A stretch of 27,024 nucleotides of DNA. It comes from a virus. Its lineage: Duplodnaviria > Heunggongvirae > Uroviricota > Caudoviricetes. Shown here piece after piece: positions 1 to 27,024 of the stretch. Made by a program: the position numbers and the translations under genes. The stretch lies in the IMG/VR virus record IMGVR_UViG_3300049489_000540; one strand, written 5' to 3'. Positions within the stretch are counted from its first letter, which is position 1; every line of letters starts with the position of its first letter. Below the pieces are notes generated by a model. It was not told the origin of the DNA and did not search any database. It saw nothing but the letters and a program-made list of their open reading frames with translations.

Positions 1-13
1 TCTTGAGGCTCGC

Positions 14-223
14 ATGATCAAGTCGGACGGCTGGGACCAGACCATAAATCCCATGCACCAGTTCGATGCGGTAGCTTGGCGTGCAAGCCAGAATCGCAAC
101 GAGCCGATCAATCGTAAGGACATGATCAATCGGCTCAAGAATCTGCTGGTCAAGGATCCGTTCACCCGCGAGGACTACGCTCGCAACGACACCATCAACA
201 TTCTGCTCAAGGAAATCTCATGA
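14..223 (+). CDS. hypothetical protein (may be 5'-truncated by window edge)
   Basis: ORF track; stop overlaps next start (ATGA). Confidence 0.65.
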   Translation: MIKSDGWDQTINPMHQFDAVAWRASQNRNEPINRKDMINRLKNLLVKDPFTREDYARNDTINILLKEIS

Positions 224-813
224 GCGATACATCCAAGCAAATCTGTGTTTTCGTCGGCAAGACGCTGAATACCAAGGAAGATGGTTGGTCCACACCGATC
301 ATGCTCGTCAAGGACAAGCTGCAATACAAGCTGGAGAAGGATTCGGTGGATTTCCCGTATTGGGAGGTCGATACCTACAACAGCGACGATGAATGGACCA
401 AGGGCAACATTCTACTCAACCACAAGATCACGCCCGAGTGCATCAGAATGTCCAAGGAACGGTTCGCCATTCTGGCGAAGCACATCACGGTCTTGACCTA
501 CGATCAGTGGAACAAGGAAGAGGATCTGATTCGGACGGCTGAATTGGAAGCTTCCGAGAAGATCCAAGAGTCGGGCATCCTCGTTCCTGGCTACTACTTC
601 CATACGGGAGTCGCTGACGGCTGCTCAAACTACAAGGTCACCAAGGTCAGTGCCAAGTCGGTCACCGTGTCGCTGCGCAAGTACGGTGACGGCTACCGCG
701 ATCTGTTCTTGGGCTGTGGTCGGCGGCTCTCCATGCGCGACTTCAACACCTACTCGTTTTGGGAGCGTCGGGCTGGTCAAAAGCCGCTTGCCCTTCTGAG
801 AGCTATCCGTTGA
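220..813 (+). CDS. hypothetical protein
   Basis: 197 aa ORF, phage-like codon usage; TGA lies inside -35 box at 810. Confidence 0.85.
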   Translation: MSDTSKQICVFVGKTLNTKEDGWSTPIMLVKDKLQYKLEKDSVDFPYWEVDTYNSDDEWTKGNILLNHKITPECIRMSKERFAILAKHITVLTYDQWNKEEDLIRTAELEASEKIQESGILVPGYYFHTGVADGCSNYKVTKVSAKSVTVSLRKYGDGYRDLFLGCGRRLSMRDFNTYSFWERRAGQKPLALLRAIR

Positions 814-856
814 CTTTTCCTAACAGTCTGCTAACATAAGACCATAGGAGAAGAAA

Positions 857-1072
857 ATGCTTGCAAGCATCGACGGGCATGATAGCGTGACGCTCGCCAA
901 AGATGATGGTAGAATCCTGGGTAGAGCCTATCTGCCTGGTCCCGTCATCAACGTCAACAACCTGGGCAGCGGCAAAGTCGGCGTCATCTACGAGAGCAAC
1001 GGCACGAAGATGTGCCGTATCTTCATCGAAAATGACTACACCTACGATGAGGGTCCAGGCTTTCCACTCTAG
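857..1072 (+). CDS. hypothetical protein
   Basis: Promoter at 810 and AGGAG SD upstream. Confidence 0.8.
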   Translation: MLASIDGHDSVTLAKDDGRILGRAYLPGPVINVNNLGSGKVGVIYESNGTKMCRIFIENDYTYDEGPGFPL

Positions 1073-1080
1073 GAGAGTCC

Positions 1081-1329
1081 ATGCCGAACTCGATTCCGCA
1101 TCCGTGCATCCGTCGTGAGAATGACGGTTTTATTCTGGAATTCAAAAGCGGAGCCAAGATTCCGTTCAGCACGGATCGAGAAGCGAAGCGATATGTCATC
1201 GCCAAGCGGATTCACAAGGACTACGGCATCTGCTATTTTGAATGTGCGCCGAACCGCTACGAGGTCTTTAAGAGAGACGGTGGTGAGCGCAAGATGAAGC
1301 GGACGGCTGACGCGCCCGAGGAATATTAA
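1081..1329 (+). CDS. hypothetical protein
   Basis: AGGAG SD at about 1070; followed by terminator. Confidence 0.8.
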   Translation: MPNSIPHPCIRRENDGFILEFKSGAKIPFSTDREAKRYVIAKRIHKDYGICYFECAPNRYEVFKRDGGERKMKRTADAPEEY

Positions 1330-1351
1330 TCCACAATAGGTAGTGGTCTAA

Positions 1352-1398
1352 GCCGCTCCGAGCTACTAGGGATAGTGGCTCAGGAGCGGTTTTATTAT
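1352..1398 (+). terminator. intrinsic terminator
   Basis: CCGCTCC-GAGCTACTA-GGGA-TAGTGGCTC-A-GGAGCGG hairpin followed by TTTTATTATTT. Confidence 0.75.
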
Positions 1399-1427
1399 TT
1401 GGTTGCTTTTTCTGTTATGATATATGG

Positions 1428-1937
1428 ATGTATCGGCGGAAGTCTATAAAAATCACTGTCAACAATTTAAATGAAATCTTAAATCAAATACGCGATACAT
1501 TTGAGCGGTCAGCCGCCCCTGCTTATCTAAAAAGGAAACTCTCACAAATCCATCCGATTTTTGAAATTGTAAATGCTCCGAAGTGGCAATTGTATGGTCA
1601 GGCATATTTGGTTGGTCAGTATGCAAAAAAGAGTGCTGTGAAAAAGCGGCTGAAATTAAAAGTCAAGACCCATCCAACCGTGGTCATTGACGAAACCTAT
1701 TTCTTTTGTATATTACAGATTAACAAAGGATCCATGCACATCATTTCCCATCGAGGACTACGATACCTAGTAGCTCATGAATTAGCTCACATACTACAGA
1801 TTGTGGCTGATGAAGAAGTCGATGGGCAATACAGCTATTCAACCGCACTAGATCACGATGAAAAATGGGTAAAATACACGAAATGGATGGGCGGCACAGC
1901 GACCGAGATAATACCCTTCAAGGAGATTTGGGTCTGA
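1428..1937 (+). CDS. SprT-like zinc metalloprotease domain protein
   Basis: VAHELAH (HExxH) and downstream H-D-x-x-W..M-G motif typical of SprT-like domains; AT-rich gene; TATGAT-6nt-ATG start. Confidence 0.7.
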   Translation: MYRRKSIKITVNNLNEILNQIRDTFERSAAPAYLKRKLSQIHPIFEIVNAPKWQLYGQAYLVGQYAKKSAVKKRLKLKVKTHPTVVIDETYFFCILQINKGSMHIISHRGLRYLVAHELAHILQIVADEEVDGQYSYSTALDHDEKWVKYTKWMGGTATEIIPFKEIWV

Positions 1938-2030
1938 CATATCCTCCGTTGCCTGCATATTTCTCGCTCAGTGACTTGCGGCGGCTTGCTCACAAATGGA
2001 GCAATTTCACATGCAGCCGTCGTTTGACCT

Positions 2031-2048
2031 GGCGTGTCCAGCATGTGA
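2031..2048 (+). promoter_or_regulatory. 18-bp GGCGTRTCC motif copy
   Basis: GGCGTGTCCAGCATGTGA, 31 nt upstream of -35 at 2080. Confidence 0.6.
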
Positions 2049-2113
2049 AACACCTCATTGGAGTGAAGCGAACGATTGGTTTACTTCCTCGAAAAGCCAG
2101 GTAGAATACAAAC

Positions 2114-2581
2114 ATGCCGAAGCGTATTGGTGGTCGCATCTACCTTCACAAGAACTACATGAAGGTTCTTGGTCCCGATCTGATTCACGAAGTCACCTTT
2201 GCGCTTGAGAAGGCAGAAGAGATACTTGGTTCCTTCGATTGGAATACCCTTAGAATCAAACCTGATCATGTGGGTGGGGCAGAAGAGGTCGCATTCCAAT
2301 TTTCGCCGGATTTCGACTCTGCTGACGAACCAGAGGTCATTCGGACGGTCACTGTGCGCCTGGATGGCTCTGATTGGTCGGTTGTCAACCTCCATGACCA
2401 CAACGGCATGATCTGGCACCACAAGTGGATGTGGGTCGATTCGGACTACACAGGCTTCGACTATGTAGCTAGTAAAGCTCGTAGTGCCTTGTGGAAGCCG
2501 CATGTACGCAAGGACGAGCTTCCCAAGATCGGCAACAAGAAGTTCTGGGAGTCCATACGGAGCCGCTGGGAAAGTTCTTGA
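2114..2581 (+). CDS. hypothetical protein resembling the non-catalytic PDFD-containing domain of DNA-phosphorothioation-associated methyltransferases
   Basis: Motifs IYLHKN, FSPDFDSADEP, IWHHKWMWVDSDY, IGNKKFW resemble LYVH/YPDFDxxPHP/xLHRKExFVxxDY/IGxxxxW as I recall them; leaderless start. Confidence 0.55.
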   Translation: MPKRIGGRIYLHKNYMKVLGPDLIHEVTFALEKAEEILGSFDWNTLRIKPDHVGGAEEVAFQFSPDFDSADEPEVIRTVTVRLDGSDWSVVNLHDHNGMIWHHKWMWVDSDYTGFDYVASKARSALWKPHVRKDELPKIGNKKFWESIRSRWESS

Positions 2582-2610
2582 TTTTTGAAAGATGCTGGTA
2601 AGCTGCTGGC

Positions 2611-3057
2611 ATGAACGAGTACAAGACCGCCATCGCCCGCAACCGCCCTTCGGCTCCCGCCAAGTGGCTGCATGAGAACGGCAAGCTGATCGGTAAGATG
2701 CTCGACTACGGCTGTGGTCGTGGCAAGGACGCCGACACCTACGGCATGGACAAGTACGATCCGCACTACTTCCCCGAGCTTGCGGTGATGGGTCTGGAAA
2801 TTCTCTTCGACTCCTATGACACTATCATGTGCAACTTCGTGCTGAACGTGATCGACAGCGAAGTGATGCGTACCATGGCACTCATCTACATTCGCAATCT
2901 GCTCAAGGAAGGTGGCAAGGCGTACATTTCGGTTCGCAACGACAAGAGCAAGCTCAAGGGTCGCACCAAGACCGGCACATGGCAGGGTCTGATCACACTG
3001 GATCTGCCCGTCGTGAACAAGACTAGCAGCTACACCATGTATCTCTTGGAAAAGTGA
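2611..3057 (+). CDS. class I SAM-dependent methyltransferase (Dnd-associated-like)
   Basis: LDYGCGRGKD SAM motif, YDP.Y.P, NFVLNVI, N-terminal YKTAIARNRPSAP; leaderless start. Confidence 0.8.
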   Translation: MNEYKTAIARNRPSAPAKWLHENGKLIGKMLDYGCGRGKDADTYGMDKYDPHYFPELAVMGLEILFDSYDTIMCNFVLNVIDSEVMRTMALIYIRNLLKEGGKAYISVRNDKSKLKGRTKTGTWQGLITLDLPVVNKTSSYTMYLLEK

Positions 3058-3091
3058 ATTGACTTTTCCAAAAGACTGATAGGATACAGAC

Positions 3092-3337
3092 ATGAATCCA
3101 CATTCGACTCCCGCCAAGCATCTCAAGCTCATGGTCAAGAATTTCAGCGAACCCGCTGCGAATCTCGACAACTACCGTGATCGTGACATCAACAAGGCAT
3201 GGGAGGACGAGAACCTACCGCTGTTTCAGATGATTCCGCCGACCAAGGGTTCGATCATCAACATCGAGTGCGCCTTCCGCGTCGATTTCATCGAATACGC
3301 TGGCGGCAAGATCGTTCTCTGGGTGTCGAAGGTCTAA
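3092..3337 (+). CDS. hypothetical protein
   Basis: Leaderless promoter at 3059. Confidence 0.85.
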   Translation: MNPHSTPAKHLKLMVKNFSEPAANLDNYRDRDINKAWEDENLPLFQMIPPTKGSIINIECAFRVDFIEYAGGKIVLWVSKV

Positions 3338-3338
3338 C

Positions 3339-3584
3339 ATGTACTTCACCATCGTTCACGATCATACGGCTCATTCCAGCCAGCATGATCATCGGCTATT
3401 CCTCTGCAATGATGGTGCGTTCCGCAGCGGCATCTGGTCAGGCTGCTCTGGCTCGACCTACTGCTACAAGCGGCTGTCCGCTGCCATGGCGCGGTTCGCC
3501 AAGGTGAACAAGAAGGAATTTCCGAACGCCTGCATCGTGGCGGAAGATGGCGGCTACACCTGGAACATTCACCGAGTCAAGTGA
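3339..3584 (+). CDS. hypothetical protein
   Basis: Abuts neighbouring ORFs; codon usage. Confidence 0.75.
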   Translation: MYFTIVHDHTAHSSQHDHRLFLCNDGAFRSGIWSGCSGSTYCYKRLSAAMARFAKVNKKEFPNACIVAEDGGYTWNIHRVK

Positions 3585-4171
3585 GAGATACTGCCATGAA
3601 GATCACCACCGAAATCCACACCACCATCAGGATCACTGATGTCGAAACGACTTGGGATCGACTCGAAGCACTGACGAAGATGGTGAAGAAGATTTACAAG
3701 GATGCGACCGTCAATTACAACGGCACCAGTTGCAATGGTTTCATGCTGGTGTTCCCTGGTGCGATCAGTGAGGCGCTGGACGAAAAGAAGATTCTGGCTG
3801 CTCTGGCTGCTGGTGACAAGGTGGACCAGGACCGCGAGGAAGATAACAAGAAGTTCGCTCTGGCGTTCGAGATTCCCACCATTCCGAAGTATTCGTTGAA
3901 GCCGTCGAATCAGAAGAAGGCGGCTGACGAACTGGTGGATCTGATCGCCAGCTACATCGTGGATTTCCATGGGCATCGGAACAAGAAAGAGTGGAGCGAG
4001 GCATGTTGCTGCGCTGGTGACCTCATGGATTACGTCGATCTGCTCAAAGCCATCATCGCTGGTGACAAGAAGGCGGCTGTCAAGGAAATTCGGTCGATGG
4101 ACACTTCGCCCCGTGAGAACCTTTCCGATGTGGTGCGTCGGTGGTGCGGCGATGAGGAAGAGGACGATTGA
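3581..4171 (+). CDS. hypothetical protein
   Basis: 196 aa ORF (start may be ATG 3596); TGA inside -35 at 4168. Confidence 0.85.
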   Translation: MRDTAMKITTEIHTTIRITDVETTWDRLEALTKMVKKIYKDATVNYNGTSCNGFMLVFPGAISEALDEKKILAALAAGDKVDQDREEDNKKFALAFEIPTIPKYSLKPSNQKKAADELVDLIASYIVDFHGHRNKKEWSEACCCAGDLMDYVDLLKAIIAGDKKAAVKEIRSMDTSPRENLSDVVRRWCGDEEEDD

Positions 4172-4200
4172 CTTCTGCCAGAAGCTGGTAGAGTACAAAC

Positions 4201-4434
4201 ATGAAGAACATCATCAATGTCGGTGACATGGTGACCTATCGTGGTGGCTTCGGTGGCGATCCGCCGAAGCGTGCCAAGGTCGTGGGACTGACCCTGACCG
4301 ACGAGCCGCGTGAGAAGTACGGTCAGGAGGTTCTGTCGGTGGATGTGCAGAGCGTCAAGGCGAACCGCGTGCTGTTCGATCTGGACGATGGGCACTGGTG
4401 CTACAGCGATCAAATCGTATTCAAGAAGGGCTAA
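4201..4434 (+). CDS. hypothetical protein (small beta-barrel-like)
   Basis: Leaderless promoter at 4168; INVGDMVTYRGG start pattern. Confidence 0.85.
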   Translation: MKNIINVGDMVTYRGGFGGDPPKRAKVVGLTLTDEPREKYGQEVLSVDVQSVKANRVLFDLDDGHWCYSDQIVFKKG

Positions 4435-4435
4435 C

Positions 4436-4615
4436 ATGAAAGACTATGATATTCTCAGCGAACGCATCCATGATGCGGATTCCGAAGTCAACGAGAACAT
4501 GGTGCATTGGCTCCATGAGTATCTGAACGGTGGCTGCACCCGTGAGAAGCTGATGACCGTGTTCATGCAGGCTTATGAGAAGCAGGAAGTTATCGATCCG
4601 CCGTGGGTGAGCTAA
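4436..4615 (+). CDS. hypothetical protein (start corrected to MKDYDIL)
   Basis: ATG 1 nt after upstream TAA; in frame with track ORF 4310-4615. Confidence 0.75.
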   Translation: MKDYDILSERIHDADSEVNENMVHWLHEYLNGGCTREKLMTVFMQAYEKQEVIDPPWVS

Positions 4616-4655
4616 AAGCTTATTGACTTTTCCAAAAGTCTGATAGAGTACAAAC

Positions 4656-4937
4656 ATGAGCAAAGCTAGAACCATTCCCTTCTTCGATGCCATCGACCGC
4701 ATGCAGATGGCAGACCTCGTTCTCATCACCTTCGATGATGGTACTTCCCGTCCCGCTTCGTCTGTCGGCTGGGAGGAAGAGGGTGAGGAAAAGAGCGATT
4801 TCGTCCTGGGTGGCACTGACACCGGCATGGATGATATCTACTTCACCTTCGGTAAGCGCGTGAAGGTGGACAAGGACGGTAATCTGCTGCCCAGCGGCTA
4901 CACAGTCAAGGTCGGCACCTACGACAAGCGCACTTGA
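4656..4937 (+). CDS. hypothetical protein
   Basis: Leaderless promoter at 4623; TGA inside next -35. Confidence 0.85.
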   Translation: MSKARTIPFFDAIDRMQMADLVLITFDDGTSRPASSVGWEEEGEEKSDFVLGGTDTGMDDIYFTFGKRVKVDKDGNLLPSGYTVKVGTYDKRT

Positions 4938-4985
4938 CTTCCTCGATTTCCTCGATAACATCAAACCCATACAGGAGAACAGAAC

Positions 4986-5183
4986 ATGGCGTCCAAGATC
5001 ACCGTCAGCACCAAGGGCTGGAACTACAATCCCTTCAAGAAGGGCGGCAACCGTTCCGGCGCTGGTAAGGAACTCAAGAAGCGTGCTGTGTGGTGGGAGA
5101 AGGGCTGGGCACCGCAGAACGCCTCCCCGACCCGCTGCGCCGTGCCGCACACGAAGAAGCAGAGGCGATCCCAGGTCGTCTGA
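4986..5183 (+). CDS. small basic hypothetical protein
   Basis: Promoter at 4934 and AGGAG SD; K/R-rich. Confidence 0.8.
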   Translation: MASKITVSTKGWNYNPFKKGGNRSGAGKELKKRAVWWEKGWAPQNASPTRCAVPHTKKQRRSQVV

Positions 5184-5189
5184 TGCACA

Positions 5190-5632
5190 TCAAATCTCAT
5201 ATCGTTGGGGTGACCGTATGAGATTATCCGCAAGGACGAGTCATTGACTTGACCGTAGCTCATGCAACTTTCTAGATAAGGTGCATGTAGAAGACATCCC
5301 TCCCTTTACAAATCTATACAGTGACTCAAGAGTGACCAGTAAGCCCTTATACGGCTGGGATTGATCCCCCCGAGAAAGAACTGGTATCAAACCATATCGT
5401 TAGTGTCAATAGTTTAGCACGCTCCCCTTTAAAGGGAGAAGAACCGGAGCATAACCGGTACGCTCGCAAATACCGATGAATACTGTTGCAACGGTCGGTG
5501 GTTCCTAAGTCTGGTCACTCTTGAGTCACTGTACAGCATGGCAAGCAGTCCCATGGTGGGAACAGACCCCTGGTGAGGCATCGAGCATACCGTTCCAGAC
5601 CGGCACTTGCTCTGCCCACCAGGGGGTTGCTT
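5190..5632 (+). ncRNA. candidate structured ncRNA (about 440 nt)
   Basis: No credible ORF; perfect 23-bp inverted repeat 5317-5339/5511-5533; hairpins 5193-5225, 5227-5236 (GCAA loop), 5422-5438, 5567-5625; GNRA loops and G-U pairs favour + strand. Confidence 0.5.
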
Positions 5633-5659
5633 TTTTCCAAAGGCTGATAGAATCCAATT

Positions 5660-6448
5660 ATGCGCGTGGTAAGCCTCTTCGACGGTATCGCTTGTGGGCG
5701 TCTTGCTCTCCAGCGGCTCAACATTCCCGTCACCAGCTACAAGGCATCTGAAATCGAAAAGCATGCGATCACGGTTGCTCGTAGCAACTTTCCCGACATT
5801 GAGCATGTCGGTGATGTGACGCAGCTTTATGTCGGTGAAGGTGAATGCGATCTGCTGATGGCTGGCAGCCCATGCCAAGGATTTAGCTGCTCAGGCAAGC
5901 GGCTGAATTTCGAAGATCCTCGCTCCAAGCTCTTCTGGGAATTCGTGCGTATTCTCAAGGAATCCAAGCCTCGCTATTTTTTCCTTGAGAATAATCGGAT
6001 GAAGCCGATCTGGCAAGATATCATCAGTGAAGCCGTTGGCTGCAAGCCGCTGCACATCGACGCTGGCACTATTTCGGCACAGCATCGTGAGCGGCTGTAC
6101 TGGACCAATATTCCTGGTGCTTGTGTTCCCGAGCCGAAGCCGAAGTTTCTGTCGGAAATCATCGGTGAATACGACAAGAAGATTTGGATCTATCCCCGTG
6201 GTCATACCGATAAGGGTGTGTACGATTACGAGGACAAGTGCCCGACCATCACCATTTCGTCATGGGAAGGAAATTTCTTCTACCTTCGCAACGGTGAGAA
6301 GATTCGCTTCACGCCAGAGCAAGCCGAAGAAATTCAAGGTCTGCCCATCGGCTACACCGCAATGGTTCCCAAGACGGTGCGCTTCAAGAAGGTCGGTAAT
6401 GGCTGGTCGATGCCCGTGATTGAGCATCTGTTCAGCGGCTTGAAGTAG
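5660..6448 (+). CDS. DNA (cytosine-5)-methyltransferase
   Basis: Motifs I (SLFDGIACG), IV (GSPCQGFS), VI (ENN), VIII (HRERLYW), X (VGNGWS); leaderless start. Confidence 0.95.
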   Translation: MRVVSLFDGIACGRLALQRLNIPVTSYKASEIEKHAITVARSNFPDIEHVGDVTQLYVGEGECDLLMAGSPCQGFSCSGKRLNFEDPRSKLFWEFVRILKESKPRYFFLENNRMKPIWQDIISEAVGCKPLHIDAGTISAQHRERLYWTNIPGACVPEPKPKFLSEIIGEYDKKIWIYPRGHTDKGVYDYEDKCPTITISSWEGNFFYLRNGEKIRFTPEQAEEIQGLPIGYTAMVPKTVRFKKVGNGWSMPVIEHLFSGLK

Positions 6449-6513
6449 CTTATTTTCCAAGTGCTATTTTCAGCACCAGGCGAAGGTGCTATTTTTATGT
6501 GCTTATTTCGAGC

Positions 6514-6531
6514 GGCGTGTCCGCTGTATCA
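6514..6531 (+). promoter_or_regulatory. 18-bp GGCGTRTCC motif copy
   Basis: GGCGTGTCCGCTGTATCA at a convergent junction. Confidence 0.7.
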
Positions 6532-6552
6532 TTCACTATTTTAGAAACGCGA

Positions 6553-6576
6553 AAAGCCACTCGATCGAGTGGCTTT
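6553..6576. terminator. bidirectional terminator-like palindrome
   Basis: AAAGCCACTCGATCGAGTGGCTTT perfect palindrome between convergent genes. Confidence 0.75.
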
Positions 6577-6581
6577 CCTTT

Positions 6582-6830
6582 TTATGAACCGATTTGCATG
6601 TAGTAGCCAGGCGCGACCACCCGCACCTTGTTGGCGTCCTTCACATCGAAGAACTCAGCACCACCACCGCAGAAGAAACCAATCGCAGCATCGACCACAT
6701 TGATCTTGTCACGCGGAATGACCTTGCTGATGGGCATTTTCCAATTCGGCTTGGGCTTCACCAGATCGATGCCCTCTTGAAGCTGCTTGCGATTGAACCC
6801 AAGGAAAACGGGCTTCGGGTCGTTCATCAT
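6582..6830 (-). CDS. hypothetical protein (start corrected to MMNDPK)
   Basis: Track ORF 6582-6887 overlaps the upstream gene; internal ATG fits the packing. Confidence 0.75.
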   Translation of the reverse strand: MMNDPKPVFLGFNRKQLQEGIDLVKPKPNWKMPISKVIPRDKINVVDAAIGFFCGGGAEFFDVKDANKVRVVAPGYYMQIGS

Positions 6831-6847
6831 GTCTTGGATGGGATCGC

Positions 6848-7204
6848 TCACTTGACCACCTCCGTGCCCCACTCGGGCTTGAACCAATCCAGACGGGTCG
6901 CATAGAACCAGACCTGACGATCCTTGCCGCAGAAGGTGCCGCCTTGGGCGATGGTGAGGTCATCGGTCGGCATGACATCGGGATCGGGACCACCACCGAA
7001 CTGCGGAGGCGAAGTCGGATACGAGAGATAGCTGCGCATGCCCTCCTTACCCACCGCCCACCAGACGTTGCGGGAACCACCGTCCCAATAGCCACCGTAG
7101 AGGCTCACGGGCTTGTCGGTCACGATGACCACAGCGGTGTTCTTGCGCGTGCCGAGAACACGCTTGCCGAGAGAGGTCAGCTTGAAGGTATGATGCTCGC
7201 GCAT
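6848..7204 (-). CDS. hypothetical protein
   Basis: Promoter at 7248 and AAGGA SD. Confidence 0.85.
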   Translation of the reverse strand: MREHHTFKLTSLGKRVLGTRKNTAVVIVTDKPVSLYGGYWDGGSRNVWWAVGKEGMRSYLSYPTSPPQFGGGPDPDVMPTDDLTIAQGGTFCGKDRQVWFYATRLDWFKPEWGTEVVK

Positions 7205-7253
7205 GGTGTTTCCTTGATGGTTTGTATTCTAGCAGACTTTCGCAACAAGTCAA

Positions 7254-7556
7254 CTACTCGTCGCAACCACCACCATAGCAACCATAGTCCTCGTCGGTCC
7301 CCATGCCAGCGGACGCCAGCGTGTCCGCATCGGCTTCCACATCGGTCATGGAGTCCTCTGGCTCGTCCCGCTCGTTCTCGACCTCATGCTCCACGATTTC
7401 CCCCAAGGAAATGTAGAGAGTCACCAACTGCTCACCGACCCAGCCACGAATCCAGCCGGTATCGTCGGAGATTTCCTCGTTGATGGGATTGAACGAATCC
7501 GCCTCCGCGAATCCACGCTCAGTGAGGTAGGTCTTGGCAGCGTCGGTCCAGGTCAT
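7254..7556 (-). CDS. acidic hypothetical protein (start MTWTD)
   Basis: TAGGAT-6nt-ATG at 7556. Confidence 0.8.
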   Translation of the reverse strand: MTWTDAAKTYLTERGFAEADSFNPINEEISDDTGWIRGWVGEQLVTLYISLGEIVEHEVENERDEPEDSMTDVEADADTLASAGMGTDEDYGCYGGGCDE

Positions 7557-7621
7557 GTTCATATCCTATCACACTCTTGGAATAATCAACAACCAACTTC
7601 CATTGAGAACATTCGAGTGCA

Positions 7622-7639
7622 TGATACACCGGACACGCC
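7622..7639 (-). promoter_or_regulatory. 18-bp GGCGTRTCC motif copy
   Basis: GGCGTGTCCGGTGTATCA, 32 nt upstream of -35 at 7584. Confidence 0.75.
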
Positions 7640-7676
7640 GCCGCAGCCTGGTGGTAACACCAAGCTGCTCGATAGT

Positions 7677-7949
7677 TTAGACGAAGTAGACTTCGCCCCG
7701 CTGACCCTTGCGCAGCACACCGTCCCAATCGTGCGGCTTGACATAGTAGCGACCGCTGATCGGATCCATGACGGGAATGCGGATCTTGTCGGGCGCATTC
7801 TCGTAGAAGGCGATGTGGTTGCCGTCCATCAGCAGATCGTACAGTGGCTTGGTGATGCGGCTGATGCCGCAATTGCTGGTGCAGTCGCGCCGAGTATGGA
7901 CGATTGCGCCCGTGATCTTGTTCTTGATGATGAGATTGCGATAGCTCAT
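7677..7949 (-). CDS. hypothetical protein (start MSYRN)
   Basis: ATGA overlap with upstream ORF. Confidence 0.75.
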   Translation of the reverse strand: MSYRNLIIKNKITGAIVHTRRDCTSNCGISRITKPLYDLLMDGNHIAFYENAPDKIRIPVMDPISGRYYVKPHDWDGVLRKGQRGEVYFV

Positions 7950-8116
7950 TTCTTCGCCTTCTTCTTCACCTTCTTCGCCTTCTTCTCTTGGGGAAGCGGG
8001 GGAAGCGTATCGTCCTCGCCGCCGAAGAAGCAAGAGCAGTTCTTGCAGTCGGGGTTCTGGCACGAACCTTGAACGATTTCGGTGCCGCAGAGATCACAGT
8101 GTGAGGATGAAGCCAC
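7946..8116 (-). CDS. small Cys-rich, Lys-tailed protein (not in ORF track)
   Basis: GTG start with AAAGGA SD after promoter 8163; MASSSHCDLCGTEIVQGSCQNPDCKNCSCFF...KKAKKVKKKAKK. Confidence 0.7.
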   Translation of the reverse strand: MASSSHCDLCGTEIVQGSCQNPDCKNCSCFFGGEDDTLPPLPQEKKAKKVKKKAKK

Positions 8117-8164
8117 GGGTGTTTCCTTTGGTATGTGTCTACTCTATCACAATATTGAACTATG

Positions 8165-8731
8165 TCAAGCGACTCGTTTGCTCGTCCAGATTTCCAGATC
8201 CAGCGTTGCGGGATCGCAGCCACGCGCATCGCAGATCGCAAGGTACTGTGCTTCCAGTGCGAGGTACTTGCGCGGCTGCGTCGGAGTAGCCTTGGGAGCC
8301 ACGATGCCTTGCTCGTTGAGCCACTTGAGGATGTGGGTGTCCAGCGTGGCGCAGCGGAAACCAGGACGCGAATGCATGAGGAAGAATCGCGCAGTCTTGA
8401 GTCCGACCACCAGTTGCAGTTGCTCCACGGTCACATTGCGCAGCGACCACGGCAGATTCGCCACGGTGTCGAACACCTTGGCAAGCCGATTGTACTGCCC
8501 GAGCTTCACCCGCTCCAGTTGCTGACGCAGCACACCGTCACGGATGAAGGCACGGATGATGCCGAACGGAGTGTCGAAGGGAGCGGAAATGCCAGTTTCG
8601 AGCAGGAAATCCGCCAGTTTCTTGCTCTGGACTTTGCTGTTCTTACCCGCAACCACGATTGCGAACAGCAAGAACTCTTCCAATTCCGCATCGCTGCGGA
8701 GGTAGTTGGTCACTTCGGCAGGATTGATCAC
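8165..8731 (-). CDS. HhH-GPD superfamily DNA glycosylase-like protein (Ogg2-like)
   Basis: VGLKTARFFL HhH-like motif, ATLDTHILKWL, C-terminal LDLEIW resemble archaeal-type 8-oxoG glycosylases. Confidence 0.65.
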   Translation of the reverse strand: MINPAEVTNYLRSDAELEEFLLFAIVVAGKNSKVQSKKLADFLLETGISAPFDTPFGIIRAFIRDGVLRQQLERVKLGQYNRLAKVFDTVANLPWSLRNVTVEQLQLVVGLKTARFFLMHSRPGFRCATLDTHILKWLNEQGIVAPKATPTQPRKYLALEAQYLAICDARGCDPATLDLEIWTSKRVA

Positions 8732-8940
8732 TTCCGCAGCCCCTTGACGAAACCCTTGGCGCTGCGCGGGATGAGGAAGTCGGGACGGACCATGCTGCTG
8801 ATCAGAGTGCCGTCACCCTTGCAGTAGAAGCACGAAGCAGTCAGCATGCCGTCGCTGCCACGCCAGATCACATGGACCATGTGCGTGGGCAGCGTGTCGA
8901 TTTCGTTGGCAGCGGACAGAGGAAGGTAGGTGCGCTTCAT
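8728..8940 (-). CDS. hypothetical protein (start MKRTY)
   Basis: TAGACT-6nt-ATG at 8940. Confidence 0.8.
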   Translation of the reverse strand: MKRTYLPLSAANEIDTLPTHMVHVIWRGSDGMLTASCFYCKGDGTLISSMVRPDFLIPRSAKGFVKGLRK

Positions 8941-8978
8941 GCTCACAGTCTACCATGCTCTTGGGGTAAGTCAACAAC

Positions 8979-9608
8979 CTAGATTTTGCCGTTGACCAGA
9001 TCCAGATTGCCCGTGTGGACGGGCTTGACTCCCTTGAGCCACGATTCGATCTTCGCCTTCTCGTTGACGAAGAAGGTCTTGGCATCGACTCCCTTGAGCC
9101 GATCTTCGGTCATCCATGCCCAGAACTCGTCGGTACCATCGTTGGCACCACCACCGTTGGCAGCCGCCCACTTCTTGGTGTCATCCATGAACTTATTCTG
9201 GAGATTGTAGTCCTTGAACTCCAGATCGGTGCAGCCACCGTCACCACGGTCCACGATCTTGCCGACCTTCTTGCCCTTGTAGGACACGGTGGACGAGAAG
9301 TAGTATCCGTCCGTCATCGCTGGACCACGGCGCAGCGGTCCCACTTCCCAATCCGCCACGACGGGATCCAGTGGAGCCAGCTTTGGACCCTTGGGAATGT
9401 CACACTCCATTGCCTTGACGCACTTGCGAGCATCCGACTTGGACGAATACATCAGACCATTCGCGGGATCAGTGAAGATGTAGTTGACCACCGTGACCAC
9501 GGGATTCTTGGACCACGGAGCCACCTTCGTCGCCTTTGCGACGATGATGGTCCCATCGTTGCGGGTGACGCGAATCCAGTCGTTCTTCTTGATGTTGTTT
9601 GGGTTCAT
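8979..9608 (-). CDS. hypothetical protein
   Basis: 209 aa; leaderless promoter at 9637. Confidence 0.85.
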   Translation of the reverse strand: MNPNNIKKNDWIRVTRNDGTIIVAKATKVAPWSKNPVVTVVNYIFTDPANGLMYSSKSDARKCVKAMECDIPKGPKLAPLDPVVADWEVGPLRRGPAMTDGYYFSSTVSYKGKKVGKIVDRGDGGCTDLEFKDYNLQNKFMDDTKKWAAANGGGANDGTDEFWAWMTEDRLKGVDAKTFFVNEKAKIESWLKGVKPVHTGNLDLVNGKI

Positions 9609-9645
9609 GCCAGCACACTACCACCATTCCGAAACAATGCAAGCA

Positions 9646-10077
9646 CTAATCGGCTTGGTGGAAATCCCAGCTATTCGTGTTGTGATTCCATTCCCATATC
9701 ACTCCACGGAATTGAAACCGTAATGTGCCTTCTTCCTCGCTGCGTATCATCAGGCGAATCAATTCTTCGGATTCGTTCGAGGGAACATCGAGGTTGTCAT
9801 CGTCATCAATCTCTTTGTTCAGCATCCTGGTCCATTGACGGTAGATTGCTTCTTGCATGTTCTTCTGATGCTGCAATTCCTCTTCCGCTTTTGTCTTGAC
9901 AACAATGTACTCTTTCAACTCTGCCAGGCGGCAGAAAGCGGCTTCCTGTAACTGACCAGGGAACTGATCATTGTCGATGATGAAATCCAATGAATTGACC
10001 ATGTTTTCCAGAACCTCCGTTGGGAGATTATGGAACTCCATATGCTCGATAGCATTAAGCAAATGCTTTTCGGTCAT
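9646..10077 (-). CDS. acidic helical hypothetical protein
   Basis: 143 aa ORF in AT-rich block. Confidence 0.75.
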   Translation of the reverse strand: MTEKHLLNAIEHMEFHNLPTEVLENMVNSLDFIIDNDQFPGQLQEAAFCRLAELKEYIVVKTKAEEELQHQKNMQEAIYRQWTRMLNKEIDDDDNLDVPSNESEELIRLMIRSEEEGTLRFQFRGVIWEWNHNTNSWDFHQAD

Positions 10078-10249
10078 ACCAGATTATATCATCTTCGTCG
10101 TTTATTTCGTCATCGATATCAATGGGATCGAAATACTTCGAGTAGTGAACATGACGAGCCAGGTCATATCTATTAACCCATTCATGCACAATCATACGAT
10201 GATTCCGTATGATCGCTATGAACTGACCATCGGAATATATCAGACGCAT
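10055..10249 (-). CDS. hypothetical protein
   Basis: ORF track; packing. Confidence 0.65.
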   Translation of the reverse strand: MRLIYSDGQFIAIIRNHRMIVHEWVNRYDLARHVHYSKYFDPIDIDDEINDEDDIIWYDRKAFA

Positions 10250-10260
10250 GAAATTATTTA

Positions 10261-10473
10261 TCAGAGTTTGAATTCGTAGTCTTTTGCACCAATGGACACA
10301 ACGATGGTCGTACCATCCTCTTTGATTCTGTCGGTCTTGAAGATCAAGATGCTGTCAACATCAGAAGTCACACGCAGACTTTCATCATCCTCCCACCAGA
10401 ATTCGATGGGTTCACCATCCATCGTCGGATTCTTGGATTGCTTGAGAGCATAATAAAACTTGACAATTTGCAC
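10261..10473 (-). CDS. hypothetical protein
   Basis: GTG start with AAGGA SD. Confidence 0.7.
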   Translation of the reverse strand: MQIVKFYYALKQSKNPTMDGEPIEFWWEDDESLRVTSDVDSILIFKTDRIKEDGTTIVVSIGAKDYEFKL

Positions 10474-10494
10474 GATTATTCCTTATGTTTGTTG

Positions 10495-10656
10495 TTATGA
10501 CCAGAACGCATCCCAAAGAGCCTGAGCTTCCTGCTGACTTATATCTAATATTTTCGCAAGTTGCAGAGAGTTATCACATCGGTCAATAGTACCAGCGACT
10601 TTATAATAATCAAGTCGGAGTTTTTCGCAGAGTGCGATAAATGGATCTTGACCCAT
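10495..10656 (-). CDS. 53-aa hypothetical protein (not in ORF track)
   Basis: TTGCGC-15-TATAAT-6-ATG; MGQDPFIALCEKLRLDYYKVAGTIDRCDNSLQLAKILDISQQEAQALWDAFWS. Confidence 0.75.
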   Translation of the reverse strand: MGQDPFIALCEKLRLDYYKVAGTIDRCDNSLQLAKILDISQQEAQALWDAFWS

Positions 10657-10699
10657 AATCAAATTATATCATAAATTATTAAAGCGCAATCCAGCATAT

Positions 10700-10747
10700 G
10701 AATAAAAACGAAGAAACCCAGGCGCGGTTGGCGTTTGCCTGGGTTTT
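10700..10747 (-). terminator. intrinsic terminator
   Basis: AAACCCAGGC...GCCTGGGTTT stem (10713-10747) followed by CTTCGTTTTTATT on minus strand. Confidence 0.7.
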
Positions 10748-10826
10748 CGTGCAAGATTTTTTATTCGGCTCTGCACCTGGCATGGCTCCTGCACCATGCT
10801 TGAGCTTTTATAGTAGCAAGGTTTTC

Positions 10827-11330
10827 TTACTTGTCAAGCACCTTGAAGTTGGCGTTGTAGTATCCGCCAGCCGATCCACCAGCCGCTACATGGTCCTTGA
10901 AGGTCTTGAACACATGGTGGGTGACGCGGAAGACACGGTTCGATCCGCTCAAGAAGTGGATCGTCATACCGACCCCTTCCTCCCATTCCACTGAATCGAT
11001 CCATGTGGACTGTTCGCAGATGAATCCGTCCTTTTCTGGAACGGCACCATGCGAGCAGGAGCAGCCACCACACGAAGTGGAATGCTTGGAAATGGAGTAG
11101 CCATCGAACAGCTTGGACTTCTCCACCTTCTTGCCCTTCTTGAGAGTAGCCCTCGGTGACTCGATCACCACCACCGGTAAAGCGAAGACAGTAGCCTTGC
11201 GCCACTTGCCGTCAGTCTTCATGACTGCATCAGCATAGGCACGGACTGCCGCTTCGGGATTCTTGCAGTTGAATTCTACCTCGTCGGTGTACTCTTCAAC
11301 ATGATTACTGAAAACGATTTTATATCTCAT
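10827..11330 (-). CDS. hypothetical protein
   Basis: 167 aa; leaderless promoter at 11359. Confidence 0.85.
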   Translation of the reverse strand: MRYKIVFSNHVEEYTDEVEFNCKNPEAAVRAYADAVMKTDGKWRKATVFALPVVVIESPRATLKKGKKVEKSKLFDGYSISKHSTSCGGCSCSHGAVPEKDGFICEQSTWIDSVEWEEGVGMTIHFLSGSNRVFRVTHHVFKTFKDHVAAGGSAGGYYNANFKVLDK

Positions 11331-11370
11331 GCGTCACATCGTACCATGAGTTTTTAGAAGTCAACAGTAA

Positions 11371-11520
11371 TCAGTCCCAATTCCTGCTGTCCTTCCACCA
11401 CTTGTTCTGCCGCTTCTCGGAGCGGTTCGTGTGGATCTGCTTGGCACGCAGCGGGACTTCGCCACGGATCTGCTCGCGCAGCTTGGCATCGTTCACGGTG
11501 ATGGTGATCTTGTTGCTCAT
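11371..11520 (-). CDS. 49-aa basic hypothetical protein (not in ORF track)
   Basis: TTGACT-15-TAAGAT-7-ATG; MSNKITITVNDAKLREQIRGEVPLRAKQIHTNRSEKRQNKWWKDSRNWD. Confidence 0.75.
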   Translation of the reverse strand: MSNKITITVNDAKLREQIRGEVPLRAKQIHTNRSEKRQNKWWKDSRNWD

Positions 11521-11550
11521 GGGTGTTATCTTATCAGGAGTTTGGGAAAG

Positions 11551-11892
11551 TCAAGCGATCCGTGAGCGACCTAGCGACCATGCCTTCTTGAAGTCCTCGT
11601 CACCGCACTCCACCAGCCGCTTGAACTCGGCTCGCTGCGCATCCGTGCCGCACGCACCGATATGACCAATCGCAATCTCGTCGGTGATCACGCACTGGTC
11701 ATCGATGGAGCAGATGGCGATGCCGTTCTTCTCGGTGCCGATCAGACCGAAGGCATTGTAGGCACCGTAGCCAATGATGTGGTAGGTGCGAGCCTTCTTG
11801 CCCTTGCCGATAGTGCGCTTCTGCTGCGCCCACACGAACATGAAGGGCAGGATCGAGGGGAGGTTGTAGTCGGTCATGGTGCCGTTGCTCAT
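11551..11892 (-). CDS. hypothetical protein
   Basis: Leaderless promoter at 11921; TGA inside next -35. Confidence 0.85.
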   Translation of the reverse strand: MSNGTMTDYNLPSILPFMFVWAQQKRTIGKGKKARTYHIIGYGAYNAFGLIGTEKNGIAICSIDDQCVITDEIAIGHIGACGTDAQRAEFKRLVECGDEDFKKAWSLGRSRIA

Positions 11893-11922
11893 GGGCTTGA
11901 TCTTACCAGGAACTTGTGAAAG

Positions 11923-12144
11923 TCAATCGCTTTCTTTGAGGATCATGCTCATGTAATTGAAATCGTTGTAGCCGTCCTTGCGATTGGCGATCTTGACCAG
12001 CTTCGCCCGCGCACCGTTGACGGAACCATCGAACTCAGTCCGATAGACCTTGACTGCGGGATGTGTGGTGAAATTTGGCAGATCGTAGCAACTGATGCAC
12101 GGCGATCCACCCAACGGAGCGGTGTAGAAGGCGAAGGTGGGCAT
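11923..12144 (-). CDS. hypothetical protein
   Basis: Promoter at 12204 and GAGG SD; TGA inside next -35. Confidence 0.8.
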   Translation of the reverse strand: MPTFAFYTAPLGGSPCISCYDLPNFTTHPAVKVYRTEFDGSVNGARAKLVKIANRKDGYNDFNYMSMILKESD

Positions 12145-12149
12145 GATCG

Positions 12150-12260
12150 TTACCTCGGAGCGTTGATCAGTGCGGTGACCAATACTACCACATTGGCGGC
12201 AAAAGTCAACATGAGAAATGCTGACCAGCCGCTACGATGCTGCTTCTTCTTGCGCTTCAC
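12150..12260 (-). CDS. possible 36-aa membrane peptide
   Basis: GTGA overlap; basic N-terminus then hydrophobic stretch; contains promoter 12204. Confidence 0.4.
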   Translation of the reverse strand: MKRKKKQHRSGWSAFLMLTFAANVVVLVTALINAPR

Positions 12261-12409
12261 TTGCGGGACGCCTTGAGCAGCTTGATCTGCTCCTTGAGCC
12301 ACGCCTTGCACTGGCTCTTGCTGCCATGATGGAGGTAGTCGATGCCACCCCAATGATGGAACACGACAGCATATCCACCACCATACTTGCGGATCGCGTG
12401 ACGGTTCAT
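12257..12409 (-). CDS. 50-aa hypothetical protein (not in ORF track)
   Basis: TAATG overlap; MNRHAIRKYGGGYAVVFHHWGGIDYLHHGSKSQCKAWLKEQIKLLKASRK. Confidence 0.7.
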   Translation of the reverse strand: MNRHAIRKYGGGYAVVFHHWGGIDYLHHGSKSQCKAWLKEQIKLLKASRK

Positions 12410-12594
12410 TAGGCAATGTCCAGTTCGATGCGATTGACGCAGCCCATGGCATCCCGTTCAATTCGCTTGACCTTGACGGGACGCCGATTGAGTTCGCGTT
12501 GAATCAAAGCGACAAGGTGATCATCCGGCATTTTCGATTCTTGCTCATTGGTGAGGAAGAAAGTTTGCTGAACATCCAACGGAACATTGCGCAT
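12409..12594 (-). CDS. hypothetical protein
   Basis: ORF track; tight packing. Confidence 0.7.
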   Translation of the reverse strand: MRNVPLDVQQTFFLTNEQESKMPDDHLVALIQRELNRRPVKVKRIERDAMGCVNRIELDIA

Positions 12595-12595
12595 G

Positions 12596-12751
12596 TCAGT
12601 AGCCGCCCGTCAGGTAGACCACCACCTTGGTGCCAGTGATCTTGATTTCGAAGGTCAGACCCTTCATCACCAGACCCAGGAGAATACGGTCGAACACCTT
12701 GTGTTCCACTTCCGTGTCCAGATTCATGGTGAGAATGTTGTTTTCGCTCAT
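12596..12751 (-). CDS. 51-aa hypothetical protein (not in ORF track)
   Basis: TTGAGT-16-TAGGAT-7-ATG; MSENNILTMNLDTEVEHKVFDRILLGLVMKGLTFEIKITGTKVVVYLTGGY. Confidence 0.75.
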   Translation of the reverse strand: MSENNILTMNLDTEVEHKVFDRILLGLVMKGLTFEIKITGTKVVVYLTGGY

Positions 12752-12815
12752 GTGGTTCATCCTACCAGCCGCTTGAAGAAACTCAAGAAGATTATGTCAA
12801 GCAGATTCGAGTGAC

Positions 12816-12833
12816 TCACACAACGGACACGCC
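12816..12833 (-). promoter_or_regulatory. 18-bp GGCGTRTCC motif copy
   Basis: GGCGTGTCCGTTGTGTGA between divergent promoters 12781 and 12855. Confidence 0.75.
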
Positions 12834-12904
12834 GGTTCCAAAAACCTGCTACTATTGACTTCGCTTTTATGCGTGATAAAGTAGGTACTTGAAAAGAGGT
12901 CACT

Positions 12905-13687
12905 ATGCTTGATTTCAAAAATATTATTAAGTACAAAACCTACATCAACCGTATTGGAAACAGAACCATATTCAATGATCAATCCCAAGGTGTCTTGGTC
13001 AAAAACATTATTACATTTTCAGATGATCAACTGATTGACATACAAAAGAGTTGGGACGAAACCGAAAACTTCAACCTGGCAGCAGCAAGTCATAACAAGG
13101 GGCTGCGAGAGCAATCTATCAAGCAAATCGAAGAGTTTTTCAGTGATTTAGGCATGCCGACCTGGGCAAAGAATAATGCTGGAACGGTCATTGGCATGCA
13201 TACCGAATTCAAGACCATGATGAAGCAACTGGACATTATGGGCGGCAATGGTGAATGTCCAAAGCGACCAATGGTTCATTCCGTCTTTTCACTTGGAGAA
13301 CATATCAAGCCGCTTGTCAAGACCTCGACGCTACTCGATTTCGTCAATGAGGTTAGACCACTGATTGCTGAACAAGAACGCAAGAAGCAAGAACTTGAAG
13401 ATGCGAAGATTGCAGATCGACAAGTCATGGCAGCCGCTATTCTGTCGCACAGCAAGGATCGAAACGCGATCGAGAAGTCTCGAAGGGATTGGATCAAAGA
13501 GAATGTTCCAAATGGTAAGATCGTCAAGATTGTCGATTGTAACTATTGCGACGAATGGCGCATTGGCTCATTCAAATGCTCATGTGGTCGAACTTACATG
13601 AACTTCAAAGTGGTCGGAGAACCAGGCAATTGGGAAATCAAAATGTGGGGCGAGCCAGATCCGATTATGAATGTGAAGATCATTTAG
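12905..13687 (+). CDS. hypothetical protein, AT-rich, C-terminal Cys cluster
   Basis: 260 aa; promoter at 12855 and GAGG SD; CNYC...CSCG. Confidence 0.85.
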   Translation: MLDFKNIIKYKTYINRIGNRTIFNDQSQGVLVKNIITFSDDQLIDIQKSWDETENFNLAAASHNKGLREQSIKQIEEFFSDLGMPTWAKNNAGTVIGMHTEFKTMMKQLDIMGGNGECPKRPMVHSVFSLGEHIKPLVKTSTLLDFVNEVRPLIAEQERKKQELEDAKIADRQVMAAAILSHSKDRNAIEKSRRDWIKENVPNGKIVKIVDCNYCDEWRIGSFKCSCGRTYMNFKVVGEPGNWEIKMWGEPDPIMNVKII

Positions 13688-13857
13688 CCTTGCGGCGTTT
13701 GGGCATCGTCTTTCACTTGCTTGGCGGTTACCCATCCTCGGCACCATTCAAGCTGCTCGGTCGTGCCTTTCTTGTAGGGACATGCGATCAATGGCATGCC
13801 CGCTTCACATGCATCAAATCCTTGATCAAAAAATTGTGAGTGTTTAGGGAAAGTCAT
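13684..13857 (-). CDS. ribosome modulation factor (Rmf)/CrpP-fold-like protein (not in ORF track)
   Basis: 57 aa MTFPKHSQFFDQGFDACEAGMPLIACPYKKGTTEQLEWCRGWVTAKQVKDDAQTPQG; G-x-x-A-x-x-x-G-x5-CPY-x(7-9)-W-x-x-GW pattern of Rmf; extended -10 TGaTATAAT-6nt-ATG. Confidence 0.7.
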   Translation of the reverse strand: MTFPKHSQFFDQGFDACEAGMPLIACPYKKGTTEQLEWCRGWVTAKQVKDDAQTPQG

Positions 13858-13873
13858 AGGTCTATTATATCAT

Positions 13874-14359
13874 AAAACGACTGCACCCTGGTCGCAAGCG
13901 CCAGGGTTCTCCTACTAGCATAGGATTAGCCGGGACTGCTAGATCCCGTTCAGAGGCTGAATCGTAAACGATCTGCCTCCTAGTCGTTCGCCCCGCTGGG
14001 TTTAGGTCTTTATGCCGGTCGCCACGGCACAGCGGGACTCATCGGTTTCCACACTCATTCCCCAGCCAAGGGGCGATCTTGCTTCCTCCTGTTTTGGCTT
14101 CTTATACCCTTCACCCGTTTCCCCTATTCTTCATCACCTTCCGGCTGCTAGGCAAGTCCATCGGGTTCAGAGAATTCTGTGGGTACTCGGGGGTGGTTTC
14201 GGCTTGGTGCCACCAAGCCCTCGTCAGTAAGAATCGTGCTGCCGTTTTATGCCCCTGCTGCGGAGCTTCCCTTGCGGGCGGTGGCAGTAACCGTTTTGAT
14301 TTTCAAGAAGCCGATCAGCGACCCAGGATCTCCCTTGTTTGACCGCTTACCAGCTTCGT
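13874..14359 (-). ncRNA. candidate large structured ncRNA (about 485 nt)
   Basis: Own promoter TTGACA(14387)-15-TAAGAT with no ATG at expected start; no minus-strand ORF; many stems with GNRA loops; terminal hairpin 13885-13907 and T-run. Confidence 0.65.
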
Positions 14360-14388
14360 AGGTTTATCTTAGCAGCTTTTTTAGAATG

Positions 14389-14643
14389 TCAAGAGGCTTT
14401 CTTCACCTTCTCGATGCCCAGCAGCTTGCGTTGAGCCGGATTCGGTAACTTGCCCATGAACATGCGCTTGAGTTGTTCTGTGGTCATGAGTGTCGCATCA
14501 GCGAGCCGCCAGATACGACAGTTCGGGCAAGGAATCCTGCGCCATGAACTTGGATGGTTGGCGTATAGCGAGCCAATCTTTTTGCAATCATCAGGATGCC
14601 AGATCACTCCACCACCATCACACCGACTGCATTCTTTGCTCAC
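14389..14643 (-). CDS. hypothetical protein with CxxC pairs (start GTG, VSKECSRC)
   Basis: GTGA overlap; CSRC and CPNC; TGA inside -35 at 14387. Confidence 0.75.
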   Translation of the reverse strand: MSKECSRCDGGGVIWHPDDCKKIGSLYANHPSSWRRIPCPNCRIWRLADATLMTTEQLKRMFMGKLPNPAQRKLLGIEKVKKAS

Positions 14644-14861
14644 GCGGGCACCGCGAAAGCCTTGCTTTCCTTGTAGCTGACCGTGCCGTTGTCGGTGTTG
14701 AAGCTCATCTTGCGGAAGGTCATGCCGTTGCACTTGACCACGGACGGCAGAGCCTTGTACTTGGCGAAGTCCAGATCATGCACTTCCGTCTGGAGCCACA
14801 CGACACCATCGTAGGTGCCGTAGTTGGTGACGGGAATGGCGTCGAGTGCGGTGGCTTGCAT
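14640..14861 (-). CDS. hypothetical protein
   Basis: Leaderless promoter at 14889. Confidence 0.85.
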   Translation of the reverse strand: MQATALDAIPVTNYGTYDGVVWLQTEVHDLDFAKYKALPSVVKCNGMTFRKMSFNTDNGTVSYKESKAFAVPA

Positions 14862-14890
14862 GTTTGTATTCTAGCAGCTTTTTGAAAATG

Positions 14891-15211
14891 TCAAGAGAAG
14901 TAAATGTGCAGTTCACCACCGAATGAATACCAGTTGAACATGTTATCATTCAGTAGTTGACGAAGTTCCTTTACAAACTTTTCATCGGTTATCATATTGG
15001 TTATGCGATGTTCGTCCGTCCAGAAGAAACCGTCTTCGATTCCTTCAAACTCCTTGAAGATTTCTTCACGGTATTCCTTGGTCACACCCTTGGCACATTT
15101 CTCGGTGTGAAGATACCAAACAATGTGCATACCCCGTTGATTGCCACGACATATCTTATTCGCAATCTCATTCGTCATGCTGCGTATTGCGTAGCTTTTG
15201 ACATATTTCAT
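14891..15211 (-). CDS. hypothetical protein (AT-rich)
   Basis: TGA inside -35 at 14889. Confidence 0.8.
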   Translation of the reverse strand: MKYVKSYAIRSMTNEIANKICRGNQRGMHIVWYLHTEKCAKGVTKEYREEIFKEFEGIEDGFFWTDEHRITNMITDEKFVKELRQLLNDNMFNWYSFGGELHIYFS

Positions 15212-15213
15212 TG

Positions 15214-15669
15214 TTACTCTGCCTTGATCGCAGCCATCGGCGTCAGATCGTCCAGCGACCCATCCAGCAGCCAGCCACGCACCTTGACCAGATATTCGAT
15301 CTTCATGGGCGCATTGTACTCGGGTGGCACATCCTTGGCTGCAAGTGCTTGCCTGACAGCAAGTTCCACATTCGCCTGGCGGATCTTGGTGTAGTTGCTA
15401 CCGACCTTGATGTTCCGCATCTGCCCTTCGGAGTAGAAGGTCAGATAGAAGGACTGTGTGCCAGTGGTCGCGTCCTCGCCACGGGTTTCCCATCGATCAT
15501 CCTCTTCGTCGTACACTCGGCGCGAGTAGCTGACCGAAATCGAAATGGGATTGTCACGGGCGACCAGCGTGCCGATGAAGGTGCGGGTGCATGCGAACTC
15601 CAGAATGAGCCATGTGACCAGCATCACTCCGAGAGTGATCAGCAGAATGGCGATGATCTTATCCTTCAT
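15214..15669 (-). CDS. membrane-anchored hypothetical protein (start MKDKII)
   Basis: N-terminal hydrophobic helix; upstream extension overlaps the real neighbouring gene. Confidence 0.75.
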   Translation of the reverse strand: MKDKIIAILLITLGVMLVTWLILEFACTRTFIGTLVARDNPISISVSYSRRVYDEEDDRWETRGEDATTGTQSFYLTFYSEGQMRNIKVGSNYTKIRQANVELAVRQALAAKDVPPEYNAPMKIEYLVKVRGWLLDGSLDDLTPMAAIKAE

Positions 15670-15943
15670 GGTGTGCCTTGTCTTCCTTTTCGGCAGCGTT
15701 GTCACCGACCCCGCAACGAAGAGCGAGGAAGGCGAGAGCCGCTTCACGGGTATCATGGATCGGTTCGAAGGACGCTTCGAAGACGCGAACGAACCACTTG
15801 TTCTTGATGGGATGATGGAACACACCACAGACGGTGAAATCCGCATCCTCGTTGAAGTCACCGAAACGAAGGCTCGTCACGGTGGACTTGTGGTTGCAGT
15901 CGAGGACATCGCAGATCGCCTCGATGGTTTCGTTCGTGTTCAT
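15659..15943 (-). CDS. hypothetical protein
   Basis: Leaderless promoter at 15971. Confidence 0.85.
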   Translation of the reverse strand: MNTNETIEAICDVLDCNHKSTVTSLRFGDFNEDADFTVCGVFHHPIKNKWFVRVFEASFEPIHDTREAALAFLALRCGVGDNAAEKEDKAHHEG

Positions 15944-15972
15944 GTTTGTATTCTAGCAGGCTTTTGGAAAAG

Positions 15973-16206
15973 TCAAGCCTTCTTCCGCTTGTTCTGAATC
16001 TCCAGAGCAGCTTGGTACAGCACCGATATATTGCGGAAGTCACCAGGAAGTTGCCCAATGATTTCCACGATGCCACGATCATCATCTGCTTCGACCATCT
16101 TGACGAAATCTTGCTGGAATGTGTCTGTGATCTTCGCATCCATTTCATCCAGCTTGGATTTCAGATACTTGCGTTCTGCGAGCAGTTGATCATCGAGCCA
16201 GATCAT
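15973..16206 (-). CDS. hypothetical protein (start MIWLDD)
   Basis: ATGA overlap; TGA inside -35. Confidence 0.75.
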   Translation of the reverse strand: MIWLDDQLLAERKYLKSKLDEMDAKITDTFQQDFVKMVEADDDRGIVEIIGQLPGDFRNISVLYQAALEIQNKRKKA

Positions 16207-16445
16207 GACTGAACCTCGTATTTTTCCAGCAAGTCTATATTCCACGATCCGCCGCCACCAAGGCAAGCCCTTGTACCATCTTCGATGATTTTCGTGATCT
16301 TGCCAGTCCAGACTTTACCCGTTCCCGTGTGCTTGATGTACTTACCATCTATCAGTTGCTCGGGAAGGTATCTGCAACGATCTATCTGGTAGTTCCAGCA
16401 CTTGTCGCCACGAATGGCAACCGTGTCACCGATTTTGAGCGTCAT
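16203..16445 (-). CDS. hypothetical protein (SH3/KOW-like beta pattern)
   Basis: LKIGDTVAI start; ATGA overlaps. Confidence 0.75.
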   Translation of the reverse strand: MTLKIGDTVAIRGDKCWNYQIDRCRYLPEQLIDGKYIKHTGTGKVWTGKITKIIEDGTRACLGGGGSWNIDLLEKYEVQS

Positions 16446-16651
16446 GACCGCGCCTCCAGCAGCTTGATGACGTTGTTGAGAGCATCATGCTCACCAGGAT
16501 CGCACGCATTTTCCAGCATCTTGTGAACGGCAGCCAGAATCTCGTCACGGTTCAGATAGTCGCCAGCTTTGTCCTTCTCCATGAACGCTTCGAAGTATGA
16601 CCCGATGCCGTGGAACTGCTCTTTGAAGTTTGGGGAGTAGCGTTGGATCAT
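16442..16651 (-). CDS. hypothetical protein (start MIQRY)
   Basis: TAGCAT-6nt-ATG at 16651. Confidence 0.8.
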   Translation of the reverse strand: MIQRYSPNFKEQFHGIGSYFEAFMEKDKAGDYLNRDEILAAVHKMLENACDPGEHDALNNVIKLLEARS

Positions 16652-16680
16652 GCTCACATGCTATCAGCTATTTGGAAAAG

Positions 16681-16812
16681 TCAACGCATCTTCTTGCGCA
16701 GCTTCTTCGCCGCCTTCGCCTTGGCTTTCTTGAGCTTGGACATGGGGTTTGGACCCCCATGCCAAGTGCAAGTGACTGACGAATGGTTGCCGATGACGAT
16801 GGGAAAAATCAC
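16681..16812 (-). CDS. small Lys/Ala-rich peptide (start GTG 16812 or ATG 16743)
   Basis: GTGA overlap; ends MSKLKKAKAKAAKKLRKKMR with TGA in -35 at 16679. Confidence 0.5.
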   Translation of the reverse strand: MIFPIVIGNHSSVTCTWHGGPNPMSKLKKAKAKAAKKLRKKMR

Positions 16813-16988
16813 TTCTTGCCCATCACCTTGCTGGCAATGTGGGTCGGCAGACGGATGTGCTTGCGACCGCTGTTCGCAGTCCGCACCAGCCGCTTGAGCA
16901 GCTTGCTCTGCTCGGGAATGGACCTGGCGTTCTTGACGATGGCAATCGCGGTCTGAGCGAAGTTGCTCTTGATGAACTTGATCTGCAT
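16809..16988 (-). CDS. basic hypothetical protein (start MQIKF)
   Basis: AGGAG SD. Confidence 0.7.
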   Translation of the reverse strand: MQIKFIKSNFAQTAIAIVKNARSIPEQSKLLKRLVRTANSGRKHIRLPTHIASKVMGKK

Positions 16989-16992
16989 GGGA

Positions 16993-17178
16993 CTACTCCT
17001 TGGTGTCGGGGAAGTGGCTGAAGAAGAAGAAAACCGCATAGCCAGCACCGATAAAGGTGGCGATCCAACACAGATAGTGCGAGAGGCTATCACGGGGGAA
17101 GGTCTGGGACACGCACATCGCAGCGATGGCGACGATCCAGAGGACAAAGAGAATGATGATTTTGATATCTTTGGTCAT
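16993..17178 (-). CDS. two-TM membrane protein (start MTKDI)
   Basis: Promoter at 17208 with ATG 7 nt after -10; two hydrophobic segments. Confidence 0.75.
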   Translation of the reverse strand: MTKDIKIIILFVLWIVAIAAMCVSQTFPRDSLSHYLCWIATFIGAGYAVFFFFSHFPDTKE

Positions 17179-17239
17179 GCTTATTTTTATACAGTCTATT
17201 TTGAAAAAGTCAATATGTCTATTTTTCGATGTACTATTT

Positions 17240-17458
17240 TCAGTTGGCAGTCGGTGCCAGCTTTTCCAGCTTGGTCTTTTCCCGCTTGATGACGAACTGA
17301 TCGAAATCGTCGGGCACTTCGGTGTTTGGACGGAGAACGGGAATCCCACCAGCCTCTTGGATGTGGCGGGCGATGATCGCAGCCTCTTCCATGTCGCGGG
17401 CAGCGAAGCGCACCAGCGGCTTGCCGGGGCAGATACCGAAAACGTCGATGATCTTCAT
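17240..17458 (-). CDS. hypothetical protein
   Basis: GAGG SD. Confidence 0.75.
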   Translation of the reverse strand: MKIIDVFGICPGKPLVRFAARDMEEAAIIARHIQEAGGIPVLRPNTEVPDDFDQFVIKREKTKLEKLAPTAN

Positions 17459-17467
17459 GGTTTTACC

Positions 17468-17710
17468 TCAGTCGCAGTTGTGGGCGACGAGCCAGGCATG
17501 GTAGTCCCCGTCCTTCTTGGGATCGTACTTCGGCACGGGACCGTTGATCTTGGGCTTGCGGTTGACGCAGACGTAGGCACCGCCGATGTCGTTCCAGAGG
17601 TCGGTGAGCATCAGCTTCGCGTCCTCCACATCACCAGCATTCAGCTTGCGCTGAATCATTTCCACGAAGTTGCGGAGTCCTTGGGTGCGGGCATTGAGCT
17701 TGCGTGCCAT
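17468..17710 (-). CDS. hypothetical protein (start MARKL)
   Basis: Promoter at 17752 and AGGA SD. Confidence 0.75.
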   Translation of the reverse strand: MARKLNARTQGLRNFVEMIQRKLNAGDVEDAKLMLTDLWNDIGGAYVCVNRKPKINGPVPKYDPKKDGDYHAWLVAHNCD

Positions 17711-17789
17711 GGTGGTTCCTATGCGTATGAATATACCATGCTTCCAGAAGAAATCAAGACCAAGGTTTTCGTCGGTGTGATCGAGCATC

Positions 17790-17807
17790 TCACACAGCGG
17801 ATACGCC
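17790..17807 (-). promoter_or_regulatory. 18-bp GGCGTRTCC motif copy
   Basis: GGCGTATCCGCTGTGTGA, 32 nt upstream of -35 at 17752. Confidence 0.75.
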
Positions 17808-17825
17808 CGCTCGAATCGAGAACTG

Positions 17826-17862
17826 ACAAAACAAACGCTCCAGGCACTTTCGCACCTGGAGC
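17826..17862 (-). terminator. intrinsic terminator
   Basis: GCTCCAGG-TGC-GAAA-GTG-CCTGGAGC followed by GTTTGTTTT. Confidence 0.75.
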
Positions 17863-18140
17863 AGTCTTTTGTACGTTTAGGCTTGTGCCAGAGTTATAAG
17901 GATCTTAGGACGGGGGTGCGCGTGCCATGGCACGCCTCCTTTGCCGGGAACCGGCTGTTAGATTTGGCTTTTGCATATGGTCTAGCGTTTCCGCTTAGGT
18001 TGACTTTTCATCCAGCGGACCATAGGGTGCCACCCCACACGCTGGATATATCCCACGCTTATGCCCCGTCTGATCCGCCATGGGCTGCGGTCAGGAAAGG
18101 CTCGTACCTCGGAATGGTTGCATGTTTCTTTATTCCTTGG
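17830..18140 (-). ncRNA. candidate structured ncRNA or 3' UTR element (about 300 nt)
   Basis: No credible ORF; stems 18010-18017/18040-18047, 17984-17995 (GAAA loop), 17943-17955, palindrome 17920-17935, long-range 18064-18070/17909-17915. Confidence 0.4.
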
Positions 18141-18143
18141 GGT

Positions 18144-18281
18144 TCACTTGCGCTTGCTGGGCATGGTCCAGATGGTGGAGGACTTGCCGCACTGTGGGCA
18201 CTTGTGGGTGACCTCGCCACCCTTGCGGTTCGGCTGCACCAGAACCGTGTGACCACAGATAAGCGTCTCGTACTGCTTCAT
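18144..18281 (-). CDS. 45-aa zinc-ribbon-like protein (not in ORF track)
   Basis: TTGACT-15-TAACAT-7-ATG; MKQYETLICGHTVLVQPNRKGGEVTHKCPQCGKSSTIWTMPSKRK. Confidence 0.75.
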   Translation of the reverse strand: MKQYETLICGHTVLVQPNRKGGEVTHKCPQCGKSSTIWTMPSKRK

Positions 18282-18319
18282 GTGTCTGATGTTATCGGGA
18301 TTTTGGGAAAGTCAAGCGA

Positions 18320-18541
18320 CTACTGCACGCCAGCCTTGATCGCTTCGACCTCCAGCACATCCATGGCAGCGCACGCCTCGGGATCGTTCTTGGTGATCGC
18401 CATGTGGTAGCCGACCAGCCGACCGCACGCGAACGCAGCGAGGCGCAGCGAAGTCTTGTCCTTGTTTTCGGCATGGTCCTTGACGAACACTTCCGCCTGC
18501 TTGTAGAAGGCGTTGAACTGCGGGTGCTTGGTAGGGAACAT
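18320..18541 (-). CDS. hypothetical protein (start MFPTK)
   Basis: TGATG overlap. Confidence 0.75.
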   Translation of the reverse strand: MFPTKHPQFNAFYKQAEVFVKDHAENKDKTSLRLAAFACGRLVGYHMAITKNDPEACAAMDVLEVEAIKAGVQ

Positions 18542-18750
18542 CACTTCACCACCTTTCGCACAGCCTTGAGTTTCTTTCCGCAGAAGGGGCAGAACTTGAC
18601 TTCCGTGGCGACCGATCCCATGGTGAATGCGCCCGTGTCCTCGTTCTGATAAATCGCTTTGCCCCATGCCTCGTTGTCGGATCCCTTGGAGGTGGCTTCC
18701 GCGATGGCGGTGCAGCACGGCTTGAAAGTGAACTTGTAGGTTTTGTTCAT
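18541..18750 (-). CDS. small zinc-finger-like protein
   Basis: PCC...FCPFCG; leaderless promoter at 18779. Confidence 0.8.
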   Translation of the reverse strand: MNKTYKFTFKPCCTAIAEATSKGSDNEAWGKAIYQNEDTGAFTMGSVATEVKFCPFCGKKLKAVRKVVK

Positions 18751-18800
18751 GTGTGATATGTTATCAGGTATTTGGAAAAGTCAAGCAGCTTTCGAGTGAC

Positions 18801-18818
18801 TCACACATCGGATACGCC
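18801..18818 (-). promoter_or_regulatory. 18-bp GGCGTRTCC motif copy
   Basis: GGCGTATCCGATGTGTGA, 16 nt upstream of -35 at 18779. Confidence 0.75.
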
Positions 18819-18834
18819 GCGCCTGGTCGCTGAC

Positions 18835-18932
18835 AAACAACAAACCCACGGCTTTCACCGTGGGTTTAGGGGATCCGCTAGATCGCTGCCCGGTTTCGCG
18901 CAGTTAAGCACTCGCGGGGCTGTTGCCTTCGT
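18835..18932 (-). ncRNA. candidate small RNA (about 100 nt)
   Basis: Promoter TTGACA(18960)-15-TAGGAT, no ATG, ends in AAACCCACGG-TGAAAG-CCGTGGGTTT terminator (18842-18867). Confidence 0.5.
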
Positions 18933-18966
18933 GTATGTATCCTAACAGCTTCTTGCCAATGTCAAG

Positions 18967-19146
18967 TCACTTTTCCCAGCGTGGCTTGACCCGTGACTCG
19001 GGATGCAGCAGCTTCCAGCGACGATAACCAGCTTCGACCAGCATCTTGCCCAACACATCCTCGGGTCGTGTGTGCGATTCGACCTCCATCAGCAGTTGCC
19101 AAAAGAGGTCGCGTGTATTTTCGTCAGCGTGGGGCTTTTCGCTCAT
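18967..19146 (-). CDS. 59-aa hypothetical protein (not in ORF track)
   Basis: ATGA overlap; MSEKPHADENTRDLFWQLL...PRWEK. Confidence 0.7.
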   Translation of the reverse strand: MSEKPHADENTRDLFWQLLMEVESHTRPEDVLGKMLVEAGYRRWKLLHPESRVKPRWEK

Positions 19147-19310
19147 TTGGTTTTCTTCTTGCGCTTGCGCTTGGCGTTGAAGTCAGGCATGGGAACTTCG
19201 ACACGATGCGGACTCCAACCGCAGTTGAGGCAGCAGCCATGGAAGGTGATGTGGTGAACGGTACAGCCGCCACCCGCATGCTTCTTGGAGTATTCGGCAT
19301 GGGTCATCAT
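19143..19310 (-). CDS. 55-aa Cys/His-rich basic protein (not in ORF track)
   Basis: ATGA overlaps at both ends; MMTHAEYSKKHAGGGCTVHHITFHGCCLNCGW...KRKRKKKTK. Confidence 0.7.
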   Translation of the reverse strand: MMTHAEYSKKHAGGGCTVHHITFHGCCLNCGWSPHRVEVPMPDFNAKRKRKKKTK

Positions 19311-19453
19311 GGCACGAACCCCAACTGCTTGGCAGCACGCATGTCGCGCAGCGAATCGCGGACCAACTTGAAGTGCCGGGGCGAAGCGTGGCGCATGTGC
19401 CAGTTGTGGATCACGAAGTGGAGGGCTTCGTTGTAGAGGCTGCCGATGCTCAT
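19307..19453 (-). CDS. 48-aa hypothetical protein (not in ORF track)
   Basis: TTGATT-15-TAGAAT-7-ATG; MSIGSLYNEALHFVIHNWHMRHASPRHFKLVRDSLRDMRAAKQLGFVP. Confidence 0.75.
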   Translation of the reverse strand: MSIGSLYNEALHFVIHNWHMRHASPRHFKLVRDSLRDMRAAKQLGFVP

Positions 19454-19483
19454 GGGCATGATTCTATCATGCATTTGGAAAAA

Positions 19484-19813
19484 TCAAGTCTGATCTTCCT
19501 TGCCCGCAGTCCAATAGCGGTCGGCGTTCTCCAATGCCTGACGCATGGACGCAACACCCACGCTATTCTGGCTATGAATGCGCCACTTGAGCGGCTTGAT
19601 GTAGCCGTTGAAAGCTGCTTCCTCGATGGCTTTCGCCACCATGTAGCCGTCGCCGCAGACTTCCTCTGGTCCTAGATCATGGTCAAGGCTGACCTCTTCG
19701 ACCCGACCAAATAGGATCATGTCAACCGCATCCCTGGCGGTCTTGATCCAAATCCAATCGGTTTCTCCCGTGAATTGCACGGGATCGCGCTTGTCATCGA
19801 GCCAGAGCTTCAT
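19484..19813 (-). CDS. cyclic-phosphate processing receiver domain protein
   Basis: LWLDD.R.P, SLDHDLG, GYMV, IHSQNSVG match the stand-alone receiver family common in phages. Confidence 0.8.
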   Translation of the reverse strand: MKLWLDDKRDPVQFTGETDWIWIKTARDAVDMILFGRVEEVSLDHDLGPEEVCGDGYMVAKAIEEAAFNGYIKPLKWRIHSQNSVGVASMRQALENADRYWTAGKEDQT

Positions 19814-20019
19814 TAGAACTTGTCCACTTTCAGATCGGTGAACTCGGGGAATCGCTGCATCTTGGCAAGCATCTGTTGGGCGTCCCGCTCGTCATGGCAC
19901 CATTCCAGCACACCAGCCGCTTGACCAGAGGGAGCATTGTGGACGCCAGTGACGCACCACCGCTTACCCTCGGCATCAGCTTGCGCCCAATTGACGGGGG
20001 TATTGCGGAACTTATACAT
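19813..20019 (-). CDS. hypothetical protein (start MYKFR)
   Basis: TAGAGT-7nt-ATG. Confidence 0.8.
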   Translation of the reverse strand: MYKFRNTPVNWAQADAEGKRWCVTGVHNAPSGQAAGVLEWCHDERDAQQMLAKMQRFPEFTDLKVDKF

Positions 20020-20049
20020 GCGCAACACTCTACGGAGAAATTGAAAAAG

Positions 20050-20463
20050 TCAATCCTTCAATGCGATGGTATATGCACCGTAGTAGTTGCACGGCTTGAC
20101 CACGATTTCGTCGCAGTCCAGCCACTCGGCAAGCTGCTTCTCGCCGCCCTTGTGTGACCACACATCGATGCTGATGTTGACGCTCTTGGTGACGATTCGG
20201 CGCTCCACATGCCATTCGGTGGCATTACCGTAGACGCCTTGCGGCTTCCTCGCCTTTTCGAAGCGCAGCGAATAGCCGCAGCCCTTGAGGCTCAGAGCAA
20301 CTTCAGCCAGATGCCCGTAATGGGTGCCCAACTCTCTGATGGTGCGACCTTCCTCGTCACCTTCGGTCGTGACCTTCCACCAACCAACGGGCGTCAGCGA
20401 CCACTTCTGGAGCGCCGTCAACTCGGGGTCGATGGTCTTGATGAGCTTGAGCTTGTAGGGCAT
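20050..20463 (-). CDS. hypothetical protein
   Basis: Leaderless promoter at 20491; TGA in next -35. Confidence 0.85.
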   Translation of the reverse strand: MPYKLKLIKTIDPELTALQKWSLTPVGWWKVTTEGDEEGRTIRELGTHYGHLAEVALSLKGCGYSLRFEKARKPQGVYGNATEWHVERRIVTKSVNISIDVWSHKGGEKQLAEWLDCDEIVVKPCNYYGAYTIALKD

Positions 20464-20498
20464 GTTTGTATTCTATCGGCAGTTTGGAAAAGTCAACA

Positions 20499-20729
20499 TT
20501 ACTTAACTTCGGAAATCTCCCGCCAGATGACGCCATTGACCACAACTCTATTTCCGCCTTTGACATAATACACACGGCACATGTTGCCATAGAAGTGGAA
20601 AAACTGGCGCTCGATGTCCTGCCGATTGCACTTGTAGTGTTCACACAACTCATTACGGTCGAAGTGATCGACAGCGACCGCCGATCCGATAATAAGCAAG
20701 ATGGCGGAAACAAGGAGAAGTTTGGTCAT
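20499..20729 (-). CDS. secreted or membrane-anchored hypothetical protein (start MTKLL)
   Basis: TATGAT-6nt-ATG; signal-peptide-like N-terminus. Confidence 0.8.
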   Translation of the reverse strand: MTKLLLVSAILLIIGSAVAVDHFDRNELCEHYKCNRQDIERQFFHFYGNMCRVYYVKGGNRVVVNGVIWREISEVK

Positions 20730-20758
20730 GGTCACATCATACCATGCGTTTGAGAAAG

Positions 20759-20986
20759 TCAATAGTTGGTTGCCCAATCCAACAGCGGCTTGGACGCAGC
20801 ACCTTCGGCTTCGATGGGAAAGCTGCGAACCTCATAGGCGCATTTGGCATAGTCACCATCGTCCAGGTATGACATAGCCTTGAGAACACACTTGCGAGCA
20901 TACTCGTATTCCACATCCAGACGATCAAGCGTCTGGTCGAGTTGACCCGCAAGATACTCCTTGAGGATCTTTTCTTCGTTGCTCAT
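20759..20986 (-). CDS. hypothetical protein
   Basis: Leaderless promoter at 21014; TGA in next -35. Confidence 0.85.
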   Translation of the reverse strand: MSNEEKILKEYLAGQLDQTLDRLDVEYEYARKCVLKAMSYLDDGDYAKCAYEVRSFPIEAEGAASKPLLDWATNY

Positions 20987-21015
20987 GTTCGTATTCTATC
21001 AGCAGCTTGAGAAAG

Positions 21016-21294
21016 TCAATACTCCACTTGAAAGCCGATCATGCGAGCGACTGTCAGCAGATTGTTCTTGTCGCCATTGCTGAACACGATGTCATGGCTG
21101 AAATCGCTCCATGCATTGATCAGCCCCTTGACATAGAGGCTGTGCGTGTATCCAGCGTCTTCCATAGCCACTTGGATTTCGACGCCATTCTGGAGCTTGA
21201 GAATCCATTCATCACGATACTTGCAGCGATGCACGCCCTGCTGCTTGACGTACTCGTAGATGCGATTCAGCAGCTTTTCGGGATTGGTCAGCAT
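21016..21294 (-). CDS. hypothetical protein
   Basis: Leaderless promoter at 21322; TGA in next -35. Confidence 0.85.
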   Translation of the reverse strand: MLTNPEKLLNRIYEYVKQQGVHRCKYRDEWILKLQNGVEIQVAMEDAGYTHSLYVKGLINAWSDFSHDIVFSNGDKNNLLTVARMIGFQVEY

Positions 21295-21323
21295 GTTCGT
21301 ACTCTATCACATTCTTGGAAAAG

Positions 21324-21674
21324 TCAAGCCTTCCAGAACCAACGCTTGCCCTTCTTGTAGATGGGCAGCGTTTCGTCAGTGAACACTTTCAGATTGCCAG
21401 CATAGATCGAACCGTAGCTTCCCCAGCGGCAACGCTTGGCATTGAACGCATCGGGATGATAGTCCAGAAACTCTCGCTCATGCTCGGGCGTCTCGAAGAT
21501 CACCGGCTCACCAACTACTGGATACAGATTCAGATAATACAGCGCATGGAAATGATGCAGTTTCCGCTTGGCATCCCAAGTCAGAATGTAGGTATGCATC
21601 AGAATGTCCATGATCGTCTTACCACTCTTGCGAGTCAGGTACGACGAACACATGGCGCTGTAATAATGGGTCAT
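21324..21674 (-). CDS. hypothetical protein
   Basis: Leaderless promoter at 21702; TGA in next -35. Confidence 0.85.
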   Translation of the reverse strand: MTHYYSAMCSSYLTRKSGKTIMDILMHTYILTWDAKRKLHHFHALYYLNLYPVVGEPVIFETPEHEREFLDYHPDAFNAKRCRWGSYGSIYAGNLKVFTDETLPIYKKGKRWFWKA

Positions 21675-21703
21675 TCCGCTATGTTAGCGTATCATTGAGA
21701 AAA

Positions 21704-22030
21704 TCAAGAACCAAGTAGCTTGTCCAGTTCCTCTTTCAGTTTCTTGCGTCTCTCCGTGTCGTATGCCTTCTCTTGAAACTGGTTACAGATGGAATCATTC
21801 ATGGAAGGACCGACATAGCGACCGCTCTTCTGGTGAACTTCTCGGGGGCACAGACTAGAACACATCCACTTGTCACATGCACCACATGTGGCAGGCTTGT
21901 GTATAGCATTCTTCAACTCATTGATCTTTTGCTGTTTAGCAACAGCATTGCCGATATTCGCTGCCCAATCGAAAATCTCTCTACCGTCACTTGAAATGTC
22001 TTGCGGAATGGGCGGAATGTTATTCGCCAT
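21704..22030 (-). CDS. hypothetical protein with Cys cluster
   Basis: CGACDKWMC..LCP...C; TGA in next -35. Confidence 0.8.
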   Translation of the reverse strand: MANNIPPIPQDISSDGREIFDWAANIGNAVAKQQKINELKNAIHKPATCGACDKWMCSSLCPREVHQKSGRYVGPSMNDSICNQFQEKAYDTERRKKLKEELDKLLGS

Positions 22031-22235
22031 TCTTTTCCTTGATGAAGAACGAAACCCGCTTCGCTTCCGCCATGGTCAGACAGTCATGCACCTTGGTCAG
22101 ATCCATACCCGAACGCTTCTTGTAGTCGTTGCCACCGTCCACAGCAGAACGATTCTCGCAACCACACTGGACGAAATCGTGCGTGTGCTTGGAATGGAGA
22201 ATGTCACCACAGATGAGGCAGACGGCGAGGTTCAT
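22020..22235 (-). CDS. small zinc-binding phage protein
   Basis: CLICGDILHSKHTHDFVQCGC...VDGG pattern common among phage hypotheticals; leaderless promoter at 22264. Confidence 0.8.
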   Translation of the reverse strand: MNLAVCLICGDILHSKHTHDFVQCGCENRSAVDGGNDYKKRSGMDLTKVHDCLTMAEAKRVSFFIKEKNGE

Positions 22236-22319
22236 GCCAGGAGTCTATCGAGGACTTCGAGAAAGTCAATAGACCAGGCATCACATTGACTTATTCAAAT
22301 GCTTGATAGAATACGAAGC

Positions 22320-22550
22320 ATGACCCACATCGACACCGACACCGACTTCTGCCTGGTCACGGGCAAGCTGCTCATGGTAAGCGTGCCGACCCGCTGGCAC
22401 ATGCACTACGACAACGAACTCGATGCGAAGGAAGTTGCCGACAAAATCAATGCGACGGATGAATGGGACATGGTTCCCGCTCGCTTCACCGATGACCACG
22501 GCAAGCCATACTGGACCGTCAGCAACGGCTGCTGGTCAGTCATCCGTTGA
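22320..22550 (+). CDS. hypothetical protein (start MTHID)
   Basis: TAGAAT-7nt-ATG; TGA in next -35. Confidence 0.8.
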   Translation: MTHIDTDTDFCLVTGKLLMVSVPTRWHMHYDNELDAKEVADKINATDEWDMVPARFTDDHGKPYWTVSNGCWSVIR

Positions 22551-22600
22551 CTTCTTTCGGTTTCTAGATAACATCCAAACACAACCAAGGAACAGACCCC

Positions 22601-22996
22601 ATGAGCGCATGGCTACTCGGCAGAGAAACGATGACGATGATCCGCAACAAGCTGGTCAAGTCGCTCATGGATGACAAGCGGCTTCCCGAGGCTGATGCGG
22701 TCGCGGAAGCGACCAAGCAAGTCATGAAGTGGAATCGCATGAATCGCTATGCGATTCTCTGCCGCTACGGTGATAAGAACATAGCGGTGCGGCTGCACAA
22801 GTACACGGGCGACGAGGATGTCTGCTCCGATGTGCAGATGTTCAAGTCGCTCCAGTGTCTCCACTACCAGTGCAGCGAGGGCGACACCGAGACGAAGCAC
22901 CGCAAGGCATGGAACGAGTTGGAACGGTTGACTGGCAAGTTCGCGGAAGCGGTCGCCAGCACCCATCCCGACTACAACAAGGCGGAATGGGGCTGA
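22601..22996 (+). CDS. hypothetical protein
   Basis: Promoter at 22547 and AAGGA SD. Confidence 0.8.
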   Translation: MSAWLLGRETMTMIRNKLVKSLMDDKRLPEADAVAEATKQVMKWNRMNRYAILCRYGDKNIAVRLHKYTGDEDVCSDVQMFKSLQCLHYQCSEGDTETKHRKAWNELERLTGKFAEAVASTHPDYNKAEWG

Positions 22997-22998
22997 TC

Positions 22999-23229
22999 AT
23001 GGCACGCAAAGGATCGATGGGCGTTCTAGAAACCTTGCAGAAAGGTCCAGAGCATCCGTATGGCTCTGCGTCTGACCATGAAAATGAATGTGTCAAACAA
23101 GCCAAGGAATGGATAGTCGGGGCTGGTCCGATAGAGTATCGGAAGCAGCTACTCGATGCGCTCCTGGCGTTCGAGCGTCGGAACATTCTCAACGAAGCGG
23201 CTATGGATGCTGCTGGGGAAAGTTCTTGA
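22999..23229 (+). CDS. hypothetical protein (start MARKG)
   Basis: ATG 2 nt after upstream stop; TGA in next -35. Confidence 0.75.
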   Translation: MARKGSMGVLETLQKGPEHPYGSASDHENECVKQAKEWIVGAGPIEYRKQLLDALLAFERRNILNEAAMDAAGESS

Positions 23230-23259
23230 TATTTCCAAAAGCGTGATAACATCAGAACC

Positions 23260-23469
23260 ATGCCCAAGATCAAGCCCACCAAGCCCACCACCGTTGCCGA
23301 GTGCGTCGATGGTTTCGGCTTCACGAAGCGTAGCGATGCCATCTACCGTATGAACGAGTGGACGCGCAAGACCGACATGCAGCATGACATCGTGAAGCTG
23401 TCGGACGGCAAGTGGTACGTCTACAACCGTGTGCCCGTCGCGTTCCGTCCCCTCCAGAGGAAAGGCTAA
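23260..23469 (+). CDS. hypothetical protein
   Basis: Leaderless promoter at 23226. Confidence 0.8.
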   Translation: MPKIKPTKPTTVAECVDGFGFTKRSDAIYRMNEWTRKTDMQHDIVKLSDGKWYVYNRVPVAFRPLQRKG

Positions 23470-23472
23470 ACC

Positions 23473-23706
23473 ATGGGTACCGCAATCGTCATCCTCTTCT
23501 GGTCGCTGGTTCTGCTCTACTTCGGCACCGCTCACATTCTGGCTCTGCTTGTCGATGTGATCTGCTTCTGGGGCAAGGTCAACTGGAAGAAGCCCGATAC
23601 GATCAGCTATTCGTTCACTTCTGGCGGCTGGAAAGTGGCTGCCTTCGTTCTCGGTTTCGCTGGTATGCTCTGGTCCGTCATCGTCCTCGCCATCAAGTCC
23701 GCTTGA
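23473..23706 (+). CDS. two-TM membrane protein
   Basis: Two hydrophobic segments; TGA in next -35. Confidence 0.8.
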   Translation: MGTAIVILFWSLVLLYFGTAHILALLVDVICFWGKVNWKKPDTISYSFTSGGWKVAAFVLGFAGMLWSVIVLAIKSA

Positions 23707-23735
23707 CTTTTCCAAACCTCTGATAGAGTACAAAC

Positions 23736-24215
23736 ATGAACCACATGAGCGCCAACGAACTCCGCACCATCATCAGCACCACGCTCGTCATCAACGGCAT
23801 GAGCCATGATGCGCTCAAGCAGATGGTGTTCGATCTGCTCGCCAGCAATCCCAAGCTGATCACCAAGACGGTGAACGGCGTCAAGGCTGCCGAGGCTGCT
23901 GCCGAGGCTGCCAAGACCTTCAAGGTCGTGCTGATCAAGCCCGGTATCAACAAGATCAATTTCATCAAGCTCGCCCGTTCGCTCCATTGCATGGGGCTGG
24001 CGGAAGCCAAGGATTGGTCCGAGGGCACCACCAACCAGCCGAGCGGCAAGCCCTTCGGTGTCATGGGTTCGGGTCTGAGCGAAGCGGCTGCCAATCAACT
24101 GATGGAACGGTGCAGCAAGGAGTGCAACGACGGAAGCGCCTTCAAGGTCATTTGGGATGACTACCCGTACACGGCTGTCACCTACCCGCGCTTCGCTGGC
24201 TACGGCGGCAACTAG
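23736..24215 (+). CDS. ribosomal protein bL12 (L7/L12) C-terminal-domain-containing protein
   Basis: AAEAAAEAAKTFKVVLIKPGINKINFIKLARSLHCMGLAEAKDWSEG...GLSEAAANQL aligns by eye with bL12 [43 protein letters not shown]...GVSKDDAEAL; leaderless. Confidence 0.75.
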   Translation: MNHMSANELRTIISTTLVINGMSHDALKQMVFDLLASNPKLITKTVNGVKAAEAAAEAAKTFKVVLIKPGINKINFIKLARSLHCMGLAEAKDWSEGTTNQPSGKPFGVMGSGLSEAAANQLMERCSKECNDGSAFKVIWDDYPYTAVTYPRFAGYGGN

Positions 24216-24358
24216 TCCAACATAATCCCGATCGAGCGCCTGGGTCAGTTCTGACCCAGGTTGCTCTATTTTCATTCGTCTATTCTCGAAAGCGCCAGGC
24301 ATGCTATTTTTCGGCATGCTATTTTTGTTGCTATGCCCTTTCTATTTACTTTTCAGGC

Positions 24359-24376
24359 GGCGTGTCCGCTGTACCA
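24359..24376 (+). promoter_or_regulatory. 18-bp GGCGTRTCC motif copy
   Basis: GGCGTGTCCGCTGTACCA at a convergent junction. Confidence 0.7.
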
Positions 24377-24396
24377 CACACCCGAAAATAATAAAC

Positions 24397-24432
24397 AAGC
24401 AAGCCGCTGGAGGTTTCCCCAGCGGCTTGCTT
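24397..24432. terminator. terminator-like hairpin between convergent blocks
   Basis: AAGCAAGCCGCTGG...CCAGCGGCTTGCTT 14-bp stem. Confidence 0.75.
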
Positions 24433-24451
24433 CGGGCTTGGTCCTGGTCCC

Positions 24452-24949
24452 TTAGATCGCCACCCCGTTGATGTGGGTGATGCTCTCCACGGTCACGTTG
24501 AAGACCTCGTTCTTGCCGTCCTCGCGGTCCTTGGGCAGTTCGCTGGCGAGGGCACCGACCAGAGCCTCGTCGCGGCTGATTTCGACACCGTTGCGGAGGT
24601 AGGTCACCTTGGTCGGGTTGCCGTCGAAGCGGGTGCAGCGGATCTGGTGCTTGCCCGACTTGATGCCGCGCAGCAGATGCGGGAAGGCGACCCACTCCAT
24701 GCCGTTCAGACCAGCGTTCTCAGCGGGCAGCACACCCTCTTCACGGGCGACCCGCACCGCACCGATGTTGTCGTAGTTGACCCCGATGCGGGTCTGGAAC
24801 TTGCTGACCTTGAGGGTCGGGACGCCAGCGGCGTCCTTGCGGTACTTGACGGGGCGCTCCGTCTGGAGGGTCACGATCTGACCCGTGAGGGTCAGCAGCT
24901 TGGCGACGGGGGCGGGGAGGTTGGCGGGGATGGAGTCGATGGCGCTCAT
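24452..24949 (-). CDS. hypothetical protein
   Basis: 165 aa, GC-rich; promoter at 24996 and AAGGA SD. Confidence 0.85.
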   Translation of the reverse strand: MSAIDSIPANLPAPVAKLLTLTGQIVTLQTERPVKYRKDAAGVPTLKVSKFQTRIGVNYDNIGAVRVAREEGVLPAENAGLNGMEWVAFPHLLRGIKSGKHQIRCTRFDGNPTKVTYLRNGVEISRDEALVGALASELPKDREDGKNEVFNVTVESITHINGVAI

Positions 24950-25173
24950 GGCGTGTCCTTGGTTGATGGGTCTAGCTTACCGTGTTCTTGGAAGATTGCA
25001 AGAGGGAGTTTTGCTTGAGTGGCTTTCTGTCGTTGCTCTGTTGACACTCTAGCAGCATCCGAGCAGGCTGGGTGCAATCGACGTTGCACGTTGTATGCTC
25101 TCCTTTCCATCCCTCCTACGGACGCAATGCGGGAACTGACAAAAGTATTTCCGAGGCTGCATGATCGAGTCAA

Positions 25174-25191
25174 TCACACACTGGATACGCC
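25174..25191 (-). promoter_or_regulatory. 18-bp GGCGTRTCC motif copy
   Basis: GGCGTATCCAGTGTGTGA. Confidence 0.75.
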
Positions 25192-25196
25192 GATCC

Positions 25197-25218
25197 GCCA
25201 CTCTCTTGCGAGAGTGGC
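25197..25218 (-). terminator. GCCACTCTC-GCAA-GAGAGTGGC hairpin (terminator-like, lacks U-tract)
   Basis: 9-bp stem just downstream of ORF 25231-25452. Confidence 0.5.
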
Positions 25219-25230
25219 AAGCCCCGTGCG

Positions 25231-25452
25231 CTAGGCGCGGGTGCAGTCCTCGACGCCTTCGAGTTCCGCCAGCCACGCCGGGGCGTCGATGGCGACCTCG
25301 CCGCCGCGCTCGATCAGCAGCCCCAGCAGCGCCCGCGCCTGGCTGGCTCGACCGTAGAGGTACGCCTGGGACGCGAGGGTGTCACCGGATTCGAGCTTCG
25401 TGCCGGCGATCCAGGCGTCGAGGGTGGCGGGGGTGATGTCTTTGTCGCTCAT
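25231..25452 (-). CDS. hypothetical protein
   Basis: Leaderless promoter at 25480. Confidence 0.85.
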   Translation of the reverse strand: MSDKDITPATLDAWIAGTKLESGDTLASQAYLYGRASQARALLGLLIERGGEVAIDAPAWLAELEGVEDCTRA

Positions 25453-25518
25453 GTTTGTACTTTATCACACTCTCGAAAAAGTCAACATCGAGTTGCTATC
25501 GAGCTACCATCAAGTGGC

Positions 25519-25536
25519 TCACACATCGGATACGCC
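25519..25536 (-). promoter_or_regulatory. 18-bp GGCGTRTCC motif copy
   Basis: GGCGTATCCGATGTGTGA, 33 nt upstream of -35 at 25480. Confidence 0.75.
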
Positions 25537-25547
25537 GCGCCTGGTCG

Positions 25548-25582
25548 ATGAAAACGAAGAAACCCAGCCGAGTGGCTGGGCT
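25548..25582 (-). terminator. intrinsic terminator
   Basis: CCCAGCC-ACTC-GGCTGGG followed by TTTCTTCGTTTT; tail identical to that at about 10705. Confidence 0.65.
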
Positions 25583-25605
25583 TCGTTCTACGAGCAGCTT
25601 GCGAG

Positions 25606-25815
25606 CTACTTGACCTCGCGCACCCGCTGGGCGACCTCCAGCCGCTTCTGGACCTCCAGCGGCACCGCCAGCAGCTTGCCCAGCGCCTTCCACGCACCCG
25701 TGGACAGCACCTCGATGCGCGTCCCCGCACGGACCAGCACCACATCGCCGGGCTTGCCCGTGGCGAGGGCGATGCCCTTGGTGTCGGTGACGGAGAGGAT
25801 GCGAGCGAGAGCCAT
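25606..25815 (-). CDS. hypothetical protein (start MALAR)
   Basis: Promoter at 25866 and AAGGA SD. Confidence 0.8.
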   Translation of the reverse strand: MALARILSVTDTKGIALATGKPGDVVLVRAGTRIEVLSTGAWKALGKLLAVPLEVQKRLEVAQRVREVK

Positions 25816-25867
25816 GGGTCGGTTCCTTGGTTGGTTGTGTTTGTACTCTACCAGCTTCTTGGAAAAG

Positions 25868-26152
25868 TCAAGCCTTCGCTTCCCAGCCATTGCAGCCGAA
25901 CGTCGAAGGCGGGCGGAATGAACTGTTGAGGTTGGTATCATCATCAGCCGATGCCTCTACATGCGAAGCAGCGGGACCGTCGCACTCCATATGGATTACA
26001 TATGAAAAATATGTCCGAGAAGTCTTGACCTCACGGTAGAACTTGCACGTTGCGCATGTCTTGGGCTGGACCTCTCCGCACTTCTCGCACTTGAGGCTGT
26101 CCCCGACCAGATGGAAGGGACCGCACGGACCATTGCATGCAATCTGGCTCAT
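25868..26152 (-). CDS. Cys-rich hypothetical protein (start MSQIA)
   Basis: ATGA overlap; CEKC, CATC; TGA in next -35. Confidence 0.75.
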   Translation of the reverse strand: MSQIACNGPCGPFHLVGDSLKCEKCGEVQPKTCATCKFYREVKTSRTYFSYVIHMECDGPAASHVEASADDDTNLNSSFRPPSTFGCNGWEAKA

Positions 26153-26484
26153 CCCAGCGTCCGCTCCAAGATGCCGTCCCGACCGCCGAGGTTGTCGCAG
26201 TACACATCCGAGGCGTCCAGCACCATCTTGCCACGGCATGTGATGATCCGCACCGTGTAGGTGTCGGAGGCGTTCAGCGTGATCATCACTTGCGCATGGA
26301 CCTTGACCTTGGGGTTGGGGTTGACCTTGAAGGTCACGCCGCCGAGGATGCCCCGAGCATCGTCACGGGGCACGATGGTCGGCTTGTGCATGCCAATGCA
26401 CATGAGCGTTCCGCCGAAGCCGCGCCCACACTGGTCGAGGATGGTGTTGGCGATGTTGCGGGGATCGCGGGGATCGTTGCTCAT
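26149..26484 (-). CDS. hypothetical protein
   Basis: Leaderless promoter at 26513. Confidence 0.85.
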   Translation of the reverse strand: MSNDPRDPRNIANTILDQCGRGFGGTLMCIGMHKPTIVPRDDARGILGGVTFKVNPNPKVKVHAQVMITLNASDTYTVRIITCRGKMVLDASDVYCDNLGGRDGILERTLG

Positions 26485-26547
26485 GTTTGTACTCTACCAG
26501 GCTCCCAGAAAAATGCAACATCGAGTTGCGACCAGGCAGCGACCCCA

Positions 26548-26565
26548 TCACACACCAGATACGCC
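26548..26565 (-). promoter_or_regulatory. 18-bp GGCGTRTCC motif copy
   Basis: GGCGTATCTGGTGTGTGA, 29 nt upstream of -35 at 26513. Confidence 0.7.
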
Positions 26566-26569
26566 CGTC

Positions 26570-26589
26570 GCCACTCCTTGCGGAGTGGC
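26570..26589 (-). terminator. GCCACTCC-GCAA-GGAGTGGC hairpin (terminator-like, lacks U-tract)
   Basis: 8-bp stem just downstream of HTH gene. Confidence 0.5.
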
Positions 26590-26603
26590 TGGGGGAGCGG
26601 CTA

Positions 26604-26855
26604 TCAAGCCGCCTTGCGCTTGACCAGCATCGGCATGCGGTGGACGCCGACGATGCCCTTCTTCGGGCTGAAGATCAGCAGCGAGCCGTAGCGACGGCTG
26701 GACGGGATGTGGCGGGTGTACTTGTAGACGGTCGGCATGCTGATGCCCGTGGCGCGTGCGATTTCCATCAGCGACATGTCGGTGAAGGACCGCAGATACA
26801 GGATCGTGCGGACCAGCTTGGGGTTGATGGAAGCGAGAGTGGGGCGACCGCGCAT
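26604..26855 (-). CDS. helix-turn-helix DNA-binding protein
   Basis: MSLMEIARATGISMPTVYKY HTH signature; promoter at 26904 and AAAGGA SD. Confidence 0.8.
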   Translation of the reverse strand: MRGRPTLASINPKLVRTILYLRSFTDMSLMEIARATGISMPTVYKYTRHIPSSRRYGSLLIFSPKKGIVGVHRMPMLVKRKAA

Positions 26856-26941
26856 GGCGATTCCTTTGGGGTTGTGGGTGATACCTTACCAGGATCCTGG
26901 GAAAGTCAACTAGGTGCGATTCGAGAATAGTACATCGAGAA

Positions 26942-26959
26942 TGATACACCGGACACGCC
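26942..26959 (-). promoter_or_regulatory. 18-bp GGCGTRTCC motif copy
   Basis: GGCGTGTCCGGTGTATCA, 32 nt upstream of -35 at 26904. Confidence 0.75.
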
Positions 26960-27024
26960 GTATGCCAGGTGGACATATAATGGGGAATATGAATATATGA
27001 GGGTGATATACGGGGGAATATAAG

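Follow-up and report, generated by a model that had tools for sequence, protein, structure and literature searches.

Promoter-early stem-loop (PeSL) cassettes are known from the T4-type phages RB49/phi1, T4/PST and KVP40/nt-1 (PMC2839356, PMC4122927). The DNA analysed here, a stretch of 27,024 nucleotides from IMG/VR record IMGVR_UViG_3300049489_000540 (the window), resembles them in carrying many near-identical strong sigma-70-like promoters before small ORFan genes in a plastic region, and in the gain, loss and replacement of genes at promoter sites between relatives; some crossovers fall between the -10 element and the ATG, where those of PeSL mini-circles have also been reported. Unlike PeSL, the window promoters have no stem-loop terminator, most copies lack a Shine–Dalgarno (SD) sequence, the ATG lies at the predicted +1, the -35 element often holds the stop codon of the preceding gene and breakpoints show no excess over ordinary gene borders. 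A literature search found no description of a leaderless promoter array of this layout in T4-like phages.

Leaderless genes adjacent to a -10 element have been documented in Deinococcus-Thermus (PMC12340547) and Actinobacteria (PMC4633059), and 375 leaderless mRNAs in Caulobacter (PMC4117421). The window genes share with these a TANNNT fixed a few bases before the AUG, the absence of an SD and an AUG start. Unlike the bacterial genes, they belong to a phage and have a strongly conserved -35 and TG extension, the layout covers about half of the genes in 27 kb, and the promoter also occurs in a leadered version. In the Thermus phage phiYS40, the middle and late mRNAs are mostly leaderless (Sevostyanova et al., 2007, as relayed in PMC3594737). 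A similarly large share of genes is predicted to be expressed as leaderless mRNAs here; the window promoters, unlike that middle and late class, resemble host-type early promoters, and the two phages differ in group and habitat. The phiYS40 promoters of the middle and late leaderless class are not known to have a -35 element.

Window and gene content

The window is best read as a hyperplastic region of accessory genes in a large uncultured phage. Its 27 kb hold about 74 genes, which are small (median length 77 aa) and mainly ORFans, and most of the proteins matched neither Pfam nor PHROG; gene lengths equal those of a public assembly, which has independent gene calls. The source phage is uncultured and large and comes from freshwater sediment. 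No tRNA was found in the window, nor any RNA family in an Rfam search at the gathering threshold and at E <= 1. Megablast against INPHARED phages gave no close DNA relative of the window, IMG/VR protein scans found no relatives, and IMG/VR motif scans gave 0 matches and then six single matches at chance level. The RMF-like gene (Table 1) is itself of the leaderless type.

Two proteins give weak hints of a host, which disagree with each other: a 188-aa Ogg-like protein matches phiCbK-type Caulobacter, Erythrobacter and Sinorhizobium phages at 45-47%, and a 155-aa protein matches KVP40-type Vibrio phages at about 40%. In the host search, the profile of a 209-aa family had no match across 185,579 species genomes, and for the promoter word there were 33 matches, all single and in unrelated taxa, with about 17 expected by chance (our own estimate).

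Architecture of the promoters

The pattern TTGACW-N14-18-TANNNT matched the window 35 times against 1.1 expected, a number reached by 0 of 100 shuffles. A position-weight scan of the window gave 48 sites with a score of at least 10 (2.4 expected) and 39 with a score of at least 14 (0.8 expected); the latter are called strong promoters below. Strong copies have the architecture TTGACT, a 15/16-nt spacer and (TGn)TAGRRT. The matrix recovered the spacer consensus TTTCCAAA..CTGn and the discriminator ACAAAC, so that the array of conserved -35, -10, spacer and discriminator described in the first-pass annotation is borne out; the limits given there, 810 and 26909, coincide with the outermost strong sites. 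The T4 late box TATAAATA is absent from the window.

All 39 strong sites face a downstream gene or an ORF-free RNA. An ATG lies 6-7 nt past the -10 in 30/39, a 19-37 nt leader follows in 7/39 and the remaining 2/39 are ORF-free; since these two copies head ORF-free RNAs, the motif is taken as a promoter and not as a translation signal. With four weaker full promoters and four -10-only sites, the strong sites make up 47 modules, the same total as previously counted, and 35 of them are of the leaderless type, where 33 had been given an ATG at 6-7 nt. About one in two of the window's genes has its own promoter. In 19 of the 39 strong promoters the -35 overlaps the preceding stop codon; because it often provides the TGA of that gene, the intergenic space is entirely promoter. 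Coordinates are given in Table 1.

Table 1. Promoters and associated features of the window. Leaderless-type promoters are those with the ATG at the predicted transcription start; L007 and L017 are relatives.
Feature	Position	Strand	Remarks
Plus-strand block	810..6448	+	Position-weight scan, gene table; orthologous promoters in L007
Leaderless-type promoters	2080-2107, 2578-2604, 3059-3085	+	Genes start 2114, 2611, 3092
Leaderless-type promoters	4168-4194, 4623-4649, 5627-5653	+	Genes start 4201, 4656, 5660
Leaderless-type site, -10 only	1413-1421	+	Gene starts 1428
Leadered promoters	810-837, 4934-4961	+	SD-led genes start 857, 4986
Minus-strand block	6582..12786	-	Position-weight scan; indels relative to L007 at 7257/7555, 7664/8968
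Leaderless-type promoters	7563-7589, 8947-8974, 11338-11364, 11528-11554, 11900-11926, 12759-12786	-	
Leaderless-type promoter, weak -35	9615-9642	-	
-10-only site	10083-10091	-	Leaderless type; 5 nt from ATG
Leadered promoters	7226-7253, 8141-8168, 12182-12209	-	
Weak promoter, 22-nt leader and SD	12855-12882	+	Drives 260-aa gene 12905-13687
Promoter, then ~485 nt without ORF	14366-14392	-	Block 13684..14392; kept in L017
TGATATAAT -10	13864-13872	-	6 nt before leaderless-type 57-aa RMF-like gene 13684-13857
Leaderless-type promoters	14868-14894, 15950-15976, 16658-16684, 17186-17213	-	Block 14640..17757, with SD-led or coupled genes between these promoters; L017 orthologues
Weak leadered promoter	17730-17757	-	
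Leaderless-type promoters	18289-18315, 18758-18784	-	Block 18144..18965
ORF-free promoter	18939-18965	-	Reaches hairpin terminator 18841-18868; candidate RNA ~95 nt
Densest run	19307..22269	-	Nine consecutive leaderless-type promoters, eight with coordinates; TGA within TTGACT is the preceding gene's stop codon at most promoters
Densest run, leaderless-type promoters	19461-19487, 20027-20053, 20470-20496, 20736-20762	-	
Densest run, leaderless-type promoters	20993-21019, 21301-21327, 21681-21707, 22242-22269	-	
Divergent block, leaderless-type promoters	22286-22312, 23226-23252, 23703-23729	+	Block 22286..24215
bL12-CTD-like gene	23736-24215	+	Driven by leaderless-type promoter 23703-23729; segment 23710-24230 missing from L017
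Weak leadered promoter	22547-22574	+	
Leaderless-type promoters	25459-25485, 26491-26518	-	Block 24452..26909
Leadered promoters, CAACCAAGGAA-type leader	25845-25871, 26883-26909	-	
165-aa gene, SD-led	24452-24949	-	

Start codons and predicted transcription starts

A TANNNT lies 6-7 nt upstream of 33/74 gene starts, compared with 19/1103 other ATGs (1.7%; p = 4e-38). The distance from -10 to start is bimodal (5-8 nt, n = 26; 9-14 nt, n = 1; 15-35 nt, n = 11). All 35 leaderless-type genes start with ATG, the five GTG starts lying among the 38 other genes, and an SD of five or more bases precedes none of the 35, compared with 21/38 of the others. Position -1 is a pyrimidine in 33/35, and the sequence is A/C-rich on both sides of the ATG. 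These figures, and the retention of the layout in relatives, agree with the earlier description of ATGs at the expected +1 without an SD.

What is observed is the motif with its spacing, the statistics on start codons and SD sequences, and the retention of the layout in relatives; from these we infer where transcription starts, which polymerase acts, that the genes are early and how the mRNAs are translated. It is likely that the motifs are extended -10 promoters of the host sigma-70 type, with transcription beginning at the A of the ATG, and that they form a leaderless array. They would be read by a polymerase of the host housekeeping-sigma type through the -35 TTGACT, the TG at -15/-14 and the -10 TAGRRT. 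Since the -10 ends 6-7 nt before the ATG, the polymerase should start on its A in about 35 cases (C at -1, A at +1), and the mRNA, having no 5' leader, would be read via leaderless (70S-type) initiation. The remaining genes have an AAGGA-type ribosome site within a leader of 19-37 nt or are coupled to the preceding gene. Terminator-like sites in the window number 18, compared with 17.4 expected, and with so few terminators the output of each leaderless gene should be set mainly by its own promoter.

Relatives and gene exchange

Four related metagenomic phages of 43-54% GC retain the leaderless layout, and 22 orthologous promoter pairs keep their position. In the four-lineage alignment of the promoter at 20470-20496, the -35, the -10 and the ATG are invariant and the spacer drifts; across orthologous promoters the spacer word CCAA changes to ATAA or CTAT.

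Alternatively, the promoter repeats might serve mainly as homologous-recombination sites that move promoter-plus-gene units, as in PeSL-type mobile cassettes, with the leaderless geometry as a side effect; we regard this as possible but doubtful. Exact matches between promoter copies reach 22 nt, with 35-37 of 45 positions shared, and BLAST cross-matches of 37-49 nt at 82-93% identity join non-orthologous promoters. A 1.3-kb block sits between the -35 and the -10 of one promoter, genes 3092-3338 and 19312-19449 are inserted exactly between discriminator and ATG, gene 7254-7556 is inserted along with a second promoter, and an 80-aa gene in L017 has captured its neighbour's promoter plus first three codons. 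Several other indels, however, carry a gene without a promoter. Of 42 breakpoints against two relatives, the 15 that lie near a promoter far exceed the 5-8% of random positions but not the 31-41% of gene borders that do so (p = 0.1 and 0.94). Hairpins are not enriched upstream of the -35 (47-nt minimum free energy -9.6 kcal/mol, compared with -9.45 kcal/mol in random windows, p = 0.88), nor are terminator-like sites in excess. The cassette model with its PeSL analogy, put forward in the first-pass annotation together with a synteny check of indel borders, is thus supported only in part: genes are gained and lost here, with some breaks inside a promoter or at the ATG, and borders lie near promoters more often than random positions; the breakpoint excess over gene borders and the stem-loop were not found, and genes also move without a promoter.

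Four sequencing runs were compared as assembled contigs, X2 and X3 covering small shares; apparent 'joints' in this comparison were rejected as cross-matches between promoter repeats.

Recognition of the promoters

The window promoters have the sigma-70 extended -10 elements, namely a TTGACA-like -35, a TG at -15/-14 (27/39 strict matches) and a -10 TANNNT, but their hexamer spacing departs from the sigma-70 value of 17 +/- 1 nt, the optimum given for E. coli and B. subtilis in PMC12340547. Strict matches are spaced by 15 nt (n = 23), 16 nt (n = 11) or 17 nt (n = 1), and the earlier remark that 15-16 bp falls short of 17 bp is correct. The short spacer is a real, lineage-specific feature, the distant relatives L019 and L020 having 17 nt; the first-pass annotation proposed a non-enteric sigma or a modified polymerase for it. 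Promoters of Caulobacter sigma-73 may have short spacing. No statement to this effect is found in PMC1175088; PMC4287350 places only the 5' end of the Caulobacter promoter motif, at -34 to -37. Two conserved blocks with a gap of either 15 or 16 nt are consistent with a sigma-70-type enzyme and not with a single-subunit polymerase. Its length below the optimum counts against the favoured host-type reading, in which recognition by the unmodified host enzyme is assumed.

It is unlikely that the motif is read by a transcription factor that the phage encodes or modifies (sigma or appropriator), with the genes middle rather than early, although this would account for the spacing of 15-16 nt instead of 17 nt and for the conserved T-rich/A-rich spacer, in which positions C10, A11 and A12 carry >1.2 bits each. 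The promoters have the three classical group-1 sigma elements, which would be enough, and the drift of the spacer word suggests a preference in composition, not a protein contact. An 83-aa protein (26604-26855) with a sub-threshold match to sigma-70 region 4 (2e-5) is a weak candidate for the factor; its best PDB match was SigF region 4 (E = 0.11), and the PDB sequence search gave generic helix-turn-helix (HTH) matches only.

A further point against the favoured host-type reading is read-through from upstream promoters, which, with few terminators, would place these ATGs inside longer RNAs, where the unstructured A/C-rich ACAAAC stretch could permit SD-independent 30S initiation. RNA library X4 contains seven short contigs over the region, which give neither strand nor 5' ends. 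Very improbable is a compaction artefact, with few promoters, polycistronic RNAs, SD-independent initiation and unused -10-like words by the ATGs: the few terminators, the unstructured A/C-rich starts and contigs of this library that span one promoter (19996-20146; possibly of DNA origin) would agree with it, but 30 full -35/TG/-10 promoters placed 6-7 nt before an ATG are beyond compaction alone, the same motif also heads SD-led genes and ORF-free RNAs, and between lineages the neighbouring bases drift but the -35 and -10 do not.

Significance

Leaderless expression is a known mode, and this phage array would be a systematic use of it. Leaderless initiation is considered a minor route in most well-studied bacteria; if the starts are confirmed, the phage would use it for about half of an extensive set of accessory genes. 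In E. coli, RMF covers the anti-SD region of 16S rRNA. The RMF-like and bL12-CTD-like proteins might together lower SD-dependent initiation to the advantage of 70S initiation on the phage's own leaderless mRNAs, most of the early genes having moved to leaderless expression in a takeover of translation; we consider this improbable. It would be comparable to the shift in IF2/IF3 balance reported for phiYS40.

Such genomes will be scored wrongly by standard programs for gene calling and promoter prediction tuned to SD sites and 17-nt spacers, and the favoured reading, if true, would help to predict the hosts of uncultured freshwater phages. In more distant relatives, promoters of the same kind are followed by ordinary leaders and ribosome sites, and the phages therefore form a natural series for the switching of initiation mode; between close relatives, three orthologous genes have switched between leaderless and leadered initiation.

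Gene set and promoter motif

The DNA of the window derives from a freshwater-sediment metagenome. Its GC content ranges from 49 to 60% and GC3 in coding frames is 74%; because this third-position bias is strong, the gene calls are reliable. A codon-score model gave 72 genes and two were added by hand; the median product is about 77 residues long. The gene lengths match independent calls on a public assembly of the same DNA, and the genes are arranged in six strand blocks.

The window was scanned for promoters using the pattern TTGACW-N14–18-TANNNT, which gave 35 matches (1.1 expected), and using a position-weight matrix (PWM) with a flexible gap, which gave 39 sites at a score of at least 14 (0.8 expected) and 48 at a score of at least 10 (2.4 expected). 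The consensus consists of TTGACT, a spacer running from T-rich to A-rich (TTTCCAAA), CTGn and TAGRRT, often followed by ACAAAC. The spacer is 15 nt long at 23 sites and 16 nt long at 11. All 39 strong sites face a downstream gene on the same strand or a stretch without a reading frame (ORF-free). At 19 of these 39 sites the upstream gene ends on the TGA within TTGACT, so that the promoter alone fills the intergenic space there. The strong promoters comprise 30 of leaderless type (ATG 6–7 nt after the -10 box, with the mRNA expected to start on the ATG), seven leadered and two heading ORF-free RNAs; the placement of the last two shows the repeated motif to be a predicted promoter rather than a translation signal. 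The seven leadered promoters have a stereotyped leader, ACAAAC..CAACCAAGGAA..ATG, and the two forms thus differ by a Shine–Dalgarno (SD) insert of about 15–22 nt. Leadered examples (7226–7253, 22547–22574, 25845–25871 and 26883–26909) carry the ACAAAC discriminator, CAACC, AAGGAA, 5–8 nt and ATG, the dominant promoter form in the distant metagenomic relative L008. A first-pass annotation had counted 47 promoter–gene modules, 33 of them leaderless; the 39 strong sites together with four weaker full sites and four -10-only sites reproduce the 47, with 35 leaderless.

Initiation geometry

The leaderless layout proposed in that annotation was recovered: TANNNT lies 6–7 nt before the ATG at 33 of 74 gene starts; among the remaining 1103 ATGs the number is 19 (p = 4e-38). 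The leaderless-type count of 35 used below takes in two near-variants. All 35 of these genes start with ATG (33 of the 38 other genes; GTG in five of the 38), and none has an SD match of at least 5 nt, compared with 21 of the 38 others, 31 of which have one of at least 4 nt. A pyrimidine occupies position -1 in 33/35 and 26/38, respectively. A -10 box at -12 to -7 would place +1 on the A of the ATG. The distance from the -10 box to the first long ORF is bimodal (26 sites at 5–8 nt, one at 9–14 nt and 11 at 15–35 nt), as two distinct initiation modes predict. Taken together with the comparison with relatives, these sequence features give good support to a putative leaderless promoter array.

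Conservation in related phages

Cultured phages gave no DNA-level match to the window. Metagenomic relatives were identified by protein searches, and DNA was obtained for several: L007 (80% nucleotide identity, covering 77–11044), L017 (79–93%, covering 12196–25192), and L010 and L011 (57–59% amino-acid identity; GC 53 and 43%, respectively). All four repeat the layout TTGACT, 15/16-nt spacer, TAGRRT, 6–7 nt, ATG, and 22 orthologous promoter pairs keep their position. At a 137-residue gene, all four lineages share the same -35 box, -10 box and ATG, whereas the spacer and flanking bases have diverged. The spacer word varies between orthologous promoters, which points to a preference in composition or bending and speaks against a binding site for a factor.

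In L008 the spacer is equally short, but the -10 box is TATAAT, and leaders of 15–35 nt with AAGGA sites follow 16 of 21 promoters. Two further relatives, L019 and L020, have TTGACA-N17-TATAAT and leaders with AGGAG; spacer length is therefore lineage-specific. The leaderless share is about 11–14% in the distant relatives versus 67–87% in the lineage of the window. Between close relatives, the initiation mode differs for three orthologous genes (see table).

Exchange at promoters

Comparison of the window with L007 and L017 revealed 42 breakpoints, belonging to about 21 events of insertion, deletion or replacement. A four-gene block of 1.3 kb (7665–8967) sits between the -35 and -10 boxes of one promoter. 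Genes are inserted precisely between discriminator and ATG at 3092–3338 and 19312–19449, the latter bordered by a TGCC(C)ATGA repeat, and the gene at 7254–7556 has been inserted along with a second promoter. L017 is without the bL12-like gene and its promoter, and only a stop-codon-bearing TTGACT remains. An 80-residue gene of L017 has gained its neighbour's promoter and first three codons via GCTCAAG microhomology, which looks like a promoter capture that would also stamp an N-terminus onto the protein. In L017 (3300–3640, + strand) this gene and the adjoining 137-residue gene open with an identical promoter and ATG CCC TAC; the window version of the 80-residue gene is SD-led and does not have these codons. 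Identity between promoter copies reaches 22 exact bases, with cross-matches of 37–49 nt.

Breakpoints fall within 6 nt of a promoter in 15 of 42 cases, above the 5–8% for random positions (p = 3e-6 and 8e-4) but not above the promoter-bearing share of gene borders, 31–41% (p = 0.1 and 0.94). Promoters thus appear to be exchange sites case by case, with no preference over other gene borders demonstrable. Folding energy upstream of the promoters was the same as in random windows, with no stem-loop, and terminator-like sites in the window occurred at the shuffled level. The earlier suggestion of mobile cassettes resembling the promoter-early stem-loop (PeSL) elements of T4-type phages is therefore supported by individual events cut within promoters, but not by an excess over gene borders or by a stem-loop.

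Comparison with known systems and host

In function, the array resembles the -10-adjacent leaderless genes known in Deinococcus–Thermus (PMC12340547), Actinobacteria (PMC4633059) and Caulobacter (PMC4117421), and also Thermus phage phiYS40, whose programme is reportedly largely leaderless (PMC3594737). It resembles PeSL cassettes in genome role (PMC2839356, PMC4122927), but lacks two of their defining features, the stem-loop and, in most copies, the SD. A literature search found no description of such arrays in T4-like phages.

Protein-family profile and promoter-word searches of species genomes gave no host, and hints from protein matches are divided between alphaproteobacterial phages and Vibrio T4-type phages. 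The -10 sequence TAGRRT resembles actinobacterial consensus sequences. Caulobacter translates leaderless as well as leadered mRNAs (PMC4117421). Neither likeness is evidence of the host.

Proteins and ORF-free stretches

Most window proteins had no match in Pfam or PHROG, and no tRNA or Rfam family was found in the window.

Features of the window, with coordinates where assigned
Feature	Position	Strand	Basis or context
C5 DNA methylase			Pfam/PHROG searches
SAM-methyltransferase-like protein			Pfam/PHROG searches
Ogg-HhH-like protein			Pfam/PHROG searches
RMF-like protein, 57 aa	13684–13857	-	Sub-threshold Pfam RMF match, 1.3e-5, 25.6 bits (cut-off 27.9)
cREC_REC (cyclic-phosphate processing receiver domain) protein, 109 aa	19484–19813	-	Clear match, 2e-22; kept in L017
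bL12 C-terminal-domain-like protein, 159 aa	23736–24215	+	L7/L12 CTD match, 2e-6, above Pfam cut-off
Sigma-70 region-4/HTH-like protein, 83 aa	26604–26855	-	Sub-threshold match, 2e-5
Mode-switching gene	3339–3584		Coupled; leaderless in L007
Mode-switching gene	16203–16445		SD-led; leaderless in L017
Mode-switching gene	19143–19310		Coupled; leaderless in L017
Promoter heading ORF-free RNA	14366–14392	-	PWM site
Promoter heading ORF-free RNA	18939–18965	-	PWM site
ORF-free insert, 416 nt	5215–5630	+	Between gene 4986–5183 and leaderless methylase promoter
ORF-free stretch, about 250 nt	17864–18120	-	From 10-codon mini-ORF to hairpin terminator 17836–17863

The RMF-like protein has the G-[FY]-x-A...CPY...W..GW pattern common to RMF, and its top three PDB sequence matches are all ribosome modulation factor; its gene is itself of leaderless type (TGATATAAT, 6 nt, ATG). 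The bL12-like gene sits behind a consensus leaderless promoter, and a 118-residue relative showing the same weak match occurs on a more distant phage contig. The gene for the sigma region-4-like protein is SD-led, with its promoter at 26883–26909; the protein could conceivably bind -35-like boxes, the match being generic.

The 416-nt insert is absent from L007 and has no match in Rfam. It is predicted to fold far better than shuffled sequences (-152 kcal/mol, z = -6.6), into a multi-helix junction enclosed by a long-range stem of some 23 bp. The insert may represent a structured RNA or a small mobile insertion. Transcription from the strong promoter at 18939–18965 would run into a 12-bp hairpin terminator (18841–18868) and yield a candidate RNA some 95 nt long. 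This RNA is predicted to begin with ACGAAGG, similar to the ACGAAGC of the 485-nt transcript, also ORF-free, that promoter 14366–14392 would give. Contigs from other freshwater runs match the 18841–18868 hairpin alone. An antisense promoter-like site at 18000–18028 (+) is kept in L017. Short contigs from a sediment RNA library, uninformative on strand, ends and level, match the window exactly at 13883–14089, 15018–15209, 17871–18044 and 19996–20289; the highest-depth contig is 17871–18044, within the ORF-free stretch of about 250 nt.

Follow-up and report, generated by a model that had tools for sequence, protein, structure and literature searches.

Rmf of Gammaproteobacteria (PF04957, NF011162; PDB 2JRM, 4V8G, 6H4N, 9IOT) is a protein of 55–57 aa, encoded by a chromosomal stationary-phase gene, that forms a two-helix hairpin with the conserved core G-[FY]-x-A-x-x-G ... 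CPY ... W-x-x-GW. On the ribosome, its helix 1 inserts between the 16S helices h28 and h37/h40, the conserved residues Arg3, Lys5, Arg8, Arg11 and Arg15 form hydrogen bonds to the 16S phosphate backbone, its N-terminal tail intertwines with S7, and Arg37 contacts S1 (Beckert et al. 2018, bioRxiv 10.1101/382572). Binding of Rmf is incompatible with the SD/anti-SD duplex, and the pocket is conserved as far as T. thermophilus, whose ribosomes E. coli Rmf binds as well (bioRxiv 10.1101/382572). Beyond Rmf itself, the broad Rmf/CrpP family (NF041886) and the phage proteins of Rmf fold (NF041887, BFVD) are small, neutral to acidic and carried on mobile elements, and the ICE-associated CrpP family (NF033696) belongs to the same superfamily and has the same size. 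A literature search returned no paper on phage-encoded Rmf-like proteins, nor any that connects Rmf with the translation of leaderless mRNAs in phages.

The phage gene described here encodes a protein that resembles Rmf in size, in its core motif and in a predicted two-helix hairpin. In contrast to Rmf, the gene is phage-borne and coupled to its own promoter, and its product, which is 32% identical to Rmf over 34 residues, falls below all curated Rmf thresholds and lacks most of the basic residues through which Rmf contacts the ribosome.

A 57-residue Rmf-like protein encoded in a phage window

We analysed a 27,024-nt stretch of DNA from a large, uncultivated Caudoviricetes virus (IMG/VR record IMGVR_UViG_3300049489_000540), referred to as the window, that contains a short ORF which an initial annotation, made from the sequence alone, had described as Rmf-like. 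The gene, its start codon and its convergent neighbour lie as follows.

13684..13857, minus strand: Rmf-like coding sequence, 57 aa; a divergent Rmf/CrpP-fold protein of a subfamily with N-terminal FPK[HR][ST] and C-terminal PQG
13855..13857, minus strand: ATG of the Rmf-like gene, predicted at or a few nucleotides from the transcript 5′ end
12905..13687, plus strand: convergent 260-aa ORF with a Cys-rich, zinc-ribbon-like C-terminal tail; its stop codon and that of the Rmf-like gene overlap by 4 nt

The 57-aa ORF, the spelling of its motif and the TGnTATAAT-6-ATG start that the initial annotation had listed are all present at 13684..13857 on the minus strand, where the protein reads G13-FDACEAG, five residues, C26-P-Y, nine residues and W38-CRGW. 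The interval between CPY and WLGGW in E. coli Rmf, given there as seven residues, is actually eight, and the phage protein has one residue more than Rmf between CPY and W. An earlier start is impossible because an in-frame TGA lies 4 codons 5′ of the ATG, and the N-terminus M-x-F-P-K-[HR]-[ST] is kept across relatives, which fixes the start codon. Given its E-values against Pfam RMF and NF041886 and its close homologues (both detailed below), the ORF is far beyond chance and is a genuine phage gene. An overlapping plus-strand ORF (13546-13839) was without homology support and was discarded as spurious, and the convergent 260-aa ORF had no family match in PHROGs or Pfam.

Among the curated family models, only the broad Rmf/CrpP model NF041886 was passed (35.5 bits, E 5.5e-9, cutoff 28; the homologue P0001 scored 39 bits against the same model). 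Homology to Pfam RMF (PF04957) was found at E 1.3e-5, though with a score under the gathering threshold (25.6 versus 27.9 bits). The protein likewise scored below the cutoffs of the Rmf equivalog NF011162 (26.1 bits, cutoff 40), the phage Rmf-like equivalog NF041887 (31.4 bits, cutoff 40) and the CrpP family model NF033696 (26.1 bits, E 6.8e-6, cutoff 55), and CrpP membership was rejected on this last score. The initial annotation had cautioned that CrpP-like proteins share the fold, and this pattern of scores bears the caution out.

An exhaustive phmmer search yielded 71 representative relatives at E < 1e-3. Two close homologues, P0001 (84% identity, 57 aa, E 1e-27) and P0002 (74% identity, called as 78 aa, E 2e-24), are encoded on JGI metagenome contigs of 15.9 and 13.8 kb, respectively, and both were automatically named ‘ribosome modulation factor’ by JGI. 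Many of the 71 relatives are long, very acidic proteins with 2–5 tandem copies of the domain; P0006, P0015, P0016, P0058 and others, for instance, are 400–640 aa long with 2–5 tandem Rmf-like domains and net charges of -50 to -70, and Pfam detects no further domain in them. A Pfam scan of 31 such long tandem-domain relatives recovered RMF with single Lar and HHH co-domains only, and offered no functional lead. The query itself falls in a small clade of about nine sequences, separate from the other phage Rmf-fold proteins, marked by an N-terminal M-x-FPK[HR][ST] and, in most cases, a C-terminal PQG. All of its PHROG matches are annotated as ‘unknown function’, and its tblastn matches are hypothetical proteins of Rhizobium, Vibrio, Caulobacter and Delftia phages. 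A megablast comparison of the 6 kb around the gene with GenBank phages found no near-identical match.

A search for related loci found no relative of the gene in viral contigs or metagenome contigs and, among genome contigs, one distant match only, on the chromosome of Chromobacterium sp. CV08. At that locus (5482-6390, plus strand), the Rmf-like domain lies inside a 302-aa acidic ORF, flanked on one side by what we take, by eye, to be a RecT-type recombinase and on the other by a presumed SMC/AAA-like ATPase. The locus looks like a prophage, and it shows the Rmf fold in use in non-ribosomal contexts.

A predicted Rmf fold with few of the Rmf rRNA-binding residues

AlphaFold2, supplied with a 29-sequence alignment, modelled the protein as a two-helix hairpin (helices 8-18 and 33-53; pLDDT 79). 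A lack of structural similarity to Rmf would have counted against the initial annotation, but Rmf structures ranked first in both searches of the PDB with this model. The top three Foldseek matches were Rmf entries (2jrm, 9iot and 6h4n; TM 0.66-0.74, probability 0.91-0.99), with E-values that are poor, as expected at 57 residues, and a Foldseek-independent search placed RMF of 4v8g at the top with a Z of 6.0 over 51 aligned residues, a score barely above those of unrelated helical hairpins. Furthermore, dozens of phage proteins among the BFVD predicted viral structures matched the model at a probability of 1.00 and TM 0.7-0.9, from phages of Caulobacter, Rhizobium, Burkholderia, Delftia, Serratia, Pseudomonas, Xanthomonas and others. 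The structural core (G-x-x-A-x-x-G, CPY, W-x-x-GW and two antiparallel helices) is kept and, as modelled, the fold of the 57-aa phage protein is the fold of Rmf.

The ribosome-contacting residues were compared by aligning the phage protein with the E. coli Rmf sequence of the K-12 record. One of the five rRNA-contacting basic residues is kept (K5); R3, R8, R11 and R15 correspond to F, a gap, Q and Q, respectively, and the counterparts of R37 and R45 are Gln and Val. The phage protein has a net charge of -1 and a pI of 5.6, versus +7 and 10.9 for E. coli Rmf. When 28 single-domain relatives were aligned, one (P0065, net charge +7) was basic in the manner of Rmf and carried these residues, and most were neutral to strongly acidic. 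The sole Rmf-like determinant left in the subfamily of the query is a Lys-[Arg/His] pair in the N-terminal tail, at the position of Rmf K5/R6. Because the curated Rmf thresholds were failed, a single basic residue of the five is kept and the net charge is -1, the comparison indicates that the phage protein is not an Rmf orthologue.

Promoter geometry and a predicted leaderless start

The promoter element assigned to the Rmf-like gene is the following.

13864..13872, minus strand: extended -10 TGATATAAT (TGnTATAAT), exactly 6 nt before the Rmf-like ATG

On the coding strand, the sequence 5′ of the start codon reads TGA-TATAAT-AGACCT-ATG. Inspection of the upstream sequence found no SD-like purine run ahead of the ATG, and no match to a -35/TTGACT box was found upstream of the -10. 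In its geometry, the leaderless start put forward in the initial annotation is therefore borne out (TGATATAAT-AGACCT-ATG, with no SD), and 32 promoters of the window are built alike. Specifically, the pattern TATAAT-N6-ATG, with at most one mismatch, has 11 occurrences in the window versus an expected 2.7, with 0 of 100 shuffles giving as many, and 32 promoter-like sites have an ATG 6-7 nt past the -10 (21 at 6 nt and 11 at 7 nt). Nearly all of these sites have a TG extended -10, and most follow the consensus TTGACT-15 nt (TTTCCAAA..CTGA)-TAGAAT-ACAAAC-ATG, as at 14861, 15943, 20463 and 23736; by the standard of sigma-70, a 15-nt promoter spacer is short. Like other window promoters, that of the Rmf-like gene combines an extended -10 with a 6-nt spacing, and the gene is probably transcribed from this element into an mRNA with no leader or almost none.

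About 10 further promoters of the same type in the window have leaders of 19-29 nt that carry an AAGGA/AGGAG SD at the right distance from the ATG. Read from its promoters, the window is made up of an array of mini-genes that have their own promoters and, since about 10 of these genes have SD leaders, the phage would need SD-led initiation too, which argues against a blanket anti-SD block. A classical Rmf mechanism is accordingly unlikely for the phage protein on three grounds, namely its lost basic residues, its charge of -1 and the SD-needing genes of the phage. The translation modulator that the initial annotation had proposed, if taken to work at the anti-SD in the manner of Rmf, thus fits poorly with the absence of four of the five basic residues, the net charge of -1 versus +7, the failed Rmf thresholds and the SD-led phage genes. 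Binding to the ribosome through a different surface is conceivable, although nothing in the sequence speaks for it.

The promoter variant TGATATAAT, followed after 5-6 nt by an ATG, is also seen at two other minus-strand genes, 10495-10656 and 9646-10077, and the first of them also carries, 15 nt upstream, a weak TTGCGC box. Genes with this variant may form a separate promoter or timing class; neither of the two proteins had a family match.

PHROGs and Pfam searches of more than 40 window ORFs returned almost nothing, the exceptions being a C5 methylase, a weak methyltransferase, a DUF7695 protein and a bL12 homologue. The last is encoded by a 159-aa gene (23736-24215, plus strand) with the consensus promoter and a predicted leaderless ATG, and is a divergent homologue comprising hinge and C-terminal domain (PF00542, 28.3 bits, gathering score 25.9; residues 32-126 match T. 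maritima L7/L12, 1dd3, at E 9e-7). Mizuno et al. 2019 (PMC6375957) describe genes for ribosomal proteins from viral genomes and name bL12 repeatedly. The remaining three are also predicted to be leaderless: a C-5 cytosine DNA methylase at 5660-6448 (plus strand; PF00145, E 2e-34, N-terminal part only), a weak SAM-methyltransferase-like ORF at 2611-3057 (plus strand), and a 71-aa DUF7695 gene at 22020-22235 (minus strand; PF24749, E 7.5e-15).

A putative structured RNA gene directly upstream

The sequence on the other side of the Rmf-like promoter contains a candidate RNA gene with the following features.

13874..14359, minus strand: putative structured RNA gene, ORF-free and promoter-driven, directly upstream of the Rmf-like gene
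14366..14392, minus strand: promoter of the RNA gene, TTGACA-15 nt-TAAGAT, called from sequence
13883..13901, minus strand: terminator-like hairpin at the RNA gene 3′ end, abutting the Rmf-like promoter

The terminator hairpin is followed by a weak T tract (AGTCGTTTTA) and lies about 15 nt from the -10 box of the Rmf-like gene, on the same strand. Single-sequence folding of the region 13874-14359 gave z = -1.9. Three AGGAG(G) motifs occur in the RNA (at about 14085-14091, 13975-13985 and 13905-13915), against about 0.5 expected by chance, and no start codon follows them. Rfam and tRNA scans of the window returned nothing.

The gene call of P0002 provides a view of the same region in a relative. 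It includes a 21-residue N-terminal ‘extension’ (MPVGETPSFGWAQSFSDIIDT), and in other reading frames the DNA that precedes the Rmf-like gene in the window would encode MLVGEP... and ...QSFYDIID; the extension is therefore best read as read-through of homologous upstream DNA. Within it, DIID corresponds to GATATAATAGAC, that is, to the -10 box, which in that relative stands 7 nt from the ATG. Judged from this one mis-extended protein call, the -10 box appears to be conserved in a relative with 74% protein identity, and the RNA 3′ end (GCTAGTAGGAGAACCC, giving MLVGEP / MPVGET) would lie directly upstream of the Rmf-like gene there too. By the same call, the pairing of RNA and Rmf-like gene appears to be conserved at least among close relatives.

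Discussion

We consider it fairly probable that the gene encodes a divergent member of the Rmf/CrpP superfamily that serves as a small binding module and is made from a leaderless transcript. Its own extended -10 would give rise to a leaderless or nearly leaderless mRNA, as is predicted for most mini-genes of this phage. Since the arginine ladder and the net positive charge are lost, the protein would most likely neither clamp the 16S rRNA backbone nor bring about hibernation. Instead, it may act by binding a partner through the parts that are conserved in its subfamily only, namely Asp15, the FPK[HR][ST] tail at the N-terminus and the C-terminal helix that ends in PQG, and this partner could be a host or a phage protein, possibly one associated with the ribosome. 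Several considerations weigh on the other side. The Rmf pocket is lined by the basic tails of S7 and S21 and could receive an acidic or neutral ligand, and the Lys-[Arg/His] pair is kept in the very tail that intertwines with S7 in Rmf. A role related to translation or RNA has some contextual support from the bL12 homologue in the window and from the position of the gene behind the RNA gene, and the term binding module, with no partner named, is vague.

A different reading, which we regard as unlikely, holds that the phage protein occupies the Rmf site of the 30S subunit, close to the anti-SD, and that the resulting block of SD-led initiation gives the leaderless mRNAs of the phage an advantage. 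It draws on Rmf being the best match in both structure and sequence, on the incompatibility of Rmf binding with the SD/anti-SD duplex, and on the conserved ribosomal pocket, in which E. coli Rmf binds T. thermophilus ribosomes (bioRxiv 10.1101/382572). The predicted leaderless starts at 32 window promoters point in the same direction, as do the Lys-[Arg/His] pair kept in the N-terminal tail and the bL12 homologue, taken as a sign that the phage meddles with ribosomes. However, the protein has one of the five rRNA-contacting basic residues and a net charge of -1, fails all Rmf-specific thresholds, and is encoded by a phage with about 10 SD-led genes in the window. Moreover, selectivity for leaderless mRNAs would not be expected, because Rmf drives 70S dimerisation, and the 70S ribosomes used by leaderless mRNAs would thereby be lost as well.

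It is quite improbable, in our estimate, that the protein is instead the partner of the upstream RNA, as a component of an RNP or as a regulator, or that read-through of the terminator makes the RNA a long 5′ leader of the gene, with a regulatory role. The two elements lie on the same strand within about 15 nt of each other, and the weak T tract makes read-through plausible; the RNA 3′ end and the -10 box also seem to be immediately upstream in the P0002 relative. The sole characterised member of the fold is, in addition, an RNA binder (bioRxiv 10.1101/382572). However, a protein with a net charge of -1 and a lost arginine ladder is unlike an RNA-binding protein, adjacency in close relatives may reflect recent common ancestry only, and other family members occur in unrelated contexts, such as the putative Chromobacterium prophage, where the neighbouring ORF appears, by eye, to be RecT-like.

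The Rmf-fold protein, the upstream RNA with its three AGGAG motifs, the bL12 homologue and the leaderless design might also be combined into one translation-takeover system, a speculative reading to which we give little credence. In such a system the protein, alone or with the RNA, would occupy or remodel the 30S platform or the anti-SD region by protein contacts, not by an rRNA clamp, and ribosomes would be shifted towards the leaderless mRNAs of the phage. Finally, a function of CrpP type, that is, of the small ICE/plasmid-style protein for which phosphorylation of ciprofloxacin was once proposed (an enzymatic claim reportedly contested by Zubyk and Wright in 2021), is extremely improbable, as the NF033696 match is weak and far under the cutoff and the gene lies in a mini-gene array of a phage, not on an ICE.

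The gene is one more member of a catalogued, widespread and uncharacterised group of small Rmf/CrpP-fold proteins of phages, plasmids and ICEs, and we know of no family member other than Rmf itself whose function is established. Particular to this copy, and in contrast to other phage Rmf-fold proteins, is its place behind a large putative structured RNA gene, a position that appears to be conserved in one relative, together with the predicted leaderless design found throughout the phage. Outside Gammaproteobacteria the family has lost the rRNA-binding residues, and the protein described here is one more example of why the automatic label ‘ribosome modulation factor’ is unsafe for small phage proteins. 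Its apparently conserved association with a large, novel putative RNA gene makes this copy a sensible choice for testing. Should the protein turn out to redirect ribosomes, it would become the first Rmf-type factor of a phage for which a role has been demonstrated, and would represent a mechanism that favours leaderless phage mRNAs.

What the first reader, a model, noticed from the sequence alone, without database searches (positions are those of the whole stretch)
13874..14359. Promoter-driven, ORF-free RNA of about 485 nt with a complementary loop pair, directly upstream of an Rmf-like gene
Seen: a standard module (TTGACA 14387-15-TAAGAT) is followed by ACGAAG instead of ATG, then about 485 nt with no minus-strand ORF. 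Stems on the minus strand include CCC-GCAA-GGG (14269-14278), GGCTTGG..CCAAGCC (14201-14219), AGGGGC/GCCCCT long-range (14251-14256/14068-14073), CCCGCTG/CAGCGGG enclosing GCCG..GCGA..CGGC (13991-14037), GAGGC..GCCTC (13953-13979) and a terminal ACCCTGG/CCAGGGT plus T-run. Two adjacent hairpins (13931-13948 and 13910-13925) have loops containing CUAGCA and UGCUAG, which are exactly complementary. Known: large phage-associated ncRNAs (GOLLD, ROOL) and phi29 pRNA use loop-loop contacts to multimerise. Inference: possibly a new large structured phage RNA.
Basis: partly seen in the sequence, partly recalled or inferred. Interest (0 to 1): 0.85.

Follow-up and report, generated by a model that had tools for sequence, protein, structure and literature searches.

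The report
New large structured phage RNA gene
An uncultivated freshwater phage and its two known relatives carry a promoter-driven, non-coding RNA of about 390-490 nt whose base pairs are kept by compensating mutations. It matches no catalogued RNA family, and its function is unknown.

Summary
A good copy of the phage's repeated promoter (TTGACA, 15 nt containing TGc, TAAGAT) is followed at the expected start site by ACG instead of ATG. The next 486 nt on the minus strand have no ORF longer than 22 codons.

Two related metagenome contigs (L001, L002) carry the same element, 454 and 387 nt long, with the same promoter and the same downstream gene. Indels are mostly not multiples of three. Of 99 proposed pairs, 94.9% of cells are canonical and 23 pairs show compensatory double changes, against 0-4 in slid controls. 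Column-shuffle z is -6.0. G.U versus A.C counts (29:5) point to the minus strand.

The 3' domain folds in all three into the same five-way junction. Its two adjacent 6-nt loops stay complementary through an A-U to G-C swap in L001. One proposed long-range stem (AGGGGC/GCCCCU) is not supported.

No Rfam family matches any homolog, and no further relatives were found. A sediment metatranscriptome holds a 207-nt contig identical to the RNA's 3' half, which is a weak hint of expression.

Best reading: a new family of independently transcribed, structured phage RNA. Whether the loops pair within one molecule or between molecules is open. The scan had not reported this RNA on other DNA.

The parts
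14366..14392 (-). Promoter of the RNA: -35 TTGACA (14392-14387, whose TGA is the stop codon of the upstream gene), a 15-nt spacer ending in TGc, and -10 TAAGAT (14371-14366).
   Evidence: It is a member of the module repeated about 45 times in the window. The only exact match is at this site, with 0 expected by chance. It is invariant in L001 and L002 except for three spacer positions.
13874..14359 (-). The whole RNA, 486 nt, from the predicted +1 A of ACGAAG to the U-run. The homologs are L001:4480-4933(-), 454 nt, and L002:2392-2778(-), 387 nt.
   Evidence: nhmmer gives E of 1e-143 and 7.5e-109 for the homologs and finds no paralog in the window.
14307..14357 (-). Domain 1: the 5' hairpin (RNA nt 3-53). 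It has a basal helix GAAGC/GCUUC and an apical part that lies in a 28-nt block invariant in all three sequences.
14232..14306 (-). Domain 2 (nt 54-128): an optional three-way junction. The closing helix is CUGCC/GGCAG in the window and CUGUC/GACAG in L001. It holds a GCAA-loop hairpin and a GCUCC-GCAGCA-GGGGC hairpin. L002 lacks the domain.
14089..14231 (-). Domain 3 (nt 129-271): the central multi-helix domain. It holds the covarying hairpin at 14201-14219, invariant purine-rich blocks, and a variable apex with 34 extra nt in the window only.
   Evidence: The closing pairs are ambiguous: two alternatives each have one covarying pair.
14045..14088 (-). Domain 4 (nt 272-315): a hairpin CCCC-N6-GGGG. 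L002 has CUA...UAG at the same place.
13990..14044 (-). Domain 5 (nt 316-370): the invariant CGAUGAG, then the 9-bp helix GUCCCGCUG/CAGCGGGGC with two covarying pairs, which encloses a hairpin with the invariant loop UGGCGAC.
13874..13989 (-). Domain 6 (nt 371-486): a five-way junction. An 8-bp helix (13989-13982 with 13882-13875) closes four hairpins.
   Evidence: All three homologs fold into the same shape, with MFE equal to the centroid. z is -5.6, -4.1 and -4.4. Covariance model R1 scores 163-186 bits.
13931..13948 (-). Hairpin with loop 1, CUAGCA (13942-13937).
   Evidence: Five of its six stem pairs show double changes. The loop is CUGGCA in L001.
13910..13925 (-). Hairpin with loop 2, UGCUAG (13920-13915), complementary to loop 1.
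   Evidence: One stem pair is compensated in L002. The loop is UGCCAG in L001, which restores six Watson-Crick pairs with loop 1.
13885..13906 (-). Terminal hairpin. Its sequence differs in each homolog, and L001 has a UUCG loop.
13855..13872 (-). The downstream gene's own extended -10 promoter: TGa TATAAT (TATAAT at 13869-13864), then 6 nt, then ATG (13857-13855). There is no Shine-Dalgarno sequence.
   Evidence: It is invariant in the three homologs and has the same -10-to-ATG distance as the leaderless modules.
13684..13857 (-). Downstream gene: a 57-aa protein of the Rmf/CrpP family, pI 5.6.
   Evidence: NCBIfam NF041886 scores 35.5 bits against a cut-off of 28. Pfam RMF gives E of 1.3e-5, below its cut-off. 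pI.

Best explanation
This is a gene for a stable, highly structured non-coding RNA of a family not yet catalogued.

**Shown**
- A conserved host-type promoter of the phage's standard design sits in front of it, with a non-AUG at the expected start.
- The RNA consists of six locally closed domains. Domain 2 and the apex of domain 3 are dispensable: whole pieces are missing or replaced in relatives.
- The 5' hairpin, the purine-rich blocks of domain 3, domain 5 and the 3' five-way junction are kept.
- The helices are maintained by compensatory mutations.
- The two neighbouring 6-nt loops of the 3' junction stay complementary.

**Inferred**
- Transcription starts at A14359.
- The RNA ends at or near the closing helix and U-run at 13874. 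It is therefore made separately from the next gene, which has its own extended -10 promoter set for a leaderless mRNA.
- The two loops pair.
- The folded RNA acts in trans as a scaffold or particle, with or without protein. The invariant single-stranded blocks and the 5' hairpin would serve as binding surfaces. It does not act by antisense pairing.
For: **Promoter.** It belongs to the repeated module and is conserved in L001 and L002.

**Structure**
- RNAalifold proposes 94 pairs, 22 of them compensatory.
- With the loop-loop helix added there are 99 pairs. 94.9% of cells are canonical, and 23 pairs carry double changes against 0-4 when partners are slid by 1-3 columns.
- G.U cells number 29 and A.C cells 5.
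- Column shuffling gives z of -6.0 on this strand and -4.9 on the other.
- The 3' domain folds identically in all three sequences, with z between -4.1 and -5.6.

**Non-coding.** Indels of 1, 2, 4, 5, 7, 34 and 71 nt occur, and no frame is shared.

**Loops.** The A-U to G-C swap is. The duplex energies are -6.4 and -8.4 kcal/mol, and the chance of such a complementary neighbouring pair is about 0.5%.

**Independence from the next gene.** TGnTATAAT, 6-7 nt and ATG are invariant, and there is no Shine-Dalgarno sequence.

**Expression hint.** A 207-nt contig in a sediment metatranscriptome is identical to 13883-14089. Nothing from that run lies on the flanking genes within 13600-14700.
Against: - Only three homologs exist, and all come from closely related, syntenic phages. 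Single covarying pairs, the loop-loop pair included, therefore carry limited weight.
- The consensus structure was derived from the same alignment on which it was scored.
- The 3' end is not mapped. The terminal hairpin is not directly followed by the U-run, so this is not a textbook terminator and read-through into the next gene is possible.
- The RNA-library contig cannot show strand, ends or level, and it could derive from DNA.
- Nothing here identifies a partner or an activity.
- The central domain is only partly resolved.
Confidence: 0.55

Rival explanations
1. It is a long, structured 5' leader of the Rmf/CrpP-like gene. One transcript from the 14392 promoter would run into the ORF, and the folded leader would control its stability or translation, as was proposed for the Pseudomonas rmf motif.
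For: - In all three homologs the RNA lies 16-17 nt upstream of the same ORF on the same strand.
- The terminal hairpin and the U-run are separated by 7 nt, so termination may be weak.
- The AU-rich stretch before the ATG could support initiation without a Shine-Dalgarno sequence; this is an inference.
- A structured RNA upstream of rmf genes has a precedent, and its authors left open whether it is a leader or a separate RNA (PMC2864571).
Against: - The ORF has an invariant TGnTATAAT exactly 6-7 nt before its ATG, the geometry of the phage's leaderless modules.
- The ORF has no Shine-Dalgarno sequence, whereas leadered genes of this phage have AAGGA-type sites.
- At 390-490 nt, with dispensable domains and a closed 3' junction, the RNA is far larger than known leaders.
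- The whole region is syntenic among the three phages, so adjacency alone says little.
Confidence: 0.2
2. The RNA and the neighbouring Rmf/CrpP-like protein form one functional pair. Either the RNA sequesters or is bound by the protein, or both act together on ribosomes.
For: - They are adjacent in 3 of 3 homologs.
- True Rmf binds ribosomal RNA (established knowledge, also stated in PMC2864571).
Against: - The protein has pI 5.6, with 6 K+R against 7 D+E. E. coli Rmf is strongly basic (own knowledge).
- It matches the broad Rmf/CrpP family of mobile elements rather than the rmf equivalog model.
- No anti-SD-like or other rRNA-like block is conserved in the RNA (seen by inspecting the alignment).
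- Adjacency is not independent evidence in syntenic relatives.
Confidence: 0.1
3. The region codes for protein. The candidates are an ORF on the complementary strand, as gene callers annotated in L002, and a leaderless 14-codon frame starting at ACG.
For: - The + strand has ORFs of 60-87 aa in the window, and JGI called a 150-aa ORF in L002.
- The frame from ACG to UGA is 14 codons long in all three homologs (read).
Against: - The + strand frames are broken between homologs by indels that are not multiples of three.
- The 150-aa product has no relative other than itself among 5.8 billion and 1.84 billion proteins.
- The few stop codons on the + strand follow from the RNA being U-poor.
- In the 14-codon frame the only differences are non-synonymous, and the wobble positions of the 28-nt block are invariant. 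That fits an RNA-level constraint.
- ACG is not a known leaderless start codon (own knowledge).
Confidence: 0.03
4. It is a spacer or decayed gene remnant without function, and its stems are chance features.
For: - The whole-RNA MFE z-score is modest and similar on both strands: -1.9 and -1.7.
Against: - Compensatory changes, the column-shuffle z of -6.0 and identical independent folds of the 3' domain.
- A conserved promoter.
- Invariant blocks of up to 28 nt between sequences that differ at 30-40% of aligned positions.
Confidence: 0.03

Closest known systems
ROOL and GOLLD, large ornate RNAs of phages and prophages (PMC12286853)
   Same: Both are large phage-encoded RNAs of unknown function with many helices. 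In ROOL and GOLLD, complementary loops first read as tertiary contacts turned out to be intermolecular kissing loops. GOLLD likewise has a conserved 3' part and a variable 5' part.
   Different: No covariance-model match, even at E of 10. This RNA is smaller, at 387-486 nt. It is a string of locally closed domains, with only one candidate tertiary contact found. No tRNA gene lies in the window. Only three members are known. Oligomerisation has not been tested.
phi29 pRNA (packaging RNA)
   Same: One molecule carries two loops that are complementary to each other. In pRNA they pair between molecules to build a ring (own knowledge). The RNA is made from a phage promoter.
   Different: No Rfam match. 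This RNA is about three times longer. The loop helix is 6 bp rather than 4. No link to a phi29-type packaging motor was looked for or seen.
rmf motif (Rfam RF01755; PMC2864571)
   Same: A conserved structured RNA upstream of a gene of the Rmf family. It has the same open question of whether it is a leader or a separate RNA.
   Different: No match to that model. The rmf motif is confined to Pseudomonadales. Here there is a phage, a separate promoter for each unit, and an acidic Rmf/CrpP-type protein.
Hammerhead ribozyme core / tandem sheared G.A motif
   Same: The junction of domains 5 and 6 reads GAUGAG, helix, CGA. This resembles hammerhead domain II and k-turn-like tandem G.A pairs.
   Different: The hammerhead U4 position is C in all three homologs. 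The A14 position is G in two of three. No stem I abuts the motif, and no Rfam hammerhead model matches. It is not a hammerhead. The G.A reading is inference only.

Membership tests
Any Rfam 15 family (including GOLLD, ROOL, OLE, HEARO, raiA, pRNA, RNase P, tmRNA, 6S, Y RNA, group I/II introns) | A covariance-model match at or near the gathering score | tested here: not met
   There is no match at gathering score in the window, L001 or L002. At E up to 10 the hits are unrelated and differ in each homolog, with best E of 0.86-3 and 13-19 bits.
rmf motif (RF01755) | Location in the potential 5' UTR of an rmf-family gene | tested here: met
   The RNA ends 16-17 nt before the ATG of an Rmf/CrpP-family ORF in 3 of 3 homologs.
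rmf motif (RF01755) | Sequence and structure match to the family model | tested here: not met
   No hit at E of 10 or better.
phi29-type pRNA | Two loops in one RNA that are complementary to each other | tested here: met
   CUAGCA and UGCUAG, kept complementary by a double change in L001.
phi29-type pRNA | Intermolecular ring formation on a packaging motor; a length of about 120-170 nt; a match to the family model | tested here: not met
   The length is 387-486 nt and there is no Rfam match. Ring formation cannot be tested with these tools.
Hammerhead ribozyme | The conserved core CUGANGA ... GAAA, with stems I-III abutting it | tested here: not met
   The sequence is C-C/U-C-GAUGA and GA(A/G)C. 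No hammerhead model matches.
Type III toxin-antitoxin RNA (ToxI-like) | Tandem repeats of a short unit upstream of the protein gene | tested here: not met
   No tandem repeat at a score of 30 or more. Only one 13-nt two-copy direct repeat was found.
Intrinsic terminator at the 3' end | A G+C-rich hairpin directly followed by a U-run | tested here: inconclusive
   The terminal hairpin covaries, but 7 nt separate it from UUUU. The U-run follows, and partly belongs to, the closing helix of the 3' domain. The neighbouring short RNA has a canonical terminator for comparison.
This phage's sigma-70-type promoter module | TTGACW, a 15-16-nt spacer with TGn, TAnnnT, and a start 6-7 nt downstream | tested here: met
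   It is conserved in relatives.
Rmf/CrpP family (the downstream gene) | NCBIfam NF041886 above its cut-off | tested here: met
   35.5 bits against a cut-off of 28. The rmf equivalog (26.1 against 40) and the phage equivalog (31.4 against 40) fall below their cut-offs.

The most novel reading that the evidence does not exclude
The two complementary loops of the 3' five-way junction pair between molecules. It might work together with the Rmf/CrpP-like protein encoded next to it.
Probability: 0.2. Interest if true: 0.85.

Novelty: new variant of a known kind. Interest (0 to 1): 0.6.

Why it matters
Large structured RNAs of several hundred nucleotides are rare. The classes characterised so far have turned out to be ribozymes, ribonucleoprotein scaffolds or self-assembling particles.

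This candidate has a defined promoter, a size small enough for in vitro work, dispensable and indispensable domains already marked out by natural variants, and one specific contact that can be tested by mutation and rescue. It comes from a phage lineage that carries other unusual RNA-related features: many leaderless genes, at least one further small RNA and, according to earlier notes, a Ro60-like protein.

Its weaknesses are the very narrow known distribution and the lack of any functional clue.

Tried and rejected
**Searches for more homologs. All failed beyond L001 and L002.**
- blastn of the RNA (distant mode) and megablast of 25 kb of the window against 50,697 phage records.
- Protein-seeded scans of IMG/VR with the two flanking genes.
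- Four exact-pattern scans of IMG/VR with conserved RNA blocks. The pattern fitted only the window's variant of that block.
- Two pattern scans of JGI metagenome contigs. The collection evidently lacks the samples of L001 and L002. The three hits are chance matches.
- One scan of genome contigs. All 12 hits are chance matches in G+C-rich genomes.
- Profile search with the Rmf-like proteins.
- Searches with the spurious antisense ORF that gene callers annotate over the RNA.
- nhmmer and covariance model R1 over 71 loci of phages that share a cREC_REC gene, about 1.2 Mb in all, and over four whole IMG/VR records.
- A fourth copy probably lies on a Logan contig that carries a protein identical to P0003, but its DNA could not be fetched.

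**Other steps that led nowhere**
- Paralogs in the window: none by nhmmer or R1.
- The weak AdoCbl-II riboswitch hit (E 3.3) is absent in the relatives and was rejected.
- The 260-aa convergent ORF as a possible partner has no family. The Atlas gave nothing usable, and the AlphaFold2 model has pLDDT 37, so it was not searched further.
- Read laying: runs X3 and X4 cover only the Rmf/260-aa region, and X5 is an unrelated partial match. The parts of the stretch without cover in X2 prove nothing.
- A steric argument that the loops cannot pair within one molecule was considered and dropped. Intramolecular 6-bp kissing between neighbouring hairpins is known elsewhere, for example in enterovirus 3' UTRs (own knowledge).

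Full report
**What is in the sequence**

On the minus strand, TTGACA (14392-14387), a 15-nt spacer ending in TGc and TAAGAT (14371-14366) form a good copy of a promoter module. That module (TTGA[CT][AT], 14-17 nt, TAnnnT) occurs about 45 times in the window. In most copies an ATG follows 6-7 nt after the -10 box, so the mRNA has no leader. In this copy ACGAAG stands at that place, starting at 14359.

The next 486 nt, down to the U-run at 13877-13874, hold no start-codon ORF longer than 22 codons on this strand. The three ORFs of 60-87 aa on the other strand are expected opposite an RNA with only 17% U.

The next gene (13857-13684) encodes a 57-aa protein of the Rmf/CrpP family. NCBIfam NF041886 scores 35.5 bits against a cut-off of 28, and Pfam RMF falls just below its cut-off. 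The gene has its own TGaTATAAT, then 6 nt, then ATG, and no Shine-Dalgarno sequence.

**Relatives**

The window has no relative among 50,697 phage records. The convergent 260-aa ORF (12905-13687) has two relatives among 5.8 billion proteins, at 87% and 69% identity. Their contigs, L001 and L002, come from JGI metagenomes and are syntenic with the window at about 75-93% nucleotide identity.

Both carry the element at the same place: L001:4480-4933 (454 nt) and L002:2392-2778 (387 nt). Both have the same promoter, the same ACGAAGC start, the same 3' end and the same downstream promoter and gene. The upstream gene differs: L002 has an extra 79-aa gene there. The RNA and its promoter therefore behave as one cassette.

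**Non-coding and structured**

The three sequences differ by indels of 1, 2, 4, 5, 7, 34 and 71 nt, and no frame on either strand is shared.

- RNAalifold proposes 94 pairs, 22 of them with compensatory double changes.
- I counted 99 pairs after adding the loop-loop helix. 94.9% of cells are canonical and 23 pairs carry double changes. With the 3' partners slid by 1-3 columns, only 34-47% of cells are canonical and 0-4 pairs carry double changes.
- G.U cells outnumber A.C cells 29 to 5, which points to the minus strand.
- Against 200 column-shuffled alignments the consensus energy has z of -6.0 (-4.9 for the reverse complement), and no shuffle reaches it.
- The window and L002 differ at 30% of paired and 41% of unpaired aligned positions, so the sequences are diverged enough for this to mean something.

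The caveat is that there are only three sequences and the structure was derived from the same alignment.

**Architecture**

1. Domain 1 is a 5' hairpin (nt 3-53). Its apical part lies in a 28-nt invariant block.
2. Domain 2 is a three-way junction of about 75 nt. It is present in the window and L001, where the closing helix covaries. L002 lacks it.
3. Domain 3 is a central multi-helix domain. It has a strongly covarying hairpin (14201-14219), invariant purine-rich strands, and a variable apex with 34 extra nt in the window only.
4. Domain 4 is a covarying hairpin.
5. Domain 5 has an invariant CGAUGAG, a 9-bp helix and a hairpin with an invariant loop.
6. Domain 6 (13989-13874) is a five-way junction. 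Each of the three sequences folds on its own into the same shape, with MFE equal to the centroid. z is -5.6, -4.1 and -4.4 on this strand, and -4.6, -1.3 and -3.9 on the other.

The U-run is not a free tail. It pairs with GA(A/G)CGACU to close domain 6.

Seven of the eight stems are confirmed at the stated coordinates, six of them by compensatory changes in relatives. The CCC-GCAA-GGG hairpin exists but lies in the dispensable domain 2. The long-range AGGGGC/GCCCCU pair is not supported. Each arm belongs to a local hairpin, the second of these hairpins covaries, and L002 lacks the first arm.

**The loop pair**

The hairpins at 13948-13931 and 13925-13910 both have covarying stems. Their 6-nt loops, CUAGCA and UGCUAG, are fully complementary. 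In L001 they read CUGGCA and UGCCAG, so an A-U pair has become G-C.

The duplexes are worth -6.4 and -8.4 kcal/mol. In random loops of this composition, a 6-nt complement between any two of the eight loops of 6 nt or more arises in about 2% of trials, and between neighbouring loops in about 0.5%. I take the pairing as likely, at about 0.7.

The data cannot tell whether the loops pair within one molecule or between molecules. Intermolecular kissing loops that were first read as tertiary contacts are documented for ROOL and GOLLD (PMC12286853). phi29 pRNA uses the same principle (own knowledge).

**Known families**

- Rfam 15 gives nothing at gathering score in the window or in L001 and L002.
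- At E up to 10 the hits are weak and different in each homolog.
- The rmf motif of Pseudomonas (RF01755) is a conceptual precedent, being a structured RNA upstream of rmf that may be a leader or a separate RNA (PMC2864571). It does not match.
- The GAUGAG-helix-CGA junction looks like hammerhead domain II but fails the invariant U4 and A14 positions.
- There are no tandem repeats of the ToxI type.

**Expression**

One small sediment metatranscriptome (run X2, from a different study than the likely source sample) contains a 207-nt contig identical to 13883-14089. That is RNA nt 271-477, covering domains 4-6. Nothing from that run lies on the flanking genes within 13600-14700. A contig shows neither strand nor ends, and DNA carry-over is possible, so this is a weak hint only.

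**Stand-alone RNA or leader?**

For a separate RNA:
- The next gene has an invariant extended -10 at the exact distance used by the leaderless modules.
- That gene lacks a ribosome-binding site.
- Both ends of the RNA are base-paired.

For a leader:
- The adjacency is constant.
- There is no textbook terminator.

I put about 0.65 on a separate RNA, given that the RNA is real. A functional link to the Rmf/CrpP-like protein is possible. However, the protein is acidic (pI 5.6), unlike ribosome-binding Rmf. In syntenic relatives, adjacency is not independent evidence either.

**Search for further members**

All further searches failed. The family is known from three contigs, and probably a fourth on Logan whose DNA could not be fetched. 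All come from freshwater or sediment samples. The scan's own notes contain no earlier report of this RNA on other DNA.

**Verdict**

This is a real, conserved, structured non-coding RNA gene of a family not in Rfam, with one well-defined candidate loop-loop contact. Its function is unknown. The claim of multimerisation remains an analogy that a simple in vitro experiment could test.

Noticed in passing
window 18835-18965 (-); L002 about 5858-6045 (-): A second promoter module (TTGACA, 15 nt, TAGGAT) is also followed by ACGAAG instead of ATG. About 100 nt follow, ending in a canonical terminator: a 10-bp stem followed by a U-rich run. Promoter, start and terminator are conserved in L002 (91% column identity). 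L001 lacks the region. This is probably a small RNA gene, and the shared ACGAAG start of the two RNAs is unexplained.
   Followed up: partly
window 12905-13687 (+): A 260-aa ORF lies on the opposite strand and overlaps the end of the Rmf/CrpP-like gene by 4 nt. Its 5' part is A+T-rich (35-45% G+C) and its C-terminus is Cys-rich. Only two relatives exist among 5.8 billion proteins. It has no Pfam, NCBIfam or PHROG family, and the AlphaFold2 model is unusable (pLDDT 37).
   Followed up: partly
window 13684-13857 (-): The Rmf/CrpP-family protein is acidic (pI 5.6). It is expressed from an extended -10 promoter without a recognisable -35 box, unlike the other modules. Ribosome hibernation in the manner of E. 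coli Rmf is doubtful.
   Followed up: partly
whole window, both strands: About 45 promoter modules occur in 27 kb, most with an ATG 6-7 nt after the -10 box. The -35 TTGA often supplies the stop codon of the preceding gene, as at 14389. Relatives differ by whole cassettes inserted at these junctions, for example the extra 79-aa gene at L002:2808-3047.
   Followed up: partly
L002 2309-2761 (+); window 14079-14342 (+): Gene callers annotate a 150-aa 'hypothetical protein' on the strand opposite the RNA. It has no relatives and is an artefact of the RNA's low U content. Such calls hide the RNA gene in annotations.
   Followed up: yes
window 14354-14359 to 14315 (-): From the predicted +1 ACG a 14-codon frame runs to a UGA in all three homologs. 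The only differences are non-synonymous and the wobble positions of the invariant block do not vary, so it is most likely not translated.
   Followed up: partly
window 14038-14044 and 13987-13990 (-): The junction of domains 5 and 6 reads GAUGAG, helix, CGA, which could form tandem sheared G.A pairs like a k-turn or k-junction. This is inference only.
   Followed up: no
It was not compared.
   Followed up: no
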